Assembly: GCA_034437795.1 (NCBI GenBank) | Contig: DAOTTI010000189.1 | Location: forward strand, 16,479-80,478 | Length of the DNA: 64,000 nucleotides | Source: Chloroflexota bacterium | Lineage (GTDB): Bacteria; Chloroflexota; UBA11872; UBA12225 | Reading direction: 5' to 3' | Shown: positions 1-64,000 of the stretch, piece after piece | Numbering within the stretch: position 1 is the stretch's first letter | Layout: each line of letters starts with the position of its first letter | Translations under genes and position numbers: made by a program | The notes under the pieces: model-generated | Told to the model about the DNA's origin: nothing | Database searches by the model: none | Seen by the model: the letters and a program-made list of their open reading frames with translations, nothing else

Positions 1-126
1 CCGCTTATTGTCGCTCGGAGGATACGCTCCGCTACTAGTACCTGGCCACGGTGTTTCTGCTGAGCTCCGCAATCTGGCCCGCATCCAGCAGGATCACCGT
101 GGCGGAGTACTAGGCATGAACGCGCT

Positions 127-160
127 GGTCAGAGGTGCGGGCAGTGCCGCACCTCTGACC
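127..160 (-). terminator. Perfect 14-bp stem / 6-nt loop hairpin (ggtcagaggtgcgg-gcagtg-ccgcacctctgacc) just 3' of the SBP gene on the minus strand. Candidate intrinsic terminator with no U-tract.
   Basis: Inverted repeat read directly from the sequence. It lies 26 nt after the stop of the 186..1559 gene. Confidence 0.35.
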
Positions 161-185
161 ACTTCTGGCCGCCGACTCCCACCTG

Positions 186-1559
186 CTATTGCGCAAGGAT
201 CTGGCTCCCGATCTGAACGGCCTTGGCTGTAGCATCCGCCAGGCTGGTCTGGTTACGGAAATAAGCCTCCAGTTCCTTGTTCACCGCGCTCACCAGTTCC
301 GCGTACCGGAAGTTTGCGGAATAGCGCAGCGAACCGGCTCCTTGCGGGAAGGCCTTGACGATCGTTGAGTAAATCGGGTCAAAGGCCAGTAGCTTGGGAT
401 CCTGCCAGACGTCCACACGCCCGCCCGGGCTCCCCGCGCCGCCGAAGACCTGCTCAACCCCGTTCTCCTTGTTGGTGACGAACTTGAGCCACTCCCAGGT
501 GGCCTCCACCTTGTCCAGCTTGGTGATGCCCATGCCCGAGCCGGAGGCCTGGGTGCCCCGCCGGCCCCCCGGTCCCTTCGGGAAGAGAGCGATGCCCAAT
601 TCAAACTTCCCGTTAGCGGGGGAGATTTGGTTCGGGCCGGGGCTCTTCCACTCGGCGACAAAGCCAGGCGTCCAGTTGACGAACCCGAGCTTGCCCTCCA
701 CGAACAGGACGTTCGCTCCCTTGCCGTCGTCGCGGTAGTGCTTATCGATGGTCTGGAACTTTGCCTGGGCGTTGTAGATCCACTCTAGCCCGGCGCGGGC
801 CTCGCTTGAATCGAGCAAGACCTTCCGGCCCGCCTCGTCCAGAAACTCGCCGCCGAACTGGCGTACGTAGAAGACCCCGAACTCGCTGAACCCCCACGGG
901 GAGAAGTAACCCCAGATATCCTGGTCCCGCTTGACGAGCTTCTGCGCAGCAGGGATGAGATCGTCGATGGTCCAGCTGCCATCGTCAGGCACGTTGATCC
1001 CCGCCGCCCGGGTCATCGTCTTGTTGTAGTACAGGACGTTGGTGCCATAGTGGCCGTGTGTCGGCAAGGCGTAAAGCTTGCCGCCGATGCTAAACACGTC
1101 GAGCAGCGCTTTGAAGTACGGTGACTTGTCGAACCTCTGGTCCTTCTTGATCAGATCATCCAGCGCCTTGAAGATGCCCTTGGTCGCCTGCTCGCGACCG
1201 GCGTTCCCGTCAGCGACCACGCCAAACCAGGCGGCATCCGGCAACGTGCCGCCGGCGGCCATGACCGTGAGTTTCTCGCCCACGTGCGGCTGCGCATCGA
1301 TGAAGGTAACCGTGATGTTGGTCTCCGGCGTAAATATGGCCCTGGCCCGCTTGTCATAGAACTGGCTATGCCCCGTGGGGCTCGCCACGCCCGCGCGCGT
1401 GACGACCTCGATGGTTACCGGCCCCCTGGCTCTCGTCGGCTGCGCCGCCGGCGTGCCTGCTGCCGGCCCGCAAGCGGCGATGGCTGCTCCCGATACGCCA
1501 GCCACTCCGGCGGTGAGCGCCCGCCTCCTGGTCATCGTCGCTGCTGCGTCTGTGCTCAT
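186..1559 (-). CDS. ABC transporter substrate-binding protein (family 1, sugar-type). Tat/lipoprotein-like N-terminus MSTDAAATMTRRRALTAGVAGVSGAAIAAC.
   Basis: Six-frame ORF 186..1685. MalE-like SBP features along the whole length. Start placed at the internal ATG (1559) that precedes the RRxAL signal peptide. Confidence 0.85.
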   Translation of the reverse strand: MSTDAAATMTRRRALTAGVAGVSGAAIAACGPAAGTPAAQPTRARGPVTIEVVTRAGVASPTGHSQFYDKRARAIFTPETNITVTFIDAQPHVGEKLTVMAAGGTLPDAAWFGVVADGNAGREQATKGIFKALDDLIKKDQRFDKSPYFKALLDVFSIGGKLYALPTHGHYGTNVLYYNKTMTRAAGINVPDDGSWTIDDLIPAAQKLVKRDQDIWGYFSPWGFSEFGVFYVRQFGGEFLDEAGRKVLLDSSEARAGLEWIYNAQAKFQTIDKHYRDDGKGANVLFVEGKLGFVNWTPGFVAEWKSPGPNQISPANGKFELGIALFPKGPGGRRGTQASGSGMGITKLDKVEATWEWLKFVTNKENGVEQVFGGAGSPGGRVDVWQDPKLLAFDPIYSTIVKAFPQGAGSLRYSANFRYAELVSAVNKELEAYFRNQTSLADATAKAVQIGSQILAQ

Positions 1560-1671
1560 CCCTCGCATCGGTGTTCCTCCCTTTCCCGCGGTTAGCGCCG
1601 ACCATTGCCTCCAGGGCTGCACCATTCCAACGCCACACCACGCTCCATGCGCCCGACCTGGTGCGCCAGCC

Positions 1672-2952
1672 TTACTGTATGGCACCTGTAAAGGAAGCGC
1701 AAGAGCGGGCCGTGCCGGCTACCAGCCGCCCCGACTGGTACACCGCCTGGACGCGGTGCACCGCACGAATGTCCGCGGCCGGATTACCCTGCACCACCAG
1801 CAGGTCGGCCAGCCGGCCGGGGGCAATCGTGCCCACCAGATCCGCCAGGCCCAGCGCCTCGGCCGGAATGGCCGTGACCATGCGCAGCGCGTCCAGCGGG
1901 GGAATGCCGGCCCGCTCGGCCATCAGCGTCAGCAGCCAGGGCAGGTCGGTGCACTGATCGTCCCACTGGCCGTAGATGGCGTCGGTGGAGAAGAAGCTGG
2001 GCACGCCGAGCTCAATGCCGCGCCGGAACCAGCGCCAGCGCTCCTGGAGCGTCTCCAGCTGGCGTCGCTCAGCCGCGGAGAGAGGCTGGTCGAGCGGTTT
2101 TTCGGCCAGGACTCGGCTAGGCTGGCTGGCCATGTTGCAATAGATACCGCGCTCGGCCATGCGCCCCGCCACCCCTTCGTCGAAGGCATGGCGCTCGCCA
2201 CGCTCGTCGAGCCACAGGCAGTGCTCGATCGTATCGACGCCGGCCTCCACGGCGCGGGCGATCCCCTCCGTCCCCAGGCAGTGCGCGGCGACGTGGCGGC
2301 CGAGCCGGTGGGCGTCGTCCACGATGGCGCGCAGCTCCTCGACGGAGAACTGGGCGCGCCCCACGTTGCTGCCGGGGGTCATCCGGCCGCCGGTCGCCAT
2401 CACCTTGATGAAGTCTACGCCCTCCTTGACCAGACGGCGGACCAGGGTGCGGGCCTGCGAGGCCGAATCGACTTCGCCCCCGCAGACCCAGAGGTGGCCG
2501 GTCGTGGTGGTCACCGGCGGGCCGCTGACCAGGATGCGGGGGCCCGGAAGCAGGCCGCCGGCAATGCCGTCTCGCAGGGCCTGCAGGAACGTGCCACGGC
2601 TGCCGCAATCGCGGACGGTGGTGACGCCCGCCGCCAGGAGCAGCCGCGCGTGGCAGGCGGAGCGAACCAGCAGCTGGTGGTCATTGAAGCGGGCGGCGTG
2701 CTCGTAGATCGTCTCGCCGTGGCGGTACATCAGGTGGACGTGGGCGTCGATCAGGCCGGGCAGGACGGCGCAGCCGCGGAACTCCCTGACCTCCGCATCC
2801 GGCGGCACCGGTACCGCATCGTGGGGGCCGGCGGCGACGATACGGCCGTCCTGGATCAGGATCGTGGCCGGCTGGATCGGCGGCGTGCCGGTGCAGGGGA
2901 TGGCCGTATCGGCGCGGATCACGAGGCGGTGGGGAGACGGAAGCATGGCCAC
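1672..2952 (-). CDS. Amidohydrolase-family metal-dependent hydrolase.
   Basis: 426 aa ORF. LPGLIDAHVHL metal-binding motif near the N-terminus, plus HxH/D amidohydrolase signatures. Start is GTG at 2952 or ATG at 2946. Confidence 0.8.
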   Translation of the reverse strand: MAMLPSPHRLVIRADTAIPCTGTPPIQPATILIQDGRIVAAGPHDAVPVPPDAEVREFRGCAVLPGLIDAHVHLMYRHGETIYEHAARFNDHQLLVRSACHARLLLAAGVTTVRDCGSRGTFLQALRDGIAGGLLPGPRILVSGPPVTTTTGHLWVCGGEVDSASQARTLVRRLVKEGVDFIKVMATGGRMTPGSNVGRAQFSVEELRAIVDDAHRLGRHVAAHCLGTEGIARAVEAGVDTIEHCLWLDERGERHAFDEGVAGRMAERGIYCNMASQPSRVLAEKPLDQPLSAAERRQLETLQERWRWFRRGIELGVPSFFSTDAIYGQWDDQCTDLPWLLTLMAERAGIPPLDALRMVTAIPAEALGLADLVGTIAPGRLADLLVVQGNPAADIRAVHRVQAVYQSGRLVAGTARSCASFTGAIQ

Positions 2953-3185
2953 ATTCTAAGCGAAGTGGCCAGACTGCACCGCCATGCCCCCGACCATCGC
3001 GCGGGCACCGGCTGGCGCCAATGGCGGCACCGCTTTCCGCGTCAGCGTGACGTAGGGCTCCTGCAGTACCTGAACGCTCAGGACCCCAGTCTCACTCTCC
3101 CATAGCCGTTCGACGAGCGCCTTGGCTTTCGGGCGGCCATTCCCGTGTTGCGCAGCAAGAGTTCCACAGGAGTGGCGGGGACAGA

Positions 3186-3989
3186 TTACTTCTGTCGCGC
3201 CTCACCCGTCTCCCACATGCCCAGCACGTTGTAGCCGGCGTCAACATGGAGGATCTCACCCGTGATATTGCGACCCCAGTCGCTGCACAGGAAGACGGCG
3301 GCGTTGCCCGCATCTTCCATGTCGATGTTGCGGCGCAGCGGGGCGCGTTCACCGGCGGCGTGCAGCATGGTCATGAAGCCGGGGATCCCGCGCGCCGACA
3401 TGGTGCGCAGCGGGCCCAGCGAGAGCAGGTTCACGCGCACGTTGTCCGGTCCGAGGTCGACGGCCAGGTAGCGGCCAATGCTGTCCAGCGCTGCCTTGGC
3501 CACCCCCATGATCTTATATCCCAGCACCACCTTCTCCCCGCCGTAGTAGGTCATGGCCACGACGCTCCCGCCGCCGCGGCGCCGGAACAGGGGCAAGGCG
3601 CCGCGGGCCAGAGCCAGCAGCGAGTAGGCGCTGCTCTCCATGGCGATACGAAAGTCGTCCAGGCTGGCCTCTACGAAACGACGCTCGAAGACCGACGGCG
3701 GGGCGAAGGCGATGGCATGGATGAGGAAGTCCAGCCCGCCGAACTCACGGTCGATCTGGGCATAGGCCTGCGAGACCTGGTCGTCCTCGGCGGCGTTATC
3801 CAGTTGAACGAGTAGCGCCCGCGGGATCTCCGCCGTGAGCTCCTGCGCCTGGCGCGCATAACGGGCCTGGTGCGTAAAAGCGAGGCGGGCGCCCTCGCGC
3901 AGACAGGCTTGCGTGATCCCCCAGGCCACGCCGTACTTATTGGAGAGCCCGGCGATCAGGCCGAGCTTGCCTTCCAGCAGACCGGACAT
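3186..3989 (-). CDS. fabI: Enoyl-[acyl-carrier-protein] reductase (NADH), FabI-type SDR.
   Basis: 267 aa. N-terminus GKLGLIAGLSNKYGVAWGI with the FabI glycine motif, and a YxxxxxxK region. Confidence 0.85.
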   Translation of the reverse strand: MSGLLEGKLGLIAGLSNKYGVAWGITQACLREGARLAFTHQARYARQAQELTAEIPRALLVQLDNAAEDDQVSQAYAQIDREFGGLDFLIHAIAFAPPSVFERRFVEASLDDFRIAMESSAYSLLALARGALPLFRRRGGGSVVAMTYYGGEKVVLGYKIMGVAKAALDSIGRYLAVDLGPDNVRVNLLSLGPLRTMSARGIPGFMTMLHAAGERAPLRRNIDMEDAGNAAVFLCSDWGRNITGEILHVDAGYNVLGMWETGEARQK

Positions 3990-4052
3990 CGCGTGTGTCC
4001 TCCCCTTTGAACCGTCTCGCGTCCCGCCCGTGAGAGCCTGGCGCCAAGGGCG

Positions 4053-4526
4053 TCACTGCCGCAGCGTGGCCACCAGGCGGCGCGGATGAAGGAGCAGCTC
4101 GAGCGCGTCGATGATGGACCGCGCGACGAGGTCGGCGTTCTGTAGCGCCTCCAGGCTGGTCCCTTCCGGGCCGAGCACGGCGATACTGAGGGCCGCCTCC
4201 TTGAGCATCTGGGCGTCGTTGGCGCCGTTGCCAATGGCCACGACCCCCGCCGCCCCCAGCTTACGAACCAGCTCCGCTTTCTGGGGCGCCTCCGGCTGGC
4301 CGTGCCCCAGGCGGACGGCCTCCATGCCGAGCTCCCCATCGATCGCGCTCTGCCGCCCATAGGTGTCGGCCGTGACCATCACCACCTCCAAGCTGCGGGC
4401 CAGCCGGCTGATCCGCTCGCGCACCCCGGGGATGAGGTGGCCGTCCTCAGCGATGGTCCCGTTGACGTCGAGGACCAGACGCTCCAGCGCCAGGGTGCCG
4501 CGGCCGGGGATGTCGATGGAGAGCAT
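4053..4526 (-). CDS. HAD-superfamily hydrolase domain protein (soluble P-type-ATPase-like HAD module).
   Basis: 157 aa. VMVTAD...AIGNGANDAQML motifs typical of the HAD motif III and the ATPase hinge. Confidence 0.6.
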   Translation of the reverse strand: MLSIDIPGRGTLALERLVLDVNGTIAEDGHLIPGVRERISRLARSLEVVMVTADTYGRQSAIDGELGMEAVRLGHGQPEAPQKAELVRKLGAAGVVAIGNGANDAQMLKEAALSIAVLGPEGTSLEALQNADLVARSIIDALELLLHPRRLVATLRQ

Positions 4527-4980
4527 ATTCGCTAGCGCTCACCGCGTTACGGGGTGGCCCGCACGATACATTGTAAGGGTGCATCACCCAGGCAGGCCTC
4601 TTACCGCGACGCCGGCGACCGTGGCCGTGCTGGCTGCGATGGCGCTGGTGGCGCTGATGGCTGGGCTCGCCTGCCGACCGGCCGAGCGGGGTACCCCCGG
4701 CGGGAGCTCGCCTGCGGGGACGCCGGTGCCGCCGGAGGCCCAGGCGGGGGCTGACGCCGCCCTGCGCGAAGCCTCTGGCAGGCTCGGCCTACCCCGCGAC
4801 CAGTTGGCCGTGATACGGATCGAGCCCAGGGAGTGGAGCGATACGTCCCTGGGCTGCCCGCAGCCGGGGCAGATGTACGCCCAGGTGATCACGCCCGGCT
4901 ACCTGATCATCGTCTCGGGGCGCGGCCGGCAGTTGGAGTACCACACCGATACCCGCGGCCGCGTGGTGCTGTGCCGCTGA
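4516..4980 (+). CDS. Small secreted or lipoprotein-like protein. Its C-terminal ~60 aa domain (SLGCPQPGQMYAQVITPGYLIIVSG...LEYHT...VLC) is shared with the 5228..6100 gene.
   Basis: ORF 4363..4980. The start is after the overlapping HAD gene; MESIF at 4516, or MALVAL at 4639, gives a signal-peptide-like N-terminus. The paralog is on the opposite strand. Confidence 0.55.
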   Translation: MESIFASAHRVTGWPARYIVRVHHPGRPLTATPATVAVLAAMALVALMAGLACRPAERGTPGGSSPAGTPVPPEAQAGADAALREASGRLGLPRDQLAVIRIEPREWSDTSLGCPQPGQMYAQVITPGYLIIVSGRGRQLEYHTDTRGRVVLCR

Positions 4981-5142
4981 GCCCTCTTTCTGTGCTTTTC
5001 TCGTCATCTCCCTCAAGTAGGGTCGGCGACGTTCCACAGGAAGTCGCGACGCCGCAGAACCATCAACTTGAGAGAGCACAGCCCTGAAGCCAGGCTAGAA
5101 CAGCACACGCCGGCGTCGTTGAACCTTGAACCTTGAACTTGG

Positions 5143-5233
5143 CCTAGTGCACCATCAGGCCAGCGATTTGGCATTGCCTTCCCTGGTGCGCGGGCTCGCA
5201 TTCCCAAAGAGGTCGTCTGAAACAGCACTAGGG
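5143..5233 (+). repeat. Copy A of a ~90-nt repeat bounded by an 8-bp terminal inverted repeat (cctagtgc...gcactagg). Other copies at 29138..29222 and 29654..29743.
   Basis: Read directly. ~85% identity to copy C after reverse-complementing. Lies between two convergent genes. Confidence 0.6.
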
Positions 5234-6100
5234 GCACAGTACGAGCTGACCGCCGGTGGCGTTGGTGTGGTATTCCAGGCGCTGGCCGGCGCCGGAAACG
5301 ATGATCAGGTAGCCGGGCGTGATCACCTGGGCGTACATCTGCCCCGGCTGCGGACAGCCCAGGGAGGTGTCCGGCCACTCCCGTTCCTCCACCCGCTCCA
5401 CCACGAGCTGCTCGCGCGGCACGCCGAGGCGCGCGGCCGCGTCCCGCAGCACGGCCTCGACCGCAACTCCGGCGGCGGGATCCCCTACCATTGGCGTCGG
5501 CCTCGGCGCAGGCGTCGGCGTTGGCGCAGCCGCCGGCGCACGCTCCCACTCGAACGGCGGATCGGTATTGAGCCGCTGCTGCAGGCCGCGGGGCCCGAGG
5601 AGCCACGTGCGATAGCCATCGGTGAACGCCGTGAGGTTATCGGCCTTGCGCCAGACGAGCAAGCCCCCGGTGGTACGCTGCTCCGCGTTGCCGTTGATCG
5701 GGTTGAAGCGCTCTGGCTCCAGGCAGTCCCCCACCACCTCGGCGCCGATCAGGTGGCGCAGATTGGCGAACCCGAGCACGAACCCGCAGGGCGCCTGCGC
5801 CCCCGCCGGCCAGGGCACGCCGGCAACGAGGATGGCACCGACGATGGCAGCGAGGCCCCACGCGGCCGCCCGCAGCACACGCGCCGGCCGGACCCCCGCG
5901 AGCGGGACGCGCGACGTCGCACAGAGGCTACTCCCGAGCACGACGTGCCTGGCGCGGCCGTCGGCCAGGGGGGCGCACAGCGCCGCGCAGAGGCCGCCGC
6001 GTGGGGCCTGCAGGGCCGAGGCGAACGCGCGCAGACGACGCAGGATGGCATGCGGGCGCGGCGCTCGTTGCGCCGGTCCGACCTGACGGTAGACAGCCAT
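5228..6100 (-). CDS. Secreted or membrane-anchored protein of unknown function. Its C-terminal domain is paralogous to the 4516..4980 gene.
   Basis: 290 aa with an N-terminal hydrophobic segment (AAAWGLAAIVGAILVAGV). The C-terminal 70 aa are near-identical in motif. A 70-nt stretch is near-identical at the nucleotide level to 4848..4918 in inverted orientation. Confidence 0.65.
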   Translation of the reverse strand: MAVYRQVGPAQRAPRPHAILRRLRAFASALQAPRGGLCAALCAPLADGRARHVVLGSSLCATSRVPLAGVRPARVLRAAAWGLAAIVGAILVAGVPWPAGAQAPCGFVLGFANLRHLIGAEVVGDCLEPERFNPINGNAEQRTTGGLLVWRKADNLTAFTDGYRTWLLGPRGLQQRLNTDPPFEWERAPAAAPTPTPAPRPTPMVGDPAAGVAVEAVLRDAAARLGVPREQLVVERVEEREWPDTSLGCPQPGQMYAQVITPGYLIIVSGAGQRLEYHTNATGGQLVLCP

Positions 6101-6208
6101 AGTCCGGTACGGGTATGCCGTTAGGCAAAGAGTACACTGGAACTCGCCTCAGGACGAGCGCCGGCATGGGGCACCAACACCGGGGACACCAGCAGAGGAG
6201 GGCACGCC

Positions 6209-7069
6209 GTGGTGGAACCAGAGCTGATCGCAGACTACGCCTGCCATACGGGAGAAGGGCCATTGTGGCACCCCATGGAGCGGTGCGTGTACTGGTGCGA
6301 CATCCCGCGCGGACGGATCTTCCGTTACCACCCCGCGACGGGCCAGCACGAGCAGGTATTCGCCGGAGAGCCGGTCGGCGGGTTCACCATCCAGGACGAC
6401 GGCTCGCTCCTGCTCTTCATGGCCAGGGGCGCTGTGCGCCGCTGGCGGCAGGGGGAGCTCACGACCCTGATCGACGAGATCCCGGAAGCGCGCCACTCGC
6501 GGTTTAACGACGTGATTGCCGACCCCGCGGGGCGGGTCTTCGGCGGCACCATGGCCACAAAGGATGCGCCCGGCAAGCAGTACCGCCTGGACCCCGATCG
6601 CAGCCTGCACGTCGTGATCGACCGCGTCCGCACGCCCAACGGCATGGGGTTCACGCCCGATCGGAGGCAGATGTACTTCACCGACTCGCCGGACCTGGCC
6701 ATCTACAAGTTCGATTACGACGAGCGGACCGGTGAGATCAGCAACCGGCGGGTGTTCGTCCAGACGGAGCCGGGCCAGGGCGTGCCGGACGGCATGACCG
6801 TGGACGCGGAAGGCTTCGTCTGGTCCGCACGCTGGGATGGGAGCTGCCTGGTTCGGTACGACCCCGAGGGAAGGGAAGAGCGCCGCGTCTACTTTCCGGC
6901 CAAGAAGGTGTCGAGCGTGACGTTCGGCGGCGACGACTACACCGACATCTACGTCACCACCGCCGGCGGGCACATCAAGGAGCAGGACGGGCCCCTGGCC
7001 GGCGCCCTCTTCCGGATCAATCTGGGGATCAAGGGCGTGCCTGAGTTCCTCTCCCGGATCAGGGTGTAA
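6209..7069 (+). CDS. SMP-30/gluconolactonase/LRE-family lactonase.
   Basis: 286 aa. Beta-propeller lactonase pattern (HTGEGPLWHP...RFNDV...PNGMGF...DGM). Confidence 0.8.
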   Translation: MVEPELIADYACHTGEGPLWHPMERCVYWCDIPRGRIFRYHPATGQHEQVFAGEPVGGFTIQDDGSLLLFMARGAVRRWRQGELTTLIDEIPEARHSRFNDVIADPAGRVFGGTMATKDAPGKQYRLDPDRSLHVVIDRVRTPNGMGFTPDRRQMYFTDSPDLAIYKFDYDERTGEISNRRVFVQTEPGQGVPDGMTVDAEGFVWSARWDGSCLVRYDPEGREERRVYFPAKKVSSVTFGGDDYTDIYVTTAGGHIKEQDGPLAGALFRINLGIKGVPEFLSRIRV

Positions 7070-7110
7070 GGGGCGCGCGCCACCGCTCCGTGGGGGGCGG
7101 CGAGAGGACC

Positions 7111-8271
7111 ATGAGCGATCGCGTACGGATCGGCGTCATCGGGACCGGTCTGTTCACAGACCTGATGCACCTGCCCAATCTCAAGAGCCACCCCCGCGCC
7201 GACCTCGCCGCCATCTGCGGACGCAACCAGGAACGGGCCGGCCTGCTGGCGGCCAGGTACGCGATCCCCCAGGTCTATCACGACTACCGCCGGCTGATCG
7301 ATCGCGGGCAGCTTGACGCAGTGGTCGTCGCCACGCCCGACGACCTGCATTACCCGATGGTCATGCACGCGCTTGAGGCGGGGCTCCACGTGCTGTGCGA
7401 GAAGCCCCTGACCTTGACCGTCGCGCAGGCGCAGGAGATGCTCGAGCGGGCCGAGGCGCGGGGCGTCAAGCATATGACCTACTTCACCTTCCGGTGGCTC
7501 CCGCCATACCGGTATCTCCACCACCTGATTGGCCAGGGATACCTCGGGCGTTGTTACCACGCCGAGTTCCGCTTCCTGGCCGGCTTTGGGCGCGTCCTGG
7601 CCTATAGCTGGCGGTTCGATGCGCGGCGCTCGCTCGGCGCGCTGGGCGACCTGGGGGCGCACCTGGTCGATCTGGCCCGCTGGCTGATCGGCGAGATCCA
7701 GCCGGTCGCGGCCACGCTGGATCGCTACGTTACGCGTCCGCGGCCCGAGAACGGGCGGCGGACGCGGTTCAAGCCGGCCAACGAGGCAGCGCACCTGCTG
7801 GTCCGCTTCACCAACGGCGCCCAGGGCAGCCTGCTGGCCAGCACCGTGGCGCACACCGCCGATCGTGGCCAGGAGCAGCAGCTTGTGTTCCACGGCCAGG
7901 GCGGGGCGCTGGAGGCCCGCCTGACGGGGCTCTGGGCCGAGCTCCAGGGCGCGCGCGCCACTGAGACGGCGTACAGGCCCCTAGCGGTACCGGACGAGTT
8001 CTGGGCCGGCGTGGATCGCAGCCGGCCTCCCGAGGAGCAGGTCCGCCAGGTCTTCACTCGCCAGCCGGTGGCCGACCGGCAGTTCGTAGACGCCATCCTG
8101 CACGACCGGCCCATCACCCCGAGCTTCTATGATGGCCTGAAGGCGCAGGAGGTCCTCGCCGCCGCGCTGGCGGCCGCGGCGCCATTCCCTGCGACCCGCG
8201 GGCCGGCTCGTTCTGCACCACGAACGAGACCGCCATCGCGCACAAACAAAAACAAGCCGCTCAACCGCTAG
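7111..8271 (+). CDS. Gfo/Idh/MocA-family NAD(P)-dependent oxidoreductase.
   Basis: N-terminal Rossmann motif VRIGVIGTGLF, and EKPL catalytic region. Confidence 0.85.
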   Translation: MSDRVRIGVIGTGLFTDLMHLPNLKSHPRADLAAICGRNQERAGLLAARYAIPQVYHDYRRLIDRGQLDAVVVATPDDLHYPMVMHALEAGLHVLCEKPLTLTVAQAQEMLERAEARGVKHMTYFTFRWLPPYRYLHHLIGQGYLGRCYHAEFRFLAGFGRVLAYSWRFDARRSLGALGDLGAHLVDLARWLIGEIQPVAATLDRYVTRPRPENGRRTRFKPANEAAHLLVRFTNGAQGSLLASTVAHTADRGQEQQLVFHGQGGALEARLTGLWAELQGARATETAYRPLAVPDEFWAGVDRSRPPEEQVRQVFTRQPVADRQFVDAILHDRPITPSFYDGLKAQEVLAAALAAAAPFPATRGPARSAPRTRPPSRTNKNKPLNR

Positions 8272-8404
8272 ACGCGGGAGCAGCTTCGAGGAAGAAGGTA
8301 GGTTGGAAGCATCTTCACCATACGCCCGCCGTATAAGAACGGCATAGGAGCGGATAAGAACGCCAATAGAACCCCGTCAGAATTCGGTTGGTGCGCCCCG
8401 CCAC

Positions 8405-8570
8405 GCGCGGGCCAGGGTGAGGGCTCCTCCAGTCCCCTCTCCCTGTCAGAGACGGTCCGGGGACACGCGGCACGCCGCCGAGGCGGCCTTGAGCCCCCTC
8501 TCCCTCTGGGAGAGGATCAGGGTGAGGGCTCCTTCAGTCCCTTCTCCCTGCGGCAAAGAGCCAGGGTGAG
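8405..8570. repeat. Cluster of REP-like intergenic hairpin repeats (CCCTCTCCC-loop-GGGAGAGG followed by GGGTGAGGGCTCC), about three units.
   Basis: Direct reading. The same unit recurs at 16345, 23885, 41385, 44738 and 52713-52872. Confidence 0.7.
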
Positions 8571-8594
8571 GGTCCCGCTGGCCAACAAGCTAGC

Positions 8595-9614
8595 CTACGC
8601 CGCCCTACCCAGGTAGCGGTCGCGGCCATCCACCAGCGCCCGCAGCTTGGCGTCCGCGACCGACCGCGGGAGCATCCACAGGCCACAGTCGGGGTTGGCG
8701 TATTGCACGCGCCCGGGGCCCAGCACATGCTCGGCGTGCTCCAGGCGGCGCGCCACCTCATCCGGATGCTCGATCTGCAGGTCCTTCACGTCGATGACCC
8801 CGACACCGATGCCGATCTTCGGGTCCAGGTCCTTGAGGTACTCCAGCTCCGCGTAACCGCGGCGGGCGAACTCCAGCAGGACGTGATCGGCGCCCAGGCG
8901 ATTGAGAAAGCCGACCAGCTGCTGATAGTGCCCCTTCTGGATCGACTGGCCGCCGTAGTTGCCAAAGCACAGGTGCAGGGCCCGCTCCCTGGACGCCGGA
9001 ACGCCCTCCAGCACGCGATTGATCGCCTCCGCTGCCAGTGACGCATCCTCGGGGTGGCCGGTGAGGTTGGCTTCGTCCACCTGGATCACGTCCGCGTCGA
9101 CGTCTTTGACCTGCTCGTGCAGCACCTCGGCCAGCGCCAGGCACAGCGCCTGCCGGTCGCGATAGTGCCGGTCCAGCAGCACCTTGGCCAGCATGTAGGG
9201 GCTGGTCACGGTGAACTTGATCCGCCGGCTGGTCAGGGCTCGCAGCGGGGCCGCGGCGGCGGCCAGGTTCAGGGCGCCTGCCCCCAGGGGGCCCGTCACC
9301 ACGCCCGCCGGCGCCACGCGATACGCCATCCCTTCCTGGCGAGCGAAGTCGGCAGCGTCGACGGCCATGATCCGCGTGCTGACCCCGTCCATCCGCCCGA
9401 CGAAGTAGTCGATCATCCCGTTCGTCTCAGGATGATTGACGTCAAAGCGAGACAGCTCCCCGTCCGAGAGGACGTCGATCCCCGCCAGCTCCTGCGTGCG
9501 GACGACGACGATGGTCGCGTCCCGCAGAGTGTCCCGCGTAGGATAGACCCGCAACCACTCGGGAGTGGGGTAGCTGCCAATGACGGTGGTCTGTATCGTG
9601 GCTGCTGCGGACAT
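8595..9614 (-). CDS. Cobalamin-independent methionine synthase family protein (MetE C-terminal-domain-like, short form).
   Basis: 339 aa. IGSYPTPEW...DGE and CGLW motifs typical of the MetE/UROD-like family. Confidence 0.75.
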   Translation of the reverse strand: MSAAATIQTTVIGSYPTPEWLRVYPTRDTLRDATIVVVRTQELAGIDVLSDGELSRFDVNHPETNGMIDYFVGRMDGVSTRIMAVDAADFARQEGMAYRVAPAGVVTGPLGAGALNLAAAAAPLRALTSRRIKFTVTSPYMLAKVLLDRHYRDRQALCLALAEVLHEQVKDVDADVIQVDEANLTGHPEDASLAAEAINRVLEGVPASRERALHLCFGNYGGQSIQKGHYQQLVGFLNRLGADHVLLEFARRGYAELEYLKDLDPKIGIGVGVIDVKDLQIEHPDEVARRLEHAEHVLGPGRVQYANPDCGLWMLPRSVADAKLRALVDGRDRYLGRAA

Positions 9615-9819
9615 GGCCTGCTCGTCCTACGTCATGTACGTGCTGGTCCAACGTGGCATCCATGGTGCATCCGCCGGGTTCCTACCGATGGCCCCAACCT
9701 GGGAGAAGGTGACGTGCCTTGCCGCGCGTACCTCTAGCGCACAATTCCTCACGAGCGGTGTGCTCATTGCATCGCGTCCACCGCGGTCCAGGACGCGGCC
9801 CGGCATTCTCCACGAGCGG

Positions 9820-9960
9820 AGCCCTTACCCTAACCCTCTCCCACAGGGAGCGGGAATACACAGTGCTCTGCCAACGGGAGGGGAATACACAGTGCTCTGC
9901 CAACGGGAGCGGGAAGGCATCGCCGATGGTGCATCACGGAGGGTAAGGGTAGCGCGCACA
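9820..9960. repeat. Long imperfect hairpin element (ccttaccctaaccctctccc ... ggagggtaagggtagcg) containing a 29-nt direct tandem duplication (gggaatacacagtgctctgccaacgggag x2).
   Basis: Direct reading of the inverted flanks and the tandem unit at 9852-9909. Confidence 0.6.
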
Positions 9961-9990
9961 GGGGGCGAGCGGCGCGGCTGCCGGAGACGT

Positions 9991-10205
9991 ACGCAAGGGT
10001 CCAGATGACGCCCCGCCACGGCCCGCGTTCCCCCTCTCCGTGTCGGCACTGGAGCGGCGTGGGCCCCGCGGATCACACCCTCATGCCATTGCCCTCGTTC
10101 CCCTCTCCGTGTTGGAGCGGGGGTGGCGGGGCGAAGCCGCACGGTGGGGCCGGGTGGGGCAGGGGTGCGGCGCGGCCCCGGCCGAAGGGGGTGAGGTCGC
10201 TCCTC
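9991..10205 (-). repeat. Composite ~200-nt dispersed repeat, copy 1 (contains CCCTTCGGCCGGGGCCGCGCCGC). Second copy at 23986..24160.
   Basis: Shared blocks of 20-30 nt with the 23986-24160 region in inverted orientation. Overlaps the 3' end of the endonuclease V ORF. Confidence 0.6.
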
Positions 10206-10888
10206 TCTCCCAGCGCGGCCCCGAACGGCAGCGGGAGCCGGCCGCCGGCGGCGTTGTGGGCCTGGCGCTGGGGCTCGGGCAGGCGGTAGCGAGTGGCGCA
10301 GCTCAATACGAGCCGCACGGCAGTCGGCAGGTCGACGCGATGCCCGATAGAGACATAGAGGGGCTTCACTCCCGGCCGCGTGCGCACCGCCGCACCGACG
10401 ACCTCACCGCGGTCGAGGATCGGCGCGGTGGCGCCTCGCTCGTCCCCGAGGGGACCGTGGCGGCCGACCAGCAGGGACTTCGCCGAGCCAATAGTGGGGA
10501 TATCTAGCCACAGTCCCAGGTGCGAGGCGATGCCGAGGCGCCTTTGGTGGGCGATGCCCTGCCCGTCCACGATCAGCAGGTCCGGCTTCAGGCGCAGCTT
10601 CGCGAACGCCTCCAGGATGGCCGGCGCCTCGCGGAACGAGAGCAGGCCAGGAACGTATGGGAAGCGGGTCGGCTGCTCCACCACGGCCACGTCGAGGAGC
10701 TCCAGGTCCGGGTAGCTCAGCACGGCGATCGCGGCGCGGGTCACGTCGGGCGCGGGGAAGCCGGCGTCCACCCCGGCCACGCGCCGCACCTCGCCAAACG
10801 CGTTCTCACGGATGACGCGGGGCGCCAGGCGGCGCTGGATGGCCATTGCCTCCTCCGGCGTCACGTCCCAGCGATGTAGTTCAGACAT
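10073..10888 (-). CDS. nfi: Endonuclease V (deoxyinosine 3' endonuclease) with a ~45 aa C-terminal extension encoded by the adjacent repeat.
   Basis: DGQGIAHQRRLGIASHLGLWLDIPTIGSAKSLL core. The ORF is ~45 aa longer than typical because the stop lies inside the dispersed repeat. Confidence 0.8.
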   Translation of the reverse strand: MSELHRWDVTPEEAMAIQRRLAPRVIRENAFGEVRRVAGVDAGFPAPDVTRAAIAVLSYPDLELLDVAVVEQPTRFPYVPGLLSFREAPAILEAFAKLRLKPDLLIVDGQGIAHQRRLGIASHLGLWLDIPTIGSAKSLLVGRHGPLGDERGATAPILDRGEVVGAAVRTRPGVKPLYVSIGHRVDLPTAVRLVLSCATRYRLPEPQRQAHNAAGGRLPLPFGAALGERSDLTPFGRGRAAPLPHPAPPCGFAPPPPLQHGEGNEGNGMRV

Positions 10889-11045
10889 GGCTCGAGCCAG
10901 GCTCTTTCACACGGGCCGGCGCGACGGCGGGCGCCCGTAGTGGCGCTGCCCCGCCGCCGCAGGCCGGCCGCTACCGGCGGACCGCGCCTGCCTTGACGTA
11001 CGCGGCGCGATCCGGCTCGCCATCGCCGTCTCGCTGGTGGCGCCG

Positions 11046-12188
11046 TTAGCGGCGGATCTCATTCGCCCTGATGTACTCCCAGTTAATGTCCTGGCCCAGG
11101 CCGGGGCGGGGCGACACGTGGACGTAGCCCTGCTCGTCCATCGGATCGTCGAGGGCGTTGAGCCACGGCGCCGGCTGCTCGTAATCGAGGAAGGGGTGCA
11201 GCAGGCCGCGCTCGTAATACTCACCGGGGATCCCCATGGCGCACAGGCAGTGGAGGTTCCCCGCGCCGCCGCCGTGGATCTCCAGGCGAACGCCGTGCGA
11301 TTCGCACAGGTGGGCGATCTTCATCACGGGGGTGATGCCGCCCACGTCGCCCACGCCGGCACGGCTGATATCCGACGCGCCCCGCACGATCCACTCGGCG
11401 CGGGTGAACATCTTGCCTTCGGCCGTCTCCGGCCCGACCACGGGGATGGACAGCTGCTGGGCCAGCCAGACGTACGACGAGATGCTGTGCTCGGCCATCG
11501 GCTCTTCGAACCAGTAGTAGTTGAGCTTCTCGAGCTCCTTCCCGATGTAGAGCGCCTCCTCGCGGCTGTAGTAGTGGTAGGAGTCGAGCATCAGCACCAT
11601 GTCGTCGCCGACCGCCTCGCGGACAGCGCGGCACACGGCCACGTCCAGCTTGGGATTGGGCGCGCCGGGGATGGGGGGCATGATGGGGTGGATCTTGAAA
11701 GCGGTGTAGCCCCGGCTCCGGCAGGCCACGGCAAAGCTGGCGTAGGCCTCCGGCGAGTTCAGGCCGCCTTCCATGTCGTCACCGCACATCGTGCTGGCGT
11801 ACGCCTTCACTCGGTCTCGATAGGCGCCCAGGAGCTTGTAGACCGGCTGGTTGAAGTAGCGTCCGGCCAGGTCCCACAGGGCCATATCCACCACGCCAAT
11901 GACGCGGTCGGACAGCATCCCCAGGTTCAAGCGCTGCCATTCCCGTAGGCGCTGCCAGAGCTTCTCGCGGTAAAACGGATCCTCCCCCAGGAGAGCCGGC
12001 TTGACCACACGCTGGATCACCTCTGGACTGGCGCCGAAGGCGTAGCCCTCGTGGCCATCGTCGGTGACGATCGTCACCAGGCACTGCCTGGCGTCATGCT
12101 CAGGGCCGGGGTGAGCGTGGCCCTCCTCATCCCGAACAATCCTGGACTGGTAGTGGAACAGGGTGGTGCGGACGTCGGCGATCTTCAT
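11046..12188 (-). CDS. Enolase-superfamily enzyme (mandelate racemase / muconate lactonizing family; sugar-acid dehydratase-like).
   Basis: ATG at 12188 (MKIADVRTT). MR/MLE N-terminal capping and TIM-barrel motifs. The upstream 390 aa of ORF 11046..13364 is antisense to the HD gene and was rejected. Confidence 0.8.
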   Translation of the reverse strand: MKIADVRTTLFHYQSRIVRDEEGHAHPGPEHDARQCLVTIVTDDGHEGYAFGASPEVIQRVVKPALLGEDPFYREKLWQRLREWQRLNLGMLSDRVIGVVDMALWDLAGRYFNQPVYKLLGAYRDRVKAYASTMCGDDMEGGLNSPEAYASFAVACRSRGYTAFKIHPIMPPIPGAPNPKLDVAVCRAVREAVGDDMVLMLDSYHYYSREEALYIGKELEKLNYYWFEEPMAEHSISSYVWLAQQLSIPVVGPETAEGKMFTRAEWIVRGASDISRAGVGDVGGITPVMKIAHLCESHGVRLEIHGGGAGNLHCLCAMGIPGEYYERGLLHPFLDYEQPAPWLNALDDPMDEQGYVHVSPRPGLGQDINWEYIRANEIRR

Positions 12189-12329
12189 GACGTGACTGTA
12201 CCCAGTCGTGCGGCTGGCACGGCGCGCGCCGGCGCGTGACGTCGTGATCGACCGCCCGCGCGTGCCTTCGGGAGGCCTCCCCCGGCGTAGCGCGCGCTGC
12301 GCCCCCGCCTGCGCGTTATCATCCGCCAC

Positions 12330-12896
12330 ATGGCACGCACGTTGACGCGCGATGAGGCATGGCAGATCCTGACCGAGTTCACCCAGGCGCCGGCGCTGAT
12401 CCGCCACGCCCTGGCCGTCGAGGCGGCGATGCGGGCCCAGGCGCAGCGCTTCGGCGAAGATCCAGAGTACTGGGGCATCGTCGGCCTGCTCCACGACTTC
12501 GACTTCGAGCGCCATCCGACGGCAGACGAGCACCCCTTCGCCGGCGCGCAGATCCTGCGCGAGCGGGGGTACCCTGAGCTGGCTGAGGACATCCTCTCGC
12601 ACGCCACCTACAGCGGGGTCCCTCGCGATACCGCCCTGCGCAAGGCGCTCTACGCCGTAGACGAGCTGACGGGGTTCATCACCGCCGTGGCGCTCGTCCG
12701 CCCCACCAAGAGCCTCTCTGATGTCGAGCCGTCGTCGGTGCGCAGGAAGATGAAGGATAAGGCCTTTGCCCGCGCCGTGAACCGCGAGGACATCATCAAG
12801 GGGGCGGAGGAGCTGGGCGTGGACCTGGACGAGCACATCCGCTTCGTCACCGAGTCGCTCAAGCCGGTGGCGAAGGAGCTCGGCCTCAATCCCTGA
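12330..12896 (+). CDS. HD-domain metal-dependent phosphohydrolase.
   Basis: 188 aa. H...HD...D motif (ALAVEAAM...GLLHDFDFERH). Confidence 0.7.
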   Translation: MARTLTRDEAWQILTEFTQAPALIRHALAVEAAMRAQAQRFGEDPEYWGIVGLLHDFDFERHPTADEHPFAGAQILRERGYPELAEDILSHATYSGVPRDTALRKALYAVDELTGFITAVALVRPTKSLSDVEPSSVRRKMKDKAFARAVNREDIIKGAEELGVDLDEHIRFVTESLKPVAKELGLNP

Positions 12897-12916
12897 TGCA
12901 CGCGGATGGTCGTGCA

Positions 12917-12990
12917 CAAGCTGGGGCGACACCAAGCTGGGGCGACACCAAGCTGGGGCGACACCAAACTGGGGCGACACCAAGCTGGGG
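12917..12990 (+). repeat. 16-nt tandem repeat (caagctggggcgacac) x about 4.5, ending 8 nt before the start codon of the next gene.
   Basis: Direct reading. Lies between the HD gene stop (12896) and the dehydratase ATG (12999). Confidence 0.8.
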
Positions 12991-12998
12991 AGGCACAC

Positions 12999-14135
12999 AT
13001 GAAGATCACCGAGATCAAGACGTACGTCATGGAAAGCCCGGGCCGCGAGTACGTGTTCGTCAAGGTCATGACGGACGAGGGGATCCACGGCTGGGGCGAG
13101 GGCACGCTGGAGATGAAGCAAGGCACGGTGGTCGCGGCCGTGCGGGACCTGCAGGGCTTCGTCATCGGCGAAGACCCGACGCGGATCGATTACCTGTGGC
13201 AGCGGATGTACCGCCACGGGTTCTGGCGCGGGGGCGTGGCGATCCTTTCGGCCATCTCCGCCATCGAGCAGGCCCTGTGGGACATCACGGGGAAGGCCTA
13301 CGGCCAGCCCGTCTACAAGCTCCTGGGCGGCGCGGTGCGGGATTACATTCCCTGCTACACCCACTGCGGCGATCCCGAGCGGGCGCTACAGCTGATGGAG
13401 GACGGATGGCGGGCCTTCAAGTTCGGACCCCGCGGCCGGCGTGGCGGCAGCAACGTGGTGGACGAGCGGGAGCTGGTGCGCGAGACGGCGAAGGCGTATG
13501 AGCGGATGCGCCAGGCCTGCGGCGACGACGTGGAGCTGATGTGCGACGTCCACGGCCGCCTGCGCCCAGCGGCCGCGATCCGCCTGGGTAAGGCGCTCGA
13601 GCCATACGACCTGCTCTTCCTGGAGGAGCCGGTGCCGCCGGACAACATCCAGAGCCTGCGCCTGGTGCGCGAGGCGGGATTGTCCATGGACCTGGCGACC
13701 GGCGAGCGGGCGTTCACCAAGTGGGGCTTTCGCGAGCTGATCGAGCAGCAGCTGGTCGACGTGATCCAGCCGGACCTCTGCCATGACGGGGGCATCAAGG
13801 AGACCCTCAAGATCGGGGCCATGGCCGAGACCTACCACATCCTGGTGGCGCCCCATAACCCGAATGGCCCCGTGGGGACGGCGGCGTCGGTGCACGTCGC
13901 GGCCGTGATGCCCAACTTTCGCATCCTGGAGTACGCGCTCTCCCCAACGCGGGACGCCTGCCAGGCGGCGAGCGAGGCCGAGTGCTTCAAGGCCCGTAAC
14001 GGCCGCATCGAGCTGCCGCGCCGGCCTGGGCTGGGCATCGAACTGGACGAGGAATACCTGGAGGCGCACCCTTACCAGGGCGTGAAGCTGTGGCCGGGCT
14101 TGCGCTACGCCGACGGGGGCATCGCCGATGTGTAA
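12999..14135 (+). CDS. Enolase-superfamily dehydratase (mannonate / galactonate dehydratase-like subgroup).
   Basis: MKITEIKTYV start, ManD-like N-terminal domain, KxK and DxExD-type barrel residues. 379 aa. Confidence 0.8.
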   Translation: MKITEIKTYVMESPGREYVFVKVMTDEGIHGWGEGTLEMKQGTVVAAVRDLQGFVIGEDPTRIDYLWQRMYRHGFWRGGVAILSAISAIEQALWDITGKAYGQPVYKLLGGAVRDYIPCYTHCGDPERALQLMEDGWRAFKFGPRGRRGGSNVVDERELVRETAKAYERMRQACGDDVELMCDVHGRLRPAAAIRLGKALEPYDLLFLEEPVPPDNIQSLRLVREAGLSMDLATGERAFTKWGFRELIEQQLVDVIQPDLCHDGGIKETLKIGAMAETYHILVAPHNPNGPVGTAASVHVAAVMPNFRILEYALSPTRDACQAASEAECFKARNGRIELPRRPGLGIELDEEYLEAHPYQGVKLWPGLRYADGGIADV

Positions 14136-14315
14136 GGACGCGGCGAGAGTGGAGGCGGCCGGCGCTCCCTATGCGGGGCGTATCCAGCGCGCTCCTTCCG
14201 GCCGGCCGGCGCGGGGGGGAGCAGCGCCGGCACCCCGGAGGCATCCCGCCGCGCCACCATGGAAGCGGTTCGCCTCCACCCAAGCCTGCCGGTCCTCCGG
14301 GGCCGATGAGTAGTC

Positions 14316-14834
14316 ATGGCCAGACCACGGTTCCACCTGCTGGCCACGGCGCCCCTGGCCTGGGCGCTGTACCGGCGGCTGGGGATGGCCGCGGCCGCCG
14401 GCGCGGTCGCCAGCGGCGTGCTGATCGACGGCGACCACCTCGTCGATTACCTGTGGACCAGGTGGCGTAAGCAGAAGAGCCACTACTTTGCGCCCCTGCA
14501 CGCCTGGGAGCTTGCCACGGCGGCCCTGGTTCTGGCAGCGCTGGTCTGGCAGGCCGGTACAGACGGCAAGCCCCGCCCCCGATCCGTTCGGGGCCGGCAG
14601 AGCCGGCCGGCGCGCTCCCTACCGGTGGGGCGCGCGCGGGCGCTGCTCACGGGGCTGGCGGCGGGCTGGTGGCTGCACCTGGTGCAGGACGTGCTCACAA
14701 ACCGCCCCGAGCACTGGGGCACCTATACCCTCTTCTTCCGCGCCTCACGCGGCTTTGCGCGCCACGCCACCGGCTGGGCGAACCACCGGTCCTTCCACGA
14801 CTGGAGCCATCGCCCGTGGTACGAGTGGTTCTGA
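14316..14834 (+). CDS. Putative membrane-bound metal-dependent hydrolase (YdjM/DUF457-like).
   Basis: 172 aa with hydrophobic segments and an IDGDHLVDYLW motif. Weak family assignment. Confidence 0.45.
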   Translation: MARPRFHLLATAPLAWALYRRLGMAAAAGAVASGVLIDGDHLVDYLWTRWRKQKSHYFAPLHAWELATAALVLAALVWQAGTDGKPRPRSVRGRQSRPARSLPVGRARALLTGLAAGWWLHLVQDVLTNRPEHWGTYTLFFRASRGFARHATGWANHRSFHDWSHRPWYEWF

Positions 14835-15069
14835 CCGGAGCACTGCTCCGGCTGCCGTACGGCGGTCGCCCAGGCAGGCTGCCGGCTGCAAGGAGGACTG
14901 GGACACAGGGCGGGCACGGTGGCCTCCCGGCCCCGGCGTACGGCCACGCTGGCTGCCGCGTGCCGTAGGGGGCCCCATTCACGACGCGACAGGTCCTATA
15001 ATGGCCGGCAGCGCGACACAGCCGGCCGGAGGACGGTGGCCGGGCGAGGACGCTAGAGGAGAGGTGACA

Positions 15070-15819
15070 ATGGTTACGGCAGACGTGAGGGTGCTGAAGG
15101 CGCGGGCCGTCTTTCGCGGCCCTGGCCCGCAGGTGAACGGCCTGGAGGCCGTGCCCGAGGGACTGTGGGTATCTGACCAGATCGACAACCGGACGTATCT
15201 GGTCGATTACGAGGGCAGGATCCTGACCAGCTTTCCCAGCCCGGCGCGTAACGCCAGCGGGACCAGCTTCGGCGCGGGCTCGGTGTGGGTCGCATCCAAC
15301 ACGCGGCCAGCGATGATCTTCCGCCACGATCCGCAGACCGGCCACTGCACCGCCTGCGTGATCCTGCCGGACGCGGATCGCGGGGGCGTGCACGGTATCC
15401 AGTGGCGGCCGTATGAGCTGGGGATCCAGCCTCCCGCGCCGCCGGCGCCCAGGGGAGAGCTGCACCCGACCGCCCCCGCGGGGAAGTTGCACGCGGGGCC
15501 GGGCGTGAGCGGGACCCTGTGGGTCACCCGCCCGGGCACGCTGATCATCCAGCACATCGACGCCGAGACGGGAGAGCTGCTCGGCCAGATCCCATTCCCT
15601 GCCGCGCGCTCGCACGGCATGTACTGGGACGAGCAGGACCAGACCCTCAACGTGGCGGAGACGAACCACGGCCACGTCTACAAGCTGCACCCGTTGACCG
15701 GCGAGGTGCTGGATGAGTGGCGCATCGAAGGGGCAGAGGTGCACGGCATGACGCGCAGCGCCGACGGCCGGATCTGGATCGGAGACGCTTCCAGCAAGAT
15801 GATCTACGTGGTGGATTAG
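15070..15819 (+). CDS. Beta-propeller protein (NHL/SMP-30/Vgb-like repeat fold), function unknown.
   Basis: The ATG at 15070 is preceded by GGAGAGG. Repeated WV/WI...D blades. The upstream part of ORF 14488..15819 is low-complexity and was rejected. Confidence 0.55.
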   Translation: MVTADVRVLKARAVFRGPGPQVNGLEAVPEGLWVSDQIDNRTYLVDYEGRILTSFPSPARNASGTSFGAGSVWVASNTRPAMIFRHDPQTGHCTACVILPDADRGGVHGIQWRPYELGIQPPAPPAPRGELHPTAPAGKLHAGPGVSGTLWVTRPGTLIIQHIDAETGELLGQIPFPAARSHGMYWDEQDQTLNVAETNHGHVYKLHPLTGEVLDEWRIEGAEVHGMTRSADGRIWIGDASSKMIYVVD

Positions 15820-15832
15820 GAGGCGAGGAAGC

Positions 15833-16294
15833 ATGGACCTGACGAAGCAACCCCCGCGCAGCCCCTACGATGAGCTGGGCGGGATCACGTTTCTGCCACG
15901 CTCGATCGACAAGATGCGTGCCTACATCGCCGGTACGGTGGGAGCCTACAACGCTAAAAGCGGCTACAGCGTTGAGCTCTTCAAGCTCTTCGGCGTCACC
16001 GCCGACGAGTTCGAGCAGATCGTGCGCGAGCACCCAACGGACGAAGGGGTGCTCAACGCGCTGCTAACGCGCAAGCGCCTCAGCCAGGAAGAGATCGAGG
16101 AGTGGAACCGGCGCTCCATCAACCGCATGCCGGCAGACGAGGCAGGATGGGCCCGCCACTGGCGGATGCTGGAGGATGCCGGCTACGGCCACCGGCGGGA
16201 CATCGTCACCATGTACGACCGCCTGGACCTGGACGATGGCCGCGAGGTGCCCGTCGGCGGACGGCCACATCCGCTCAAAGCGGCGCGTGCCTGA
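15833..16294 (+). CDS. DUF5069-family protein (paralog of the 21746..22150 gene).
   Basis: 153 aa. Shares LPRSIDKMRA...GAY...GV..DE motifs with the 21746 gene. AGGAGG RBS upstream. Confidence 0.7.
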   Translation: MDLTKQPPRSPYDELGGITFLPRSIDKMRAYIAGTVGAYNAKSGYSVELFKLFGVTADEFEQIVREHPTDEGVLNALLTRKRLSQEEIEEWNRRSINRMPADEAGWARHWRMLEDAGYGHRRDIVTMYDRLDLDDGREVPVGGRPHPLKAARA

Positions 16295-16501
16295 ATGCCT
16301 CTACACTCTGGAGCCACAGCCTGGGTTCTTCCTGGCCGACGATCAGTTCCCTCTCCCACAGCGAGAGGGGTAGGGCGATGGCTCCGCTCATGATTAGGCC
16401 AGGATAGTCCCTCGTAGCCCACCGTTTCCCCTCTCCGCGTCTCCGCGTCTCCGCGTGGGAGCAGGGGGCGAAGGGGGGCGGCGTTTTCCGCGGAACTCAC
16501 G

Positions 16502-17398
16502 TCAGGCGCCGATGGACGCCAGCAGATGCTCGATGAAGGCGGGGGCGTCCAGGTCGACGCTGACTTCCGCCGTAGGGGGCGCGCGCTCGTCCACGCGTAG
16601 GTGCACCAGGCGATCGGCGTACGAGGGGCGCAGGGCCACCGGCCGCATCACGAGATACCGGCCGGTGTAGGCCAGCGTCAGCGAGAGCGGATCGTACATG
16701 GCGGTGTCGGCGCGGGGCTTGAGCGTCATGTAGCGCTCAAGCTGCTCCGCGGCGGCACGGCAGGCCGGTGAGCCGGCGCGAAGGCGGGGCAGGTGGGCAT
16801 AGCCGATGCGCGCGCGGCTGGTGACGTCGTACGTGCCGATCTTGAGCGGCGCGCCGCTCTCCAGCACCAGGCGGGTGGCCGGCGGATCCGAGTTGAAGTT
16901 GAACTCGCCCTTCTCGGCGTCCGTCCCCAAGCGGCCGCCCATCAGGATCAGGCTGCGCAGCCGGCGCGGGAGGTCCGGCGCGCGTCGGAAGGCGTCACCC
17001 ACGTTGGTCAGTGGACCGATGGCCACCAGCACCGGTGGTTCGGGGCAGGCGCGGACGGTCTCGATCAGCACGTCCACGGCGCCGGCGCGGGCGATCCCGC
17101 CGCCGAGCGTCTCCCATTCGTCAGAGCCAGGCGGCCCCACGAAGCCGAGGGCAGAGCTGAGGCGCTCTCCGGGATCCCGCCCGCCCAGCGTCGTCCGGTG
17201 GCCGGCGGCGACCGGCACGGCATCCTTGCCAATCATGGCCAGGAACTTGCGGGCCACGCGCGCCTTGTATTCGGTATCGCCGTGCACGGTGGTGACGCCG
17301 AGCAGGTGAAGCTCTGGCCGCAGGGCGGCCAGCAGCAGGGCGAACACGTCGTCGACGTCATCGCCGATATCGGTATCAAGGATGAGCGGTATAGGCAT
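16502..17398 (-). CDS. Nucleoside hydrolase (inosine-uridine preferring family).
   Basis: N-terminal LILDTDIGDDVDDVFAL aspartate cluster, diagnostic for the IU-NH family. Confidence 0.85.
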   Translation of the reverse strand: MPIPLILDTDIGDDVDDVFALLLAALRPELHLLGVTTVHGDTEYKARVARKFLAMIGKDAVPVAAGHRTTLGGRDPGERLSSALGFVGPPGSDEWETLGGGIARAGAVDVLIETVRACPEPPVLVAIGPLTNVGDAFRRAPDLPRRLRSLILMGGRLGTDAEKGEFNFNSDPPATRLVLESGAPLKIGTYDVTSRARIGYAHLPRLRAGSPACRAAAEQLERYMTLKPRADTAMYDPLSLTLAYTGRYLVMRPVALRPSYADRLVHLRVDERAPPTAEVSVDLDAPAFIEHLLASIGA

Positions 17399-17541
17399 AG
17401 CCGACCTTCAGCGTATGGTGAGGGACAGGGGCTCGACGGCCAGCGCCGCCGATTGTAGAGGAGCGGGGCACGGCCGGGTACCATCAGCCAGGACGGCGGC
17501 GCCGGCGGCGTGCGGCGGCCGCGGAACCGCGCGAGGAGCAC

Positions 17542-18321
17542 GTGAAGGCAGAAGCTGGTGAGTTCAGGGCGCAGGTAGCGGTCGTGACCGGCGGCAGCCG
17601 CGGCATTGGCCGCGCCATCGCGCTGGCGTTCGCCCGCCACGGCGCACGCGGCGTCGTGATCGGCTATCAGGGGAACGCCCCCGCCGCCGACGAGACGGTG
17701 GACCACCTGCGGGCGCTGGGGTGCGAGGGCGAGGCCCTGGCCGGCGACATCGCCAGGCCCGAGACCGCCAAGGCCCTGGCCAGGCTGGCCGTGGCCCGCT
17801 GGGGGCGCCTGGACGCCTGGGTAAACAATGCGGGGGTGACAGCCGACGGCCCGTTCCTGCGCATGCCAGAGCCTCGCTGGCGGCGCGTGCTGGACACGAA
17901 CCTGGAGGGCACCCGCCACGGCTGCAGCGCCGCCCTCTCGGTCATGTTCCGCCAGCGCGCCGGCGCCATCGTGAACGTGACCAGCGTGGTGGGCCTGGTT
18001 GGGAACAGCGGCCAGGCCAACTACGCCGCCGCGAAGGCGGCCGTGACCGGTCTGACCCGCGCCCTGGCCGTTGACTTCGGGCGACGCGGGGTGCGGATCA
18101 ACGCCGTCGCCCCCGGCTACATTGAGACCGACCTGACGCAAGACCTGTCCGCTCCGGCCAGACAGGCGCTGCTCGAACGCGTACCCCTGGGCCGGCTCGG
18201 GCGGGTCGAGGACGTGGCCGAGCTAGTGGTCTTCCTGTGCAGCGAGCGGGCATCATACATCACCGGCTGCACCTTTGTGGTTGATGGGGGGCTGACCGCG
18301 GGCCTGCGCCTGGGGCCCTGA
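17542..18321 (+). CDS. fabG: 3-oxoacyl-[ACP] reductase (FabG-type SDR).
   Basis: VAVVTGGSRGIG, NNAG, and YxxxK with a PG motif. GTG start. Confidence 0.8.
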   Translation: MKAEAGEFRAQVAVVTGGSRGIGRAIALAFARHGARGVVIGYQGNAPAADETVDHLRALGCEGEALAGDIARPETAKALARLAVARWGRLDAWVNNAGVTADGPFLRMPEPRWRRVLDTNLEGTRHGCSAALSVMFRQRAGAIVNVTSVVGLVGNSGQANYAAAKAAVTGLTRALAVDFGRRGVRINAVAPGYIETDLTQDLSAPARQALLERVPLGRLGRVEDVAELVVFLCSERASYITGCTFVVDGGLTAGLRLGP

Positions 18322-18519
18322 CCAGCCGCAGGCGGGGCCCGGGCGCCCCTCATCGGCTCCTGGAGCGGCTCAGGACCGCCCTGTCTCGCAGCCAGCGGAG
18401 GCCAGCCCGGATGATGGGCAAGCGGCGCCCACACCCTCGCCCAGGGTTCCCACCGGAGGCGGGACGACCAAAGAGAGACGACGCGTCGCTCGACGTGCAT
18501 AATCCAGGCTAAGTATCCG

Positions 18520-18586
18520 CTGGTATGTTCGCGTCGCCCTGTCCATCGATGCCCGGCCATCCTATCCCGCACGAACATACCAGCGC
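18520..18586 (+). other. Strong stem-loop (14-bp perfect arms cgctggtatgttcg / cgaacataccagcg, 39-nt loop) inside the 485-nt fabG-fabF intergenic region.
   Basis: Direct reading. The region is locally AT-richer than the surroundings, and no acpP ORF is present where one is expected. Confidence 0.5.
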
Positions 18587-18806
18587 CGACTTAGCGCGAG
18601 GTCCGGGCAGCGCGGCTGCGATCGCGGTAGGGCGAATGGGACCTGCTTCGGGGCGTCGCCGTGAGGCACCAGAGAGGAAGCGGTATCCTATGGGGCTGAG
18701 CACGCGAGCTTGTAAGCGAGCCGGCGCGGCGGGAAGCGACCGTGCGCGCGTGGGGTTTCCACGCGGGGCAGCGGGGCACCTCCTCGCGCCGGACAGGTAG
18801 ATCGGG

Positions 18807-20084
18807 ATGACCATGGCGGCGACAGAACGACCACACCGGCGGCGGGTGGTGATTACCGGAATGGGCTCAGTGAACCCGCTGGCCCACACCATGGACGAGA
18901 CGTGGCGCCGCCTCATTGCGGGGGCGTCGGGGATCACGCGGATCACCCACTTCGATCCGGTAGAGTTGGGCCTGGCCACGCACATCGCCGGCGAGGTCAG
19001 GGACTTTGACCCGACGAACTACTTCGACGCGCGGGCGGCGCGCCGGATGGACCGCTTCTGTCAGCTAGCGGTGGCGGCGACACTGGAAGCCGTCCGCAAC
19101 GCGCGCCTAGAGATCAACGATCACAATCGCGACGACATCGCGGTGCTGTTTGCGACCGGCGCCGGCGGCCTGCACACGATTGTGGAGCAGGAGAACGTGC
19201 GTCTGACCAAGGGGGCGCGCCGGCTGAGCCCGCTCGCCGTTCCCGCGCTGATGCCCAACGCCGTCGCCGGCCAGATCGGGCTGCTCCTGGGTATTCGCGG
19301 GCGCGGCATCTCCGTCGCCTCCGCCTGCGCGTCCAGCAACGACGCCATCGGCATGGCGGCGGCCATTATCCAGATGGGATGGGCGTCGACGGTGATCACG
19401 GGCGGCACGGAAGCGGCCATCTTGCCCCTGGCCATCGCCAGCTTCAACCAGGCGGGGGCGCTCTCCACGGCCTTCAACGACGAGCCGCACCGCGCCAGCC
19501 GGCCCTTCGATCGCGATCGTGACGGGTTCGTGCTGAGCGAGATGGGCACGGCCCTGGTGCTGGAGGACTACGAGCAGGCCAGGCGCCGCGACGCGCCAAT
19601 CTGGGCGGAGGTGGCAGGCTACGGCGCCTCAATGGACGCGTTCCACCTGGTGGCCCCGCCGCCGGATGGAAACGGCGCCGTGCGCGCGATGCAGGCGGCG
19701 CTGGCCGACGCAGGGCTCCGGCCGGATGAGATCGACTACATTAGCGCCCATGGCACGAGCACCCCGCTCAATGATCGGGTGGAGACGGTGGCGATCAAGA
19801 CGGTCTTTGGGGAGCACGCCTACCGTATCCCCGTGAGCTCGATCAAGAGCATGGTCGGCCACTCGGCGGGGGGCTGCGGGGCGTTGGAGGCGGCGGCCTG
19901 CGCCTATGCACTGCAGGAGGGTGTGGTCCCACCCACGATCAACTACGAGTACCCCGACCCTGAGTGCGACCTGGACTACGTCCCCAACCAGGCGCGCAAG
20001 GTGGAGGTTCGGGCCGCCCTCTCCAACAACTTCGGGTTCGGCGGACACAATTCGTGCATCATCCTGCGAAAGGTAGACGGCTAG
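18807..20084 (+). CDS. fabF: 3-oxoacyl-[ACP] synthase II (KAS II).
   Basis: 425 aa. Active-site Cys context (SVASACASSNDAIG), and HGTST/GHSAG His motifs. Confidence 0.9.
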   Translation: MTMAATERPHRRRVVITGMGSVNPLAHTMDETWRRLIAGASGITRITHFDPVELGLATHIAGEVRDFDPTNYFDARAARRMDRFCQLAVAATLEAVRNARLEINDHNRDDIAVLFATGAGGLHTIVEQENVRLTKGARRLSPLAVPALMPNAVAGQIGLLLGIRGRGISVASACASSNDAIGMAAAIIQMGWASTVITGGTEAAILPLAIASFNQAGALSTAFNDEPHRASRPFDRDRDGFVLSEMGTALVLEDYEQARRRDAPIWAEVAGYGASMDAFHLVAPPPDGNGAVRAMQAALADAGLRPDEIDYISAHGTSTPLNDRVETVAIKTVFGEHAYRIPVSSIKSMVGHSAGGCGALEAAACAYALQEGVVPPTINYEYPDPECDLDYVPNQARKVEVRAALSNNFGFGGHNSCIILRKVDG

Positions 20085-20178
20085 CGGCGGCCGGTAGGCG
20101 CCCGCTTCCGCGGCCTGCCCGCCAGGGAGCGCCACCACCGGGGACGGATCTTGAGCGGTTAGGAGGACCATTCGACCG

Positions 20179-21093
20179 ATGAGCGTATCGACTGCTGCCG
20201 TGGAGGCCCAGGAAGTGTCCGTTGGGGCGCGTAGCTTTAGCTTCGAGTGGTTCTCGAGCTTGCCCCGCTACCGCGCCGCGAACCGGGCGCAGCTCGAGGC
20301 GTTCCTGGCCGACGTGCGCGTACCCTGGCCGTGGCAGGGGATCGACGTCGCCTGCGGCGTGGGCCTGATGAGCGAGCTGTGCCACGAGATCGCCGATAAG
20401 ATCGGGGCGCTGATCCAGCGCACGGTGTGTATTGACCTCGACCGCCAGGCGCTGGAGATTGCGCGGGAGAAACTCGCCCGCTATCCGGCCAATTTTCTAC
20501 AGAGCGTGGGGCAGCGCCTGCCCATTCGCGACGGCACCGCCAGCTTCGTCGTCATCGGAAACGGCATCCACAACTTTGGGGCGCAGGACAAGATTGCCCT
20601 GCTGAAGGAGGCCTTCCGCGTCCTGCGCAGCGGCGCCAGCCTCTTCTTCAACAGTGCCTTCTATGAAGGCTCGGTGGTGGAAGGCACCGAGCGCTTCTAC
20701 CATGAGAAGCTGCGCGGCGCCATCCGCAACATCATGCGGTTGAAGCCACGGCCGGCGGAGATGGAGGGCGAGAAGCCGGAGGCCATCAGACAGATCACGC
20801 CGGAGGAGTACGTGGCTCTCACGCGCCAGGCCGGCTTCACCGACGTCGACCACCATGAGACGTCGGTCAAGCTCGACCAGGAGCTGTGGGAAGCCATCTG
20901 TGACTACAGCGAATACGCGCAGGGGGCGCTGCATTACAAGTACCCGGCAGAGGTCGCCTGTCCGGCGCTGCGCCAGGCCGTGCGCGACATCTTCGCCGAC
21001 CCGAACTGGGAGCAGAAGTTCCCGGGCATGGAAGAGAGCGGGCGGCGGTTCATCCCGCGCCGCTGGCTGTGGGTCACCGCCCGCAAGCCATAG
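20179..21093 (+). CDS. Class I SAM-dependent methyltransferase.
   Basis: Motif I VDVACGVGLMS, and a post-I acidic residue. Confidence 0.75.
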   Translation: MSVSTAAVEAQEVSVGARSFSFEWFSSLPRYRAANRAQLEAFLADVRVPWPWQGIDVACGVGLMSELCHEIADKIGALIQRTVCIDLDRQALEIAREKLARYPANFLQSVGQRLPIRDGTASFVVIGNGIHNFGAQDKIALLKEAFRVLRSGASLFFNSAFYEGSVVEGTERFYHEKLRGAIRNIMRLKPRPAEMEGEKPEAIRQITPEEYVALTRQAGFTDVDHHETSVKLDQELWEAICDYSEYAQGALHYKYPAEVACPALRQAVRDIFADPNWEQKFPGMEESGRRFIPRRWLWVTARKP

Positions 21094-21205
21094 GGCGAGC
21101 CATCGGCGAAGGGCTGGCGCCCGATCCCGCACCCGCCACGACCACGAGAGCACGAGTTGACCCATCAGCCAAAAGACCCAGGTACAGGCACAGGTACAGC
21201 AGCTC

Positions 21206-21658
21206 ATGGGCCGCTACTTCGATGAGCTGACCGAGGGCGAGTCGTTCACCAGCCCGGCGCGCGTGGTCACGGAAGCCGACCTGGACGCCTTCATCCGGCT
21301 CACAGGGGACGATAACCGGCTCCACACGGACGACGCGTTCGCACAGGCGAGCGGGTTCCAGCGCCGCATCGCGCACGGGGCGCTGGTGGTGAGCCTGGCC
21401 ACCGGCCTGGCGTGGCAGACCGGCCTGCTCACCGATACCACGATGGCCTTCCGCTCGATTGAGAGCTGGAAGTTCACTGCCCCCGTCTATCCTGGAGACG
21501 CGATCACGCTGCGCGGGCGCATCGCCGAGTGCCGCGCATTGCCGCGCCTGGGCGGCGGACTGGTGCGGTTCGATCTGGAGGTAGTCAACCAGCGTGAGCA
21601 GGTGGTGAGCAGCGGCAGCCTGCGGATGCTGATGCGCTCCCGGCCTGCGTCGCCATGA
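21206..21658 (+). CDS. MaoC-like (R)-specific enoyl-CoA hydratase / hotdog-fold dehydratase.
   Basis: 150 aa. NRLHTDDAFA...GFQRRIAHG hydratase-2 motif. Confidence 0.8.
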   Translation: MGRYFDELTEGESFTSPARVVTEADLDAFIRLTGDDNRLHTDDAFAQASGFQRRIAHGALVVSLATGLAWQTGLLTDTTMAFRSIESWKFTAPVYPGDAITLRGRIAECRALPRLGGGLVRFDLEVVNQREQVVSSGSLRMLMRSRPASP

Positions 21659-21745
21659 GCTGGCCCGGCGGGGGACGGCGGGCCTTGCACCGCCTGGCAT
21701 GCTGAATGCGAGGAACGGACCACAGGACCACGGAAGGGAGCGAGC

Positions 21746-22150
21746 ATGGCCGAGACACAGGTGGAACGCAAACTACCTAACGACCAGTGGGATGGCGGCT
21801 GGGTAGCCGAGGCGAACGAATGGAAGCCCCGCCCGCGTGATCGCGTCATCGGCGGGATCGAGTGGCTGGCGCGCATGTCCGACAAGGCCCGCGCCAAGGC
21901 GAGAGGCACCATCGGCGCGTACATCTATCCCTGCCCGGCCGACCGGCGCCTGCTGGAGGCTCTACAGATTGACGCCGAGCTCTTCCAGCAGATCGCACTG
22001 CAGGCCAGCAACGACGACGAACTGGTCGAGGCGGTACGGGAGACGAGCCCCACGATCCGCACAGGCACGTTCCACTTCACCCGCCGGCCGGCGGGCGCGC
22101 AGATGTCGCCCGGCGGCCAGCCTGGCCAGCCGCCACACCAGCCGGCATAG
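21746..22150 (+). CDS. DUF5069-family protein (paralog of the 15833 gene).
   Basis: Shared motif block with 15833..16294. Confidence 0.65.
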   Translation: MAETQVERKLPNDQWDGGWVAEANEWKPRPRDRVIGGIEWLARMSDKARAKARGTIGAYIYPCPADRRLLEALQIDAELFQQIALQASNDDELVEAVRETSPTIRTGTFHFTRRPAGAQMSPGGQPGQPPHQPA

Positions 22151-22433
22151 CGGGCCGGCATAGCCGTCATAGCGGGCCGGCAATGCCACGCGCTGCGGCT
22201 TGCACATGCCGGTAGCGTCTTGGTTCATTCCGGACTCATCCGGAGACATCGCTCCGCCCGCGCACAGGCCACGTCCTATGGCATGCAGCCGCCGGTGGCC
22301 TTGCCCGGCGCGGCGCACCGTTCCCTCTCCCTGTAATCGTCCCGCCTCCGCTAGGCACCCGCGGCGAGAGGTAAGGCTCGCTACTCGCTACTCGCCACTC
22401 ACTACTTCCGCCAGGAGCGGGCGTAGGCGAGGC

Positions 22434-23789
22434 TCACGTGTGCACCGCGTCCGCCTCGTGGGAGCGCATCATCGTCGGGTCATTGCGCCGCGGGTCCTGC
22501 GGGGCCGCCTTCATCTCATCGCCGTCGGCCATCATGGCCATCGGCATCGGCTGGCCGCCGTCGGGCCCTGAGGCGGGGCGAGGCTGGTTGGCGGCGCAGG
22601 GCGTGCCGAACCTGGGCAGGCCGAACGGCAGATGAGTCCAGCCCCGCGCGAGAATGTGCAAGTGGTTGGCTGGCTCAGTGCGGCCCTTCGAGCCCCACAT
22701 GGTGAAGGAGCGGGCGTTGGCGTAGTGGCAGACGAGCGCGCGCCGGAAGCGGTTCCTGGAGCGGTTGCTGTGCGAGCGGTGCAGGATATGGCCGCCGAAG
22801 AAGATCACGTCGCCCGGCTCGGCAATGCCCGGCACCTCGCGCCCGGGATACTTGGCGGCGATCCGCGAGAGCGTGTTCAGCTCAGTGTCCATGTGGCTGA
22901 CGTGCTCCACCACCATCAGGTCACGCAGATTGGAGTGGTTCTGCGTGATGCGATCCTCGGTGGGGTAGATGGGCTCGTGCTGCGAGCCCACGGTGAACCA
23001 GACGCACCCGTTCTCCTCATCCGCGCGGTCCACGGCGATCCAGGCCCCGCAGAGCGTATCCGGGTAGGTGGGGATGTAGTAGGAATCCTGGTGGTAGCCC
23101 TGGCCGGCCCCGCCCGGCGCCTTGATGAAGAACATCGTCTGCATCGCCATCACGTCCGGGCCGATGAGCGCCTCCAGCACGTCCAGCACCCTGGGGTGGA
23201 GCAGATAGCGCTCCTCGATCTCCAGGTGCCGGTGGAGCATGTGGATGCGCAGGTAGCGGCGCTCGATCTCTTCGATCGACATGCCGGGGGGCGGGGGCTC
23301 CAGACCGGGGACGTTGACGCGGCCGAACATGAGGTCTTCGGAATGCCGGATCAGCTCCTCGATCTCGTCGGAGTTGAGCAGACCCTTCACGATGAGAAAG
23401 CCCTGCTCGTGGAAGCGGACGTACTCTGAGACCGAGACGTGGTAGCGCTCCCGCTGCTCCGAGAAGTCGGTCGCAATGCGTTCAGGGCGCAGCCATTGCT
23501 GCGCTACCGGCTCCGCCGGCGCCGGCCCTACCGGCGTAGCGCCGATCACCGACCTTGGGGCTGGTGCCGGCAGGGGCGGCGCCAGCACGCCGGGGGCGCC
23601 ATTCCTGCGCGCCGGCCGTGACGACGGCGGGGCGCCCATCGCGCCCATGGCCTCGCTCGCGCTCATGCTCCCCAAAGCGCCCGTGGTCTCCATCGCGCGC
23701 ATGGCCTCCATGGCGCCCATGGCAGCACCACTCGCCGGCTCACTCCCTGTCGTACCAGACATGTCCTGCCCTCCGCGTTCGTCTTTCAT
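22434..23789 (-). CDS. Phytanoyl-CoA dioxygenase (PhyH) family Fe(II)/2-oxoglutarate oxygenase with Met-rich N- and C-terminal extensions.
   Basis: HQD...H facial triad region (GQGYHQDSYY). N-terminus AMGAMEAMRAMET, and C-terminus MPMAMMADGDEM. The true start among the several Met codons is uncertain. Confidence 0.7.
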   Translation of the reverse strand: MKDERGGQDMSGTTGSEPASGAAMGAMEAMRAMETTGALGSMSASEAMGAMGAPPSSRPARRNGAPGVLAPPLPAPAPRSVIGATPVGPAPAEPVAQQWLRPERIATDFSEQRERYHVSVSEYVRFHEQGFLIVKGLLNSDEIEELIRHSEDLMFGRVNVPGLEPPPPGMSIEEIERRYLRIHMLHRHLEIEERYLLHPRVLDVLEALIGPDVMAMQTMFFIKAPGGAGQGYHQDSYYIPTYPDTLCGAWIAVDRADEENGCVWFTVGSQHEPIYPTEDRITQNHSNLRDLMVVEHVSHMDTELNTLSRIAAKYPGREVPGIAEPGDVIFFGGHILHRSHSNRSRNRFRRALVCHYANARSFTMWGSKGRTEPANHLHILARGWTHLPFGLPRFGTPCAANQPRPASGPDGGQPMPMAMMADGDEMKAAPQDPRRNDPTMMRSHEADAVHT

Positions 23790-23985
23790 ATCCGCGTTAC
23801 GGTAACACGTCTGTCGCAGGCACGCATCCTGTGGGGTGAGTAGGGGTGCAACCAGTTCTTCCCGACGCGCACTCTTGAGTCCCGTCTCCCATAGGGGGAG
23901 GGCGATGGCTCCGCCATTCGGGAAAACCGGCTGCGCGCGGTGAGCAAGGGTGCACGCAGAACTTCCGGATCAGCCGGTGCAGGGA

Positions 23986-24160
23986 ACCTTACTCCCTTCG
24001 GCCGGGGCCGCGCCGCTCCGGGATGCCAGCCCTCACCCCTGGCCCCCCTCCCGCGTGCGGGAGAGGGGGACGACGGCCACCGCCGTGCGGCTTGGCCCCG
24101 CTGCCTCCTTTCCGTGTCGGAGGGGGACACGGGCCATGGCGCGGCCCGATCCGGATCTTT
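23986..24160 (+). repeat. Composite dispersed repeat, copy 2 (see 9991..10205).
   Basis: Shared 20-30-nt blocks. Confidence 0.6.
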
Positions 24161-24275
24161 CGGGCACGCCCGGCGAGTAGACTGAGCGAAGCCGGCGCCC
24201 ACCGTGTCCCTTGGCCCCACCAGACGCCGGCCAGGGAGAGGCGCCCGAGCTGGCTCAGCCGTGGAGGCCAGTCAG

Positions 24276-24674
24276 ATGCCGCCTGCCCCGCCTGATCTCG
24301 TCATCCTGCTACGGTTGGTGGTGGCCCTGGCGCTTGGAGCGGCCATCGGCTGGGAGCGCGAGGAGGCGCGCAAGGCGGCCGGACTGCGCACGCACATGCT
24401 GGTCGCCCTCGCCGCCGCGCTGTTCGTCGCTGTGGGAGACGCGTTCGTGGACCGGTTCGCGGCGCAGGACGCCCAGTCCGTGCTCCGTGCCGACCCCGTC
24501 CGCATCATTGAGGCGATCGTCACCGGGGTGAGCTTTCTGGGCGCGGGCGTGATCTTCGTCCGCCGGGGCCGCGAACGAGTGATCGGGCTCACCACGGCCG
24601 CGTCTCTGTGGGCCACGGCTAGCCTCTGTTCTTGCGGTACTATCGCCGCATGCAGACGTACGCCGGCACTGTGA
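24276..24674 (+). CDS. MgtC/SapB-family membrane protein (short form).
   Basis: [10 protein letters not shown] and [12 protein letters not shown] motifs. About 133 aa from the MPPAPP start. The 3' end overlaps the start of the next gene. Confidence 0.65.
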
Positions 24675-26275
24675 ACGCCCCAGAGTTTCCAGCGGGCCTG
24701 GACTGGATCAACACCAGCCGGCCCATCCGTCTGGCCGACCTGCGCGGGAAGCTGGTCATCCTGGACTTCTGGACCTTCTGCTGAATTAACTGTCTGCATG
24801 TGCTCCCTGGTCTGAGGGAGATTGAGCAGCGCTACCCCGATCGCGTGGTCGTGATCGGTATTCACTCGGCCAAGTTCCCCGAGGAGCAAGCGACGGAAGC
24901 GGTGCGCCAGGCCGTGCGCCGGCACAACGTCCGGCACCCTGTAGCGAACGACCGGCACTTCCAGGTCTGGCAGCAGTACGCCTGCCGCGCCTGGCCGACG
25001 CTCATGTTCATCGACCCGCGGGGCAAAGTGATCGGCCGGCACGAGGGTGAGTTCGAGACGGATCAGCTGGTGCGCGTGGTGGACGCGATGCTGCAGGAGT
25101 TCGAGGCCGCCGGCTGGCTCCAGCCGGGCGTGATTGAGTTCGGTGTAGCAGGGGCGGCGGCCCAGCCGGCGCCGGAAGGGACCGGCCCGCTGGCCTTTCC
25201 AGGCAAGGTGGCGGTGGACGGCAGGGGGCGCGGGCACGTCCTGATCGCCGACAGCAACCACCACCGCCTGGTGATCACGGGCCTGCAGGTGATGGACGGG
25301 GCGGTCCACCACATCGTGGGCGGTCCCGAGCCAGGCCTGGCCGATGGCCCGCCGGACCAGGCCCGTTTCAACTGGCCCCAGGGTATTGCCGTCGATCCGC
25401 GCACCGGCGTGGTCTTCATTGCGGACACGGAGAACCACTGCATCCGGCGTCTTAGCCCGGATGGAGGGCGGGTGACGACAATCGCCGGCACAGGGCGCCC
25501 GGCCCGCATGCGCGGCACGGGCGGTCGCGCGCAGGAGACCGATCTCTCCAGCCCCTGGGACCTGGCCTTTCTCCCCGCTCCGGATGCGGGGCCGCCGACG
25601 GCGCCAGGCTCGCACCAGGACCCCCAAGACGACCGCGGGCTCCTGTTGATCGCCATGGCGGGCACGCATCAGATCTGGGCGCTGGACCTGGCGGCAGGCA
25701 CGATTGGCCCGTACGCGGGCACTGGGCGCGAGGCGCTGGTCGATGGCCCGCGGCGCGAGGCCTGCTTCGCGCAGCCTTCCGCGCTCTCGCTCGATAGCGA
25801 GAACTGGCGCCTCTTCGTGGCCGACAGCGAGACGAGCGCCATCCGCGTCATCGACCTCGCCTCGGGAGAGGTGTCCACCCTCATCGGCGCCGGCCTGTTT
25901 GAATTCGGTGACGTGGATGGCCCGGCGCAGGAGGCGCGTCTGCAGCACCCGCTGGGCGTTTGCTACTGGCCGGACGACCCGCGGGGCTCGTCCGTGCTCA
26001 TCGCCGACACCTATAACCACCGCATCAAGCGCCTGGACCTGGCGCGCCAGGAGGTGCGCGCCTTCGCCGGCGCCGGACCTCCGCCCGGATATGTCGATGG
26101 CCCCGCGCCCTCGGCCAGGTTCAACGAGCCGGGCGGGCTGGCGCTGGCGAGAGGCAGGCTCTTTGTGGCCGATACGAACAACCATCGGGTGCGGATGGTG
26201 GACCTGGCATCCATGGCGGTCAGCACCCTGGCGGTCGACGAGCGCCGGCGCGCGCACGATGAGAAGGAAGAATGA
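24650..26275 (+). CDS. Thioredoxin-like (redoxin) plus NHL-repeat protein (NHLRC2-like). It has an in-frame TGA at 24782-24784 at the first Cys of the CxxC motif (FC-TGA-INC). Either a selenoprotein (UxxC) or a nonsense-disrupted gene.
   Basis: The frame is continuous from ATG 24650 ([54 protein letters not shown]...) through to 26275. Thioredoxin-fold motifs lie upstream of the TGA and six NHL blades downstream. Confidence 0.7.
24803..24820 (+). promoter_or_regulatory. SECIS-like hairpin (ctccc-uggucuga-gggag) starting 19 nt 3' of the in-frame UGA. The apical loop contains GGUC.
   Basis: Direct reading. A GGUC apical loop at about +28 from the UGA resembles the E. coli fdhF bSECIS geometry, as I recall it. 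Confidence 0.45.
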
Positions 26276-26389
26276 AGAAGGCAAAAAGAAGAATGAAGAG
26301 TGAAGAAGGCGGACGGTGGGAGGGAGGCAGTGTATTAGGGGAGGCGGCGCTGGAAGGGATGACGCGGCTGGGGGAGCTGGAGTAGCGGC

Positions 26390-27145
26390 TCAGGCCACCT
26401 GGGTAGCCACCAGATCGACCTGCAGGCGGATCTCGTCGACCACTGACAGAACCACCGGCACGCGCGGGGGAACCATCCCAAAGTGGCCGAATGGGAACGA
26501 GGTGGTGGCCGTGCCGGTCAGGCTCGGCCCGTCGCGTCTGGCCCTGGCGTCCCAGGTAATCTCCCGTTGCACACCGTGGATGGTCATTAGGCCGGTCAGC
26601 GTGAAGCTGTATTCCCCTGCTTCCGGCAGGGGATTGGGCAGCCCGCCGGCATGCGTGGGCACGAACTCGGCCAGCGGGTACTGGTTCACCGCCAGGGTGT
26701 TGCGCTTGATGTACCCGTCGCGCAGGGCATCGTCGGTACGCAGGTCCCGTAGATCGACCGTGATCTTCGACTGCTCGGCGACAATACTCCCGTCGGCGCG
26801 CAGCACCAGCTGTCCGGTGACGGCGGTCGTGGTGCCGACGGCGTCGGTCGGGAATTGCAGGCGGGCCAGCTGCTCGCGAACGCGGAAGGTAGCCTTTGAC
26901 TGGCCTGGGACTACCTGGAATCGGACGCTGCCCGCAGGCGGAGGAGCGGTCTGGACCGTCGGTGAGGGCTGAGGAGATGGGGCAGGCGTCTGCGCCGGCT
27001 GGGCAGGGCCGGTGGTCTGCGCCCGGGCGGGAGTGGGCGATGCTTCTGGCACGGCCGCCCGCCCGCCGACCGTACCGCAGGCGGCCGGCAAGGGAGCGAG
27101 AAGGAGCAAGAGCGCTGGGCGGCGCCGCAACGGCTGTCCAGCCAT
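26390..27145 (-). CDS. YceI-family (polyisoprenoid-binding) lipoprotein.
   Basis: Signal peptide with LAPLPAACG lipobox-like. YceI-like beta-barrel motifs (KATFRVRE...TGQL). Confidence 0.75.
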   Translation of the reverse strand: MAGQPLRRRPALLLLLAPLPAACGTVGGRAAVPEASPTPARAQTTGPAQPAQTPAPSPQPSPTVQTAPPPAGSVRFQVVPGQSKATFRVREQLARLQFPTDAVGTTTAVTGQLVLRADGSIVAEQSKITVDLRDLRTDDALRDGYIKRNTLAVNQYPLAEFVPTHAGGLPNPLPEAGEYSFTLTGLMTIHGVQREITWDARARRDGPSLTGTATTSFPFGHFGMVPPRVPVVLSVVDEIRLQVDLVATQVA

Positions 27146-27559
27146 ACTCGCCGATACAGCGCAAGCCTAGCAGACGAAGGTGCCCCGCCTACAACCGGCG
27201 CCGCGCCGCCGGCTCTCGCACCGGTACCGGCACGCGTGCGGGCACCGGCCTCGGCTCGGAGCCGGGGAACAGGAGACGGCGCAGCAGGTCAAGCAGACGC
27301 TCCGGCCAGGTCTGCACCTGGGCCATCGCCGGCTCCAGCGACGTGCGGGCGGGCGGCGCGCCGGGCATCCAGCTAGATGAGTTGAGGTGGCCAGCAAATC
27401 GCATCATACCGCTCCCGTTGAGGTGCCCCGCCATAGCATACGGCGCGGAGGCCGGTCTGGTTGCCTGGCTAGGCCTCTTGGCAGCGACCCATGCAGAGCG
27501 CGTGCCGCCGGCGTCGGCTTAACAGTACTTTGGCGCGATGTAGGCTTTCCGGAGTTCGT

Positions 27560-28330
27560 CGGAAGAGGCTAGCCCTGCAAATCGTCGTTGGTGACCTCGA
27601 GAGCGGCGCGCTGGAAGCGTTGGTGGCGCAGGTCCGAGACGTGTTCCCGCGGTCCCAGGCAGGGGTGCGGAAGGGGACGCAGTACCTGCTGGGATTGGCC
27701 TCGGACCGGCCGCGCAAGAACGCGGCGCGGATGGCGGAGGCCCTGCCCGGCGTGACGCTGGAGCAGCTGCAGCCGTTCCTGGTGGACCGCCCCTGGGGCG
27801 CCGAGGCGCTGGACCGGCGCCGGCTCGACCTGGTGGGGCTGGGCTGGTCGGCCCCCACGACCGACGCGCTCTGGATCGACGACACGTTCGACGACACGGA
27901 GCTGCCCAAGCAGGGCAAGCAGTCGGTGGGGGGCAGCTGGGCACTCCTACGGGTTGCTGGGCACTCCTGCGGGTTGCTGGGCACTCCTACGGGTTGCTGG
28001 GCACTCCTACGGGTTGCTGGGCACGACCGCCAACGGCCGGCCCATCGTCACGGCGCACGACACCGATCCGTGGCGCGACTGGCCGGTGGGCACCCCGCTC
28101 TCCCTCCCCGAGCGGTGGGCCGACGACGGCGCGCGGCGGCGGGCGGCGCGGGTGCCAGAGGACGTCGTCTTCCAGACCAAGCCGGCGTGGGCGCTGGGGC
28201 TGCTCGACCGGGCGCAGGCGGCGGGGGTGGCGCACGTGGCGGTGACGGCCGACAGCGCCTACGGCGACATCCCCGACATCCTCGCCGGCCTGGAGGACCG
28301 TGACCCCGTGACGAGCCCTCCGTCGTGCAG
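27560..28330 (+). pseudogene. IS701-family (DDE) transposase remnant, frameshifted by a 20-nt tandem repeat expansion.
   Basis: N-terminal block [43 protein letters not shown]...[20 protein letters not shown] matches the IS701 Tnp N-terminus. The continuation ...[52 protein letters not shown] is in another frame, after the repeats at 27937-28025. Confidence 0.7.
27937..28025 (+). repeat. 20-nt tandem repeat (ctgggcactcctRcgggttg) x about 4 inside the IS701 transposase remnant.
   Basis: Direct reading. The length is not a multiple of 3. Confidence 0.8.
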
Positions 28331-28539
28331 GTCAGCAAGCCCTTTGGCGTCCGGTTGTCAGCGGCGGTGGTCGCCGTGGCGGGGCGTTCCATCCCGCCTG
28401 GCCGGCGGCCCGGTCGCTAGCGCAAGGACGGCACGGTGCCCGAGGCCCGAGGCGCCACACGGCGGCCGCGGGCGTCCCCGTACCAGGGGCCCACATCCCA
28501 CGCAGGTAGCTCCGTAGTCGACGGCTGTAGACGGCGGCG

Positions 28540-29133
28540 ATGACGGACGCGGTGCCCGACGCGCGGTGGGAGCGGGTCACCGTGCGGGAGAGCGGGGAGC
28601 AGGGGGCGCGGGGGGCGCGCGCGTCCCAGCGGCTGGTCTGCCGCGTGCGGGTCCACCGGGCGCAGGGGGATGTGGTCCTGGAGGCGAATTCCAGCACCTC
28701 TTCCAGCACGTCTTCCAGCGCGGGTCCACCGGGCGCAGGGGGATGTGGCCGGCCCCCGGACCGGCCCCCAAGGCTGGCGCCGCGCCACGCCGGCGGGCCA
28801 CCGGTGGTGTACGACGCGGCGACGCGCGAGCGCATCCTGCGCAAGTTCCGGCGCCCGCCGGATCGGGAGTGCGAGGGGACCGCCCCCTGGTCGCTGACGA
28901 CGCTGCCGCGGGCGCTGCGTCGCGCGCCGGACGGCCTGCCCATGGTCAGCACGTGGACCATCCTCCAGACGCTGTGGGAGGCGGGGTACACCTGGCAGGC
29001 GCGTCGCACCTGGTGCCACACCGGCCTCGTCCTTCGCAAGCGCCAGGCGGGCGTGGGCGCGGTGACCGCCCCCATGGCCCCCGGCGCGCTCGGCGCCCCT
29101 CCGTCGAGGAACGGCTCTGCGCATGACAAGTGA
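28540..29133 (+). mobile_element. IS630/Tc1-mariner-like transposase N-terminal (HTH) fragment. No DDE domain follows.
   Basis: [57 protein letters not shown] resembles the IS630 Tnp DNA-binding region. Confidence 0.45.
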
Positions 29134-29137
29134 CCCA

Positions 29138-29222
29138 CGAGTGCACGATCCGGCCAGCGGTTTGGCATTACCTTCCGTAGGTACGGGAGCTCACATCGTC
29201 GAAGAGGTCGTCTGAAACAGCA
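29138..29222 (+). repeat. Copy B (degenerate, lacks the terminal inverted repeat) of the ~90-nt repeat family.
   Basis: ~70% identity to copy A over 85 nt, with a shared 3' block gaagaggtcgtctgaaacagca. Confidence 0.55.
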
Positions 29223-29360
29223 AAGGCCCGACCGGGGCGGGGACGGTGTCGCTTGGACCGACGACTGGCTGGCGCAGGCGCGGGACGTGAGCCGGGCGAC
29301 CGTCGAGCGGGGTCGACGGCAGGACCGGCAGTGTGTGACCGTGGGTGGGACGCGGGGCTG

Positions 29361-29512
29361 ACGCGCGCCCGCGCCCGCTGCCACGCCCACGCATGTGCGA
29401 TCGAGCGGCACTATGCCGGCGCCTTCCCCGTCTGGCTGGCGCCACGTCTACGCACGTGCGATGGAGCGATCTCGTGCAGCACGGAGGCGTGCGTGCTCGG
29501 GCCACGCCCACG
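29361..29512 (+). repeat. Three degenerate ~28-nt direct repeats (gccacgcccacgcatgtgcgatcgagcg) at an exact 61-nt period, with unrelated ~33-nt spacers. CRISPR-like architecture, but with no cas genes and non-identical repeats.
   Basis: Repeat starts at 29361, 29422 and 29483. The spacers share no similarity. Confidence 0.5.
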
Positions 29513-29653
29513 CATGCGCGACGGGGCTGGGAAGGCTCACCTGATGGCCACCGTGGGGCGCGCGCCGCCGGCAGGGCACCCGCGGCGGACGTGGCGCCGG
29601 CTGGCCAGCACGCTCGTCGCTGTGGCGCCGCTGGCGCCGGCGGATGCCAGCTG

Positions 29654-29743
29654 ACCCTAGTGCTGTCGCAGGCAACCTCTTCGGGAATGCCAGCCCGCGC
29701 ACAAGGGAAAGCCATGCCAGGTCGCTGGCCTGATGGTGCACTA
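29654..29743 (-). repeat. Copy C of the ~90-nt repeat family (9-bp terminal inverted repeat ccctagtgc...gcactaggg), inverted relative to copy B.
   Basis: Reverse complement aligns to copy A at ~85%. Confidence 0.6.
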
Positions 29744-30296
29744 GCGCGTGCGCCAGAGGCTGAAAGCCAGTCGGAGCCAAACGCGCTCCAGCCGTGGCTG
29801 AAGCAAGGCTGAGGCATCCCGCCCAGGGTGCACGCGCTGTTCGTCTCGCCGTTCGTCCGCCATAAAGCGGACGTCCTCCACGTCTCCACCTGCCCGTACG
29901 CCCGCACGACCCCAAGCGGCCGCAGGGCGGCCTGAATGAGCAGGCATCGGCCGATATAGCCTGCGCACGGGACGCGTCGTACGACCCCAAGCGGGCGCAG
30001 GGCAGCCTGGATGAGGCCAGCAAACGGGCCCGGAGGGCCAGGAGGGAAGGTCCCTCTCTGCGTCCTCGTGTCGCCACGTCCCCCGTCTAGCCGCGTCGCG
30101 GTGTCCCCACGCCCCCGTGTGGCCGCGTCCCCGTATGGTCGCGCCTCCGTGTCTCCGAGCCGCCGCGTCTCTGCGTCTCCGCGTCCCCGCGTCCGACCGC
30201 GAGACCGAAGGCGGTGAGGTCCGCCGTAGCGGCTGATCGGGAGGTGTTGCGCGCGCCCGCCGCCGCGGGGGCCAGGAGCGCGGCGGTGCCCGGGAG

Positions 30297-32612
30297 CTAG
30301 CGGCGCTGGAGCGTCACGGCCCGTGCCCCCCAGCCGGCGTCGATGCGGTAGAGCGCGCCGTCGAGGCCAGGCGCCTCGATGGTCAGCGACGGCGCCTCAC
30401 CAGCTCTCCAGGGGCGCCAGCGGCAGGCGACCGGCGCCACCCACTCATCTCCGGCGACGTTCGCGACCAGGCGGACGCACGTCCGCTGCACGAGGCCCCC
30501 AATCGGGAACGCCCGCGGCGTAGTAAGAAGGGGCCGGCACAGGATGGCGTACCAGGCGCTCATGTCCGTCGCGTTCCGGGAGGGGAAGGTCCGCACCGTC
30601 CAGGGCTCGCCCGACTGGTCGGACTCGTCGACGAACTGCACGCCGAGCAGGTCGTCGACCACCAGCCAGGGGCTCCGATTGGCCCGTAAGCGCGCGTCCG
30701 CCGGCTGCCCGGCCACGAGCCAGGCCTCGCCGCCGGCAAAGCGCAGGCGGCGCCGGTAGCCGTTGAACAGGTCGTTGCCCAGGTTCAGGCGCAGCCCCTC
30801 CTGGTGCAGCAGGGTCAGCGCCCACCGGCAGCGCACCTCGTCGGCGTAGAGCGCGCTCCGCCCGTCGGGGAGGGCGACGTAGAGCACGTGCTGCGCCAGC
30901 GCGCCGCCGGCGTGGCGCACCGTGCCCAGGGTGGCAAAGCCGCCGTGGAACGTCGTCGTGCGCTGCCAGACGACGGCGCGCGTGGCCGGCGCATCCAGCA
31001 CGACGAACGCCGGCGCCAGGTTACCGTTCCACTCCGCCAGGTGGTCGCCGTGGCGGGGGATGAACAGCCCCTGCGCCACATCCGGGTACGCATTCCAGGA
31101 CCAGGAGACGAAGCGCCCAGGATCGCGGCGGAAGACCAGCCCCGCATCCGGCTCCTCAACGGTGCCCGTGATGGGCGGCGCCACGTCGCCAGACACTGGC
31201 GCTGGTTCCGGCGCCTCCTGCGCGACGGGTCGCGGCCCTGGGACGGCGTGAGGGGCAGCCTGGGGCCAGCGATCTCGGACCGTCCCGGCCTGGTGCAGGC
31301 GCTGTGCGAGCAGCAGGTAGAACGGCGGGTCAGCTTCAGCGCGGTAGTAGAGGACGCGCGAGCGGTCACCAGCGCGCCGTAGTGGATGGGGGGTGTCTTC
31401 TAGGAGCGCGCCCATCCGCTCGCGCACGAAGGAGCCATCGCCGTTGTGTCGCTGCTCGTACAGGAGCACGGCGGCAAGCTGCTGCTCGAAGCTCGCGGCG
31501 ATCCGGTCGCCGTCGTGCCGCTGCAGCCAGGCCAGCACCGGCAGGAGGTAGGTGAGCCCCCAGCCGTAGCGGTGGTGATCCTGGCCGGCCGGATACGCCA
31601 GGCGCCCCTGCCAGAGGAGAAGGCGCTGCAGCAGGCGCCATTCGTCTAGCAGGTGATGGGTGGTGCACTCGGGCGGGGGCAGTCCACGGCGCTCGAACGC
31701 ATCGGCCGCCAGCACCATGAACTCCATCGTCCGCGCGGCATAGCAGGGGTGAAAGAAGCCGTGGTGCTCCAGGGCAAAGTGAGGGTGCACATTGGCGCCG
31801 ACGAACCACTCCCGCACCGGCCGGCCATCGACGACGGCGTCCGATGCGGCGTCCTGTGGCACGCTGAGGGCGTTCATAAAGTGGCGCTTCATCGAGTCGT
31901 CCCAGCGCGGGGCACGGGGATGGTCCGGCAGCGTCAGGCGCGCTGCCGCCAGCAGGGCGCCGCGCCAGGCGTTGCTCTCCGGCCAGGAGGTGCCAAAGCG
32001 TCCGGTGGGGATCGGGGGCACTTGGCGGAAGTAGCCGTGGTGCTCCAGGACGGTGCAGCGCTGGTCGGCCAGGTTGGCGTCCGCCTCGTAGGCCAGCACG
32101 CGCCTTACGGCGGCCGCGTCAGGCTCGGGCAGGGCCTCTCCCAGGGCATCCGCGACCAGGAACAGAAAGAAGGCCGGCACGGGGCTCCAGCCATCGCCAC
32201 CCCATTGCCGGCGAGCATTTCCGCCCCAGGGAGGAGCCGGCCGGCCGGAATGGTTGACGGCTCCCGAGGCGCCGGGCACGCAGCCGGCCTCACCGGTGAC
32301 GTGGGTCGCGGCCAGGTAGCGCAGTCCGGCCAGCGCCCGATCGAGCAGGCCGGCACGGGTCAAGCCGCTGCCGGCGACGTTGTCGGTGTTGTCGGCGTCC
32401 GGTTCAGCATGGCAAGCCAGGGTAGCGCAGATAAAGGCGTGCTCGGCCGCGGCCTCCAGGCTCTGGATGGCAACGGTGCCTGTTCCGAAGTAGCCCAGGG
32501 CCGGCTGCTGGGGATGGCGGTGCCAGTGGCGCTCGGCATAGCCGAGCCAGGCGCCTGCTGCCTGAACGTGGGGGCTCAGTCCGTGGCTGGCCGCACTGGA
32601 CGGCGGGGACAT
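30297..32612 (-). CDS. Large (~770-820 aa) putative polysaccharide lyase / heparinase II/III-like protein (alpha/alpha-toroid plus beta-sandwich). Function tentative.
   Basis: Long ORF on the strand opposite a spurious 819 aa ORF. Internal His/Tyr/Asn-rich block NVHPHFALEHHGFFHP. Start is uncertain (ORF to 32759; MSPPSS at 32612 avoids overlap with the divergent SBP). Confidence 0.45.
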   Translation of the reverse strand: MSPPSSAASHGLSPHVQAAGAWLGYAERHWHRHPQQPALGYFGTGTVAIQSLEAAAEHAFICATLACHAEPDADNTDNVAGSGLTRAGLLDRALAGLRYLAATHVTGEAGCVPGASGAVNHSGRPAPPWGGNARRQWGGDGWSPVPAFFLFLVADALGEALPEPDAAAVRRVLAYEADANLADQRCTVLEHHGYFRQVPPIPTGRFGTSWPESNAWRGALLAAARLTLPDHPRAPRWDDSMKRHFMNALSVPQDAASDAVVDGRPVREWFVGANVHPHFALEHHGFFHPCYAARTMEFMVLAADAFERRGLPPPECTTHHLLDEWRLLQRLLLWQGRLAYPAGQDHHRYGWGLTYLLPVLAWLQRHDGDRIAASFEQQLAAVLLYEQRHNGDGSFVRERMGALLEDTPHPLRRAGDRSRVLYYRAEADPPFYLLLAQRLHQAGTVRDRWPQAAPHAVPGPRPVAQEAPEPAPVSGDVAPPITGTVEEPDAGLVFRRDPGRFVSWSWNAYPDVAQGLFIPRHGDHLAEWNGNLAPAFVVLDAPATRAVVWQRTTTFHGGFATLGTVRHAGGALAQHVLYVALPDGRSALYADEVRCRWALTLLHQEGLRLNLGNDLFNGYRRRLRFAGGEAWLVAGQPADARLRANRSPWLVVDDLLGVQFVDESDQSGEPWTVRTFPSRNATDMSAWYAILCRPLLTTPRAFPIGGLVQRTCVRLVANVAGDEWVAPVACRWRPWRAGEAPSLTIEAPGLDGALYRIDAGWGARAVTLQRR

Positions 32613-32702
32613 GGCGGGATGGATGATGCCAGGCTGCGTCTGGCCGTGGCATTGAGGATGGCGTTGAGGGGAGGCTGGTCGGTTTCGGCAAGGGAGGCCA
32701 TC

Positions 32703-34112
32703 ATGGTCGAACGCGCTTCCGCTCCTCACCGTTCCACCGTTGTCGCCGCCATCAGCCACGGCCCAGCGCCCGCCGGAGATCGTGCCGGCTCACGATCGCC
32801 GACCCGGCGCACGCTCTTGCGCCTGTTTGGCGTCACTGCGCCGCTCCAGGCGGCGTTCACCGCCTGTGGCCAGGCCACGTCGCCGGCGACCAGAGGCGGT
32901 CCTGAGGCGGCCGGCAGCGTGACGTGGGCCTACAGCGCCAATCCCCAGTCCACGGGCTTCGACCGGATCGAGGCCGCCTTCCGGCAGAAGTACCCCAAGA
33001 TCACGCTCGAGGTGCTGAACCAGGCCCAGGACTTCTACGACCAGATGCTGGCCATGTTCGCCGCGGGGAACCCGCCCGACGTCTTCCGGCTGAATGACGA
33101 CTTCGTGAAGGCCTGGTACGTCAAGCACCTCCTCGCGCCGCTGGATGGGTACATGAAGGCCAGTGGCGTGAAGAAGGACGACTACTACGATGCGATCATC
33201 AACTTCCCCGTCCAGGAGGGGAAGGTCGTTTCGTGGTTCCTGGGCGCCAACCCGCGCCTGATCTACTACAACGTAGATCTGTTCAGGCGCTTCGGCGTGT
33301 CCCTCCCGCCGAAGAAGTGGGAGAACACCGGGTGGACATTCGACGACTTCGTCGACACAGCTAGAAAGCTCACCCACCCCAACGAACAGCCACCGATCTA
33401 TGGTGCCGCGGCGTACGACGACACCGGCAACGAACAGACCTTCTCCATCAACAACGGCAGTCCGACCGGCATCTACAGCAAGGACGGGCTCAAGTTCACT
33501 CTGGCCGACCCGCCCGGCTACGAGGCCATCCAGTGGATCGCCGACCTCACCCACAAGCACCGTGTCCAGCCCACCCGCCAGGTCGCGAGCGACCACAAGG
33601 GCACTGATGACATGTTCATCAACCAGATGCTGGCGATGCGGTTCACCAGCACCGGGTTCATCAATCGCATCCGGCGCGACGCCCCCAGCATGAACTGGGA
33701 TGTAGCCCCGATCCCGATGCGAGCGGTTCGCCGGAACGAGGGGAGCATTCAGACCTATGCCCTGGTGGTGGGGGCGAAGAACCCCGACAACGGCTGGCAC
33801 CTGCTGCACTTCTTCACCGAGCAGGAGGTGGCCAGGATCTTCATCGACACCGGCTACGTCATCCCCGCCAAGAAGGCCTTCGCCAAGGACTACATCGCGG
33901 CGCAGAAGAAGGCCAGCCCGTCGCTGAACGCTGAGTTGATCGTCGACTCCTTCAATTACCAGACGCAGCCGAACCAGACGCTTGATACCCCAGCGGCGCG
34001 ACGCATCTACCGAGGGAGCAATCTCAACGAGATCTGGGATGGCCTCGTCACCGCCAAGGAGGGGTTGAATCGGGTCCGCGCCGCCGTTGAGGCGGCCATC
34101 GCGCCAAAGTAG
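32703..34112 (+). CDS. ABC transporter substrate-binding protein (family 1) with a Tat-like signal.
   Basis: ATG 32703 (MVERASAPHRS...RRTLLRLFG...AC). MalE-like motifs. The N-terminal 350 aa of ORF 31653..34112 was rejected as antisense read-through. Confidence 0.85.
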   Translation: MVERASAPHRSTVVAAISHGPAPAGDRAGSRSPTRRTLLRLFGVTAPLQAAFTACGQATSPATRGGPEAAGSVTWAYSANPQSTGFDRIEAAFRQKYPKITLEVLNQAQDFYDQMLAMFAAGNPPDVFRLNDDFVKAWYVKHLLAPLDGYMKASGVKKDDYYDAIINFPVQEGKVVSWFLGANPRLIYYNVDLFRRFGVSLPPKKWENTGWTFDDFVDTARKLTHPNEQPPIYGAAAYDDTGNEQTFSINNGSPTGIYSKDGLKFTLADPPGYEAIQWIADLTHKHRVQPTRQVASDHKGTDDMFINQMLAMRFTSTGFINRIRRDAPSMNWDVAPIPMRAVRRNEGSIQTYALVVGAKNPDNGWHLLHFFTEQEVARIFIDTGYVIPAKKAFAKDYIAAQKKASPSLNAELIVDSFNYQTQPNQTLDTPAARRIYRGSNLNEIWDGLVTAKEGLNRVRAAVEAAIAPK

Positions 34113-34439
34113 GGAGTGACACGCCTCAGGCCACGTGTGACGCGCCAGCTAGAACTGGCTACGGGCACTCATGGCAGCGCGTCGATAAGTGCCACGCCGC
34201 GGGCCACGCGGGCCGTGAGGGCGCGGCCCTGGGCGGGGAGCAAGCACCATCCGGCCAAGGACGTGAAGGCGGGCCCGCAGCATGGCCGGGCGTCGTCCCG
34301 GGCGTGGGGACCGGTGCTCCCTTTTGCGCCGGCCGCCCGCACGCGCCGGTGCGCGCCATCGCACCTGCACCCACTCGCCACGCGCAGTAATTCGGAGCAG
34401 GGAAGGCTTGCCGCCTGGCGCGGCGAGCGGGACGACGGC

Positions 34440-35460
34440 CTGTGAGCCTCTCGCGCCCTGTCACGCCGGCGGATTGGGAGCGGCTTCTCGTGGACGCGCA
34501 TTCTCAAGCCTGCGGTCTGGAACGGCACCTGCGGCACCAGTGCTTCTGTGTGAGCATGAGCGAGAGCAGCGACGTATACTGGGTCGGATGTGGTTCGGCG
34601 TACAGGAGGTGGAGACCTGGTGGCGTTGCGGCAGAGCGGCAGGACGGATGGGCCGGGCTTGGTGACCCGAGTGGATCGGGTGTGGAGGCTGGCGCCGTTC
34701 AAGAAGGCGCTGACGAAGCGAGAGCACGACCAGGAATTGCTCGGCCAGTTGGGCGGCGGACGCCCCGGACTGGGTGCCCTCCTATGGGAGGCTGCGGGAG
34801 CTGGTCCTGCCCCATCCCCAGTCGGGCCGGCCGGGGCTGCGGGTCCGGGCGTTGGTCGTCTGGAGCCCTGGTAAGGGGCCGGCTGGACGCCCCATTGCGG
34901 TCGACCCGATCACCCGCCTCGACGCCGCCTTGGGGGACCTCACGGGCAAGCTGGGGCGGCGGCCCTCCACCGTCGCAGCGGCCGAGAAGCGGGTGGCGAG
35001 CCTGCTCCGGATTGTGTCCCATCCCGTGTGTAAGAGGCGCCCTGCTCTCCTGGGGAGCAGCCGAACGTCTATCACTGATCAGGACACGATCCTGCTCTCC
35101 CCGGCGCCACCCCACTCGGGGCTCCCTGACAGTCGGCGTTGGGGAAGGGGGATCGGGGCCGACCCTCACCCGGCAGCGGGAAGCGGGACGAGGGCCAGTT
35201 GGCCGCCACGGCCGAGCGGGACGGCCGGTATGTCTTGGGCACCAACGACGCCGCACTGGGGGTCGAGGCGATGCTCGCCGCGTCCAAGCGCCGCGGTGTG
35301 CCCGAGAGAGGCTACACCACCATCATAGGGCCGCTGGCCATCCGCCCGGTCGATCGACACATGCAGCAACGGCTCCTCGGCCTTGTCTTCTGCACGATGG
35401 TGGCGCTCCTGGTTTACGCCCTCCGGGAGGTGCTGGCCTGCCGCACGGGCTTCCCATGAC
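34440..35460 (+). pseudogene. IS4/IS1634-like DDE transposase remnant, split across three frames.
   Basis: Fragments WRLAPFKKALTKREHDQELLGQLGG and RDGRYVLGTNDAALGVEAMLAASKRRGVPERGYTTI...IRPVDRHMQQRLLGLVFCTMVALLVYALRE resemble the IS4-family Tnp C-terminus. Confidence 0.45.
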
Positions 35461-35647
35461 CGGCCAGGTCCGGCTGGCGCAATTCGCGCCGCTGGCGGTC
35501 CTGGCCCCAGTCTGCCACGATGGGACGGTCCTGCGCCGACGCACCGGGCTTGTCCCGCCCCTCGCGACCATCCTCCCCGTGCTGGGCTGGGCTAACACCG
35601 ACCGCTCTCTCACCGCCCATGCCTAACCAACCACCATGGTGCGAAGG

Positions 35648-37090
35648 CTACACTGAGCGGGCGAGCGCGGGCGCCAGGCGCTTTGCCTGTGCCAGAGTCC
35701 GGTCGGCTAGGTCGGTGAAGCGGCTGTCAGTCATGCCGATGACGATCGATTCCAGCCGGTCGTGGAAGTCGCCGACCCACTTGACGGGGAGCCGGCGCGC
35801 GCCGCGCAGCGCGCCCACGAGCGAACCGGCGGTGGCGCCGGTGCAGTCGGTGTCCCAGCCCCCCATCACGGTGAGGCAGATCGCCGGCTCGAAGGGGTCC
35901 TCGCCGCGCTGCGCCGCGCGTTCGGCGTAGAGCAGCCCCATCACCACCAGGGCGGCGTTGTTGATGGTGTGGATGCGGTGGTAATGGCCGTACGCCTGGT
36001 GAATGCGGTCGGTCGTGCGCTGGAAGTCGCCGTCTTCGGCCACCCACTCCATCGTGCGGCGCACCGCCTCGGCGAAGCGGCACTCGGCGGGGATCTCCGT
36101 CAGGCCGATGCGCAGCGCTTCCTCGACCGTCGGCACGGCAAATGACGCCGCCATTGCCGCTGCGAAGAACATCTCGCCGTAGATCCCGTTCTTGACGTGC
36201 GAGAGCGCCGCGTCGCGGTGCGCCAGCTCGGCGGCGCGCTCCGGCGCCCCGGGACAGGCCCACCCCCACAGGTCGGCGCGGATCTGCGCCCCGATCCACT
36301 CGCGGTACGGGTTGCGGTAGGTCGCCGTTGCCGGCGGGCGCAGCCCATTGACCAGGTTGCGGTACGCCGCGCGCTCCGCCGTATAGACCAGCAGGTACGG
36401 CAGCTTGGACTGCCACGCCCGCCCGACGTCCGCGGTCGTGAAGTCCGGCCCGTAGTCCTCCAGCACGTGCAGCGCCAGCAGCGGATAATCCATGTCGTCG
36501 TCGCGCACCATGCGGTCGAACTCCCCGCGAAACCAGCGGCGCGGGCGCTGGGCCAGGCGCTTCACCTCCACCGGCGCATCCGCCGCCTGCGGGTCGACGC
36601 CGCGCGGGAACGGGTAGGGGATGTAGTCGGCCAGCGGATACGCGCCGACATACTGGAGCGCAGCCCGAATCGCGTCACGACTCCAGCCCTCCACAGGCTT
36701 GCCGAGCAGGCACCCGGCCGCACGGCCGAGCCACGCACCCAGGATGCGGTCGCGCAGCTCCGCTTCGGAGAGCGTGAGGGCCAGGCGCCGCGGCCCGTCC
36801 GGCCGCCGCGCCCGGATCTCGTCCAGCGCGGACGGCTCGGGCGGACCTGCCTGCGCCGGCCGTTGGCCCTCGAGGCGGTCGAGGTCGCGGTACAGCGCCT
36901 CCAGATCGGGCGCGGCGCGCTCGACCGCGGCGCGGGACGCCTCGGGGATCGGCCGGTGGGGCTCGATGGCCGGCAGGCCCAGCGCCGCCCACCGGCGCTC
37001 GAACGCCGAGACGTCGTGCCCCTCCTCGCGGCGCTGCGCGATCTCGTGCGGCAAGTACTCCACCAGCAGCTCGGCGCTCAGCATCGTCAC
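35648..37090 (-). CDS. ADP-ribosylglycohydrolase-family protein (DraG/ARH-like).
   Basis: GAWLGRAAGCLLGKPVEGW N-terminal motif and MGGWDTDCTGATAGSLVGA C-terminal metal-site motif. Confidence 0.8.
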   Translation of the reverse strand: MTMLSAELLVEYLPHEIAQRREEGHDVSAFERRWAALGLPAIEPHRPIPEASRAAVERAAPDLEALYRDLDRLEGQRPAQAGPPEPSALDEIRARRPDGPRRLALTLSEAELRDRILGAWLGRAAGCLLGKPVEGWSRDAIRAALQYVGAYPLADYIPYPFPRGVDPQAADAPVEVKRLAQRPRRWFRGEFDRMVRDDDMDYPLLALHVLEDYGPDFTTADVGRAWQSKLPYLLVYTAERAAYRNLVNGLRPPATATYRNPYREWIGAQIRADLWGWACPGAPERAAELAHRDAALSHVKNGIYGEMFFAAAMAASFAVPTVEEALRIGLTEIPAECRFAEAVRRTMEWVAEDGDFQRTTDRIHQAYGHYHRIHTINNAALVVMGLLYAERAAQRGEDPFEPAICLTVMGGWDTDCTGATAGSLVGALRGARRLPVKWVGDFHDRLESIVIGMTDSRFTDLADRTLAQAKRLAPALARSV

Positions 37091-37155
37091 TCCTTTTCTT
37101 GCCTTTTCCTCGTTCCTTCTTCGTACGACAGGTTCCCTGTTGATCTCACGACCAC

Positions 37156-38196
37156 CTATGCCGTCTCGCGCACGACCAGCTCGTACGGCAGCACGACGCG
37201 CCGCGGCGCGCGCGCGCCTGCTTCACCGGCCGTGAAGCGCTCGAGCAGCAGCTCGGTGGCGGCGTAGCCCATCTCGTACTTCGGCACCGCCACCGTCGTC
37301 AGCGCCGGCGAGGTCACCGCCGCCTCGGGGATGTCATCGTAGCCGATGATCGCCACGTCGGCTGGGACGCGCCAGCCAGCGGCGCGCGCCGCGTGCAGCG
37401 CCCCGATCGCCATCAGGTCGTTGGCGGCGAAGACCGCCGTGGGCGGCGCGTCGAGGGCCAGCAGCTGGCGCATCGCCGCCTGGCCCCCCTCGCGCGTGTA
37501 GTCGCCCTCCACCATCAGCATGGGCTCGGGTGGGATGTCCGCCTCCGCCAGCGCCTGGAGGTAGCCGCTGGCCTTGGCCGGTCGCGCGTCTGAGCCGCCA
37601 CGGGCCTCTCGTCCACCCGAGGCGGACGGCACCGGTGCCCCCGCGATCAGGCCGATCCGCCGGTGGCCAAGCGCGAGTAAGTAGCGCACCGCGTCGTAAC
37701 CGCCATGCGGCGCCACGGTCACCATGTCAAATGCCGGATCATCGACGCGGGACCCGACCAGCACCACGGGGACGGCGGCGCGATGGAGCGCCGCGAGCAG
37801 CAACTCATGAGGGCCGCCGGCGTCGAGGATCACCCCATCGACCCGGCGCTCCTCGAGCGCCGTAAGTAGGCGCACCTCGTTCTCGGGACGCCGGTCGCTA
37901 TTGCAGAGGAAGACCGAGTAGCCGGCCGCGTCGGCGGCATCCTGGACCCCACGCGCCAGCTGCGGATAGTACGGGTTGCAGACATCGGGGATGATCAGGC
38001 CCATGGCGTACGAGCGACGCGTGCGCAGGCTCCGCGCCAGGCCATTGTGCCGGTAGCCGAGGCGCTCGATAGCCTCTTGCACCCGCGCCCGGAGGGCAGG
38101 ACTGACGTAGCGCGTCCCGTTGAGCACGTGGGACACGGTGGAGATGGAGACGCCGGCGGCGCGGCTGACTTCGGTGATCGAGCAGGCGGAAGCCAT
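37156..38196 (-). CDS. LacI-family transcriptional regulator.
   Basis: ATG 38196 (MASACSITEVSRAAGVSISTVSHVLNG HTH) plus a periplasmic-binding-fold effector domain. The upper part of ORF 37156..39405 was rejected. Confidence 0.85.
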   Translation of the reverse strand: MASACSITEVSRAAGVSISTVSHVLNGTRYVSPALRARVQEAIERLGYRHNGLARSLRTRRSYAMGLIIPDVCNPYYPQLARGVQDAADAAGYSVFLCNSDRRPENEVRLLTALEERRVDGVILDAGGPHELLLAALHRAAVPVVLVGSRVDDPAFDMVTVAPHGGYDAVRYLLALGHRRIGLIAGAPVPSASGGREARGGSDARPAKASGYLQALAEADIPPEPMLMVEGDYTREGGQAAMRQLLALDAPPTAVFAANDLMAIGALHAARAAGWRVPADVAIIGYDDIPEAAVTSPALTTVAVPKYEMGYAATELLLERFTAGEAGARAPRRVVLPYELVVRETA

Positions 38197-38234
38197 TGGC
38201 GATGGGGGTGCTGAGCCGACCATCCTACCCAGTG

Positions 38235-38260
38235 GCGAAACCTTTGCGCAAACCTTTCGC
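38235..38260. promoter_or_regulatory. Candidate operator in the LacI / SBP divergent intergenic region: gcgAAACCtttgcgcAAACCtttcgc, containing the 10-bp palindrome TTTGCGCAAA.
   Basis: Direct reading. Positioned 40 nt upstream of the LacI start and 45 nt upstream of the SBP start. Confidence 0.35.
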
Positions 38261-38295
38261 TCGCCGTACCATAAGCGCCTTGAAGGAGCGACACT

Positions 38296-39699
38296 GTGGG
38301 ATCGACGCCTCGTCTCGGGTCCGCCGCTACCCGCCGGCATCTGCTGCTGGGTGCCGGTGCCGGTGCGGCCACGGCGGCCATGACCGCCTGCGCCATCGGT
38401 CGCAGCGACGCCGGCGACCTCGCGCCCAAGGCCGAGGTCAAGCGGGGCACGACGCTGCAATGGATGTACTGGTCGACGCCGGGCCCGTGGCTGGAGGCCA
38501 ACCAGCAGGAGGCCGCCGAGTTCGAGAAGAAGCACGCCGGCCTCGGCCTCAAGATCGAGCAGCTGAACGTGCCGTCCGGCCAGCCCTTCCTCGACAAGCT
38601 CACCTCGCTCGTCGCCGCGGGCACGCCACCAGACGTGGCCGAGATCATGCCCTGGGACGTTCCGCAGTTCCAGGCGAAGAAGACCTTGCTCAACCTCTCC
38701 CCATACCTCAAACGGGACAAGTACGACCTCTCCGACTTCTTCGCCGCCGGCTTCGATCAGTACCGCTGGACGGCGGACGGCAAGCCGGGCGGCGCCATCG
38801 GGGCCGATCTGTGGGGCGTCCCGCGCGACTTCCCCACACGTGCGCTGGGCTACAACACCGACCTTTTCCAGGCCGCCGGCGTCAAGCTGCCCGCCGCCGG
38901 CTGGAACGACGCCGCCTGGACCCCGCAGGCGTTCCTCGACGCCGCGCTGCGCCTCACCCGGCGCGACGGCAACGGCCCCAATGGCGTCGGCGTCTGGGGC
39001 TGGCATGGCCACGAAGGGCTGCAGGAATGGATGCCGTGGGTCTTCAACCATGGCGGCGACTTCGTCTCGCCCGACGGCCGCGAGAGCCGCTTCGACCATC
39101 CCAAGACCATCGAAGCCTTCCAGTTCCTCGCCGACCTGCAGCACAAGCACAAGGTGGCGCCCACCCCGCAGCAGCGTCCGGCGGAGGGGGCGATGGACCA
39201 GGCCTTCTTCCACGGCCGGCTCGCGATGCACCACTTCGGTCCGGCCCAACTCGGCCGGTATCGCCAGAACACCCAGGGCTTCACCTTTGACGTCGCCGTC
39301 TGGCCGCACACCGTGGTGCCCGGCACTGCCGTCGGCTCGGGGTCCGGCTGGCTGGTGCTCGCCGGCACGCGCGACCCCGAGGCCTCCTGGCTGCTGATCC
39401 AGCACCTGCTCAGCCCCGAGACGCAGCGGACCGATGCCGAGGCCGGCAGCGGCGTGCCGGTGCGCAGGTCCATCATGGAACAGGTCTTCATCCGCCAGCC
39501 CGCACCGCCCAAGAACGTGCGGGTGTTCATGGATAATGCGCAGGTGGCGCGCCTTGTGCCCCAGGTGCCCAACTGGACGCCGATGATGGAGGTGGTCACC
39601 CGCGAGTTGCCCGCGCTCTGGCGGGGCGAGAAGACCGCGCGCGAGGTCTGCAGCGAGATCAAACGCCAGGTCGATCCCATCCTGAAGCAGTCCCTCTAA
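38296..39699 (+). CDS. ABC transporter substrate-binding protein (family 1).
   Basis: 467 aa. Tat/lipoprotein N-terminus (RRHLLLGAGAGAATAAMTAC). Confidence 0.85.
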   Translation: MGSTPRLGSAATRRHLLLGAGAGAATAAMTACAIGRSDAGDLAPKAEVKRGTTLQWMYWSTPGPWLEANQQEAAEFEKKHAGLGLKIEQLNVPSGQPFLDKLTSLVAAGTPPDVAEIMPWDVPQFQAKKTLLNLSPYLKRDKYDLSDFFAAGFDQYRWTADGKPGGAIGADLWGVPRDFPTRALGYNTDLFQAAGVKLPAAGWNDAAWTPQAFLDAALRLTRRDGNGPNGVGVWGWHGHEGLQEWMPWVFNHGGDFVSPDGRESRFDHPKTIEAFQFLADLQHKHKVAPTPQQRPAEGAMDQAFFHGRLAMHHFGPAQLGRYRQNTQGFTFDVAVWPHTVVPGTAVGSGSGWLVLAGTRDPEASWLLIQHLLSPETQRTDAEAGSGVPVRRSIMEQVFIRQPAPPKNVRVFMDNAQVARLVPQVPNWTPMMEVVTRELPALWRGEKTAREVCSEIKRQVDPILKQSL

Positions 39700-39877
39700 A
39701 CCCAGTGGAAAGTGACACGTTCTACGTTCACAGCAGGGAAGCCCGCACGTTCTCCCTCGGCTTCGGTTGAGGCGCTGCCGGGCTCCTGGTTCCTCGTTCC
39801 TCGTTCTTCGTTCGTCGTTGGCAGCTGGCCTGGCGGCGACGACAAACTACTTGACGGCCTGTGTTGAGATCACCGCG

Positions 39878-41332
39878 ATGACCGCACCTCGGCCCAACAT
39901 CCTGGTCCTCATGACGGATACGCTCCGCCCGGATTACGTGCCCGGCTACCGCCGCCCCTCGGACACCGAGGGCCTGCCGGGTACACTCATCTCGCGCCTC
40001 GGACTCGGCGCCCGCACCCCTGTGATGGACGCGTTTGCCGCCGAGTCGGCCGTCTTCGAGCGCGCCTACGCCGCCTCGTTCCCCACCGTGCCTAATCGGA
40101 ACGATCTACACACCGGCCGCTTCACCTTCCCCCACCGCGGCTGGTCCCCCCTGCCCTCTGACTTGCCGTGTCTGGCCGAGGCGATGAATCGCGCCGGCTA
40201 CGCGACCCAGTTCTTTTGTGATACGCCAAACCAGGTCCCCATGGGCCTCCACCGCGGCTTCCAGGGCTGGGAGTGGCACCGCGGCCAGGAGGGCGACCGC
40301 GCACGGAACGACCCGCGCATCAAGGTCGACGATCTTGGCTGCGCCCCCGAGAAGCTGCGTGGCAACGGCGCCGCCTATCGCCAGCATCTGCGCAACCGTG
40401 CCTACTGGCAGGGTGAGGAAGACCACTACGCGCCGCGCACCATCCGCTCCGGCATCACCTGGCTCCAGCAACACTGGGAGGGCGACCGGCAGCGGCCGTT
40501 CTTCTTGTGGCTGGACACATTTGATCCGCACGAGCCGTGGGACGCGCCACCCTACTACACCGAGTGGTACGATCCGGGCTACGACGGGGAGGTGCTGGCT
40601 CACGCCAACTACGGCCGCGCCGACTACATGACCGAGCGTGAGCGCCAGCACGTCAAGGCGCTCTACGCCGCCGAGATCTCGATGGTCGACAAATGGTTCG
40701 GCCGCCTGCTCCAACAGCTCGACGACCTTGGCTACCGTGAGAACACCGCCGTCTTCCACCTCTCCGACCACGGCCACTACTTCGGTGACCACGGCCTCCA
40801 GGGCAAGCCCTTCCGCGAGCTCCTCTGGTTCTACGAGGGGCTGATCCGCATCGCCCTGACCGTCCGCCTCCCCGACGGGCGAGGCGCCGGGCGCCGGGTG
40901 CCGTCGCTGGCCCAGCCGCCCGACGTGACGGCCACCATCCTGGCCCTGGCCCAGGCAGAACTCCCTGGGGTACAGGGGCGCTCGCTGCTGCCGACGATCG
41001 ATGGTGGCGAGGCGCCCCGCGAGCTAGCCTTCACCAGTCGCTACCCCATCCTGGCTGGGGAGGTGACGCCCTGCGCCATCACCACTCTCGAATGGAGCTA
41101 CCAGTACTGGCCGGGGGCACCAGAAAAGGAGCGCCTCTATCACCTGGCCAGCGATCCGGGCCAGGAGCAAGACCTGCGCGCCACGCAGCCGGAGGTGGCC
41201 CGCGAGCTGCGCGCCGCCTACCTGGGGTGGTTGCGCGAGCAGCACGCGGCGATGGCGACATGGCTACAGGCCATCGAGCGCGACCCGTCATACCGGCCGG
41301 ACCCAGGGCAGCTATTCCGCGGCATGCTCTAG
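39878..41332 (+). CDS. Sulfatase-family (alkaline phosphatase superfamily) hydrolase with Thr in place of the formylglycine-forming Cys (TVPNR where CxPSR is expected).
   Basis: NILVLMTDTLRPDY metal-site N-terminus. The signature aligns as SFPTVPNRNDLHTGR against the canonical SPVCSPSRAALLTGR. Confidence 0.75.
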   Translation: MTAPRPNILVLMTDTLRPDYVPGYRRPSDTEGLPGTLISRLGLGARTPVMDAFAAESAVFERAYAASFPTVPNRNDLHTGRFTFPHRGWSPLPSDLPCLAEAMNRAGYATQFFCDTPNQVPMGLHRGFQGWEWHRGQEGDRARNDPRIKVDDLGCAPEKLRGNGAAYRQHLRNRAYWQGEEDHYAPRTIRSGITWLQQHWEGDRQRPFFLWLDTFDPHEPWDAPPYYTEWYDPGYDGEVLAHANYGRADYMTERERQHVKALYAAEISMVDKWFGRLLQQLDDLGYRENTAVFHLSDHGHYFGDHGLQGKPFRELLWFYEGLIRIALTVRLPDGRGAGRRVPSLAQPPDVTATILALAQAELPGVQGRSLLPTIDGGEAPRELAFTSRYPILAGEVTPCAITTLEWSYQYWPGAPEKERLYHLASDPGQEQDLRATQPEVARELRAAYLGWLREQHAAMATWLQAIERDPSYRPDPGQLFRGML

Positions 41333-41585
41333 CCGGGACCCTTCATCGTCCCTCATCGTCATTCATTCATTGGCGGCGATCAATTCCCTCTTCCACTGGG
41401 AGCGGGGAAGGGTGAGGGCTCGGTCCGTAACGGATCCAGCCATGCTCTTCCGGAGCACCGGCCTCGCAGGGAAAGAGTGACCATTGCCACAGGGATCCGG
41501 CCCAGCCCGCCGTGCACCACCAGCGCGCCTCAGCACGCCGGAGCCCACCATTGCGCTACCGGCACCCCATGCACCGGCAGGGAAA

Positions 41586-41623
41586 TCCCTCGTCGATGCC
41601 GCTTCCGGCGCGTCGACGAGGGA
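41586..41623 (+). terminator. Perfect 11-bp stem hairpin (tccctcgtcga...tcgacgaggga) downstream of the sulfatase-like gene.
   Basis: Direct reading. No U-tract. Confidence 0.3.
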
Positions 41624-41785
41624 CGTTGGCTCTAGAGCACAGTCTGCCGCGGCCCACCAGTGCGCCACCAGCACGCCCAGTCTGCCACGGCGTGCGCAGC
41701 GTGCCTGGTGCGCCAGTTCCCTTCAGTCTGCCGGATCCCGGAGGGCGCCACCGACGCGCCGCCACGGGTGGCATCCGACATGTAC

Positions 41786-41802
41786 AGATGGTATACCATC
41801 GA
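41786..41802. promoter_or_regulatory. Palindromic motif GATGGTATACCATCGAC (copy 1 of 5), upstream of the 42036 SBP gene.
   Basis: Core ATGGTATACCAT is a perfect 12-bp palindrome. Related copies at 49480-49496, 49701-49716, 55789-55805 and 61707-61723. Confidence 0.5.
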
Positions 41803-42035
41803 CGGTTCGACCGACCGCTCGCGCGGGTTCTTGCAGCGCAGTCCTCACCCTCTTCCCAGAGAGGGGATCCTGCACCCCCGGAGCATCAGCGCCACGGGAA
41901 AGTGGCTTGCCATATCAGGAACCCGGGCTGGTGGAACAGCACACTACTCCCCGCAGCTGAGGTAGGCCGGCGATGGAAGTAAGCAAGGCAATGCCGACAA
42001 TGGAAGCAATGGTCGCGACGCCATCGCAAGGCGTC

Positions 42036-43394
42036 ATGGCGCGTACTTCACGGCCGACGCGCCGTGCGGCCCTGGCCACCTTGATGGGCGCAGGCACGGC
42101 CGGCGCCGCAACCGCCATGAGCGCCTGCGCCGGGCCGGGGGCGCCCCCGCCGGGCGCCTCACGGGCCGCCAGGCCGGCGACCATCGAGGTCCTGCACGAG
42201 TTCGGGCCGAACAGCTCGGACGGGCGATGGATGGGCGAGCTACTGGAGCGCATCCGCCAGCTGGCGCCCCACCTCACAGTGAAGTCGACGGTTACCTCCG
42301 GCTCATCGTGGGACGTGCTGCAGACGATGCTGGCGGCCGGGACGGCGCCGGACGTGTCCGAGACCTATGTCGCCAACGGGGCCAGCCTAGGCGCCAAGAA
42401 GATTGCCGAACCCCTGCAGACTGCCCTCAAGTCGGCCAGGGACTGGAGCCCGAGCGACTACTTCGACGGCCCGCGCGAGGCCTTCACCTACCGCGGGGAC
42501 TTCGTCCTGGCACCGATGTTTACCGCCCCGATGGCGGTGGCGGTGAACCAGGATATGCTCAGCCGCGCTGGCCTGGCGCTGCCGTCGCCGGCCTGGACCT
42601 GGGAGACGTTCACCGATTACGCCGTGAAGCTGACCAGGCAAACCGGCGGCCAGGTGGAGGTCTACGGCGCGGCCATGCCGACCACCAACGGGTTTGGCGC
42701 GATGAACTTCTTCGGCGGCCCCCTGTGGAGCCACGGCGGCGACTGGGCCGATCGTGAGCGAGGCGTGGTCACCTTCCACCGGCCGGAAGGGGTGGCCGCG
42801 CTGGAGATGTGGGTCAGCATCGCCCTGAAGCGCCAGGCCGCTCCCACGAGCCAGCCAGCGAACTGGCAGGGCCTGTCCGGCACGCCGTTCTCGAACGGGC
42901 TGGCCGCGATGGCCTTCATCGCCAGCCCGGCCGTAAGCAATTACCTGCGGCAAGTGACGTCCTTCCCCTGGGCGACGGTACAGATGCCGCGCCAGAAGCA
43001 GCAGGGTTCCCATTTCTACGCCCATGGCTTCTTTGCCCTGCGTGCCGCCAGAGAAAAGGAGGCGGCCGTCGAGTTTGTGCGCCTGGCCAGCCTGCCCGAG
43101 CACGTCGCCCACTGGAATATCGCGTCCTTTGGCATGCCGACGCGCAAATCGGCGGCGGCGCGGAAGGAATGGCAGGACCACTTGCGCACCCAGCCCCACC
43201 TGGCTGCCTTCAACGAAAGCCTGAAATACATGCGGGGCTACCCGCCCCTGCCCGGCTGGAACGAGGCGTCCGTGGGGCCGGAAGGGATCGGCCAGGCCCT
43301 GATCGACGCCGTCCAGGGCAAGGCGGCGCCCCGCACCGCACTCGAGGAAGCGGCGCGGCGCGCCGATGCCCTTCTCGCGCAGCAGCCCAGGTAA
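42036..43394 (+). CDS. ABC transporter substrate-binding protein (family 1), Tat-like signal.
   Basis: MARTSRPTRRAALATLMGAG start, MalE-like. Confidence 0.85.
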   Translation: MARTSRPTRRAALATLMGAGTAGAATAMSACAGPGAPPPGASRAARPATIEVLHEFGPNSSDGRWMGELLERIRQLAPHLTVKSTVTSGSSWDVLQTMLAAGTAPDVSETYVANGASLGAKKIAEPLQTALKSARDWSPSDYFDGPREAFTYRGDFVLAPMFTAPMAVAVNQDMLSRAGLALPSPAWTWETFTDYAVKLTRQTGGQVEVYGAAMPTTNGFGAMNFFGGPLWSHGGDWADRERGVVTFHRPEGVAALEMWVSIALKRQAAPTSQPANWQGLSGTPFSNGLAAMAFIASPAVSNYLRQVTSFPWATVQMPRQKQQGSHFYAHGFFALRAAREKEAAVEFVRLASLPEHVAHWNIASFGMPTRKSAAARKEWQDHLRTQPHLAAFNESLKYMRGYPPLPGWNEASVGPEGIGQALIDAVQGKAAPRTALEEAARRADALLAQQPR

Positions 43395-43664
43395 GCCAGG
43401 AGAGGTGGAGCGGTGAGGGCCAGCCGACAGGCGCTGCCTGGCCGCAGCCTAATCACGGTCAACCAGATCAGCCGGGAGCAGATGAGCCAGGAGCAGCCGC
43501 TGCCGGTTCACGATCCACCAGATCTGCCAGCAGAACAGGGGGTGGCGCGGCGCCGCGACGCGAACGCCGCGGCGTTATATCCGGCGCTGCCTGGCCAGAC
43601 AACTGGCGCGGATGAACCAGCAGACGAGGACCAGCAGAAGACCAGCGGAAAGGACTGATAGAGG

Positions 43665-44705
43665 ATGCCCCGTAGTGATGGCGACCGCGTGCCCACCATT
43701 GACCAGTTCACCGGCGCGCTGCTTGGCCTGGCCATCGGCGACGCCCTGGGCCGGCCGACGGAGGGCCAGCGCCATGATGAGATCCGCGCCCAGCCCCGCG
43801 AGGCGCTGCTGACCTTCCGCGCCTATCGCGACGGCCGGCTGGGCCGGATCCTGCCGCCCGGCTCCTGGAGCGACGACACCCAGCAGGCGCTGCTCCTGGC
43901 GGACTCCCTGGTCGCCGGCCGCGGGCTGGACGCCCAGGACTTTGCCGACCGCATGTACGCCCTGTGGCGGTCCGGCGCGGCCCGTGGCTACGGGCGCGTC
44001 TACCAGCAGGCGATGGCGCGGCGCGATGCCGGCCAGCCCTGGGAGCGCGCGGCCGTCGAAGACGACGTGATGAACGGCGCCGCCATGCGCATCGCTCCCC
44101 TGGGGCTCTTCTACTGGTTCGACCCCGCCGCCCTGGCCGACGCCGCCGCCCGCTCCAGCCGCGTCACGCACCGCCACCCGTCCGCCGTCGCCGGCGCCAT
44201 CGGGGTTGCCCAGGCTTTCGCCTATGCCCTGACGCACACCGAACTCGACCCTGACGCCTTCGTCGCTGCGCTGCGCCGGCAGGTAGCGCCCGTCGATGCG
44301 GGGACGGCCGAGCACCTGGCACTGCTGCCCCGTGCGGTCCCCCTGGACCTGGATGACGCCTTCGCGCTACTCAGCCAGGTACCCGAGTTCGCCTCGCCGC
44401 CGGCTGGGGGGCGTGGCCGGGGCATCGGGGGCATGACCATCAGCCTGCTGCTGGGGGCCACTTATCTCTTCCTGCACACGGGTGGCGACTTCCGGCGGGC
44501 GGTGGAGGGGGCGATCCTGCTCGGCGGGGATACCGATGGCACGGCCGCCACCGCGGGGGCCCTGTGCGGCGCCTGGCGCGGGACGGCCACCCTGCCGGCG
44601 GAGCTGGCCGAGACGGTGGAGGAAGCGGAGCGGATCCGCGTCCTGGCGGTCTTGCTCCAGGAGCGATCGCTCTGGGCCGCGCGGTCATCGCCGGCGCTCG
44701 ACTAG
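43665..44705 (+). CDS. ADP-ribosylglycohydrolase-family protein (second copy).
   Basis: GALLGLAIGDALGRPTEG and LLGGDTDGTAATAGALCGA motifs. Confidence 0.8.
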   Translation: MPRSDGDRVPTIDQFTGALLGLAIGDALGRPTEGQRHDEIRAQPREALLTFRAYRDGRLGRILPPGSWSDDTQQALLLADSLVAGRGLDAQDFADRMYALWRSGAARGYGRVYQQAMARRDAGQPWERAAVEDDVMNGAAMRIAPLGLFYWFDPAALADAAARSSRVTHRHPSAVAGAIGVAQAFAYALTHTELDPDAFVAALRRQVAPVDAGTAEHLALLPRAVPLDLDDAFALLSQVPEFASPPAGGRGRGIGGMTISLLLGATYLFLHTGGDFRRAVEGAILLGGDTDGTAATAGALCGAWRGTATLPAELAETVEEAERIRVLAVLLQERSLWAARSSPALD

Positions 44706-44992
44706 CCTCTCCTCATTTGCAAAGCATGCGGAGCCATCACCCTGCCCTCTCCCAAAGGGAGCGGGGACCCTTCGCTGGCCCTGAAGAGTCGGTTATGCCC
44801 CTGTGGGCCACCAGCGACAGAAAGGCTGGCGATTGCCACCGGAATCAAGGCCAGCCACGGCGGTCGCTCACGGTGCCGGCCGATGACGGCGTCGATCTCC
44901 GGCTCGCACCGCGCTGGAGCGAGGGCCGTGCACAGCTTAGCCAGGAGGCCAAGCCGGGCCCGCTGATCGTCGTAGTCGGGTGTGAGGCCATC

Positions 44993-46987
44993 CTAGACCA
45001 CGCCCGCGACCACCCGCTCCAGCAGGAAGCGGCGCGTGCCGTCGTCAAGACCATAGTCGCGGTAGTTGACGCGCAGGTTATAGAGCACGTGGCGCTCGCG
45101 CCCGCGCTCGAGCTGTGCCCACAATCGCCCAGCCTCGCCTTCTGGCAATGCGCGCGCCACCGGCCGGATGTTGCAGGACGAGCCGGCGGGAACGAAGCCG
45201 CGTGGCGCGCAGAGGTGCTGGTAGAGGCGCATATATTTACCGGTCAGGCGCCAGGGCAGGTCCGACGGCTTGCTGGCCCAGGCAGCCTGCGGCTCCTCGC
45301 CGGCGATCTGGCCTCCCTGGCCAAGGGTAAAGAAGCGCATACCGGCGGCGGTCACCACCTCCGTGCTGAAGACGATCCGTGGCAGCCGGCGCCGCACGGC
45401 GGCGAAGAAACCGGCCTCGTCCCACCGCCAGAGTAGCGAGGCGTCCACGTGCACCGCGTCGATACCGAACTCCTCGACCGTTGGCGCCAGTTGGGCCAGA
45501 TAGGCGTCGTGCCACTGGGGCGAATCGACGTCCATGCCGACAATCGGCGCCGTCCATGCTCCCGTGAATTGCACCGCGTCTGCCACCGCGTACCAGCCGC
45601 CATGCAGGTCGGGTAGCGTACCCTCCTCGCCGCCGGCGTTCGCGGGGCAGCCGAAGCACTCCACCTGAACGACGTTGACCCCCTGCCGGAACAGGAATGG
45701 AAAGGGGAAGCGGTAGCGGTCGTGGTGGCGGAACCACTGCGGGAGCGTAACCAGCGTTCGGCCGTTGAGCGTCAGGCGGATGATCCCATCCCCCACCCAC
45801 GGCAGCCCGCCAAGCGTGAGCACCGCCTGGCACGTCTGCGGCAGGGGCACCGTCTCGAAGCTCCAGCCACCGGCGGCCGGCCGCACGTTGCGGAGGGGCT
45901 CACGCCCCGTGCGGAAGTCGAGCGGGCGTGCGGGAGCGCCGCCCGGCCAGCCGACGTAGGGGCCGCACAGCCGGTCGCGCGGGTGGTGCGGCTGGGCGCG
46001 CACCGCCAGATGAGCCAGCCGGTCGAAGCCGGGCCGGTACGGATCGGCCCCCCAGGCAAGCGTATGCACCATGGCCCGGTAGCCGCCGTCATGCAGCGCG
46101 TCGATCGCCTCACGGAAGCCCGCCCGGCCGCCCAGTTCCGGCGCCGGCACGTAATCCGGATAGCCGCGGTCGTACGGCGCGCACCAGCCGGGCAGGTAGA
46201 ACAGCGCGCCGGGTGGGACCCCCAGCTCCTTGAGCTCCCGCGCCAAGTCTCGGAGGTGAGTGTACGTGTGCGCCACCTCGCCGTGCGGGCGCCATAGATC
46301 GAAGGTGAAGACGATGGGGATCTCCAGCACCCAGGCCGGCACGTCCCCCGCGGCGACCTGCTCTGCCAGCGAGCGCAGGCCGTAGGTCTGGCGTAGCCAG
46401 GCGTGGTGGCTGGCCACGGCCGCATCCATGGTCGGCCAGTATTGCACCGTCAGCGGATCCTCGGCAGCCCACTCGAAGCAGAGCAGGAAGCCGTCTCCCG
46501 TGCGCCGCACGGCCGCCGACGGCCGGCGGGGCGTGACATGCTCCAGCAGCCCGCCGCCGCCACGATCCGTCCCCACAGCCTCCAGCGGCGCTCGCGCAGC
46601 GATCTCCAGCCAGCCATCCGGGCCCAGATCCACGAGTACGAGTGGATAGGCCAGCCAGAGCAGGCCGAAGAAGTTGAGGCCCGCACGGTAGCTCTCTCCC
46701 GCCGGCATGTCACGGTCGATGCGCGTGCCGGCGTTCCAGGAGCACGGCAGGTGGATCACCGCCCGCTCGGGGAGCGGCACGTCCAGGGTGGCGCGGTCAC
46801 GCCCGCGCGGGTCATCGGGCGGCGCCTCGCGCGGCGGCAGTCGCAGGGTGAGGCCGTGCGCCCCTTCCTGCCATGCCGGCGCCTGCGAGGCGCCGCCCCG
46901 CCGCACCCGTGCCCCACGGACGACCTCCCAGATCGCTGCGGACCATGAGCGAACCCCCCGTCGCTCTCCCTTGCCGGCCTCACTCAC
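44993..46987 (-). CDS. Conserved ~660 aa protein of unknown function, possibly a TIM-barrel glycoside-hydrolase-like fold. Paralog of 61883..63765.
   Basis: Collinear similarity with the 61883 gene along the whole length (GGGG box, VFTFD.W.P.GEVAH.YTHLRDLAR.LK.LGVPPG, YLPGW, HTLAWGADP, FGVDAVHVDA.LWRWDE.GFFAA.RRRLP). 27 nt downstream of the sulfatase gene on the same strand. Confidence 0.7.
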   Translation of the reverse strand: MSEAGKGERRGVRSWSAAIWEVVRGARVRRGGASQAPAWQEGAHGLTLRLPPREAPPDDPRGRDRATLDVPLPERAVIHLPCSWNAGTRIDRDMPAGESYRAGLNFFGLLWLAYPLVLVDLGPDGWLEIAARAPLEAVGTDRGGGGLLEHVTPRRPSAAVRRTGDGFLLCFEWAAEDPLTVQYWPTMDAAVASHHAWLRQTYGLRSLAEQVAAGDVPAWVLEIPIVFTFDLWRPHGEVAHTYTHLRDLARELKELGVPPGALFYLPGWCAPYDRGYPDYVPAPELGGRAGFREAIDALHDGGYRAMVHTLAWGADPYRPGFDRLAHLAVRAQPHHPRDRLCGPYVGWPGGAPARPLDFRTGREPLRNVRPAAGGWSFETVPLPQTCQAVLTLGGLPWVGDGIIRLTLNGRTLVTLPQWFRHHDRYRFPFPFLFRQGVNVVQVECFGCPANAGGEEGTLPDLHGGWYAVADAVQFTGAWTAPIVGMDVDSPQWHDAYLAQLAPTVEEFGIDAVHVDASLLWRWDEAGFFAAVRRRLPRIVFSTEVVTAAGMRFFTLGQGGQIAGEEPQAAWASKPSDLPWRLTGKYMRLYQHLCAPRGFVPAGSSCNIRPVARALPEGEAGRLWAQLERGRERHVLYNLRVNYRDYGLDDGTRRFLLERVVAGVV

Positions 46988-47013
46988 GTCTGGCCTACCT
47001 TCTCACTCCTCGC

Positions 47014-48657
47014 TCACTCGTGGCCCTCGTTCCTCGCCAGTCGCTCCTCGCTCCGCGCTCCTTCTCCTCGCCCCGGCTGCTTGGTCACGAAGGGATGGTT
47101 GGGCGTTTGCAGGTGCTCCCGTAGCCACGGCCGCTTCTCGGCGGGCAGGCCCCCGCGCGGCCCGATCAGGTAGCGGGCGGCCCCCCACATCAGCTGCGTG
47201 TATGGATCATAGTGCTCAAACATTAACGCCCACAGCGCGTCGCGCAGGTCCTGCGCCACCTCGGCGTACGCCGGCTCATCGATCACGTTGCGCACCTCGC
47301 CCGGATCGGCCTCTAGGTCGTACAGTTCATCCCAGTCGAAGCCGTTGAAGACGTACTTGTAGCGCTGGCCAATGGCGATGCGCTGGGTGTAGAGCAGCTC
47401 GCAGCCGTAGTAGCAGTTGAGCCGGTAGGCCGGCCAGTCCGCTTCGGCCGCCTCGGGGCGCATCATCAGGGGCAGCAGGTCGCGACCGTCGGCGTGGGGC
47501 AGCGCCGGCGCCCCCGCCACGGCGGTGAAGGTATGCGCCAGGTCCTGTAGCTGGACCAGCGCGTGCGTTCGGCTCCGCGCCGGGATCACGCCCGGCCAGC
47601 GCGCCACCAGCGGGATGCGGATCGTCTCCTCGTAGGGCGTCCAGCCCTTGACCATACAGCGGTGGGCGCCCACGTTGTCCCCGTGGTCGGCGGTGAAGAC
47701 GGTCAGGGTGTTGTTCACCTGGCCCACCTCCCTGAGCGCATCAAGGACGATCCCCACCGCCGCATCCACCTGCTGGCAGTAGGCGTAGAAGTGGCGCAGC
47801 ACCTCCCGCACGTCTTCGGGCGACAGTTCCTGCCACAGGCTGGCCTCGCGCGCCAGGAGCCGCGGCTTGTTCTGAAAGGTTTCCTCCAGGTAGTTCCTGG
47901 GGATTTCCACATCCTCCGGCCGGTACTGCGCCAGGAACGTCAGCAGGGGCTTATAGGGGTCGTGGGGCTCGGGGAAGTGCACCTCAATGTGCCAGGGGCG
48001 GCCGGACGCGGCGTACTCGCGGATCAGCTGCGCCGCCGTGGTGGCAATGTGGTACTCCTGCGTCGCCTCGAACTCCCCGTCGATCTCCAGCCACAGGGTG
48101 TGCGTGTCGCCCCCGGGCCAGGTGACCGACCGGCGCCGGACCACCTCGTAGCGCCGGCGGGTGTCGCGAATGGTCGGGCCATAGCCGTCCACCCGGTTGC
48201 GCCGCGCCGCCTCCGGGGTGAGCGTAACCTGGACCGGCGCGCGGTACTCGTGGTAGCCGAAGTCCAGCGGGCCCCGCAGGCGGCTGGCGTGCCACTTGCC
48301 CACATAGCCCAGGCGGTACCCCACCTGGCGCAGGCGCTGAGAGAAGGTCTCGACGTCCGGCGCCAGATCGGGATTGAGCGACATCGGTACGTGCACCTGG
48401 TGGTAGACGCCGTTGTGCCAGGGGTAGGCCCCGGTGAGCAGGGCGGCGCGGGCGGGGCAGCAGATCGGCACCGGCGTGGAGGCGCGCTCACAGCAGAGGC
48501 CCTCCGCTACCAGCGCGTGCACGTGAGGCGTGCGGCACACCGACCGACCGGCAATCGTGTCCCAACGCATGTGGTCGCCGGTGATCAGCAGGATGTTCGG
48601 TGGCCCCGGTGGGGCAGGCGGGCCGTTCAGGCCCGACCGGTCAGCGTGGGTAGTCAT
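47014..48657 (-). CDS. Sulfatase (canonical Cys-type; CCPAR FGly motif).
   Basis: NILLITGDHMRWD N-terminus, and PICCPARAALLTG signature. Confidence 0.85.
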   Translation of the reverse strand: MTTHADRSGLNGPPAPPGPPNILLITGDHMRWDTIAGRSVCRTPHVHALVAEGLCCERASTPVPICCPARAALLTGAYPWHNGVYHQVHVPMSLNPDLAPDVETFSQRLRQVGYRLGYVGKWHASRLRGPLDFGYHEYRAPVQVTLTPEAARRNRVDGYGPTIRDTRRRYEVVRRRSVTWPGGDTHTLWLEIDGEFEATQEYHIATTAAQLIREYAASGRPWHIEVHFPEPHDPYKPLLTFLAQYRPEDVEIPRNYLEETFQNKPRLLAREASLWQELSPEDVREVLRHFYAYCQQVDAAVGIVLDALREVGQVNNTLTVFTADHGDNVGAHRCMVKGWTPYEETIRIPLVARWPGVIPARSRTHALVQLQDLAHTFTAVAGAPALPHADGRDLLPLMMRPEAAEADWPAYRLNCYYGCELLYTQRIAIGQRYKYVFNGFDWDELYDLEADPGEVRNVIDEPAYAEVAQDLRDALWALMFEHYDPYTQLMWGAARYLIGPRGGLPAEKRPWLREHLQTPNHPFVTKQPGRGEGARSEERLARNEGHE

Positions 48658-48788
48658 CAGTCTCCTCTCTGCCTGTGCAGCTTGCCGTAGCCACTGGCAT
48701 GGCCAGACGTTTGGTGCCCCTTTCGCCTGCGGGTACCGGCGTCAGATGACGGCTGGCCGCGCACGCTGCTGAGCCCAGCGGCGCGGCG

Positions 48789-49460
48789 CTACGCCCGGCC
48801 ATCAGGCGGGCGTCCGTCGGTCTGACCGTGGCTCTCGACGTCGCCGTCCCAGCCCAGCCACCGGACAAACTCGGTGTGGGGGCGCCTCGGTTTCTCCGGC
48901 AGCGTCGCCTGCGGATCGGGGTACCCCACATAGATGAAGCCGACGAGCTGCGCCTCCGGCGGCAGGCCCAGGAAGCGCTTGGCGTGCTGCGACTCTGTGC
49001 CGTTGGAGCGCCAGTAGGCGGCCAGGCCCATGGCATGGGCGGCGATGAGGATGCTCTGCATCGCGGCCGCGGTAGCCGCCAGATCCTCCCAGGGTGGCAC
49101 GTGCGGGTGAGCCCCCGGGACGGCCGCCACAACGATCACGACGGGCGCCCGCGTGAAGGAGAGCGGGACATGCTTGCGGCGCTGCGCCTCGGCCTCAGGG
49201 GTGGGCGCCGGCCAGCGCCGCAAGCCCTCGTCCATGATCACCTCACCCAGGCGCAGGCGCGCCTCACCCCGCAGGACGAAGAAGCGCCACGGCTGCGTCA
49301 GGTAGTGGTTGGGGGCATGAGTGGCCGCCTCCAGTAGCGTGTCAATCACCGCCCGGGGCGGCTCCCTGTCCGGCAGCACGTGCGGCTGGCTGCGGCGGGT
49401 GCGGATGACGTGCAGGACGGTTTCGGCGACCGTGGCGGGAAGGGCAGGTAGGGTCGTCAT
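48789..49460 (-). CDS. Nitroreductase-family protein.
   Basis: TRRS...P and RSQP-like FMN-binding N-terminus, with a nitroreductase fold. ATG at 49460. Confidence 0.7.
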   Translation of the reverse strand: MTTLPALPATVAETVLHVIRTRRSQPHVLPDREPPRAVIDTLLEAATHAPNHYLTQPWRFFVLRGEARLRLGEVIMDEGLRRWPAPTPEAEAQRRKHVPLSFTRAPVVIVVAAVPGAHPHVPPWEDLAATAAAMQSILIAAHAMGLAAYWRSNGTESQHAKRFLGLPPEAQLVGFIYVGYPDPQATLPEKPRRPHTEFVRWLGWDGDVESHGQTDGRPPDGRA

Positions 49461-49479
49461 AGGCAAGAAGACACGCACG

Positions 49480-49496
49480 GATTGTATACGATCGAC
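49480..49496. promoter_or_regulatory. Palindromic motif copy 2 (gattgtatacgatcgac), ending 20 nt upstream of the nitroreductase start on the minus strand.
   Basis: Direct reading. Confidence 0.45.
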
Positions 49497-49700
49497 GTCT
49501 CGTCGGGCGCCGCACCGGTCGAGCTGCATCCCCTGCTGCCAAGTGCCGGCATGACGCCGCCCAATGGCCCTCCCTCGGCCCCGGCCGCTCCGGCACGGTC
49601 CGCTGCAGCCACTCGCCGCGGCGGACTGCCCACGCGCCCCCACCGCTCGCTGGCCCGCCGCTCCGGTACTACCCGTTGCACTCTTGTGTCGCGGCGGCGC

Positions 49701-49716
49701 ATTGTATACCATCGAC
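49701..49716. promoter_or_regulatory. Palindromic motif copy 3 (attgtataccatcgac), in the nitroreductase / SBP divergent region.
   Basis: Direct reading. Confidence 0.45.
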
Positions 49717-49855
49717 GATGTGGCTGGCCTCGCGCGCCTCCGCACCGGCCGGCATACGGCACATGTGCGATAAGCGCCAGACCGGCGGGCCAGCCGTACC
49801 CTCTACCGCTCTACTGGCAACGATGAAGAGCGATCATGGCAACGGGAGGTACACC

Positions 49856-51208
49856 ATGGGACAGCCAGTCGTACAGCGCACCAGGCGGGCGCTGCTTGGC
49901 GAGGGCGCTCTCCTTCTCGGGGCGGCCCTGGTCGCCTGCGTCCCGGGCCAGGCCGGCCCGGCCAGGAAGGAGCCGGAAGGGGCCGCCACCATCAACATCC
50001 TGTACGGGGGCGGCGGCCAGGAGGTGCAGGATCTCTACGACCGTACCGCCTTCGCCACCTTCAAGCGCCGCTTCCCCGGCTCCACCATCAATCTGGACAG
50101 CAGCGGCAACCCGCTCTCCAAGGTGCTCACCCTGCACGCCGCCGGCAGCGCGCCGGACATCATCCAGGGTGGCGATACCTGGACGATCGACGTGGCGCGC
50201 CTCGGTCTCGGCATCCCCCTCGATCCGTACGTCAAGGGCTGGGATGCGCGCGCCGACTTCGTCAAGTCGTCCTGGGACTCGGGGCAGGAGGCCGGCAAGC
50301 AGTGGGGCGTGCCCCTCTTCGTTACGGCGCGTATCGTCTATCTCCGTAAGGGCGTGCTGGCCGAAGTCGGCGTCGCCAGGACCCCGGAGACCTGGGAGGA
50401 TCTGGTGGATACGGCCAGGCGCTCCACCAAGGTGGACAACGACCGCGTGGTACGTCAGGGGCTCACGCCCCCAGGCGGGGGCGACGCCTGGTGGTGGTGG
50501 TTCTGGCTCCTGCAAACGACCGGCGCCACGCTGTTCAAGGACGGCAAGGCCGGCTTCACCGCGGGAGAAGGGGAGACCACCTTGCAATTCATGAAGGACC
50601 TGCAGTCGGCGATCCTGCCCCGAGGCGCAGAGCCGTTACCCGGCGATAGCGCGGCCAACTTCACCAGCGGTACCATCGCCCACGCCTGGCTACACCTCGC
50701 CCCCTATCAGAACATCCAGAGGTCGAACCCCAAGGATTACCAGGAGATGGTGATCAGCACGCCCCAGGTGCCGGGGAACGTCGCCTACCGGCTGCCGGGC
50801 GGGCGCAAGGTCCCGCCGCTGACCTTCGTGGACAACGCGCTGCTGTTCATTAGCGCCCAGTCCAGGTATCCGGACCACGCCTGGGAATTGACCAAGCTCC
50901 TGCTGGAGCCGGAGACGCTGCTGGAATTCGAGCGCCTGCGCGGGCGCCTGCCGCCCCGCCGGTCCATCTTCGGCCAGGGCTGGATGAAGGATGAGAAGAT
51001 CCAGCAGATCGCCAGGGTCTATGAGAAGACCGGCCGCGCGCGCTTCAACCCGCCCAACTTCGACGGCGTGACCCGTATCGTCAACGAGGTCGTCTGGAGT
51101 GTGGTGCGAGATCAGAAGGTCTCGGTGCGCGACGGGGTGCTGGCCATGGCGCGCGACCTGGAGCAGCTCGCGCGTGAGGTCGCTTATACCGGCACGACCC
51201 GATGGTGA
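49856..51208 (+). CDS. ABC transporter substrate-binding protein (family 1).
   Basis: ATG 49856, preceded by GGGAGG. MalE-like motifs. Confidence 0.85.
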   Translation: MGQPVVQRTRRALLGEGALLLGAALVACVPGQAGPARKEPEGAATINILYGGGGQEVQDLYDRTAFATFKRRFPGSTINLDSSGNPLSKVLTLHAAGSAPDIIQGGDTWTIDVARLGLGIPLDPYVKGWDARADFVKSSWDSGQEAGKQWGVPLFVTARIVYLRKGVLAEVGVARTPETWEDLVDTARRSTKVDNDRVVRQGLTPPGGGDAWWWWFWLLQTTGATLFKDGKAGFTAGEGETTLQFMKDLQSAILPRGAEPLPGDSAANFTSGTIAHAWLHLAPYQNIQRSNPKDYQEMVISTPQVPGNVAYRLPGGRKVPPLTFVDNALLFISAQSRYPDHAWELTKLLLEPETLLEFERLRGRLPPRRSIFGQGWMKDEKIQQIARVYEKTGRARFNPPNFDGVTRIVNEVVWSVVRDQKVSVRDGVLAMARDLEQLAREVAYTGTTRW

Positions 51209-51465
51209 GACGGGGCGACCGGTGCGCCGCCGCGGTGGCCGGCGCGGCTCGCACGGAGCGCTCCGGACACTCCTCCAGCGTGAGGCGCGGCGGCCCATGA
51301 ACCGGCGGGGGATCCCGGCCAGGCACGTCCGCTTTCGTGACGTGGGCGGCCAGAAGTCCTGTATCACCGTTGCTCGCGGTGAGGTGGCAAAGGACTGCGG
51401 GCCGCTGCTGTAGCACCACCCCGCGCGGCAACGTGAAACCGAACACGTCTGAGGGAAGGAGAGCC

Positions 51466-52683
51466 ATGAGCCAGCAGGACGCAGCCATGGCCGTGCCGGC
51501 GGTACCGCTGGTGGCCTTTGATCCCGCCTCGATCCCCGACGTCACCATCCGGCGCATCACGCGCATCCGCCTCACGGCCGTGCGCCCGCGGGAGGTGGGG
51601 CGCGTGCACCGCTCCACCTATAACCCCCAGGTGCGCGTCTGCTGGGAGGAGCCGTTCAACCTGGTAGAGACGGACAGCGGGTTCCACCCCATCGGCTGGT
51701 GCCGCGCGCCGGACGAGCAGATGCGCCGGCTGATCGGCAAGTCGCTGCGCACGCTGTTCGGGCCAGATGGTCTGGTGCGCCCGGCGTACCGCTTCGCTGG
51801 CATGCTGCTCTGGGAGGTGCTGGGCCAGGCCCTGGGACAGCCGGTGTACGTCTTGCTCGGCGCCCGCGGCCCGGCCGACGTGCTGACCTACGACAGCTCC
51901 ATCTACCCGTCGGACATGAACGCCGCCGACCCGGCCGCCGGCGACCGCTACCTGATCGATAGCCTCCGCTCTGGCCTGAGCCAGGGACACAAGCACTTCA
52001 AACTCAAGATCGGGCGCGGGGGCCGCTACCCCGACCTCGTCACTCGTGAAGCCGGCCTGGCGCGGGACATCCATATCACGTGGCACGCCCGCGAGTACCT
52101 TGGCCCCGACAGTGCCATTCTGGTAGACGCCAATAACGAATACACACTGGAGGAAGCCCAGCGCTACCTCACCGAGGTAGCCGGCGCGCGGATCGGCTGG
52201 ATCGAGGAGCCGTTCCCGGAGAGCATGGAGCAGACCGGCGCGCTCAAGCACTTCATTCTGGAGCGCGGGCTGGATGTGGCCATTGCCGACGGCGAAGGAG
52301 GCTGGGCGGAGCGCCCGGCTGAGAGCGCGGCGCTGCTCGAACAGCTCGTCACCGCACGGGTCCTGGACGTGGTGCAGCGTCCCCTGCGCGCCTACGGCTT
52401 CAACGAGTGGCTGGAATTGCTGCCTCTGCTGGCCCGCTCCGGCGCCAGGGCGGCACCGCACAACTGGGGCGGCTACGTCGTGCAGTTCCACGCGGCCCAC
52501 CTGGCGCGGGGCACGGGCCTGTGCACGTACCTGGAAACGGACATCATGGTCAACCCCGACGTCGACGCCACCGGCTTTGTCCGCCGCAACGGTCTCCTGA
52601 GCGTGCCCGACACCCCCGGCTTCGGCTGGCGCATCGACCCGGATCTGTTCAAATGGAAGGAGCCGGTCGGCGTGTGGGACTAG
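51466..52683 (+). CDS. Enolase-superfamily enzyme (MR/MLE family), third copy in the window.
   Basis: ATG 51466 with a GGAAGGAG RBS. Barrel KxK/D/E/D-type residues (KHFKLKIG, DANNEY, EEPFP). Confidence 0.75.
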   Translation: MSQQDAAMAVPAVPLVAFDPASIPDVTIRRITRIRLTAVRPREVGRVHRSTYNPQVRVCWEEPFNLVETDSGFHPIGWCRAPDEQMRRLIGKSLRTLFGPDGLVRPAYRFAGMLLWEVLGQALGQPVYVLLGARGPADVLTYDSSIYPSDMNAADPAAGDRYLIDSLRSGLSQGHKHFKLKIGRGGRYPDLVTREAGLARDIHITWHAREYLGPDSAILVDANNEYTLEEAQRYLTEVAGARIGWIEEPFPESMEQTGALKHFILERGLDVAIADGEGGWAERPAESAALLEQLVTARVLDVVQRPLRAYGFNEWLELLPLLARSGARAAPHNWGGYVVQFHAAHLARGTGLCTYLETDIMVNPDVDATGFVRRNGLLSVPDTPGFGWRIDPDLFKWKEPVGVWD

Positions 52684-52712
52684 CGCGGACTGTTCACAGC
52701 CGGCGAGCGGTT

Positions 52713-52872
52713 CCTTCTCCCTCTGGGAGAGGGGTAGGGTCCAGTGCAGCCGGCTCTGCTGTGCCAGCAGGCTCCCTCTTCCACAGGGAGAGGGGTAGGG
52801 GCCTCAGGGCGGGGCAGACCTGGCGCGGTCCACTTTCTCTCCCAGGGGGGAGAGGGCTCAGGTAAGGGCTCT
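52713..52872. repeat. REP-like hairpin repeat cluster (three units: ccttctccctctgggagaggggtaggg; ctccctcttccacagggagaggggtaggg; ctttctctcccaggggggagagggctcaggtaaggg).
   Basis: Direct reading. Confidence 0.7.
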
Positions 52873-52953
52873 GCTGTAAATAGTCCGGGCCGGATGGGCT
52901 GGTGGCGTGGACGGGCACGGACGGAGGTTGACGGGAGTCAAGGAGAGAGCATC

Positions 52954-54258
52954 ATGAAGCGAACCGACGGCATCCTGCGCATTGGCGTGCTCGGCTGCGG
53001 ACGGATCTTCAACAGCGCCCATCGCTTCGCCTACGTGCGCACCCTGGGGCTGGGCCATCTGGTGGCGTTCTATGACCCCAACACCGAACGAGCCGAGCGG
53101 ACGTGTGCCCAGTTCCGCACCATGCTGGAGGAGGTCCTGCAGGACGGCTCACTGGCGCCGGCGCAACGGGCGGCCGCCGAGCAAAACCTGAAGGAGCTGC
53201 ACGTCTACCCCAGCAGCGCGGCGCTCCTGGAGGCCGTGGACATCGTGGACGTGTGCACCACGCCCCTGGCGCGGCTCGGCTGCGTCGTTGAAGCAGCGCA
53301 GGCGGGAGTCCACGCCATGGTGGAGAAGCCGAGCGCGCGCACCTGGCTGGAAGCAGAGCGGATGCGCGAGGTCACCGAGCGCTACGGCGTGCTCTTCCAG
53401 CTCAACGACGACAATCTCTGGGACACGCGCTATGGCCAGGTGCGCCGCCTGCTGGAGAGCGGCGCCATCGGCGCGGTGCAGACGATCTGGCTCACCCGCG
53501 GCTCGCAGCCGAACGCCACCACGGTGCTCAAGTGGCAGGCGGACGCCCGCGTCGCCGGCGGCGGGGCGGTGATGGATTACGGCTCGCACGGGATCGCCAC
53601 AGTCTGGTATCTGCTGGGGATGGAAGCGTGCGCCCGCCCCGTGCGCGTGGAGAGCCTGGGGATGGCCGTGCGCCAGCGTCAGCGCACGCTGGAAGGCGAT
53701 CCGGTGGAGATCCAGGTGGAGGACGACGCCCACCTCAAGATCCTGTTTGAGCATCCACAGACCGGCGCCTGGACCACTGTGTTCCTGGAGGCGTCCTGGT
53801 CGGGGAACGAGCTGGGCTGCGTCGAGCACCCGTACAACCAGTGGCTCCGCATCGAAGGAAGCCAGGGCATCCTCACCAGCTTCCGAGACGCGAGCGGTAA
53901 CGAGTTCTTCCGCGTCCAGCATTGGGCCCACTCCGCCATTCCGGAGCGGGCGGTCGGGAAGCAGGAAGTCTACGCGGTTGAGAAGGACGATCGCGCCAAG
54001 GCCAACTTCGACCGCGGCATCACGGACTTCATCACCCGCGTCTTGCGGCGCCAGCCGCCGCTCGCCGGCGCCGCCTTCGCCGCCGACGTGATCGCCACGG
54101 CCGGGGCGGCCTACCTGAGCAACCTGCGGGGCGGCCGTGCCGTCACGCTGGATGAATTCAAGGCCTACGCGCTGGACCTACGGGCGCGGTGCGCCGACGA
54201 GCGCGCTGCGGAGGAGGTGCTGATCAGCGAGCTCATGGCGCCGTTCCGGACCAGCTAA
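52954..54258 (+). CDS. Gfo/Idh/MocA-family oxidoreductase (second copy).
   Basis: ATG 52954 with an AAGGAGAGAG RBS. LRIGVLGCGRI Rossmann motif, and EKP region. Confidence 0.85.
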   Translation: MKRTDGILRIGVLGCGRIFNSAHRFAYVRTLGLGHLVAFYDPNTERAERTCAQFRTMLEEVLQDGSLAPAQRAAAEQNLKELHVYPSSAALLEAVDIVDVCTTPLARLGCVVEAAQAGVHAMVEKPSARTWLEAERMREVTERYGVLFQLNDDNLWDTRYGQVRRLLESGAIGAVQTIWLTRGSQPNATTVLKWQADARVAGGGAVMDYGSHGIATVWYLLGMEACARPVRVESLGMAVRQRQRTLEGDPVEIQVEDDAHLKILFEHPQTGAWTTVFLEASWSGNELGCVEHPYNQWLRIEGSQGILTSFRDASGNEFFRVQHWAHSAIPERAVGKQEVYAVEKDDRAKANFDRGITDFITRVLRRQPPLAGAAFAADVIATAGAAYLSNLRGGRAVTLDEFKAYALDLRARCADERAAEEVLISELMAPFRTS

Positions 54259-54459
54259 GCCAGGTTCACAGCGCAACGTTCACGGCGCAACGCAAGGAAG
54301 CCAGCCGGCGCCGGCCCGGCTGCGGAAAGCGATCCGGCCTGCGTCCGCCCCTACTGCACCTGTCGCGCGGTGTCGGCACGCTGCCATCTGCCGGCCCTGA
54401 GGAGCGCCCTTGAGGAGCGCCGTAGCGCCTGAGGACGAGGAATGAACGAGGAGCAACCG

Positions 54460-55398
54460 ATGAAAGTTGGGCTGTACACCATCAGTCTTTCCGGCGGCTA
54501 CTACGATGGCCCGCCGGTGCCGCTGCTGGAGATCATCCGGCAGGCACGGGACTGGGGCTACGAGGGCATCGAGCTCGAGGCCAAACGTCCCCACGGCAAC
54601 CCGATGGACCTCGACGAGCGCCAGCGCCGCGAGATCGTCCAGGAAGCGCGGCAGGCGGGGGTCGAGCTCTGCGCCGTGGCCTCCTATAACGACTTCTCCA
54701 GCCCCATCGAAGAGCACCGCCAGAACGAGCTGCTGATGGTGCGCGAGCAGATCCGGCTGGCCGCCGACCTCGGCGCGCCGCTGCTACGCGTCTTTGCCGC
54801 CTGGTCGGGGGTGACGCGACGGGACGGCAAGATCACGTATGACCTGGCCCGTTACAACATCGATCACCGCTTCCCCGGCACGACCCAGCTGGAGCGCTGG
54901 ACCTTCGTGCGTGACACGCTGGCCGAGGCCTGCCGGATCGCCGAGGCGCACGGGATCACGCTGGCGCTGCAAAATCACGAGCCGATCATCCACAGCCACG
55001 AGGACGTGCTGGACTTCATCGACGAGATCGGTTCCCCAGCGCTCAAGGTCTGCCTCGACTTTCCCATCATGAAGGATAAGTCCGACGAAGCCGTGCGCCG
55101 CGCAGTGCGCGAGGTCGGGCCGCTGATGGTGCATTCCCACTTCGGCGGCGAGTACGACGAGAGTCCGGACGGGCCGGGTGGCGTTCCCGTGCCGCGCCGC
55201 GTGGGGCGTCGCGGGCCGCCGCCGGCCAGCTATGCCACCTTCTTAGGTGAGATCAAGGCCCAGGGCTACCGTGGGTACCTCTGCTATGAGCTATGCCACC
55301 CCTGCCTGATCGGCCACCGGCACTTCGGCCTGGATGAGGCGTTCAACCAGGTCCGACGCGCCGCCCGCTTCATGCGCCATGCCATCGACCTCCCCTAG
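54460..55398 (+). CDS. Sugar phosphate isomerase/epimerase (xylose-isomerase-like TIM barrel).
   Basis: MKVGLYT start, a WGYEGIELE motif, and metal-binding His/Glu/Asp pattern. Contains a Pro/Arg-rich insertion. Confidence 0.75.
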   Translation: MKVGLYTISLSGGYYDGPPVPLLEIIRQARDWGYEGIELEAKRPHGNPMDLDERQRREIVQEARQAGVELCAVASYNDFSSPIEEHRQNELLMVREQIRLAADLGAPLLRVFAAWSGVTRRDGKITYDLARYNIDHRFPGTTQLERWTFVRDTLAEACRIAEAHGITLALQNHEPIIHSHEDVLDFIDEIGSPALKVCLDFPIMKDKSDEAVRRAVREVGPLMVHSHFGGEYDESPDGPGGVPVPRRVGRRGPPPASYATFLGEIKAQGYRGYLCYELCHPCLIGHRHFGLDEAFNQVRRAARFMRHAIDLP

Positions 55399-55788
55399 TT
55401 GCATAGGCGCTCGCCATCTCCGTCTCCGGCGCGGCGCCACGCGGCAGCAGCTCGAAGATGTCGAAACCGTGTGCCCCCAGCGACAGCCGCAGCGTCGGGC
55501 CATCAAGCCGTCTCGTCTCGCCGGGGACGTCGCGGATGTCAATGTGCAGCTAGCTGGATGCCGTCATCCTTGAAGCGGTCATCACGCCTCGCCGTCCCTG
55601 CGCCGGCGGACGAGGGCCGGCCGATGGATCTGCTCCAGCCGCCACCGGTCGGATACGCCCTTGGAACTCCCTGCGCCGGTGGACGAGGGCCGGCCGATGG
55701 ATCCCCGCTGCTGGAGCCAGCCGGCTTTCCCATCCTCAGGCGCCGCCGTTGCCGCTGCGCATCGCGGATCCCTTGACACTCATGTGCA

Positions 55789-55805
55789 GATGATATACCG
55801 TAGAC
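55789..55805. promoter_or_regulatory. Palindromic motif copy 4 (gatgatataccgtagac), 70 nt upstream of the SBP gene.
   Basis: Direct reading. Confidence 0.4.
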
Positions 55806-55873
55806 GACAGGCAACGATGCCATGGCGGCCAGGTGGCCGCGTCACCACAGCAAGCGTGAGGAGGGGAAGTGCC

Positions 55874-57241
55874 ATGACCCGTACCCCGACCACCAGGCGC
55901 GCCCTGATCAGCGGCGCCGTACTCCTGAGTAGCGGGCTGGCCGCCGCCTGTGGCCAGTTCGGCCAGCGGGAAGTGACCCCGCCGACCGCCCGGCGGACAC
56001 CTACCCCGCTCCTGGCCTGGGTGGGGCCGCCGGTGGACACGATCGGCCCCGGCGCAGACTTCTGGAAGACCACGGAGGCCCTGCTCAGGACCGAGCACCC
56101 CGAGATCCTGCTGGATCGTAACCGGCCGGCGATCCCCGAAAACCAGACCTTCGACGACATGCTGATCGCCAACTTTGCCGCCGGCAGTGGCCCCGACGTC
56201 TGGGAGGGGGACGTCACGCCCTGGCGCCAGGAAGTGAAGGTCAAGCTGGGCATCCCTCTCGCCCTGGAGAGCTACTACGCGCGCCTGCCTAACCTCAAGA
56301 GGATCTTCGGCTGGATGAAGGAGCAGGCCCGCATCCAGGGCAAGCTCTACGGCGTGCCCCACGAGGTGGAGTTCATTGCCGTCTTCTACAACAAGCGCGT
56401 GTTCGCCGCGGCCAACGTCAAGCCGGGCAGGACCTGGGAGGAGTTCCTCAAGACGGGCGAGACCCTCAAGGCCCAAGGTATCCAACCGCTCAACCAGCGG
56501 GCAGCGCCGAACATGGGGCACCTCTGGAGCCTGACCCTGGCAGCCATCGCCGGCCGGCAAGGGGTCGACGACATTGTGGCTGGCAAGGCGCGGTGGGACG
56601 GCACCGCCCCGGTGCTGGCCGGCGAAACGCTGGTCGATCTGCAACGGCGGGGGATCCTGCCCCGCTATGCAAGCATCGTGGGCAACCAGCCGTTCGCCGA
56701 GTTCCCGATGGGCGATTCGTTCTTCGAGGGCAAGGTCGCCCAGTGGGTTACCGGCACCTGGAGCATCGCCGGTTTCGAGAAGCAGAAAGTGGACAGAGGG
56801 GGGCTCTTCGACTACGATTTTTATGCCTTGCCCTCGCCCAACAATAGCCGCAAGCCCGAACTCGCGGGCAGCGCTGGCGGTGGCTTCTCGATCTGGGCCA
56901 AGAGTAAGGTCCCCGACGTGGCAGCCACGTTCATCGACTGGCTCTACAGCCCGCCGGTGCAGCGGGCCTGGATCGAGATCCTGTTCCAGGTGCCCCCGGT
57001 CCCCTTCAAGATTGAGGACTACAAGCTCTCTGACGGTGAACGGCGGGCGCTGGCACTGATCCACGACTACGAGAAGCTGGGGTTCGGCTGGAACGTGGAC
57101 GTGATCATGCCGGTGGAGATGCACCGCGAGTTCTGGCCCCTGCTGAGCGAGGTAATGCTCGGGAAGAAGACGCCGCGGGAGATGATGACGCGCCTCCAGC
57201 AGCTCTGGGAGACGGAGCAGGCCAAGCTCAAGGCGCGCTAA
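55874..57241 (+). CDS. ABC transporter substrate-binding protein (family 1), lipoprotein signal.
   Basis: ATG 55874 (MTRTPTTRRALISGAVLLSSGLAAAC). Confidence 0.85.
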   Translation: MTRTPTTRRALISGAVLLSSGLAAACGQFGQREVTPPTARRTPTPLLAWVGPPVDTIGPGADFWKTTEALLRTEHPEILLDRNRPAIPENQTFDDMLIANFAAGSGPDVWEGDVTPWRQEVKVKLGIPLALESYYARLPNLKRIFGWMKEQARIQGKLYGVPHEVEFIAVFYNKRVFAAANVKPGRTWEEFLKTGETLKAQGIQPLNQRAAPNMGHLWSLTLAAIAGRQGVDDIVAGKARWDGTAPVLAGETLVDLQRRGILPRYASIVGNQPFAEFPMGDSFFEGKVAQWVTGTWSIAGFEKQKVDRGGLFDYDFYALPSPNNSRKPELAGSAGGGFSIWAKSKVPDVAATFIDWLYSPPVQRAWIEILFQVPPVPFKIEDYKLSDGERRALALIHDYEKLGFGWNVDVIMPVEMHREFWPLLSEVMLGKKTPREMMTRLQQLWETEQAKLKAR

Positions 57242-57681
57242 CCGGGCGGCTGGAGCAGCTCGATCGTGATGCCGTCGGGGTCACGGAGATAGACGGCGTA
57301 GCCGCCTTTGTTCACGCCCTGCGTGATGGCTATCGGCGCGGAGACGAAGCGCACGCCCCGCTGGCGCAGGCGGGCGTGAACGGCCGGCAGGTCGTCGACC
57401 AGAAAGCAGACGTGAGCGCAGCCGGGCCGGTTGGTGGCCAGCGGCAGGGGGTCTCCCGCCTGCGTCTGGTACTGGATCAGCTCCAGGATGTGGCCATTCC
57501 CAGGGAGCGTCAGGAAGACGATACGGAAGCGCTCGCCAGGGAAGCCGGTCACCTGCGCCGGATAGTCCGCCTCCGGCTGCATGTCGGCCAGTACCGTCAG
57601 ACCGAGCAGGTCGCGGTAAAAGGCCAGCGAGCGCTCCATGTCGCCCACGGTGAAGCTGCTGTGGTGGAAGCCTCGCAGCAT
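57238..57681 (-). CDS. VOC (glyoxalase / bleomycin-resistance / dioxygenase) family protein.
   Basis: ATG at 57681 (MLRGFHHSSFTVGDMERSLAFYRDLLG). The upstream low-complexity part of ORF 57238..58101 was rejected. Confidence 0.7.
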   Translation of the reverse strand: MLRGFHHSSFTVGDMERSLAFYRDLLGLTVLADMQPEADYPAQVTGFPGERFRIVFLTLPGNGHILELIQYQTQAGDPLPLATNRPGCAHVCFLVDDLPAVHARLRQRGVRFVSAPIAITQGVNKGGYAVYLRDPDGITIELLQPPG

Positions 57682-57886
57682 GCTCCCGGTGCCCTCCCCC
57701 TCGGGGCGCGTTCGCAGCACGCTGCTGGTGCCCCCTCCCCGCAGGCGACCTCGGGGCACGGCCCCAGTGCGTCCTCGCGGGCGAGTGCGCGGCCTGGTCC
57801 CCGTGCCTCCGTCTCGTAGGTGAGCGCGCGCCACCCCTGTGGCGTCTCCTCCCTGCTGATCCGCGCGCGCCATGGTGCTGGTCCCC

Positions 57887-59956
57887 TTACCCGCTGACAA
57901 GCTGGCGTACGGCCTCGGCGATCTTCTCAGCGCTGACCAGCACCTGCTCCTCCAGGTTTGCAGCGCAGGGGATGGGCACGTCGTCGCAGGTGACGCGCAC
58001 GACCGGCGCGTCGAGATAGTCAAAGGCCTGCTCCAGGATCGTGGCCACCAGCTCCGCGGCAAAGCCACAGGTGCGGTAGCCATCGTTGGCCACCACCGCA
58101 CGATGGGTCTTCTTCACCGAGGCAGTGATGGTGTCCACGTCCAGGGGCACGAGCGTGCGCAGGTCGATCACCTCGGCGTCGATGCCCTCCCCGGCCAGCG
58201 CCGCGGCGGCCTCGACGGCGTAGTGCGCCGCCAGCCCGCTGCCGATGATGGTGACTTGGCTGCCCGGCCGCCGGATGGCTGCCTTGCCCAGGGGGATGAG
58301 GTACTCTCCTTCCGGCACCACGCCGGTGGTGGCATAGAGCAGGCGCTTCTCGAAGCAGAGCACCGGATTGCCGTCGCGGATGGCGCTCTTGATCAGCCCC
58401 TTGGCGTCGTACGGCGTGGACGGCATGATCACCTTCAGCCCCGGGATGTGCGCCACCCAGGCCTCCAGGCTCTGCGAGTGCTGCGCCGCCAGGCCGATGC
58501 CGGTGGGGACCGCGCCCCGCACCAGCATCGGCACCGCCACCTGCCCGCCGGTCATGTAGCGCAGCTTGGCGGCGTGGTTCGCCAGCTGATCCATGGCCAG
58601 GGACAGGAAGTCCATCACCTGGATCTCCACCACCGGCCGCGCGCCAGCGATGGCGGCGCCGACGCCCATCCCCGTGAAGGCCTGCTCGGAGATGGGCGTG
58701 TCGATCACCCGCGCTGGACCGAACGCCTCCAGCAGGCCCTTGGTGCAGCCGAAGAGGCCGCCGGAGGCTGCCACGTCCTCACCCAGGACAAAGACGCGCG
58801 GGTCGCGCCCCATCTCTTCCCAGAGCGCTTCGTTGATGGCCTCAGCCAGGCTCAGCGTCCGCCCTCCCGTCTGGCCTGAACCGGCGGCGGGAACGCCCGG
58901 CTCCACCGCGCGGGCCACCTCGTCGGGCGCCGGCGCGAAGACGTCGGTATGGGCCTCCTCGGGGGCGGGTCGGGGGCTGGCCAGGGCAAAGGCCACGGCC
59001 TCGCGGATCAGCGCCTCCTCCTGGGCGCGGATGGCCTGGATCTGGTCGTCGGAGAGCACGCCGGCGGCCACCAGCCGGCGGCCTAGGACGTCAATCGGAT
59101 CGCGCGCCTTCCAGGCCGCGATCTCCTCCGCCGGCCGCACCTCGCGCGTGGCGAAGGCAGAGTGGCTGTGGAAGCGGTACGTCTTGCATTCCAGGAGCGT
59201 CGGCCCTGCGCCAGCGCGAGCCCGCTCCACGGCGGCACGGGTCGCCTCATAGACCGCCAGGACGTCCTGGCCATCAACGATCGCCCCTGGCAGGCCGAAC
59301 CCTTGCGCGCGGGTGGCCACGTCCGGCACCGAGAGGGTCTGGCTGGCCGGCGTGGTCAGGGCCCACAGGTTGTTCTCGCAGATGAACACCACCGGCAGCT
59401 TGAGCACCGTAGCCAGGTTGAGCGTCTCCAGCAGCACGCCCTGGTTGGCCGCGCCGTCGCCGAAGAAGCAGAGCACGACGCGGTCCTCGCCCAGCAGCCG
59501 CGCGGCGAGGGCCGCCCCGGCCGCGATCGGGGCGTTGGCGCCGACCACGGCGTCCGCGCCGAGCAGGCCGAAGGAGGGGCAGGCGACATGCATCGAGCCG
59601 CCCTTCCCGCGGCAGTAGCCGGTGGCGCGGCCCAGGATCTCGGCCATCATGCGCCTGGGGTCGAGCCCCATGGCCAGGCCGTGCCCGTGCCCGCGATGGG
59701 GGCTGGGGACGTAATCACGGGACGTGATGGCGGCGCAGGCGCCGGCGGCGACCGCCTCCATGCCGATGTAGAGGTGGGCCGTGCCCCGGATCTCGCCCTG
59801 CTTGAACAGGTCCAGTACGCTCTGCTCAAACAGCCGGATGCGCCACAGCAAGGCGTACAGGTGGCGCAGCCGGTCGGGAGCGAGCTCCGCGGGGAGGGAG
59901 GCGGTCGGCGCCGCAGAAGTCACGGCCATGGTCAGCGTTCCTCGTCCCAGGTCCAC
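57887..59956 (-). CDS. Fused 2-oxo-acid dehydrogenase E1 component, alpha plus beta subunits (TPP-dependent, acetoin/pyruvate dehydrogenase E1-like).
   Basis: N-terminal alpha part with the GDGAANQG TPP motif. C-terminal beta / transketolase-like part (DTPISEQAFTGMGVGAA). 689 aa in a single ORF. Confidence 0.8.
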   Translation of the reverse strand: MDLGRGTLTMAVTSAAPTASLPAELAPDRLRHLYALLWRIRLFEQSVLDLFKQGEIRGTAHLYIGMEAVAAGACAAITSRDYVPSPHRGHGHGLAMGLDPRRMMAEILGRATGYCRGKGGSMHVACPSFGLLGADAVVGANAPIAAGAALAARLLGEDRVVLCFFGDGAANQGVLLETLNLATVLKLPVVFICENNLWALTTPASQTLSVPDVATRAQGFGLPGAIVDGQDVLAVYEATRAAVERARAGAGPTLLECKTYRFHSHSAFATREVRPAEEIAAWKARDPIDVLGRRLVAAGVLSDDQIQAIRAQEEALIREAVAFALASPRPAPEEAHTDVFAPAPDEVARAVEPGVPAAGSGQTGGRTLSLAEAINEALWEEMGRDPRVFVLGEDVAASGGLFGCTKGLLEAFGPARVIDTPISEQAFTGMGVGAAIAGARPVVEIQVMDFLSLAMDQLANHAAKLRYMTGGQVAVPMLVRGAVPTGIGLAAQHSQSLEAWVAHIPGLKVIMPSTPYDAKGLIKSAIRDGNPVLCFEKRLLYATTGVVPEGEYLIPLGKAAIRRPGSQVTIIGSGLAAHYAVEAAAALAGEGIDAEVIDLRTLVPLDVDTITASVKKTHRAVVANDGYRTCGFAAELVATILEQAFDYLDAPVVRVTCDDVPIPCAANLEEQVLVSAEKIAEAVRQLVSG

Positions 59957-60699
59957 CAGGCCCCCGGCGGCAGGACGACCGGCTTCACCGTGGCGCGGCC
60001 GTCGGCCTGCATCTGCGCCAGGAGCGACGTAAACTGGCGCACCTCGTCACAGTGCACGTCCAGGAAATGGCAGGGGATGGCCACGTCCAGCCCGAGCCAC
60101 TGGCAGGCCAGGGCCGCTTCGTAGGGGGTCAGTTCACCGGTGACCACCCGCGCGTCGCCGGCGGCGATGACATCGGGCAGCGCCACATGCACCAGGCCGA
60201 TGTTCGGCCGGTAGAGCTCGCCGATCAGGCGTAGGTCGCTGAACAGGGCCGTGTCGCCCAGGTGGTAGATGCGTGTGCGCTCGTCGACGGAGACGATAAA
60301 GCCCATCGGCAAGCCGGTGGCCCAGCGCCCGTCGGGCAGGCGCACGCGAGACGTGTGGCGCGTCTCCACCGGCCGCACCCGCAGGCCGCGGAACTCCACC
60401 ACCATCCCCCAGGCCAGCTGGAGCACCTGCTCGGGCGGGAGGCCGCCCAGGGTCAGCGCCTCCTTCACTTCCGGTCCGCACACCACCGGCGCCCCGTCGC
60501 GGGCGGCGATCGTTGCCGCATCGCCCAGGTGGTCCCACGCCCCGTGGGTGACCAGCACCAGGTCGGCGCGCTCCAGGTCGCGGACCTTCACCGGGCTGGC
60601 CGGGTTCTCGTCGAGAAACGGGTCGATCAGCACACGCAGCCCCTGCGGTGTGACGATCTCGAACGCGGCGGCGCCAAAGAACCTCAGGTGAGTCGCCAT
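59932..60699 (-). CDS. MBL-fold metallo-hydrolase (UlaG / lactonase-like).
   Basis: VTHGAWDHLGD HxHxDH-type motif. 25-nt overlap with the downstream E1 gene. Confidence 0.75.
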   Translation of the reverse strand: MATHLRFFGAAAFEIVTPQGLRVLIDPFLDENPASPVKVRDLERADLVLVTHGAWDHLGDAATIAARDGAPVVCGPEVKEALTLGGLPPEQVLQLAWGMVVEFRGLRVRPVETRHTSRVRLPDGRWATGLPMGFIVSVDERTRIYHLGDTALFSDLRLIGELYRPNIGLVHVALPDVIAAGDARVVTGELTPYEAALACQWLGLDVAIPCHFLDVHCDEVRQFTSLLAQMQADGRATVKPVVLPPGAWWTWDEER

Positions 60700-60790
60700 C
60701 TTGCTCCCTCGCCGTCCTCATCTGGTGCCCGCGTGGTGCAGACCCCGCCATTGCCCTCTCGGGCCAGCCCCTCTCTCACTCCCTCACCGG

Positions 60791-61690
60791 CTACTGCGCC
60801 ACATGCCCGCCATCGACGTTGAGCGTGACCCCGGTGACCATGCTGGCGGCGTCCGAGGCCAGAAAGACGACGGGGCCGACGATCTCGTGCGGCTCACCCA
60901 GCCGGCCCAGCGGGATATTGCGCAGGAAATAGGCGCGGATCTCCGCATGCTGCAGGCTGCGCTCGATCAGGGGTGTCCGGAAGTGGGTGGGGGCGATGGC
61001 GTTCACCAGGATGCCGTGCCTGGCCCACTCAACGGCCAGTGTCCGTGTCAGGGCAACGAGGCCGCCCTTGGCCGCGGCATAGTTGGCGTTGCCGGTAGTG
61101 ACCCCGACCTGCGCCGCGATGGAGGCGATGTTGATGATCCGCCCGCCGCCCTGGCGGATCATGGCCCGCCCCGCCGCCTGCGCGCACAGGAAGGCGCCCT
61201 TGAGATCGACGGCCAGGACCTCGTCCCACTGCGCTTCGGTCATCTCCTCCGCCGGCGCGCGCCGGCCGATACCGGCATTGTTCACCAGGATGTCGATCCG
61301 CCCGAAGGTCTCCACCGCCCGCTGGACCATCGCCGCCACCTGGTCGGCGCGGCTGACGTCGCAGCGGACGGCCAGGGCGCGCCGCCCCACCTGGTGCACG
61401 TAGGCCGCCACCGGCTGCAGGCCGGCCTCATTGATGTCTACCAGCACGACATCGGCGCCAAACGTGGCCAGCCCGCAGGCGATGGCCTCACCCAGGCCGG
61501 ACGCCGCGCCGGTGACGATGGCCACGCGGTCCGTCAGGTCAAACAGGGCGCGCGTAATCCGCCGCGTGTCACAGCGGAGGCCGGTACCGGCCTCCGGCGC
61601 AATGCTGCGGCTGGGCGCCGTCGCCGGGGTCGCCGCCGGTCCAGCCACGGCCGCCGGTGCCGCCGGTGCAGTGTGAGAGTCGGTCGCCAT
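60791..61690 (-). CDS. SDR-family oxidoreductase (KduD / gluconate 5-dehydrogenase-like) with a ~40 aa Ala/Pro-rich N-terminal extension.
   Basis: VAIVTGAASGLG, NNAG, and YAAAKGG motifs. Confidence 0.8.
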   Translation of the reverse strand: MATDSHTAPAAPAAVAGPAATPATAPSRSIAPEAGTGLRCDTRRITRALFDLTDRVAIVTGAASGLGEAIACGLATFGADVVLVDINEAGLQPVAAYVHQVGRRALAVRCDVSRADQVAAMVQRAVETFGRIDILVNNAGIGRRAPAEEMTEAQWDEVLAVDLKGAFLCAQAAGRAMIRQGGGRIINIASIAAQVGVTTGNANYAAAKGGLVALTRTLAVEWARHGILVNAIAPTHFRTPLIERSLQHAEIRAYFLRNIPLGRLGEPHEIVGPVVFLASDAASMVTGVTLNVDGGHVAQ

Positions 61691-61706
61691 CAGGCCCTTG
61701 TCCTCT

Positions 61707-61723
61707 GATTGTATACCATCGAC
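61707..61723. promoter_or_regulatory. Palindromic motif copy 5 (gattgtataccatcgac), ending 17 nt upstream of the SDR start codon on the minus strand.
   Basis: Direct reading. On the coding strand the context is GTCGATGGTATACAATCAGAGGACAAGGGCCTG-ATG. Confidence 0.45.
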
Positions 61724-61882
61724 CGCTTACATTCCACCCCTCGCGGCCTCTGCCGGAGCCAGGCTGGAACCCGCAGGCTTCCTCCCTTTGAACCTTGAAC
61801 TTCAAGCGGCGCAGGCGCTGCAGTTCGCCCGCCTCTATGCGCTTCCAATAGGCGCTGCTGATGCGCGGATCTCTTGCTGCCC

Positions 61883-63765
61883 TCAGCTCACCACCTGCTC
61901 CAGTAGAAAGTCGCGCGTGCCGGGATCAAGGCCGTAATCACGGTAATTGACACGGAGATTACGCAGGACGTGGTGCCGGCGTGACCAGGCCAGCCGGCGC
62001 CGCGTGGCCTCCACTTCCTCCGTCGAGAGCCTGCTGGGAACAGGATCGATGTTGCAGACTGAGCCGACCGGGACGAAGCCTCGCGGCGCGCACAGGTGCT
62101 GGTAGAAATGCTGGTACTGACCTGTGATCTGCCACGGGAGGTCGGAAGGTTCAGGCTGCCACGCCTCGTCCTCCAGCGGCGGACGTGTCTGGCTAAGCAA
62201 GAAGAAAGCTAGCCCCGCGGTGGTGGCCACCTCCGTACCGAAGACGGTCGGCGGCGGTAGCCGTCGGCGGAGCGCGGCAAAGAAACCGTCCTCGTCCCAG
62301 CGCCAGAGCGCAGTTGCGTCGACGTGCACGGCATCGACGCCGAATTCCTGTACCGTGGGGATGAGGTGCTCCATGAAGGCCGCGCGCCAGAGGGGAGCAT
62401 CGGGGTCCATGCCCACGGCAGGCACCGTCCACGTCGGCCCAGGATGGTCGTACGCCTGGTGGATACGGAACCAGGCGCCGCGCAGGTCCGGCGGTGGGCC
62501 GCCCGCGCCGCCGGCGTTCCGCGGCCAGCCGAAGCAGGCCAGCTCCACTGTGTTCACACCCTGCAGGAAGACGAAGGTGAACGGGAAGGTATAGGCGTGG
62601 TGGCGCAGAAACCAGCCCGCCGGGCCGGTGAAGGTGCGGCCGTTGATCGTCACCTGCACCGTGCCGTGCCCGGCGTCGCCCAACCCGCCGAGGGTGAAGA
62701 CGGCCTCACAGCGCTGGGGCAGCGGCGCCGTGTCGAACGCCCAGCCCCGTGGTGTAGGGCGCACGGCGCTGGCCGGCACGCGCCCGCTGTCGTACTCCAG
62801 GGCCGTGCGCGGGCCGCCGCCGGGCCAGCCGACGTAGGGGCCGCGCAGGGGATCGTCCGGCGGCGCCGCGGGGATCGACTGGCCCGGCGGCGGGCTCTGC
62901 GCCTGGTGGGGATGCACGATCGGTGGCGGCGCGGTGCTGGGGTCGGTCCCCAGCCAGTTGCGCACGGCGGCCGGCGCCAGCCGCTCGAAGTCCGGGCGGG
63001 AGGGATCGGCGCCCCAGGCCAGCGTATGGATCATGATGCGATAGCCGCCTTCGTGGACCGCGGCCACCGCCTCCCGGAAGGCCGCACGCCCACCCAGCTC
63101 CGGCGCCGTCCGGTAGTACGGGTAGCCACCGTCGTAGGGGCCCGACCACCCGGGAAGGTAGAACACCACGCCGGGCGGGACGCCGAGCGCCTTGAGGTCG
63201 CGCGCGAGGTCGCGCAGGTGAGTGTAGGCGTGCGCCACCTCACCGTTGGGCCACCACATGTCGAACGTAAAGACTACCGGTATCCGTGCCGCCCACGCCG
63301 GCACTTCGCCAGTGGCGATGCGCTCGGCCAGCGGCCGGACACCGTACGCCTGGCGCAACCAGGCGACGTGGTCGGCGACCACCGTCTCCGCGGACCTGAC
63401 GGCGCGGCTGGCTGGCCGCTCATCCGTCCCTGATTCGAACGTCAGGCGAAAGCCGTCGCGGGTGCGCTCGACGCTCGCCACTGCCCACCGGCGCCGTACG
63501 GTAGTCGGGAACCCACCACCACCTTTGTCTGTCCCGCTCAGCTCATGCGTGGACCGGGCAGCGACTTCCAGGCAGTCGTCCTGCCCGTCCGCGTGCTCAA
63601 CCAGCACGAAGGGGAAGGTGAGCGGCGCCGGACGGCCATCCGGTCCAGGGCGCGGATAACGCGCGCCGACCGGCATCGAGCGATCCAGCACGACGCCATA
63701 CGTCCAGTGCACCGGCAGGTGGATGCGGGCGCGGTCCGGCAAGGAAAGCTGGACGGCAGACTGCA
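61883..63765 (-). CDS. Conserved ~630 aa protein of unknown function (paralog of 44993..46987).
   Basis: Collinear motifs with 44993..46987. ATG at 63765 (MQSAVQLSLPD), 11 nt after the stop of the upstream SBP gene. Confidence 0.7.
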
Positions 63766-63776
63766 TCGGACCACTC

Positions 63777-64000
63777 GTTACCGTCGGCTGAGGAGCTGAT
63801 TTTGCTCCCGTGCGATCTCGGCTGCCGCGACCCTGGCTGTTTGCTCGTTGCGCCATAGAGGCTGCAGGCCGCGGTCAAACGCCGCCTTGATGTTGCCCAG
63901 CTCAGGGTGAAGGGACGAATCCTGCGAGTACTCCAGCGCCGCCAGGCCGGCCCGGGTAATCCGCTCGGCGAACTCACTGGCCAGCGATTTGCGCGCCGGC
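63777..64000 (-). CDS. ABC transporter substrate-binding protein, C-terminal fragment (the gene continues beyond the window).
   Basis: Minus-strand translation ...ELGNIKAAFDRGLQPLWRNEQTARVAAAEIAREQNQLLSRR* resembles an SBP C-terminus. Confidence 0.5.

What the first reader, a model, noticed from the sequence alone, without database searches (positions are those of the whole stretch)
39878..41332. Sulfatase-family protein with Thr at the formylglycine (nucleophile) position
The protein aligns to type I sulfatases at the N-terminal metal site (NILVLMTDTLRPDY). But the signature reads S-F-P-T-V-P-N-R-N-D-L-H-T-G-R where canonical enzymes have S-P-V-C-S-P-S-R-A-A-L-L-T-G-R.

The Cys (or Ser) that is converted to FGly is replaced by Thr, and the Ser of CxPSR by Asn. 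Within the alkaline phosphatase superfamily, a Thr nucleophile is the hallmark of NPP-type phosphodiesterases.

So this may be a sulfatase-scaffold phosphodiesterase or phosphonate-monoester hydrolase, not a sulfatase. The bona fide Cys-type sulfatase (CCPAR) is at 47014-48657. The nitroreductase-family gene downstream of that one is not an anaerobic sulfatase-maturase type, and no FGE gene is seen.
Basis: partly seen in the sequence, partly recalled or inferred. Interest (0 to 1): 0.55.

Follow-up and report, generated by a model that had tools for sequence, protein, structure and literature searches.

The report
Sulfatase-fold enzyme with threonine nucleophile
This gene belongs to a large, overlooked group of proteins in bacteria and archaea that are built like sulfatases but carry a fixed threonine where the special formylglycine residue should be, so databases that call them arylsulfatases are probably wrong about how, and perhaps on what, they work.

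Summary
ORF 39878-41332 (+), 484 aa, has a full S1 sulfatase fold (AF2 pLDDT 94.5; best PDB matches are all FGly sulfatases or phosphonate monoester hydrolases). Four independent alignments put Thr70 (ACC, 40085-40087) on the formylglycine column.

The Thr is a family trait:
- It is present in 113/113 close-to-distant homologues.
- It is present in 124/134 representatives of 50%-identity clusters.
- The family spans many bacterial phyla and archaea.

Other changes go with it. The sulfate-binding Lys of the canonical K-W-H becomes an invariant Asp115. The second metal residue becomes Thr or Ser. An acidic DPHEPWD loop is fixed. D14, R74, H218, D297, H298 and K310 are retained.

A small Cys-bearing subgroup (S[FY]PCMPAR) sits inside the same clade. 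One of these genes lies directly after an anSME-like gene.

The genes are mostly cytoplasmic. They sit in LacI or sugar-ABC-importer operons, often beside canonical carbohydrate sulfatases.

My best reading (about 0.4) is a metal-activated Thr nucleophile doing phosphoryl or phosphonyl transfer on an imported sugar ester. A formylglycine-free sulfuryl transfer (about 0.25-0.3) cannot be excluded.

I found no paper describing this clade. I rate it a new variant of a known kind, of moderate to high interest.

The parts
39878..41332 (+). Thr-type S1-sulfatase-fold gene (484 aa, no signal peptide)
   Evidence: ORF. Pfam PF00884 at 3.2e-26. AF2 pLDDT 94.5, pTM 0.94. Foldseek best hits are FGly sulfatases and PMHs, TM 0.65-0.72.
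40085..40087 (+). Codon ACC = Thr70, at the formylglycine (nucleophile) position within S67-F-P-T70-V-P72-N-R74
   Evidence: alignments; sequence. Invariant in 113/113 homologues and 124/134 cluster representatives.
39917..39922 (+). Asp14-Thr15. Asp14 is the N-terminal metal ligand. The second position is Thr or Ser where canonical enzymes have D/Q/H.
40097..40099 (+). Arg74, the Arg of the xPxR signature, invariant
40220..40231 (+). Asp115-Thr-Pro-Asn118, replacing the canonical Lys-Trp-His. Asp115 is invariant. Position 118 is His in 65% of Thr-type members and Asn here.
   Evidence: MAFFT with 24 canonical sulfatases. Profile alignment to 5g2v. Counts. The hhalign placement in this segment was ambiguous.
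40514..40543 (+). Asp213-T-F-Asp216-P-His218-Glu219-P-W-Asp222 loop. His218 matches the conserved sulfatase His. The acidic residues are specific to this family.
40766..40807 (+). Asp297-His298-Gly (C-terminal metal ligands), His305 and Lys310
38296..39699 (+). CUT1-type extracellular solute-binding protein directly upstream on the same strand. It is the likely uptake partner.
   Evidence: Pfam SBP_bac_1/8. The closest solved relative is the arabino-oligosaccharide-binding protein 6rjy, 1e-33. An orthologue (63% identity) lies next to the 75%-identical homologue in L081. SBP-permease-permease-gene operons recur in 8 or more distant loci.
37156..38190 (-). LacI-family regulator, divergent from the SBP/Thr-type pair
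   Evidence: Pfam LacI + Peripla_BP. An orthologue (55% identity) is next to the homologue in L081-L083. LacI also heads the L027 operon.
35648..37090 (-). ADP-ribosylglycohydrolase-family protein. It is a context gene kept in the close orthologous locus only.
   Evidence: Pfam PF03747 at 3.6e-51. 31% identity to the upstream gene of L081. Absent from distant loci.
47014..48657 (-). Canonical Cys-type S1 sulfatase (I-C66-C-P-A-R, G-K-W-H, A-D-H-G), cytoplasmic. It serves as an in-window comparator and possible pathway partner.
   Evidence: The closest PDB hit is the exo-2S-iota-carrageenan sulfatase 6pt4, 6e-45.

Best explanation
The gene encodes a cytoplasmic member of a large clade of S1-sulfatase-fold proteins. 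In this clade the Cys/Ser that is normally oxidised to formylglycine has been replaced by a fixed threonine.

It therefore needs no maturase and cannot use the aldehyde-hydrate mechanism of type I sulfatases.

Most likely it is a metal-dependent ester hydrolase working as follows:
1. A divalent metal is held by Asp14, Thr70, Asp297 and His298.
2. The metal activates the Thr70 hydroxyl.
3. Thr70 attacks a phosphorus centre (phosphodiester, phosphonate monoester or phosphomonoester) on a sugar-derived substrate.
4. A covalent phospho-threonine intermediate forms and is then hydrolysed.
5. Arg74, His218 and Lys310 hold the transferred group.
6. Asp115 and the acidic DPHEPWD loop either bind a second metal or bind a cationic or hydroxyl part of the substrate.

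The substrate would be imported by the adjacent LacI-controlled CUT1 ABC system.

Shown: the fold, the residue identities, their conservation and the operon context. Inferred: the metal, the covalent intermediate and the nature of the transferred group.
For: The fold is S1 sulfatase/PMH.

Thr70 lies on the FGly column and is family-wide.

The retained ligand set D14/T70/D297/H298 is the same as the conserved metal site of Thr-nucleophile phosphoryl transferases. This comparison with LtaS, EptA/MCR-1 and the NPP M2 site rests on established knowledge. MCR-1 and PF00884 Thr-bearing members are noted in PMC5175174 and PMC5066984.

The sulfate-binding Lys of K-W-H is an invariant Asp. The FGly-specific His is no longer conserved: 80/124 His, and Asn in this protein.

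No FGE or anSME lies next to any of about 75 Thr-type genes in 80 loci, nor anywhere in the window. The Cys-bearing sibling in L043 is directly preceded by a Radical_SAM+SPASM gene.

Thr-type genes sit in the same operons as canonical Cys-type sulfatases that still need a maturase (L027, L036, L004). Losing FGly is therefore not explained by lack of maturation. This points to a different chemistry.

Both FGly (in PMHs) and Thr are known to support phosphodiester and phosphonate hydrolysis. This fits a Cys-Thr switch inside one otherwise constant active site.

The cytoplasmic, importer-linked context is shown. HAD and PAP2 genes are immediate operon partners in a few loci.
Against: No activity data exist.

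The genomic theme is sulfate rather than phosphate:
- 22 canonical sulfatases lie within 10 kb of Thr-type genes.
- APS-kinase and arylsulfotransferase genes are neighbours.
- Cys siblings of the clade sit in operons with canonical sulfatases and a SulP sulfate permease.

The sulfate-binding residues Arg74, His218 and Lys310 are all retained.

A type I sulfatase with an unmodified nucleophile can still turn over sulfate esters: choline sulfatase, kcat 0.27 s-1 (PMC6189696).

No phosphorylated carbohydrate substrate is suggested by the solute-binding protein. Its closest solved relative binds arabino-oligosaccharides, and the UgpB model scores far below its cut-off.

A second metal site is only a guess. 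Model coordinates could not be inspected.
Confidence: 0.4

Rival explanations
1. It is a formylglycine-independent sulfuryl-transfer enzyme. Thr70 attacks the sulfur of a sugar sulfate and forms a sulfo-threonine intermediate. That intermediate is then hydrolysed (sulfatase) or passed to an acceptor (sulfotransferase). The enzyme would work alongside the canonical sulfatases of the same loci.
For: Thr-type genes share operons or neighbourhoods with canonical carbohydrate sulfatases in several phyla.

APS-kinase and arylsulfotransferase genes are direct neighbours in some loci.

Cys-bearing clade members lie with canonical sulfatases and a SulP permease. They share the Thr type's sugar-importer context.

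Arg74, His218 and Lys310 are retained.

Unmodified-Cys choline sulfatase shows multiple turnovers (PMC6189696). EfAS C61S keeps 20-35% activity (PMC12421950).
Against: Every characterised Ser/Thr-nucleophile member of the AP superfamily transfers phosphoryl or phosphonyl groups (established knowledge).

FGly-to-Ser sulfatases were reported to trap the sulfo-enzyme. This is Recksiek et al. 1998, cited in PMC6189696. I did not read the paper itself.

The sulfate-binding Lys is replaced by an invariant Asp.

Co-encoded Cys-type sulfatases show that a maturation system is available, so there is no obvious reason to give up FGly for the same chemistry.

No SulP homologue is found in the 80 Thr-type loci.
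Confidence: 0.27
2. Thr70 is post-translationally oxidised to a ketone (2-amino-3-oxobutyrate). This would be a methyl analogue of formylglycine. Its hydrate would act like the FGly gem-diol.
For: The whole maturase recognition signature apart from the Cys is kept: T-x-P72-x-R74-x4-T-G, with P72 and R74 invariant or nearly so.

Cys and Thr forms interchange within one clade.

The SulfAtlas authors note that Thr oxidation would give a ketone (PMC5066984).

From memory only, not verified here (one search found nothing): anSME was reported to oxidise threonyl peptides to ketones in vitro.
Against: No radical-SAM/SPASM or FGE gene lies next to any Thr-type gene. One does lie next to a Cys sibling.

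The His needed for the FGly elimination step is not conserved in Thr-type members.

P72 and R74 also have structural and catalytic roles, so their retention needs no maturase.

Ketone hydrates are much less favoured than aldehyde hydrates (chemical knowledge).
Confidence: 0.04
3. It is a soluble group transferase rather than a hydrolase. It would be an LtaS/EptA-like phospho-alcohol transferase acting on cytoplasmic sugars. Alternatively it is a non-catalytic binding or regulatory protein that has kept the fold.
For: Thr-nucleophile enzymes in PF00884 (LtaS, EptA/MCR-1, OpgB) are transferases (established knowledge; PMC5175174).

Some loci carry biosynthetic neighbours: a GT4 glycosyltransferase and a Wzy-type ligase.
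Against: There is no membrane domain. The closest folds are hydrolases.

The dominant context is catabolic: LacI, sugar importers, Gfo/Idh/MocA, glycosidases.

Near-invariance of all metal ligands and pocket residues across bacteria and archaea argues against a non-catalytic role.
Confidence: 0.1

Closest known systems
Type I (S1) formylglycine-dependent sulfatases, e.g. P. aeruginosa arylsulfatase, BT4656 GlcNAc-6-sulfatase (5g2v), BT1918 S1_46 (7oz8)
   Same: Same two-domain fold (Foldseek E about 1e-27, TM about 0.7; profile hits up to 1e-50). Same positions for the N-terminal Asp, the xPxR Arg, the PH-loop His, the D-H-G metal ligands and the late Lys.
   Different: The nucleophile is Thr, not Cys/Ser-derived FGly. 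The Lys of K-W-H is an invariant Asp. The second metal Asp/Gln is Thr/Ser. There is an extra acidic DPHEPWD loop and an inserted R-G-F-x-G-W-x-W-x-R-G-Q-E segment. Scores within the family are at least 355 bits, against at most 176 bits for any solved sulfatase.
Phosphonate monoester hydrolases / phosphodiesterases of S1_0 (RlPMH 2vqr, BcPMH 2w8s, ArPMH 4uph) and Mn-dependent EfAS (9koq)
   Same: These are the top structural matches. They have a His rather than Asn as fourth metal ligand (D-H-G; PMC12421950). They are soluble and cytoplasmic. They show that this scaffold can do phosphoryl or phosphonyl transfer.
   Different: They use FGly (Cys-x-P-x-R). This family uses Thr. Sequence identity is only 19-22%.
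LtaS / EptA (MCR-1) / OpgB-type transferases within Pfam PF00884
   Same: They have a Thr nucleophile on the same helix N-terminus, with an Asp/Glu + Thr + Asp + His metal site. They need no maturase. They establish that Thr plus one metal in a sulfatase-type domain cleaves phosphodiesters through a covalent intermediate (established knowledge; SulfAtlas remark on Thr-bearing PF00884 seed sequences).
   Different: Those enzymes are membrane-anchored and carry T-x-N-x-E rather than T-x-P-x-R. They lack the S1 C-terminal subdomain and do not appear among the top 50 structural or top 60 sequence-profile matches.
Nucleotide pyrophosphatase/phosphodiesterases (NPP, PF01663)
   Same: They have a Thr nucleophile followed by x-P-N (T-F-P-N-H in NPPs, recalled from memory; T-V-P-N-R here) and ...T-G nine residues on. 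They share the superfamily core.
   Different: The Pfam PF01663 match covers only residues 255-300 around D-H-G. The fold neighbours are sulfatases, not NPPs. A bimetallo Zn site is not demonstrated.

Membership tests
S1 formylglycine-dependent sulfatases (SulfAtlas S1) | Catalytic signature (C/S)-x-(P/A)-x-R, with the Cys or Ser converted to formylglycine | tested here: not met
   The position is Thr70 (T-V-P-N-R) in four independent alignments. Thr cannot give formylglycine (PMC5066984).
S1 formylglycine-dependent sulfatases (SulfAtlas S1) | N-terminal metal-binding pattern ending [DE]-[DQ]-[LMQVH]-[GRANTDS] (PMC5066984) | tested here: not met
   The sequence is D14-T15-L-R. The first Asp is present. 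The second position is Thr here, and Thr or Ser in 131/134 family representatives.
S1 formylglycine-dependent sulfatases (SulfAtlas S1) | C-terminal metal ligands D-(N/H/Q)-G | tested here: met
   S-D297-H298-G299. Asp is present in 133/134 and His in 132/134 representatives.
S1 formylglycine-dependent sulfatases (SulfAtlas S1) | Two-subdomain alpha/beta sulfatase fold | tested here: met
   AF2 model pLDDT 94.5. All top 50 Foldseek PDB hits are S1 sulfatases or PMHs, with E values from 2e-27 to 4e-22.
S1 formylglycine-dependent sulfatases (SulfAtlas S1) | Lys/His pair (G-K-W-H) that binds sulfate and drives FGly-sulfate elimination | tested here: not met
   The canonical K-W-H columns are D115-T116-P117, followed by N118. 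The profile alignment to 5g2v gives D for K and consensus H/N for H. The hhalign placement was ambiguous.
S1 formylglycine-dependent sulfatases (SulfAtlas S1) | Dependence on FGE or anSME | tested here: inconclusive
   There is none in the 64-kb window and none beside Thr-type genes in 80 loci. Whole genomes could not be searched.
Phosphonate monoester hydrolases (S1_0) | FGly nucleophile with Asp/FGly/Asp/His metal site | tested here: not met
   The His ligand and the fold match, but the nucleophile is Thr.
Phosphonate monoester hydrolases (S1_0) | Hydrolysis of phosphonate monoesters and phosphodiesters | not testable with these tools
   This needs an enzyme assay.
LtaS/EptA-type PF00884 transferases | Thr nucleophile plus acidic/Thr/Asp/His metal site | tested here: met
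   D14, T70, D297 and H298 are conserved. The correspondence to LtaS/EptA residues comes from established knowledge and was not aligned here.
LtaS/EptA-type PF00884 transferases | N-terminal multi-pass membrane domain and T-x-N-x-E type motif | tested here: not met
   The protein starts 6 residues before the first beta-strand. The motif is T-V-P-N-R. No such structures appear among the top matches.
NPP / type I phosphodiesterase (PF01663) | Full-length match to the NPP domain with a bimetallo Asp/His/His + Asp/Thr/Asp/His site | tested here: not met
   PF01663 matches only residues 255-300 (profile positions 183-221 of 342), 29 bits. A second metal site is unverified.

The most novel reading that the evidence does not exclude
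The Thr-type clade consists of genuine sulfate-ester-processing enzymes (sulfatases or sulfotransferases) that work without formylglycine, through a sulfo-threonine intermediate. They would be widespread in Chloroflexota, Planctomycetota, Poribacteria, Bathyarchaeia and other groups.

This would overturn the rule that S1-fold sulfatases need FGly. It would also provide a maturase-free route to desulfation in the cytoplasm.
Probability: 0.25. Interest if true: 0.85.

Novelty: new variant of a known kind. Interest (0 to 1): 0.6.

Why it matters
1. Annotation. These proteins are named 'arylsulfatase A-like enzyme' or 'sulfatase' in IMG and NCBI. Surveys that take PF00884 as 'formylglycine-dependent sulfatase' count them as sulfatases (for example PMC9723792). 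Sulfatase inventories of Chloroflexota, Poribacteria, Planctomycetota and Bathyarchaeia are therefore probably inflated or mis-typed.

2. Enzymology. One clade keeps an otherwise constant active site but carries Thr in about 93% of its cluster representatives and Cys in about 5%. That is a natural nucleophile-swap experiment. It bears directly on why sulfatases need formylglycine, and on how function moves between sulfuryl and phosphoryl transfer in the alkaline phosphatase superfamily.

3. Physiology. The enzyme is a conserved last gene of LacI-controlled sugar ABC importer operons. It therefore marks an unrecognised step in the cytoplasmic processing of decorated carbohydrates.

Tried and rejected
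- Corrected alignment. I looked for one that would put a Cys or Ser on the FGly column. None was found. The S67 register lacks the Arg.

- Signal peptide or lipobox. The longer TTG start (39767) gives an L-T-A-C lipobox-like string, but a poor hydrophobic core. Homologues and public gene calls start at the ATG, so I treat the protein as cytoplasmic. A minority of family members do carry Tat-like leaders.

- UgpB/UgpQ analogy (imported glycerophosphodiester). Not supported. The SBP is closest to an arabino-oligosaccharide binder, and the UgpB model scores 20-40 bits against a cut-off of 411.

- Universal operon partner. Clustering of 1,039 neighbour ORFs from 80 loci gave no universal partner. 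The most frequent were PhyH (10 loci, mostly related Poribacteria and Latescibacterota), ABC permeases (8) and Gfo/Idh/MocA (7).

- PhyH as a sign of phosphonate catabolism. Not pursued. No HD-domain partner was seen.

- ADP-ribosylglycohydrolase link. It holds only for the 75%-identical orthologue, not for distant loci.

- Loss of the FGly-specific His as a correlate of Thr. The trend is 80/124 against 7/7. It is not significant (Fisher p = 0.09) and is phylogenetically confounded.

- Domain fusions. There is one 1,450-aa protein with an NMT1/THI5-like domain plus two sulfatase domains. A single case that may be an assembly artefact is not informative.

- Literature. Six searches found no description of a T-x-P-x-R S1-like clade. 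The search for anSME acting on threonyl peptides found nothing in the held library.
Full report
**1. The observation**

The window has about 70% G+C. ORF 39878-41332 (+) encodes 484 aa from an ATG. A TTG at 39767 would add 37 residues. Public gene calls for the identical protein use the ATG (P0001), and homologues start at the equivalent position.

Thr70 is ACC at 40085-40087.

Pfam gives PF00884 Sulfatase at 3.2e-26. There is also a short PF01663 match around D-H-G. NCBIfam gives only far-sub-threshold hits to arylsulfatase, choline-sulfatase and PehA models.

**2. Is Thr really at the formylglycine position?**

Four independent alignments say so:
- phmmer against solved sulfatases (4uph, 7stt);
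- hhalign of the family profile against the window's own Cys-type sulfatase;
- MAFFT L-INS-i with 24 canonical Cys-type sulfatases;
- hmmsearch of the family profile against PDB.

The AF2 model (pLDDT 94.5, pTM 0.94) starts a helix at residue 70. That is the standard nucleophile location in the alkaline phosphatase (AP) superfamily. S67 is out of register and lacks the Arg at +4.

**3. It is a family, not an accident**

A word-indexed search found 2,037 proteins at E <= 1e-10. The best 120 (39-100% identity, 345-1,153 bits) all show S-[FY]-P-T-[VIL]-P-x-R.

Invariant or nearly invariant residues include D14, R17, D19, S67, T70, P72, R74, W89, D115, P117, D213, D216, H218, E219, D222, D297, H298, G299, H305, G309 and K310.

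A full HMMER scan of 1.84 billion cluster representatives returned 150 top hits, all at 355 bits or more. The same profile gives at most 176 bits to any solved sulfatase.

Among 134 full-length representatives, position 70 is:
- Thr in 124;
- Cys in 7;
- Ser in 1.

Of the 80 loci kept, 11 are archaeal: Bathyarchaeia, Brockarchaeota, Marsarchaeota, Caldivirga, Halobacteriales and Thermoprotei. The rest span Chloroflexota, Planctomycetota, Poribacteria, Armatimonadota, Latescibacterota, Bacillota, Spirochaetia and others. The closest relatives of the window protein are Chloroflexota MAG proteins.

**4. What else changed**

Aligned with canonical enzymes:
- The G-K-W-H Lys is Asp115 in every Thr-type sequence.
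- The Trp-His positions are Thr-Pro followed by His/Asn/other.
- The residue after the first metal Asp is Thr/Ser instead of Asp/Gln/His.
- The loop around the conserved His218 is D-P-H-E-P-W-D, with fixed acidic residues.

Shared with canonical enzymes are D14, R74, H218, D297-H298 and K310.

The profile alignment to BT4656 (5g2v) pairs D115 with the Lys, and the consensus His118 with the His. hhalign was ambiguous in this segment because of a 17-residue family-specific insertion.

His118 is present in only 80/124 Thr-type representatives and is Asn in this protein. It is present in all 7 Cys-type ones. The difference is not significant (p = 0.09).

Structurally, the nearest solved proteins are ArPMH 4uph, EfAS 9koq, BT1918 7oz8, choline sulfatases and RlPMH 2vqr (TM 0.65-0.72, 17-23% identity). 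No LtaS/EptA or NPP structure is in the top 50.

**5. Cys-bearing siblings**

Seven cluster representatives and two genomic loci carry S-[FY]-P-C-M-P-A-R, together with all the family hallmarks (D115, DPHEPWD).

In a neighbour-joining tree rooted on 11 canonical sulfatases, the family is monophyletic. The Cys members form one nearly contiguous group nested among Thr members. The tree has no support values, so I treat the direction of change as open.

One Cys sibling (L043) is directly preceded by a Radical_SAM+SPASM gene with the C-N-L-D-C-D-Y-C-F-Y motif typical of anSME. No such gene, and no FGE-like ORF, lies beside any Thr-type gene in the 80 loci or in the window.

Other Cys siblings sit in these arrangements:
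- LacI-TctC-[sibling]-TctB-TctA-canonical sulfatase-[sibling]-DUF4432-SulP (L086);
- ROK-permease-permease-SBP-DUF4432-[sibling]-sulfatase (L090);
- GH4-GH38-[sibling]-ferredoxin (L088).

**6. Context of the Thr type**

In the window the order is:

| Coordinates | Strand | Gene |
|---|---|---|
| 35648-37090 | - | ARH-family |
| 37156-38190 | - | LacI |
| 38296-39699 | + | CUT1 SBP |
| 39878-41332 | + | Thr-type gene |
| 41973-43394 | + | second SBP |
| 43665-44705 | + | second ARH |
| 44993-46987 | - | DUF6259 protein |
| 47014-48657 | - | Cys-type sulfatase |
| 48789-49745 | - | nitroreductase |
| 49676-51208 | + | third SBP |
| 51337-52683 | + | enolase-superfamily protein |
| 52744-54258 | + | Gfo/Idh/MocA |

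The 75%-identical orthologue keeps orthologous ARH-like, LacI and SBP genes in a rearranged order. A 49%-identical relative overlaps its SBP gene by 4 bp.

In distant Chloroflexota and Bacillota, the recurring arrangement is SBP-permease-permease-Thr-type gene on one strand (L049, L027, L070, L074, L073, L042 and others).

Canonical Cys-type sulfatases are frequent neighbours: 22 within 10 kb. Sometimes they are in the same operon, as in L027 with LacI-permease-permease-SBP-Thr-type-Cys-type. There the Cys-type partner is GlcNAc-6-sulfatase-like. The window's Cys-type enzyme is closest to an exo-2S-iota-carrageenan sulfatase.

Other immediate partners are heterogeneous: BNR/sialidase-like, HAD hydrolase, PAP2, APS kinase, arylsulfotransferase, aldose epimerase, arabinofuranosidase and Gfo/Idh/MocA. 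There is no universal partner.

The window SBP is closest to an arabino-oligosaccharide-binding protein, not to UgpB. Most members have no leader peptide. A few have Tat-like leaders.

**7. Mechanism**

*Shown:*
- an S1 fold;
- a Thr at the nucleophile site that cannot become formylglycine (the SulfAtlas authors make the same chemical point, PMC5066984);
- conserved ligands D14/T70/D297/H298;
- conserved R74, H218 and K310;
- a charge-reversed K-to-D115, plus extra acidic residues;
- cytoplasmic, importer-linked, LacI-regulated expression.

*Inferred:* a metal-activated Thr alkoxide attacks an anionic ester and forms a covalent intermediate.

*Which ester?*

Chemical precedent favours phosphorus. 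All characterised Ser/Thr-nucleophile members of the superfamily transfer phosphoryl or phosphonyl groups. These include AP, NPP, PafA, PhnA, phosphopentomutase, LtaS and EptA/MCR-1.

Both FGly (in PMHs) and Thr can hydrolyse phosphodiesters and phosphonate esters. This would make a Cys-Thr switch inside one pocket functionally neutral.

Thr-type genes are also co-encoded with Cys-type sulfatases that still need a maturase. Abandoning FGly is therefore unlikely to be a way of escaping maturation for the same reaction.

Context, however, points to sulfated carbohydrates. A type I sulfatase with an unmodified nucleophile still turns over choline sulfate at 0.27 s-1 (PMC6189696). EfAS C61S keeps 20-35% activity (PMC12421950).

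My probabilities are:
- phosphoryl/phosphonyl hydrolase, about 0.4;
- FGly-free sulfuryl transfer, about 0.27;
- soluble transferase or non-catalytic protein, about 0.1;
- Thr-derived ketone cofactor, about 0.04;
- the remainder unassigned.

**8. Comparison with known families**

By fold and sequence the protein is nearest to S1 sulfatases and PMHs. It fails three S1 defining features: the C/S-x-P-x-R nucleophile, the D-[DQ] pattern and the K-W-H pair. It should not be filed as a type I sulfatase or a PMH.

It works like the Thr-nucleophile members of PF00884 (LtaS/EptA) with respect to nucleophile and metal site. It lacks their membrane domain and their T-x-N-x-E motif. It is not an NPP by domain or fold.

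No paper in the held library describes a T-x-P-x-R S1-like clade. SulfAtlas only remarks that many PF00884 seed sequences carry Thr (the TXNXE group) and are uncharacterised.

**9. Verdict**

The finding is a new variant of a known kind: a widespread, mis-annotated Thr-for-formylglycine clade of the S1 sulfatase fold, with a built-in natural Cys/Thr comparison.

Interest is 0.6. Enzymologists working on the alkaline phosphatase superfamily, and people counting sulfatases in metagenomes, would want to know about it. Its substrate remains open.

Noticed in passing
window 48789-49745 (-) and 47014-48657 (-), 44993-46987 (-): A nitroreductase-family flavoprotein gene, the cytoplasmic Cys-type sulfatase and a 664-aa DUF6259 protein lie head-to-tail on the minus strand, with gaps of 131 and 26 bp. 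No FGE or anSME is in the window, so how this leaderless Cys-type sulfatase is matured is unexplained. Whether the nitroreductase-fold enzyme plays any part is pure speculation. A weak nitroreductase hit occurred in only one of 80 other loci.
   Followed up: partly
window 35648-37090 (-) and 43665-44705 (+): Two ADP-ribosylglycohydrolase-family genes flank the LacI/SBP/Thr-type module. An ARH-like gene is also kept next to LacI in the 75%-identical orthologous locus L081, but not in distant loci. Their substrate in a sugar-uptake locus is unknown.
   Followed up: partly
window 38296-39699, 41973-43394, 49676-51208 (+); also tblastn hits at about 32900-34100 (+) and 192-1427 (-): At least five CUT1-type solute-binding protein genes occur in 64 kb. 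I annotated no ABC permease genes next to the three near the finding. The binding proteins may be orphans that share a transporter encoded elsewhere.
   Followed up: no
window 39788-39818: The intergenic region upstream of the Thr-type gene contains four tandem heptads, GTTCCTC GTTCCTC GTTCTTC GTTCGTC. This could be an operator-like or slippage-prone element. Its function is unknown.
   Followed up: no
L043:8716-9900 and L043:9998-11452: In a Gammaproteobacteria MAG, a Radical_SAM+SPASM (anSME-like) gene sits between a canonical sulfatase and a Cys-bearing member of the Thr-type clade. This is a useful natural control for maturase dependence.
   Followed up: yes
L088:9548-9823; L036:12710-13786; L037:11415-12530: Small redox proteins directly follow clade members in several unrelated loci. 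They are a 2Fe-2S ferredoxin that overlaps a Cys sibling by 4 bp, and Thioredoxin_4/DsbA-like proteins after Thr/Cys-type genes. The meaning is unknown.
   Followed up: no
L011:11451-12788: In Caldivirga sp. MU80, a Thr-type gene is followed 2 bp later by a degenerate paralogue. It keeps Thr but has lost Arg74, Asp115, Glu219 and Lys310 (T-P-S-F...). It may be a pseudo-enzyme partner.
   Followed up: no
P0268 (1,450 aa, metagenomic): A single protein fuses an NMT1/THI5-like (SsuA/TauA-type binding) domain with two sulfatase-family domains. It may be a real fusion or an assembly artefact.
   Followed up: no

Follow-up and report, generated by a model that had tools for sequence, protein, structure and literature searches.

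A recurrent palindromic motif predicted to be an operator precedes the transcription units of a Chloroflexota gene island

This study describes a 14-20 bp palindromic DNA motif, GATKGTATACMATCGAC, that occurs five times in the window, the 64-kb stretch of DNA from a Chloroflexota bacterium that was analysed here as a whole. The motif is a real operator motif, as predicted from its sequence and placement, and represents a common type of bacterial gene switch. It stands ahead of each transcription unit of an island of sulfatase and sugar-uptake genes. Our preferred reading, to which we give a probability of about 0.6, is that the sites are the operator of one factor, most likely a regulator of the FadR subfamily (GntR wHTH plus FCD) that is encoded outside the approximately 90 kb examined and that represses its targets by exclusion of RNA polymerase. 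The sites and the transcription units that they precede are listed in Table 1.

Table 1. Motif copies, candidate promoter elements and predicted regulated units, in positions of the window
Feature	Position	Strand	Sequence or content	Mismatches to GATKGTATACMATCGAC (+ strand)	Context
S1	41787-41803		GATGGTATACCATCGAC	0	169-232 nt upstream of SBP2 start (ATG 41973 or 42036)
S2	49480-49496		GATTGTATACGATCGAC	2	- strand reading GTCGATCGTATACAATC, ends 19 nt before nitroreductase ATG 49460
S3	49700-49716		CATTGTATACCATCGAC	2	140 nt upstream of SBP3 ATG 49856
S4	55789-55805		GATGATATACCGTAGAC	3	Weakest copy; 69 nt upstream of SBP4 ATG 55874
S5	61707-61723		GATTGTATACCATCGAC	1	- strand reading GTCGATGGTATACAATC, ends 16 nt before SDR ATG 61690
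Possible -10 element in S2	49486-49481	-	TACAAT		Internal to S2
Candidate promoter at S3	49684-49689; 49707-49712		TTGTGT, 17-nt spacer, TACCAT		
Candidate promoter at S4	55773-55778; 55796-55801		Perfect TTGACA, 17 nt, TACCGT		TACCGT within site
Possible -10 element in S5	61713-61708	-	TACAAT		Internal to S5; TGGAAT 17 nt upstream
CG-centred LacI-type palindrome	38239-38256		AACCTTTGCGCAAACCTT		Between LacI start (38196, -) and SBP1 start (38296, +); not of the motif family
Predicted unit 1	41973-44705	+	SBP2 solute-binding lipoprotein; ADP-ribosylglycohydrolase-family protein		Second gene 270 nt downstream, possibly a separate transcript
Predicted unit 2	44993-49460	-	Nitroreductase, sulfatase, DUF6259 protein		
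Predicted unit 3	49856-55398	+	SBP3, enolase-superfamily protein, Gfo/Idh/MocA oxidoreductase, xylose-isomerase-like TIM-barrel protein		
Predicted unit 4	55874-57241	+	SBP4		
Predicted unit 5	57238-61690	-	SDR, metallo-beta-lactamase-fold hydrolase, fused alpha/beta TPP-dependent E1 dehydrogenase, glyoxalase/VOC protein		
DUF6259 gene	61883-63766	-	Last gene of SBP-SBP-DUF6259 unit		Site of the unit, AATTGTAGACAATC, beyond the window, near 66544-66557 in window-equivalent positions

A pattern search recovered all five copies that had been listed in a sequence-only reading of this DNA, in which the position of the first copy, given as 41786, was off by one nucleotide. The expectation from dinucleotide-preserving shuffles is 0.08 matches in the window, and none of 100 such shuffles reached six. 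On their own weight matrix the five sites score 31-34 bits and the rest of the 64 kb scores 12 bits at most, with an information content of approximately 27-29 bits for the motif. The hexamer GTATAC is found five times in the window, four of them within motif copies. A weak match at 35010 (GATTGTGTCCCATC) lies inside a transposase remnant and was taken as a chance occurrence. Each of the five copies is intergenic and stands ahead of a transcription unit, which bears out their earlier description as promoter-region elements; since about 13% of the region from 35.6 to 63.8 kb is intergenic, such placement has a probability of approximately 4e-5 by chance. Two of the copies, S2 and S3, lie 220 bp apart in a common divergent intergenic region.

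The first copy, noted before as palindromic, proves to be a perfect palindrome over 14 bp, GATGGTA·TACCATC (the dot marks the centre). The boxes read TGGT-AT-ACCA, TTGT-AT-ACCA (twice), TTGT-AT-ACGA and TGAT-AT-ACCG in the individual sites, the spacing from GT to AC is 2 nt at all sites (GTATAC or GTAGAC), and the flanks of the copies show no similarity past about 20 bp. The sites are systematically asymmetric, in that nearly all of them have ATCG after one arm and no mirror of it on the other. This tail points toward the gene at S1, S3, S4 and two further sites outside the window, and away from the gene at S2 and S5. The half-site proposed earlier as the best-conserved part is indeed conserved, and its description can be refined: the TCGAC tail is the outer part of a half-site of about 10 bp (G-T/G-CGAT-n-GTA). 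This can be seen in the relative L124, in which a near-perfect 24-bp palindrome, ttGGCGATGGTATACCGTCGCCaa, stands 40 nt before a Zn-ADH gene adjoining the orthologous operon.

The sites define a contiguous island that begins at 41.8 kb, reaches about 71 kb in window-equivalent positions and comprises approximately seven transcription units, with one site before each. Past the window, the same contig carries two more sites, with a strand orientation opposite to that of the five in the window, namely GATTGTAGACAATC, between a sulfatase gene and a GH36 gene, and AATTGTAGACAATC, 45 nt ahead of the SBP-SBP-DUF6259 unit. Across the sites, the motif lies between 16 and about 260 nt from the start codon. 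The island encodes at least ten twin-arginine lipoprotein solute-binding proteins and several sulfatases, DUF6259 and ARH-like proteins, together with a GH36 glycosidase, an enolase-superfamily enzyme, oxidoreductases and a TPP-dependent E1-like enzyme; no ABC permease or ATPase genes were found in the approximately 90 kb examined. The NCBIfam names available for the island enzymes are generic and point to no specific pathway.

The sites are also retained in related genomes. S5 is kept in the three relatives L216, L215 and L127, whose SDR proteins are 93%, 87% and 77% identical, respectively, and the block GTCGATnGTATAC upstream of the orthologous SDR gene is the sole conserved stretch of a diverged intergenic region in these relatives (the upstream alignment took in the window, L215 and L127). 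Upstream, L216 has a GH36 gene in place of the DUF6259 gene, yet the site is retained 17 nt before the SDR ATG. The site of L215 is a perfect 14-bp palindrome, and L127 retains one half of the site only. Likewise, the site between sulfatase and GH36 is conserved between L123 and L216. Two relatives identified by E1 (L125 and L126, 69-71% identity) and five identified by SDR (L210-L214, 70-73% identity) have neither the motif nor the gene order, and a metagenome scan with the E1 protein returned relatives of 38-62% identity only, none of them with the motif. Since the motif is absent from SDR and E1 relatives of 73% identity or less, its conservation applies to a narrow clade.

The core of the motif, TKGT-AT-ACMA, fits the published FadR-subfamily consensus in its boxes, its A/T centre and its 2-nt spacing. 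This consensus is an A/T-rich palindrome, NyGT-Nx-ACNy, with TKGT/ACMA boxes, in which GT and AC are separated by 2-3 nt in the FadR subfamily and by 4 nt in the HutC subfamily, with 2 nt in the GntR, HpxS, HypR, MdcY and PrpR groups (PMC4494728). Location in the 5' regions of operons and conservation in related genomes, as expected of FadR-type sites, are seen here as well. An exact-match search with ATKGTATACSATCGAC over genome contigs gave at least 118 loci from all phyla, mostly random matches, and the genes flanking ten high-GC matches showed no common theme. Among these matches listed, a FadR-like HTH was detected by tblastn at three loci, all of which have a GntR+FCD gene (Pfam) beside the motif, an association for which the chance expectation is only roughly estimated. 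The three loci belong to unrelated genomes of other phyla that carry the exact 16-mer: in L071 the motif is 85 nt upstream of a GntR+FCD regulator gene, in L105 a 20-bp near-palindrome, GCCGATTGTATACGATCGAC, precedes a permease-gntR operon, and in L042 the motif stands 41 nt before an operon that follows gntR-DUF1330. From the conservation in relatives, the FadR consensus and these GntR+FCD genes we infer that the regulator is probably a GntR-family protein, in agreement with the operator-like and GntR-like character ascribed to the motif at the outset.

It had been remarked that the window holds no GntR gene, and Pfam scans of essentially all plausible open reading frames, together with tblastn searches with FadR-type HTH domains, gave the same result. 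Neither was a GntR-family gene found in the 17 kb to the left of the window, the 10 kb to its right or the contigs of the relatives. With no such gene in the window or its flanks, the identity of the regulator and its effector are matters of prediction. Most FadR-type regulators adjoin their targets and autoregulate, a pattern that is not seen at this island.

In the mechanism that we propose, a dimer would bind the palindrome (G-T/G-C)GAT-K-GTA·TAC-M-ATC(G-A/C-C), usually with one half-site near the consensus and a degenerate partner half-site. The bound regulator would exclude RNA polymerase, resulting in repression, until an intermediate of the pathway releases it; this effector is probably an acidic sugar derivative, the usual case in the FadR subfamily. 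Plausible -10 or -35 hexamers coincide in part with the sites or lie directly next to them, which suggests repression through a block of RNA polymerase. The closeness of the motif to the ATG at the nitroreductase and SDR genes, and the possible -10 overlap there, had both been pointed out before and agree with our results. Candidate promoters are likewise present in L216, GTGACA-18-TACAAT at the SDR site and TTGATT-17-TACAAT at 5979. A strict sigma-70 consensus scan called no promoter at the sites, the overlap being our own looser reading. After each of the two outside sites comes a second box, cATACAATC, which was considered as an extra half-site; this was rejected, because its register better fits a -10 hexamer (TTGATT-17-TACAAT in L216).

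Other explanations of the motif have to be weighed against this reading. The LacI-family gene at 37156-38196, named earlier as the only local candidate, is real and is the sole transcription factor gene found in the approximately 90 kb; were the motif its operator, its product would control the whole island. Sugar-uptake loci are commonly under LacI regulators, and 49 of 1303 LacI regulators have a non-CG centre (PMC4052901). However, 1173 of these 1303 have a central CG, in contrast to the A·T centre of the motif (GTA·TAC), and autoregulation occurs in more than three quarters of the local ones (PMC4052901), whereas the LacI/SBP1 intergenic region lacks a copy of the GATGGTATACCATC motif. This divergent promoter contains another palindrome, AACCTTTGCGCAAACCTT, which has a CG centre (core TTTGC·GCAAA), occurs nowhere else in the window and probably serves the local LacI regulator as its operator; for this reason, and with a motif core that fits the GntR/FadR consensus and not that of LacI, control of the island by this protein is improbable. 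We consider it unlikely, with a greater claim to attention, that the motif is the operator of a dimer from another family, such as a HutC-subfamily GntR, TetR, MarR or IclR protein, that shares the GTATAC core. Several regulator families have short A/T-rich palindromes, no gene for such a regulator was found in the approximately 90 kb examined, and the outer CGAT/ATCG positions and the asymmetry fall outside the generic FadR consensus. Against this, the 2-nt spacing from GT to AC and the TKGT/ACMA boxes fit FadR, the spacing being 4 nt in HutC (PMC4494728), and the identical 16-mer adjoins GntR+FCD genes in three other genomes among the matches listed.

Could the motif instead be a promoter element itself, either an unusual extended -10 or a sequence recognised by an alternative sigma factor? 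Every copy contains a TAnnnT hexamer (TACCAT, TACAAT or TACCGT), the conserved SDR block GTCGATnGTATAC is asymmetric, and two of the copies end 16-19 nt short of an ATG. Nevertheless, we regard this as very improbable, as the dyad symmetry reaches 14-24 bp, the motif occurs in both orientations relative to the genes and at no fixed distance from the start codon (16 to about 260 nt), the palindrome is followed by a separate TACAAT or TACGAT at the L216 5979 and L123 sites, and an information content of about 27 bits in a motif confined to one island is far above that of a -10 element. Finally, the copies might be chance matches, relics of repeats or mobile elements, or a structured RNA element, and insertion-sequence remnants do exist in the window at 27491-28517 and at about 34.4-35.5 kb. 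We give this hardly any credence: the shuffles give an expectation of 0.08 matches, the flanks of the copies are unrelated past about 20 bp, Rfam gives no match and the RNA folds of the sites are no stabler than those of shuffled sequences (z = -0.8 to +1.3), and the sites are kept in relatives whose surroundings have diverged.

A finding of this type is routine, and the literature already documents GntR-type operators with this core well. The motif nevertheless provides, for a lineage of uncultured Chloroflexota, a regulon map that can be tested, in which approximately seven units with about 25 genes, among them sulfatases, many orphan solute-binding proteins, DUF6259 proteins and an unusual fused E1, appear to be co-regulated. 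Such apparent co-regulation would place genes whose function is unknown in a single pathway, which probably breaks down a sulfated sugar or glycan. We speculate, with considerable doubt, that the island may represent a system for the use of sulfated glycans that is new for Chloroflexota, under one distant master regulator that acts through an operator of unusual length and intrinsic asymmetry; ATCG on one arm only could mean that the binding protein differs from a standard symmetric FadR-type dimer. With the motif as a probe, the full genome can be searched for the regulator and the remaining members of the regulon.

Known regulators of the GntR family provide useful comparisons. In B. subtilis, GntR acts on the gnt operon through a palindromic operator whose core is TTGTATACAA and from which gluconate releases the repressor, and GntR controls a single operon of which its own gene is the first. 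A literature search combining TTGTATACAA with GntR returned nothing relevant. The FadR-subfamily survey of Suvorova et al. 2015, which includes only six FadR-type regulators from Chloroflexi, lists in its supplement predicted sites such as CAGGTTGTATACAACCCG and AGTTGGTATACCAATA, with the same core as the present motif, and the sites compared here include those predicted for the Arth_3541 and Bpet4349 groups (PMC4494728). The same study describes divergent operon pairs with two sites, one for each operon, which resemble S2 and S3; its regulons are defined around a co-localised and usually autoregulated regulator gene, whereas the regulator of this island would be unlinked (PMC4494728). Another parallel is with UxuR/ExuR of the E. 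coli hexuronate regulon, also of the GntR family and FadR subfamily. In E. coli the regulator gene lies within the regulon, whereas none is nearby here, and the genes regulated here (sulfatases, many solute-binding proteins and an E1-like enzyme) differ from the uxu/exu genes. The outer arms differ as well, being AAAT/ATTT in the UxuR operator, AAATTGGTATACCAATTT (PMC8092373), and (GTC)GA/TC(GAC) in the present motif. However, a 10-bp core, TGGTATACCA, is common to the UxuR site and the first copy of the motif, and the UxuR site, a palindrome bound by a dimer over sugar-acid catabolic genes, has been placed between -35 and -10 in an engineered hybrid promoter (PMC8092373), much like the putative arrangement at L216 5979 and L123 4771.

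The palindromic motif recurring in this stretch appears, judged from sequence, to be a real operator motif, conserved and of the GntR/FadR class, with a cognate GntR regulator that is predicted to be unlinked to it. Our search of the window (69.4% G+C) with the pattern GATGGTATACCATCGAC, allowing at most 3 mismatches, returned five sites, S1 to S5, and a further match that is the palindromic self-match of copy 1, while shuffled sequence gives a mean of 0.08 matches. A weight matrix made from S1-S5 scores these sites at 31-34 bits and the rest of the window at no more than 12 bits, and 4 of the 5 GTATAC hexamers in the window fall within the motif. The positions given by the sequence-only reading hold for every copy except copy 1, which starts at 41787. 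Its statement that all copies are intergenic is borne out: all five lie between genes, for which the probability is about 4e-5 given an intergenic share of about 13% here, and each is located 5' of the gene that opens a transcription unit. The gene map was drawn from Pfam scans and the gene calls of identical metagenome contigs, and start codons were chosen by ribosome-binding sites and signal peptides.

Table. Features of the window (mismatches are to GATGGTATACCATCGAC; all SBP, solute-binding protein, entries are SBP_bac_1)
Feature	Position	Strand	Remark
SBP	186-1718
DUF5069 protein	15803-16294
Lipid-like gene cluster	18801-21658		ketoacyl synthase, methyltransferase, MaoC dehydratase
DUF5069 protein	21659-22150		paralogue
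DDE_5 transposase	27491-28517		two frames, 27491-28303 and 27954-28517
Long ORF	30297-32789	-	about 820-830 codons
SBP	~32900-34112	+	ORF with long upstream extension, 31650-34112
Transposase-like region	~34400-35500		ORF 35130-35459
ARH-like protein	35648-37090	-
LacI-family regulator	37156-38196	-
AACCTTTGCGCAAACCTT	38239-38256		core TTTGC·GCAAA
SBP1	38296-39699	+
Sulfatase	about 39865-41332	+
S1	41787-41803	+	0 mismatches
SBP2	41973-43394	+
ARH-like protein	43665-44705	+
DUF6259 protein	44993-46987	-
Sulfatase	47014-48657	-
Nitroreductase	48789-49460	-
S2	49480-49496	+	2 mismatches
S3	49700-49716	+	2 mismatches
SBP3	49856-51208	+
Enolase-superfamily protein	to 52683	+
Gfo/Idh/MocA oxidoreductase	to 54258	+
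Xylose-isomerase-like TIM-barrel protein	54442-55398	+
S4	55789-55805	+	3 mismatches
SBP4	55874-57241	+
Glyoxalase/VOC protein	57238-57681	-
Fused E1 alpha/beta dehydrogenase	57887-59929	-	TPP-dependent
Metallo-beta-lactamase-fold hydrolase	59932-60699	-
SDR	60791-61690	-	N-terminal extension, 61561-61690
S5	61707-61723	+	1 mismatch
DUF6259 protein	61883-63766	-

The same locus is present on three metagenome contigs, and the closest named relatives of the E1 protein are metagenome-assembled Chloroflexota genomes. To the right of the window, a 78-kb ENA contig carries two SBP genes, a GH36 gene and a sulfatase, then a further SBP and a second sulfatase. A degenerate search with GATKGTAKAYMATC (at most 2 mismatches) located two outside sites there, GATTGTAGACAATC between the sulfatase and GH36 and AATTGTAGACAATC 45 nt ahead of an SBP-SBP-DUF6259 unit. 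Because both are oriented opposite to S1-S5, the common orientation of the latter carries no meaning. The region between 41.8 kb and about 71 kb (numbering extended past the window end) thus has about 7 sites for about 7 transcription units, and no copies were found in the 17 kb left of the window.

Several other features of the locus were recorded. The split transposase and the transposase-like region, whose ORF resembles a transposase C-terminus without a Pfam match, look like decayed insertion sequences flanking the sugar island at its left edge. The long ORF near them has no Pfam match and a strong third-position G+C of 0.85, and overlaps the SBP ORF of the other strand within its long upstream extension. 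The two DUF5069 paralogues bracket the small lipid-like cluster. At least ten SBP_bac_1 genes occur in about 90 kb (the window plus contigs L208 and L122/L123 past both ends), each protein with a twin-arginine motif and a lipobox cysteine, such as MTRRRALTAGVAGVSGAAIAAC; the ORFs scanned in these 90 kb yielded no gene for an ABC permease or ATPase, and such a number of orphan binding proteins is unusual. E1 alpha and beta lie on one polypeptide, and neither an E2 nor an E3 gene is close by; the operon partners of E1 are the SDR, the hydrolase and the VOC protein, and the operon is kept in Chloroflexota, with homologues of about 50% identity in Bathyarchaeia. The Ala/Pro-rich extension of the SDR (about 40 residues) is shared only by its closest relatives (93% identity); other homologues begin near residue 43, where the window gene offers no other start codon.

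Relatives were reached via E1 and SDR protein homologues. The site upstream of the SDR gene is GTCGATGGTATACAATC in both the window (16 nt before ATG) and locus L216 (SDR 93% identical; 17 nt before ATG), GTCGATAGTATACTATC in L215 (87%; 22 nt before ATG) and GTCGATTGTATACTGCC in L127 (77%; 24 nt before GTG). When the window is aligned with L215 and L127, GTCGATnGTATAC is the sole conserved block of this intergenic region. In L216 the upstream gene is GH36 in place of DUF6259, so the site moves along with the promoter. In L124 (E1 82% identical) the contig end cuts off the SDR promoter, and a near-perfect 24-bp palindrome, ttGGCGATGGTATACCGTCGCCaa, lies 40 nt ahead of a Zn-ADH gene adjoining the operon; in L127 the site separates the SDR gene from the same ADH gene, which is divergently oriented and has a sulfatase after it. 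Alignment of L123 with L216 shows that the sulfatase/GH36 site is also kept. At identities of 73% and below, relatives lack both the motif and the gene order. Outside the window, L123 (4800-5048) and L216 (6000-6560) share a conserved leader of about 250 nt that follows the operator and precedes GH36 or SBP-GH36, with the blocks GTGGCCATGAsCGGGCCAAG (twice in L216), GCCCTGGCCCGAACC and GCAAACCGyGGCyGTTGG, none of which is present in the window; this leader may represent a small ORF or a cis-regulatory RNA.

From 12 aligned sites the consensus is ncgGATtGTATACcATCGaCcg (about 27 bits), with the symmetric core GAT-K-GTA·TAC-M-ATC. The sites of L124 and L105 show a full half-site of about 10 bp, G-(T/G/C)-CGAT-n-GTA, so the TCGAC tail described by the sequence-only reading is the outer part of one half-site. 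The other arm lacks this part in most sites, and the asymmetry is therefore systematic. It is independent of transcription direction: the tail points toward the gene at S1, S3, S4 and both outside sites, and away from it at S2 and S5.

The sites overlap plausible promoter hexamers, which suggests a mode of action. At S4 a perfect TTGACA is separated by 17 nt from TACCGT, which is inside the site, S3 has TTGTGT-17-TACCAT, and S2 and S5 hold TACAAT 23-26 nt before ATG, implying short leaders; in L216 the SDR promoter is GTGACA-18-TACAAT, and the L216 palindrome at 5979 is flanked by TTGATT and TACAAT. A strict consensus scan called no promoters at the sites; to our knowledge, Chloroflexota promoters are poorly known. 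The dyad symmetry, the two orientations and the variable distances do not suit a pure promoter element. The copies' flanks are unrelated, so the motif is not a repeat element. No Rfam family matches the window, and the sites do not fold more stably than shuffled sequence, which speaks against a structured RNA. A regulator bound at the sites would block RNA polymerase and so repress transcription, S2 and S3 acting as separate sites, one per arm of the divergent operon pair, an arrangement described for FadR-type regulators (PMC4494728).

The LacI-family protein, proposed earlier as the local candidate, is the only regulator found in the window by Pfam. It is unlikely to bind the motif, since its own divergent promoter region (38197-38295) holds no copy and carries the CG-centred AACCTTTGCGCAAACCTT, unique in the window. 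This palindrome agrees with the rule for the LacI family, an even palindrome centred on CG, found in 1173 of 1303 regulators, and with the frequent autoregulation of this family (PMC4052901), and is probably the LacI operator. Therefore the window seems to hold two regulons, a small and separate one of LacI (lacI-ARH and SBP1-sulfatase) and that of the motif, comprising everything downstream. In this uncultured member of the Chloroflexota, the motif would define a local regulon.

The predicted binder is a GntR regulator of the FadR subfamily, for which there are three lines of evidence. An unplanned control came from the exact 16-mer ATKGTATACSATCGAC, which occurs at no fewer than 118 loci in other genomes (genome contig scan), and tblastn with FadR-type HTH domains finds a FadR-like HTH at 3 of the 118 listed, where a rough estimate expects 0.1-0.3 such GntR cases by chance. 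In all three a GntR+FCD gene adjoins the motif, which lies in a promoter region: 85 nt ahead of the regulator gene in Pararhizobium (L071), as GCCGATTGTATACGATCGAC upstream of a permease-gntR operon in a metagenome-derived actinomycete genome (L105), and 41 nt ahead of the operon following gntR-DUF1330 in Ruegeria (L042). As noted before, the window itself has no GntR-family gene, either by Pfam or by tblastn with the same domains. FadR-type regulators usually sense carboxylates (PMC4494728), and a carboxylate effector would fit the enolase-superfamily and SDR enzymes, for which NCBIfam names are generic only. Predicted FadR-type sites with the same core have been listed, such as AGTTGGTATACCAATA and CAGGTTGTATACAACCCG (PMC4494728 supplement), and the E. 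coli UxuR operator is AAATTGGTATACCAATTT (PMC8092373). The published FadR-subfamily consensus is an A/T-rich palindrome of TKGT/ACMA boxes, with a GT-to-AC spacing of usually 3 nt, 2 nt in the GntR, HpxS, HypR, MdcY and PrpR groups and 4 nt in the HutC subfamily (PMC4494728); compared with this consensus, the present sites read TKGT-AT-ACMA.

Follow-up and report, generated by a model that had tools for sequence, protein, structure and literature searches.

Two paralogous genes, here termed A and B, encode glycosidase-like proteins that, judged by profile comparison, form a rare clade of the uncharacterised Pfam DUF6259 (PF19773) superfamily. They lie in a 64,000-nucleotide stretch of DNA that was analysed as a whole (the window). 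We consider it somewhat probable that both proteins are cytoplasmic retaining α-glycosidases which act in concert with sulfatases on sulfated oligosaccharides that the cell imports. Degrading sulfated glycans takes sets of sulfatases and glycosidases, and in the pathways concerned glycosidase families are repeatedly found to be missing. As a possible new glycoside hydrolase family, A and B can be put to the test: their catalytic residues are predicted and sulfatases are co-transcribed. A function for one member would be the first for Pfam DUF6259.

Two collinear paralogs of the DUF6259 superfamily

The two genes are located as follows:

44993-46987, minus strand: paralog A, a DUF6259-superfamily glycosidase-like protein of 664 aa, starting with GTG
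61883-63766, minus strand: paralog B, 627 aa, starting with ATG

An alternative call for A (JGI) starts at 46906 and yields 637 aa, and a longer ORF at B extends to 63856. The initial annotation had given the same coordinates for A, while its end of B, 63765, was one base short. GC at third codon positions, which amounts to 0.86 in A and 0.82 in B, identifies these frames as the coding ones in preference to the antisense ORFs. BLASTP aligned A and B with 339 identities in 633 positions (54%; 613 bits, E = 0), a similarity that, as judged from this alignment, is far beyond chance. The alignment is collinear except for a Pro-rich stretch of some 40 aa that B alone has, and the 54% identity over 633 aa confirms the earlier proposal that the two are collinear paralogs. 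All motifs quoted in that proposal were found in both proteins: GGGG, VFTFD, GEVAH, HTLAWGADP, (F)G(I/V)DAVHVDA..LWRWDE and LRVNYRDYGLD. No third paralog was present within the window.

The initial annotation could not place the proteins in a known family; the Pfam score of A, a custom profile and hhalign now assign them to the DUF6259 superfamily. Relative to the Pfam gathering cut-off of 28.7 bits, A scored above (34.3 bits) and B just below (26.1 bits). The 300 positions of the Pfam model were covered only in part, 19-124 by A and 34-146 by B; the DUF6259 domain is split into two segments by an insert of 140-165 aa, and there is no contiguous model match. A custom profile built from the DUF6259 proteins found in this analysis detected A at E = 4e-63 and B at E = 3e-59, and hhalign aligned the A/B family with DUF6259 proteins over the full length minus the insert (probability 100%, E = 2.5e-72). 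Within the 37 family sequences on which the family profile and all conservation counts are based, 31 have a Pfam DUF6259 match. Close homologs of A and B are scarce, with nine among 5.8 billion proteins.

Apart from DUF6259, no Pfam model matched A or B at E ≤ 1 (including GH13, GH36, GH31, Alpha-amylase and DUF5696), and phmmer returned no match among PDB sequences. A housekeeping family unrelated to glycans, which the initial annotation had named as the finding that would speak against a glycan role, did not appear in the Pfam or sequence searches. We found no literature mention of DUF6259 and no biochemical data for any of its members. The homology to DUF6259 proteins extends over the whole length and includes the PGW..YD..YP.Y.P..LGG motif, D-A-x-x-x-D on β4 and G-E on β5. 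In contrast, DUF6259 proper lacks both the 140-165 aa β-rich insert between β3 and α3 and the clade-specific C-terminal LRVNYRDYGLD strand, and the GGGG loop likewise distinguishes the close A/B clade from it.

Predicted fold, catalytic residues and relation to known glycosidases

The following features were assigned within A and B:

46436-46795, minus strand: A, N-terminal β-sandwich domain, from the secondary structure of the model and motif coordinates
46550-46561, minus strand: A, GTDRGGGG loop within the N-terminal β-sandwich
45992-46429, minus strand: A, barrel strands β1-β3, with motifs FTFD, LPGW..YD..YP.Y.P..ELGG and HTLAWGADP
45575-45994, minus strand: A, β-rich insert of about 140 aa at β3/α3, absent from DUF6259 proper
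44996-45574, minus strand: A, barrel strands β4-β8, with motifs GIDAVHVDA, STEV, YQHLC and LRVNYRDYGLD
45443-45445, minus strand: A, Asp515 at the end of β4, predicted nucleophile, aligning via DUF6259 with neopullulanase D328
45359-45361, minus strand: A, Glu543 after β5, predicted general acid/base, aligning with neopullulanase E357
62453-62944, minus strand: B, insert of about 165 aa at β3/α3, in which a low-confidence Pro-rich loop (residues 275-330) precedes a β-sandwich
62318-62320, minus strand: B, Asp483, predicted nucleophile, aligning with neopullulanase D328
62231-62233, minus strand: B, Glu512, predicted acid/base, aligning with neopullulanase E357

In the AlphaFold models (A: pLDDT 74.9, pTM 0.74; B: pLDDT 82.0, pTM 0.84), both proteins are composed of an N-terminal β-sandwich, a (β/α)8 barrel and a large β-rich insert that takes the place of GH13 domain B in the topology; the models end after β8/α8 and have no C-terminal domain. 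For both, the top Foldseek matches were the GH129 enzymes NagBb and DagB (E ~1e-10 to 1e-12, probability 1.00). GH36, GH101 and GH31 came next, and the TM-scores to GH129 were only 0.42-0.47. The (β/α)8 glycoside-hydrolase-like barrel suspected in the initial annotation is thus recovered in two independent models matching GH129, GH36, GH101 and GH31, and, on the sequence side, by profile searches that connect the family to GH13 and GH129.

The predicted catalytic Asp is kept in 35 of the 37 family members and the Glu in 36, and the other conserved residues of the family lie at the C-terminal ends of barrel strands. When the DUF6259 profile was aligned with the GH13 neopullulanase 1J0H (E = 1e-7), D328 and E357 fell on the invariant Asp and Glu columns; in 1J0J, the entry of the neopullulanase E357Q mutant, a Q occupies the family's Glu column. 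Strand β6 of the family ends in a conserved Gln (33/37 members), and β7 ends in Y-x-H-L-C, with a conserved His but without the third GH13 carboxylate. Three Arg residues, R612 and R616 in the LRVNYRD strand β8 and R383 in the insert, are kept in the A/B family and in relatives of 27-38% identity, but not in DUF6259 proper. Pfam models of other families were touched sporadically, GH31 by one member (1/37, E = 0.009) and GHL10 by three.

The DUF6259 superfamily is distantly related to GH13, GH129 and GH101. GH129, represented by the α-N-acetylgalactosaminidase NagBb (5WZN) and the GH129-like 3,6-anhydro-D-galactosidase DagB (5OPQ/8RZK), is the best fold match for A and B. It shares the N-terminal β-sandwich, the (β/α)8 barrel and a GW..YD.G.P.Y.P..GG motif. 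With D435 of NagBb and D486 of DagB as the catalytic Asp of GH129, the β4 Asp of A and B is a possible counterpart; the spacing from Asp to Glu is about 28-31 residues, as between D486 and E517 of DagB, and the distance from the β4 Asp to the Glu in A and B is a comparable 28-29 residues. However, identity is only about 10%, neither protein matches the GH129-related Pfam DUF5696, and the family profile of 37 sequences met NagBb (E = 8e-4) over the 54-residue motif YLPGW..YD.GYP.Y.P..ELGG only. GH129 enzymes consist of three domains, an N-terminal β-sandwich, a TIM barrel and a C-terminal Ig-like domain (PMC5698469). A and B lack the last of these, carry the additional β3-α3 insert and are predicted to be cytoplasmic.

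With GH13 (clan GH-H; e.g. neopullulanase 1J0H), the DUF6259 profile aligned from β3 to β5 at the E value given above, and the β4 Asp nucleophile (region II) and β5 Glu acid/base (region III) correspond. By contrast, the His-Asp of region IV on β7, which contains the transition-state-stabilising Asp, is replaced by the YxHLC motif without Asp; the N-terminal domain and C-terminal motifs differ, and the genomic context is not one of glycogen or starch metabolism. GH101 (EngBF, SpGH101) gave fold matches at E ~1e-7 and weak profile matches to the β2-β3 motif (E 0.016-0.08), but these enzymes are very large, secreted and multidomain, and only the first barrel half aligns (about 300 columns). Clan GH-D (the GH36/GH27 α-galactosidases, and GH31 including sulfoquinovosidases) has the β-sandwich with barrel and a similar β4 motif, G-I-D-x-x-K-x-D with an Asp nucleophile. 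Its acid/base is an Asp after β6, whereas the A/B family has Gln at the end of β6 and Glu after β5, and its C-terminal β-domain is missing from A and B.

Sulfatases and binding proteins beside the paralogs

The genes surrounding A and B in the window are:

43665-44705, plus strand: ADP-ribosylglycohydrolase-family gene, convergent with A
47014-48657, minus strand: Cys-type S1 sulfatase (PF00884, E = 8e-37, and SGSH_C)
48789-49745, minus strand: nitroreductase-family gene, first in the string of genes that includes the sulfatase and A
57238-57681, minus strand: VOC, downstream of B
57887-59929, minus strand: fused TPP E1 alpha/beta, downstream of B
59932-60699, minus strand: MBL hydrolase, downstream of B
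60791-61690, minus strand: SDR, downstream of B
63778-64000, minus strand: 3' end of a binding-protein (SBP) gene, cut by the window edge

The sulfatase preceding A was correctly recognised in the initial annotation as Cys-type, with CCPAR (the C-x-P-x-R maturation motif) at residues 66-70 (48448-48462), but its stop codon lies 26 nt, and not 27 nt, from the GTG of A. Its closest relative in the PDB is the exo-2S-iota-carrageenan sulfatase (E = 6e-45), and the sulfatases are distant from every characterised enzyme (E 1e-40 to 1e-47). The 11-nt gap between the SBP end and the ATG of B, and the SDR-MBL-E1-VOC series on B's strand (57238-61690), were found as described before. Seven binding proteins and many sugar enzymes are encoded in the window, and no ABC permease was found within it. 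Signal peptides are absent from A, B and the sulfatases, whereas every binding protein carries a twin-arginine/lipobox leader; on this basis, A, B and the sulfatases are best read as cytoplasmic and the binding proteins as exported lipoproteins.

This arrangement recurs elsewhere. Four B-type genes are immediately preceded by a gene for an orthologous binding protein (50-70% identity, including that of B), and homolog P0008 has one upstream in divergent orientation. For four members of the close clade (A, P0006, P0008 and P0004) a sulfatase gene lies no more than two genes away: an 81% identical ortholog of the sulfatase at 47014-48657 adjoins P0004, and the sulfatase adjoining P0006 shares 69% identity with one located 5.5 kb from B. 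A groundwater contig of Chloroflexi carries, within 19 kb, two paralogs, four sulfatases, a GH29 fucosidase, an esterase, rhaM and recurring SDR (74% identity) and E1 (52%) genes. The ortholog of A, P0002, is also preceded by a nitroreductase fragment, and the ADP-ribosylglycohydrolase family is found directly downstream of homologs in L011 and L020.

Among more distant relatives, one of 35% identity is surrounded by GH95, GH36, GH39, arylsulfotransferase and sulfatase genes, and an arylsulfotransferase gene directly follows two of the 27-38% identity group. GH36 genes co-occur in two of all the loci. The neighbours of this wider family (27-38% identity) are otherwise mixed (GH116, GH42, GH4, AXE1, URO-D). 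The sulfatase and SBP linkage pointed out in the initial annotation recurs in other genomes, but the link to sulfatases holds for the close clade and not throughout the wider family, where a sulfatase adjoins the gene in only 1 of 20 loci; this link may be specific to the clade, or in part a gene order that a few related genomes have inherited. The hosts of these genes are high-GC uncultured bacteria, the sole genome match being the groundwater Chloroflexi, and sulfated-glycan use in such bacteria has been little studied.

Proposed function and alternative readings

We infer hydrolytic activity, α-retaining chemistry, a sulfated substrate and the order of the pathway as follows. The exported binding proteins would capture an oligosaccharide outside the cell, which would then be imported. 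In the cytoplasm, the Cys-type sulfatases would take off sulfate esters and A and B would cut α-glycosidic bonds, in either order. Cleavage may proceed by double displacement with Asp (D515 in A, D483 in B) as nucleophile and Glu (E543 in A, E512 in B) as acid/base, and the adjoining dehydrogenase, lactonase, dehydratase and TPP enzymes might oxidise the freed sugar. DagB offers a parallel in working with sulfatases on a sulfated glycan. The dedicated binding protein could serve as bait to identify the ligand.

A more far-reaching version, which we put forward as speculative, is that the A/B clade and its relatives of 27-38% identity are a new family of cytoplasmic sulfo-α-glycosidases in which the Arg-rich β8 and the domain-B-like insert bind sulfate. 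Together with the binding protein, the sulfatases and the unusual SDR/lactonase/TPP-E1 route, they might form an undescribed pathway for fucose-, rhamnose- or galactose-rich sulfated glycans in non-marine Chloroflexota-like bacteria. A related reading, namely that A and B recognise and free a still-sulfated α-linked sugar which an exo-sulfatase desulfates afterwards, seems rather unlikely. Direct binding of the anionic group is seen in sulfoquinovosidases and 6-sulfo-GlcNAcases, and the conserved R612, R616 and R383 could provide it here if they line the pocket; the co-transcription of the sulfatase with A, the arylsulfotransferase genes beside two relatives and the GH31 sulfoquinovosidases among the fold matches would also fit. 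However, GH129 and GH36 come before the sulfoquinovosidases among the fold matches, and the latter reflect the shared fold only. DagB, the nearest solved relative, works in the opposite order and acts in carrageenan breakdown only after sulfatases (PMC5698469).

It is quite unlikely that A and B are non-hydrolytic, i.e. transglycosylases, glycoside phosphorylases or glycan-remodelling enzymes as in GH13, GH66 and GH70. A retaining mechanism permits transfer reactions, and the nearest sequence-detectable DUF6259 relatives include the GH13 neopullulanase and trehalohydrolase and the GH66 cycloisomaltooligosaccharide glucanotransferases, both families being rich in transglycosylation. The neighbouring genes nevertheless point to uptake and catabolism (binding proteins, sulfatases, GH29, GH36, dehydrogenases, dehydratases), and neither glycosyltransferase nor polymer-export genes occur nearby.

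We regard it as distinctly improbable that A and B are ordinary α-glucan or α-galactoside enzymes without a tie to the sulfatases, in a region merely crowded with sugar-utilisation genes. The many binding proteins and sugar enzymes of the window make chance adjacency plausible, and the mostly sulfatase-free loci of the wider family and the co-occurring GH36 genes would agree with it. Against this stand the short distance between the sulfatase and A, the same sulfatase and binding-protein orthologs beside homologs on separate contigs and in a different Chloroflexi genome, and the lack of GH13, GH36 and GH31 Pfam matches at E ≤ 1. A role as cell-wall or peptidoglycan enzymes, to which matches of the β4 motif to Cwp19 (E = 0.007 and 1e-6, among the top sequence matches) and the GHL10 contacts might point, or as catalytically dead sugar-binding proteins is highly improbable. 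Having no signal peptide, A and B would not reach the wall, and their context is one of sugar catabolism; in the 37 diverse family sequences, conservation of the Asp/Glu pair and of eight other barrel-end residues speaks against a dead enzyme.

Genes A and B and their place in DUF6259

A and B are long open reading frames on the minus strand, lying where the initial annotation had located both genes; only the end it gave for B (63765) fell one base short.

44993-46987, minus strand: A, 664 aa from a GTG start (one public gene call starts it at 46906, giving 637 aa)
61883-63766, minus strand: B, 627 aa (a longer open reading frame extends to 63856)

In the window, which has a G+C content of about 70%, third-position GC values of 0.86 (A) and 0.82 (B) mark both frames as coding. 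BLASTP aligned the two proteins with 339 identities over 633 positions (54%; 613 bits, E = 0) and collinearly, apart from a proline-rich segment of B, about 40 aa long, that A lacks. This agrees with their earlier description as collinear paralogs, and every shared motif quoted there was found in A and in B. A family HMM search returned no third copy in the window.

The pair had initially not been placed in a known family from sequence alone, which is corrected here. NCBIfam has no family for A or B, and direct searches of PDB sequences with either protein gave nothing. The sole Pfam match for both was DUF6259 (PF19773), at 34.3 bits for A, above the cut-off of 28.7 bits, and 26.1 bits for B, below it, and the match spans just the first third to half of the Pfam model. 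When an alignment of 37 family sequences was compared, profile against profile, with one of 30 typical DUF6259 proteins, the two matched over the whole length (probability 100%, E = 2.5e-72), in which one query block, at about residues 342-445 of the alignment sequence P0001, has no counterpart. A custom DUF6259 HMM matched A (4e-63) and B (3e-59) in two segments each, flanking the unmatched block. Together, these profile comparisons identify A and B as a branch of DUF6259 carrying an insert of 140-165 aa. Literature searches on DUF6259 and PF19773 found no paper.

A word-indexed search of 5.8 billion proteins returned nine relatives of 43-100% identity, all annotated as hypothetical. The relatives fall into three types: A-type (A and P0002), B-type (B and P0004-P0007) and a third (P0008 and P0009). 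In a close-clade locus scan of 185,579 species genomes, the clade occurred in one, which comes from a groundwater Chloroflexi (contig JACQGX010000397). When 1.84 billion cluster representatives were searched exhaustively with a profile, 338 matched at E <= 1e-3, and 61 did so at E <= 1e-30. Full-length relatives of 27-38% identity have the same insert and C-terminal motif, whereas the GGGG loop and the proline-rich segment are absent from them.

Predicted fold and active site

The AlphaFold models of A (pLDDT 74.9, pTM 0.74) and B (pLDDT 82.0, pTM 0.84) both show an N-terminal beta-sandwich and an eight-stranded beta/alpha barrel with a beta-rich insert between beta3 and alpha3; a C-terminal domain is absent. 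With Foldseek, the top PDB match of both models was GH129 (NagBb, 1.7e-12 and 4.1e-11); the 3,6-anhydro-D-galactosidase DagB matched at about 1e-10, and GH36, GH101 and GH31, including sulfoquinovosidases, came next. The Foldseek probability was 1.00, yet TM-scores reached just 0.42-0.47. These matches back the glycoside-hydrolase-like (beta/alpha)8 barrel proposed initially. A 55-aa NagBb fragment used as query for GH129 sequences returned two short fragments only.

The family profile also matched NagBb (E = 8e-4), via YLPGW..YD.GYP.Y.P..ELGG..F...V.A.H..G, and the beta4 motif D..P.W...F...V..VV.EFGIDAVH.DA resembles its counterparts in Cwp19/GHL10, GH66 and GH13. From beta3 to beta5, the DUF6259 profile reached the GH13 neopullulanase 1J0H at E = 1e-7. 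Counted along the printed alignment, D328 and E357 of 1J0H, the established nucleophile and acid/base of this enzyme, align with the Asp and Glu that are invariant in DUF6259; in 1J0J, the entry of the E357Q mutant, a Q occupies the E357 column. Through the family-DUF6259 profile alignment, these columns correspond to D515/E543 in A and D483/E512 in B, with the Asp present in 35 of 37 members and the Glu in 36 of 37. Further near-invariant residues (D203, W241, H281, D288, Q530, H564, R612 and N614 in P0001 numbering) lie at the C-terminal strand ends, the usual position for the active site of a barrel. In the GH129-like DagB, D486 and E517 are essential, and D486 corresponds to NagBb D435 (PMC5698469); the spacing between D486 and E517 is similar to that of Asp and Glu in the A/B family. 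Two features differ from known families: the third carboxylate of GH13 is missing from beta7, and where clan GH-D has its acid/base Asp on beta6, the A/B family has a Gln. By the defining features of these groups, A and B are not members of GH129, GH13 or clan GH-D. The most fitting view is that of a candidate new family of glycoside hydrolases, presumably GH129/GH13/GH-D-like in action, with an unusual domain-B-like insert, which is of moderate interest for carbohydrate enzymologists and not a categorical novelty.

Sulfatases, binding proteins and other neighbours

As initially annotated, a Cys-type sulfatase (CCPAR motif) lies upstream of A, although at a distance of 26 nt, not 27, and B is preceded by a binding-protein gene (stop 11 nt before B) and followed by SDR, MBL, fused-E1 and VOC genes. 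Seven binding-protein genes (SBP_bac_1) occur in the 64 kb, each paired with an enzyme gene.

47014-48657, minus strand: Cys-type sulfatase
57238-61690, minus strand: operon of SDR, MBL hydrolase, fused TPP-dependent E1 alpha/beta and VOC, adjoining B
186-1685, minus strand: binding protein
~32790-34112, plus strand: binding protein
38296-39699, plus strand: binding protein
41973-43394, plus strand: binding protein
49676-51208, plus strand: binding protein
55661-57241, plus strand: binding protein
63778-64000, minus strand: binding protein
35648-37090, minus strand: ADP-ribosylglycohydrolase family, among binding-protein and sulfatase genes
43665-44705, plus strand: ADP-ribosylglycohydrolase family, likewise

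The binding-protein genes that immediately precede B, P0004, P0005 and P0006, together with the one divergent from P0008, encode proteins of 50-70% mutual identity; their identity to the other binding proteins of the window is only 24-30%. Sulfatases lie at most two genes from A, P0004, P0006 and P0008; the one linked to P0004 is 81% identical to that of A, and the one convergent with P0006 shares 69% identity with a sulfatase located 5.5 kb upstream of B. Along the whole Chloroflexi contig (19.3 kb), the gene order is sulfatase, sulfatase, GH29, E1 alpha, E1 beta, rhaM, a gene of unknown function, binding protein, homolog, sulfatase, esterase, binding protein, homolog, sulfatase, SDR. Its SDR (74% identical to that of the window) and E1 (52%) lie beside the homologs, within the intervals 4326-6448 and 18907-19315 of L032. 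No E2 or E3 partner accompanies the operon beside B, which may represent an undescribed route of sugar oxidation and cleavage. The Chloroflexi contig also has a 173-aa gene without Pfam match (L001:1613-2134, minus strand), of which 63 aa share 79% identity with the C-terminal tail of the sulfatase at 47014-48657; this gene could be what is left of a sulfatase, or the tail could be a module common to both.

The 35%-identical relative P0161 neighbours GH95, GH36, GH39, an arylsulfotransferase, GFO, a sulfatase and a xylose-isomerase-like barrel 60% identical to that of the window. Twenty further metagenome loci of the wider family have mixed carbohydrate neighbours (GH116 and GH42 twice each, GH4, AXE1, ABC permeases); a sulfatase, a domain of the formylglycine-generating enzyme (FGE) and a further arylsulfotransferase occur once each. 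Carbohydrate genes are general neighbours of the family, and the association with sulfatases is strong within the close clade but patchy outside it. Arylsulfotransferase genes (PF05935) lie directly 3' of distant members (~35% identity) in two independent metagenome loci (L008:9026-10264 and L013:11739-12977). ADP-ribosylglycohydrolase-family genes immediately follow A/B homologs in two others (L011:2255-2821, 3 nt after P0007; L020:11753-13432, 0 nt after the homolog), which hints at a glycan-related role of such proteins. A nitroreductase-family gene heads the string of the sulfatase next to A (47014-49745, minus strand), and a nitroreductase fragment also precedes P0002, the ortholog of A.

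Cell location and substrate

A hydrophobic leader is missing from A, B and the two window sulfatases, whereas all six binding proteins with their N-terminus in the window carry a twin-arginine motif and, after it, the Cys of a lipobox. From these leaders we infer that glycans would be captured outside the cell, with desulfation and cleavage in the cytoplasm. No window ORF has more than three predicted membrane segments, and the window therefore encodes neither an ABC permease nor another kind of transporter. Although the sulfatases are of the Cys type and predicted to be cytoplasmic, neither FGE nor a radical-SAM maturase was found in any scanned window ORF, and a regex search for an FGE gene among the relatives' neighbours gave nothing usable.

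The glycosidase-type fold and the sulfatase/binding-protein context support the initial interpretation, to which the DUF6259 placement is added. Most likely, in our cautious estimate, A and B act as cytoplasmic retaining alpha-glycosidases working with the sulfatases on sulfated oligosaccharides taken up by the cell; the chief alternatives are a glycosidase that recognises sulfate and a transglycosylase or phosphorylase.

As to the substrate, the neighbouring GH29, GH95 and rhaM hint at fucose- or rhamnose-containing sulfated glycans, a lead only; as these neighbours are the whole backing, fucoidan-like glycans were not adopted. Cultured SAR202 Chloroflexota have non-phosphorylative sugar routes and many sulfatase paralogs, and the enzyme set proposed for their non-phosphorylative fucose and rhamnose catabolism is that present in the window (PMC10444878). 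The resemblance of the following genes to these routes is a further lead.

12906-14135, 51337-52683, 7090-8271, 52744-54258, 17542-18321 and 6209-7069, plus strand, and 3186-3989, minus strand: enolase-superfamily, GFO/IDH/MocA and SDR paralogs and SMP-30 lactonase

The sulfatase next to A best matched an exo-2S-iota-carrageenan sulfatase (6e-45), and the others matched promiscuous arylsulfatases, an ulvan rhamnose sulfatase and an S1_30 enzyme, all being just distant relatives of characterised enzymes. Solved structures did not yield a specificity either, their matches being too distant and mixed (carrageenan, choline, mucin and ulvan sulfatases, phosphonate monoester hydrolases). A carrageenan-type 3,6-anhydrogalactose, suggested solely by the distant likeness to DagB and the exo-2S sulfatase, was not adopted; the only sample of stated origin is groundwater. 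Sulfoquinovose was dropped because, to our knowledge, sulfatases do not act on sulfonates.

Elsewhere in the window, an 820-aa ORF (30297-32759, minus strand), divergent from a binding-protein gene, has a coding-like third-position GC of 0.85 and no Pfam match. A DDE-superfamily transposase-like ORF (27491-28303, plus strand; PF13546, E = 5e-7) marks the division between the sugar-utilisation half and the genes for fatty acids and miscellaneous functions.
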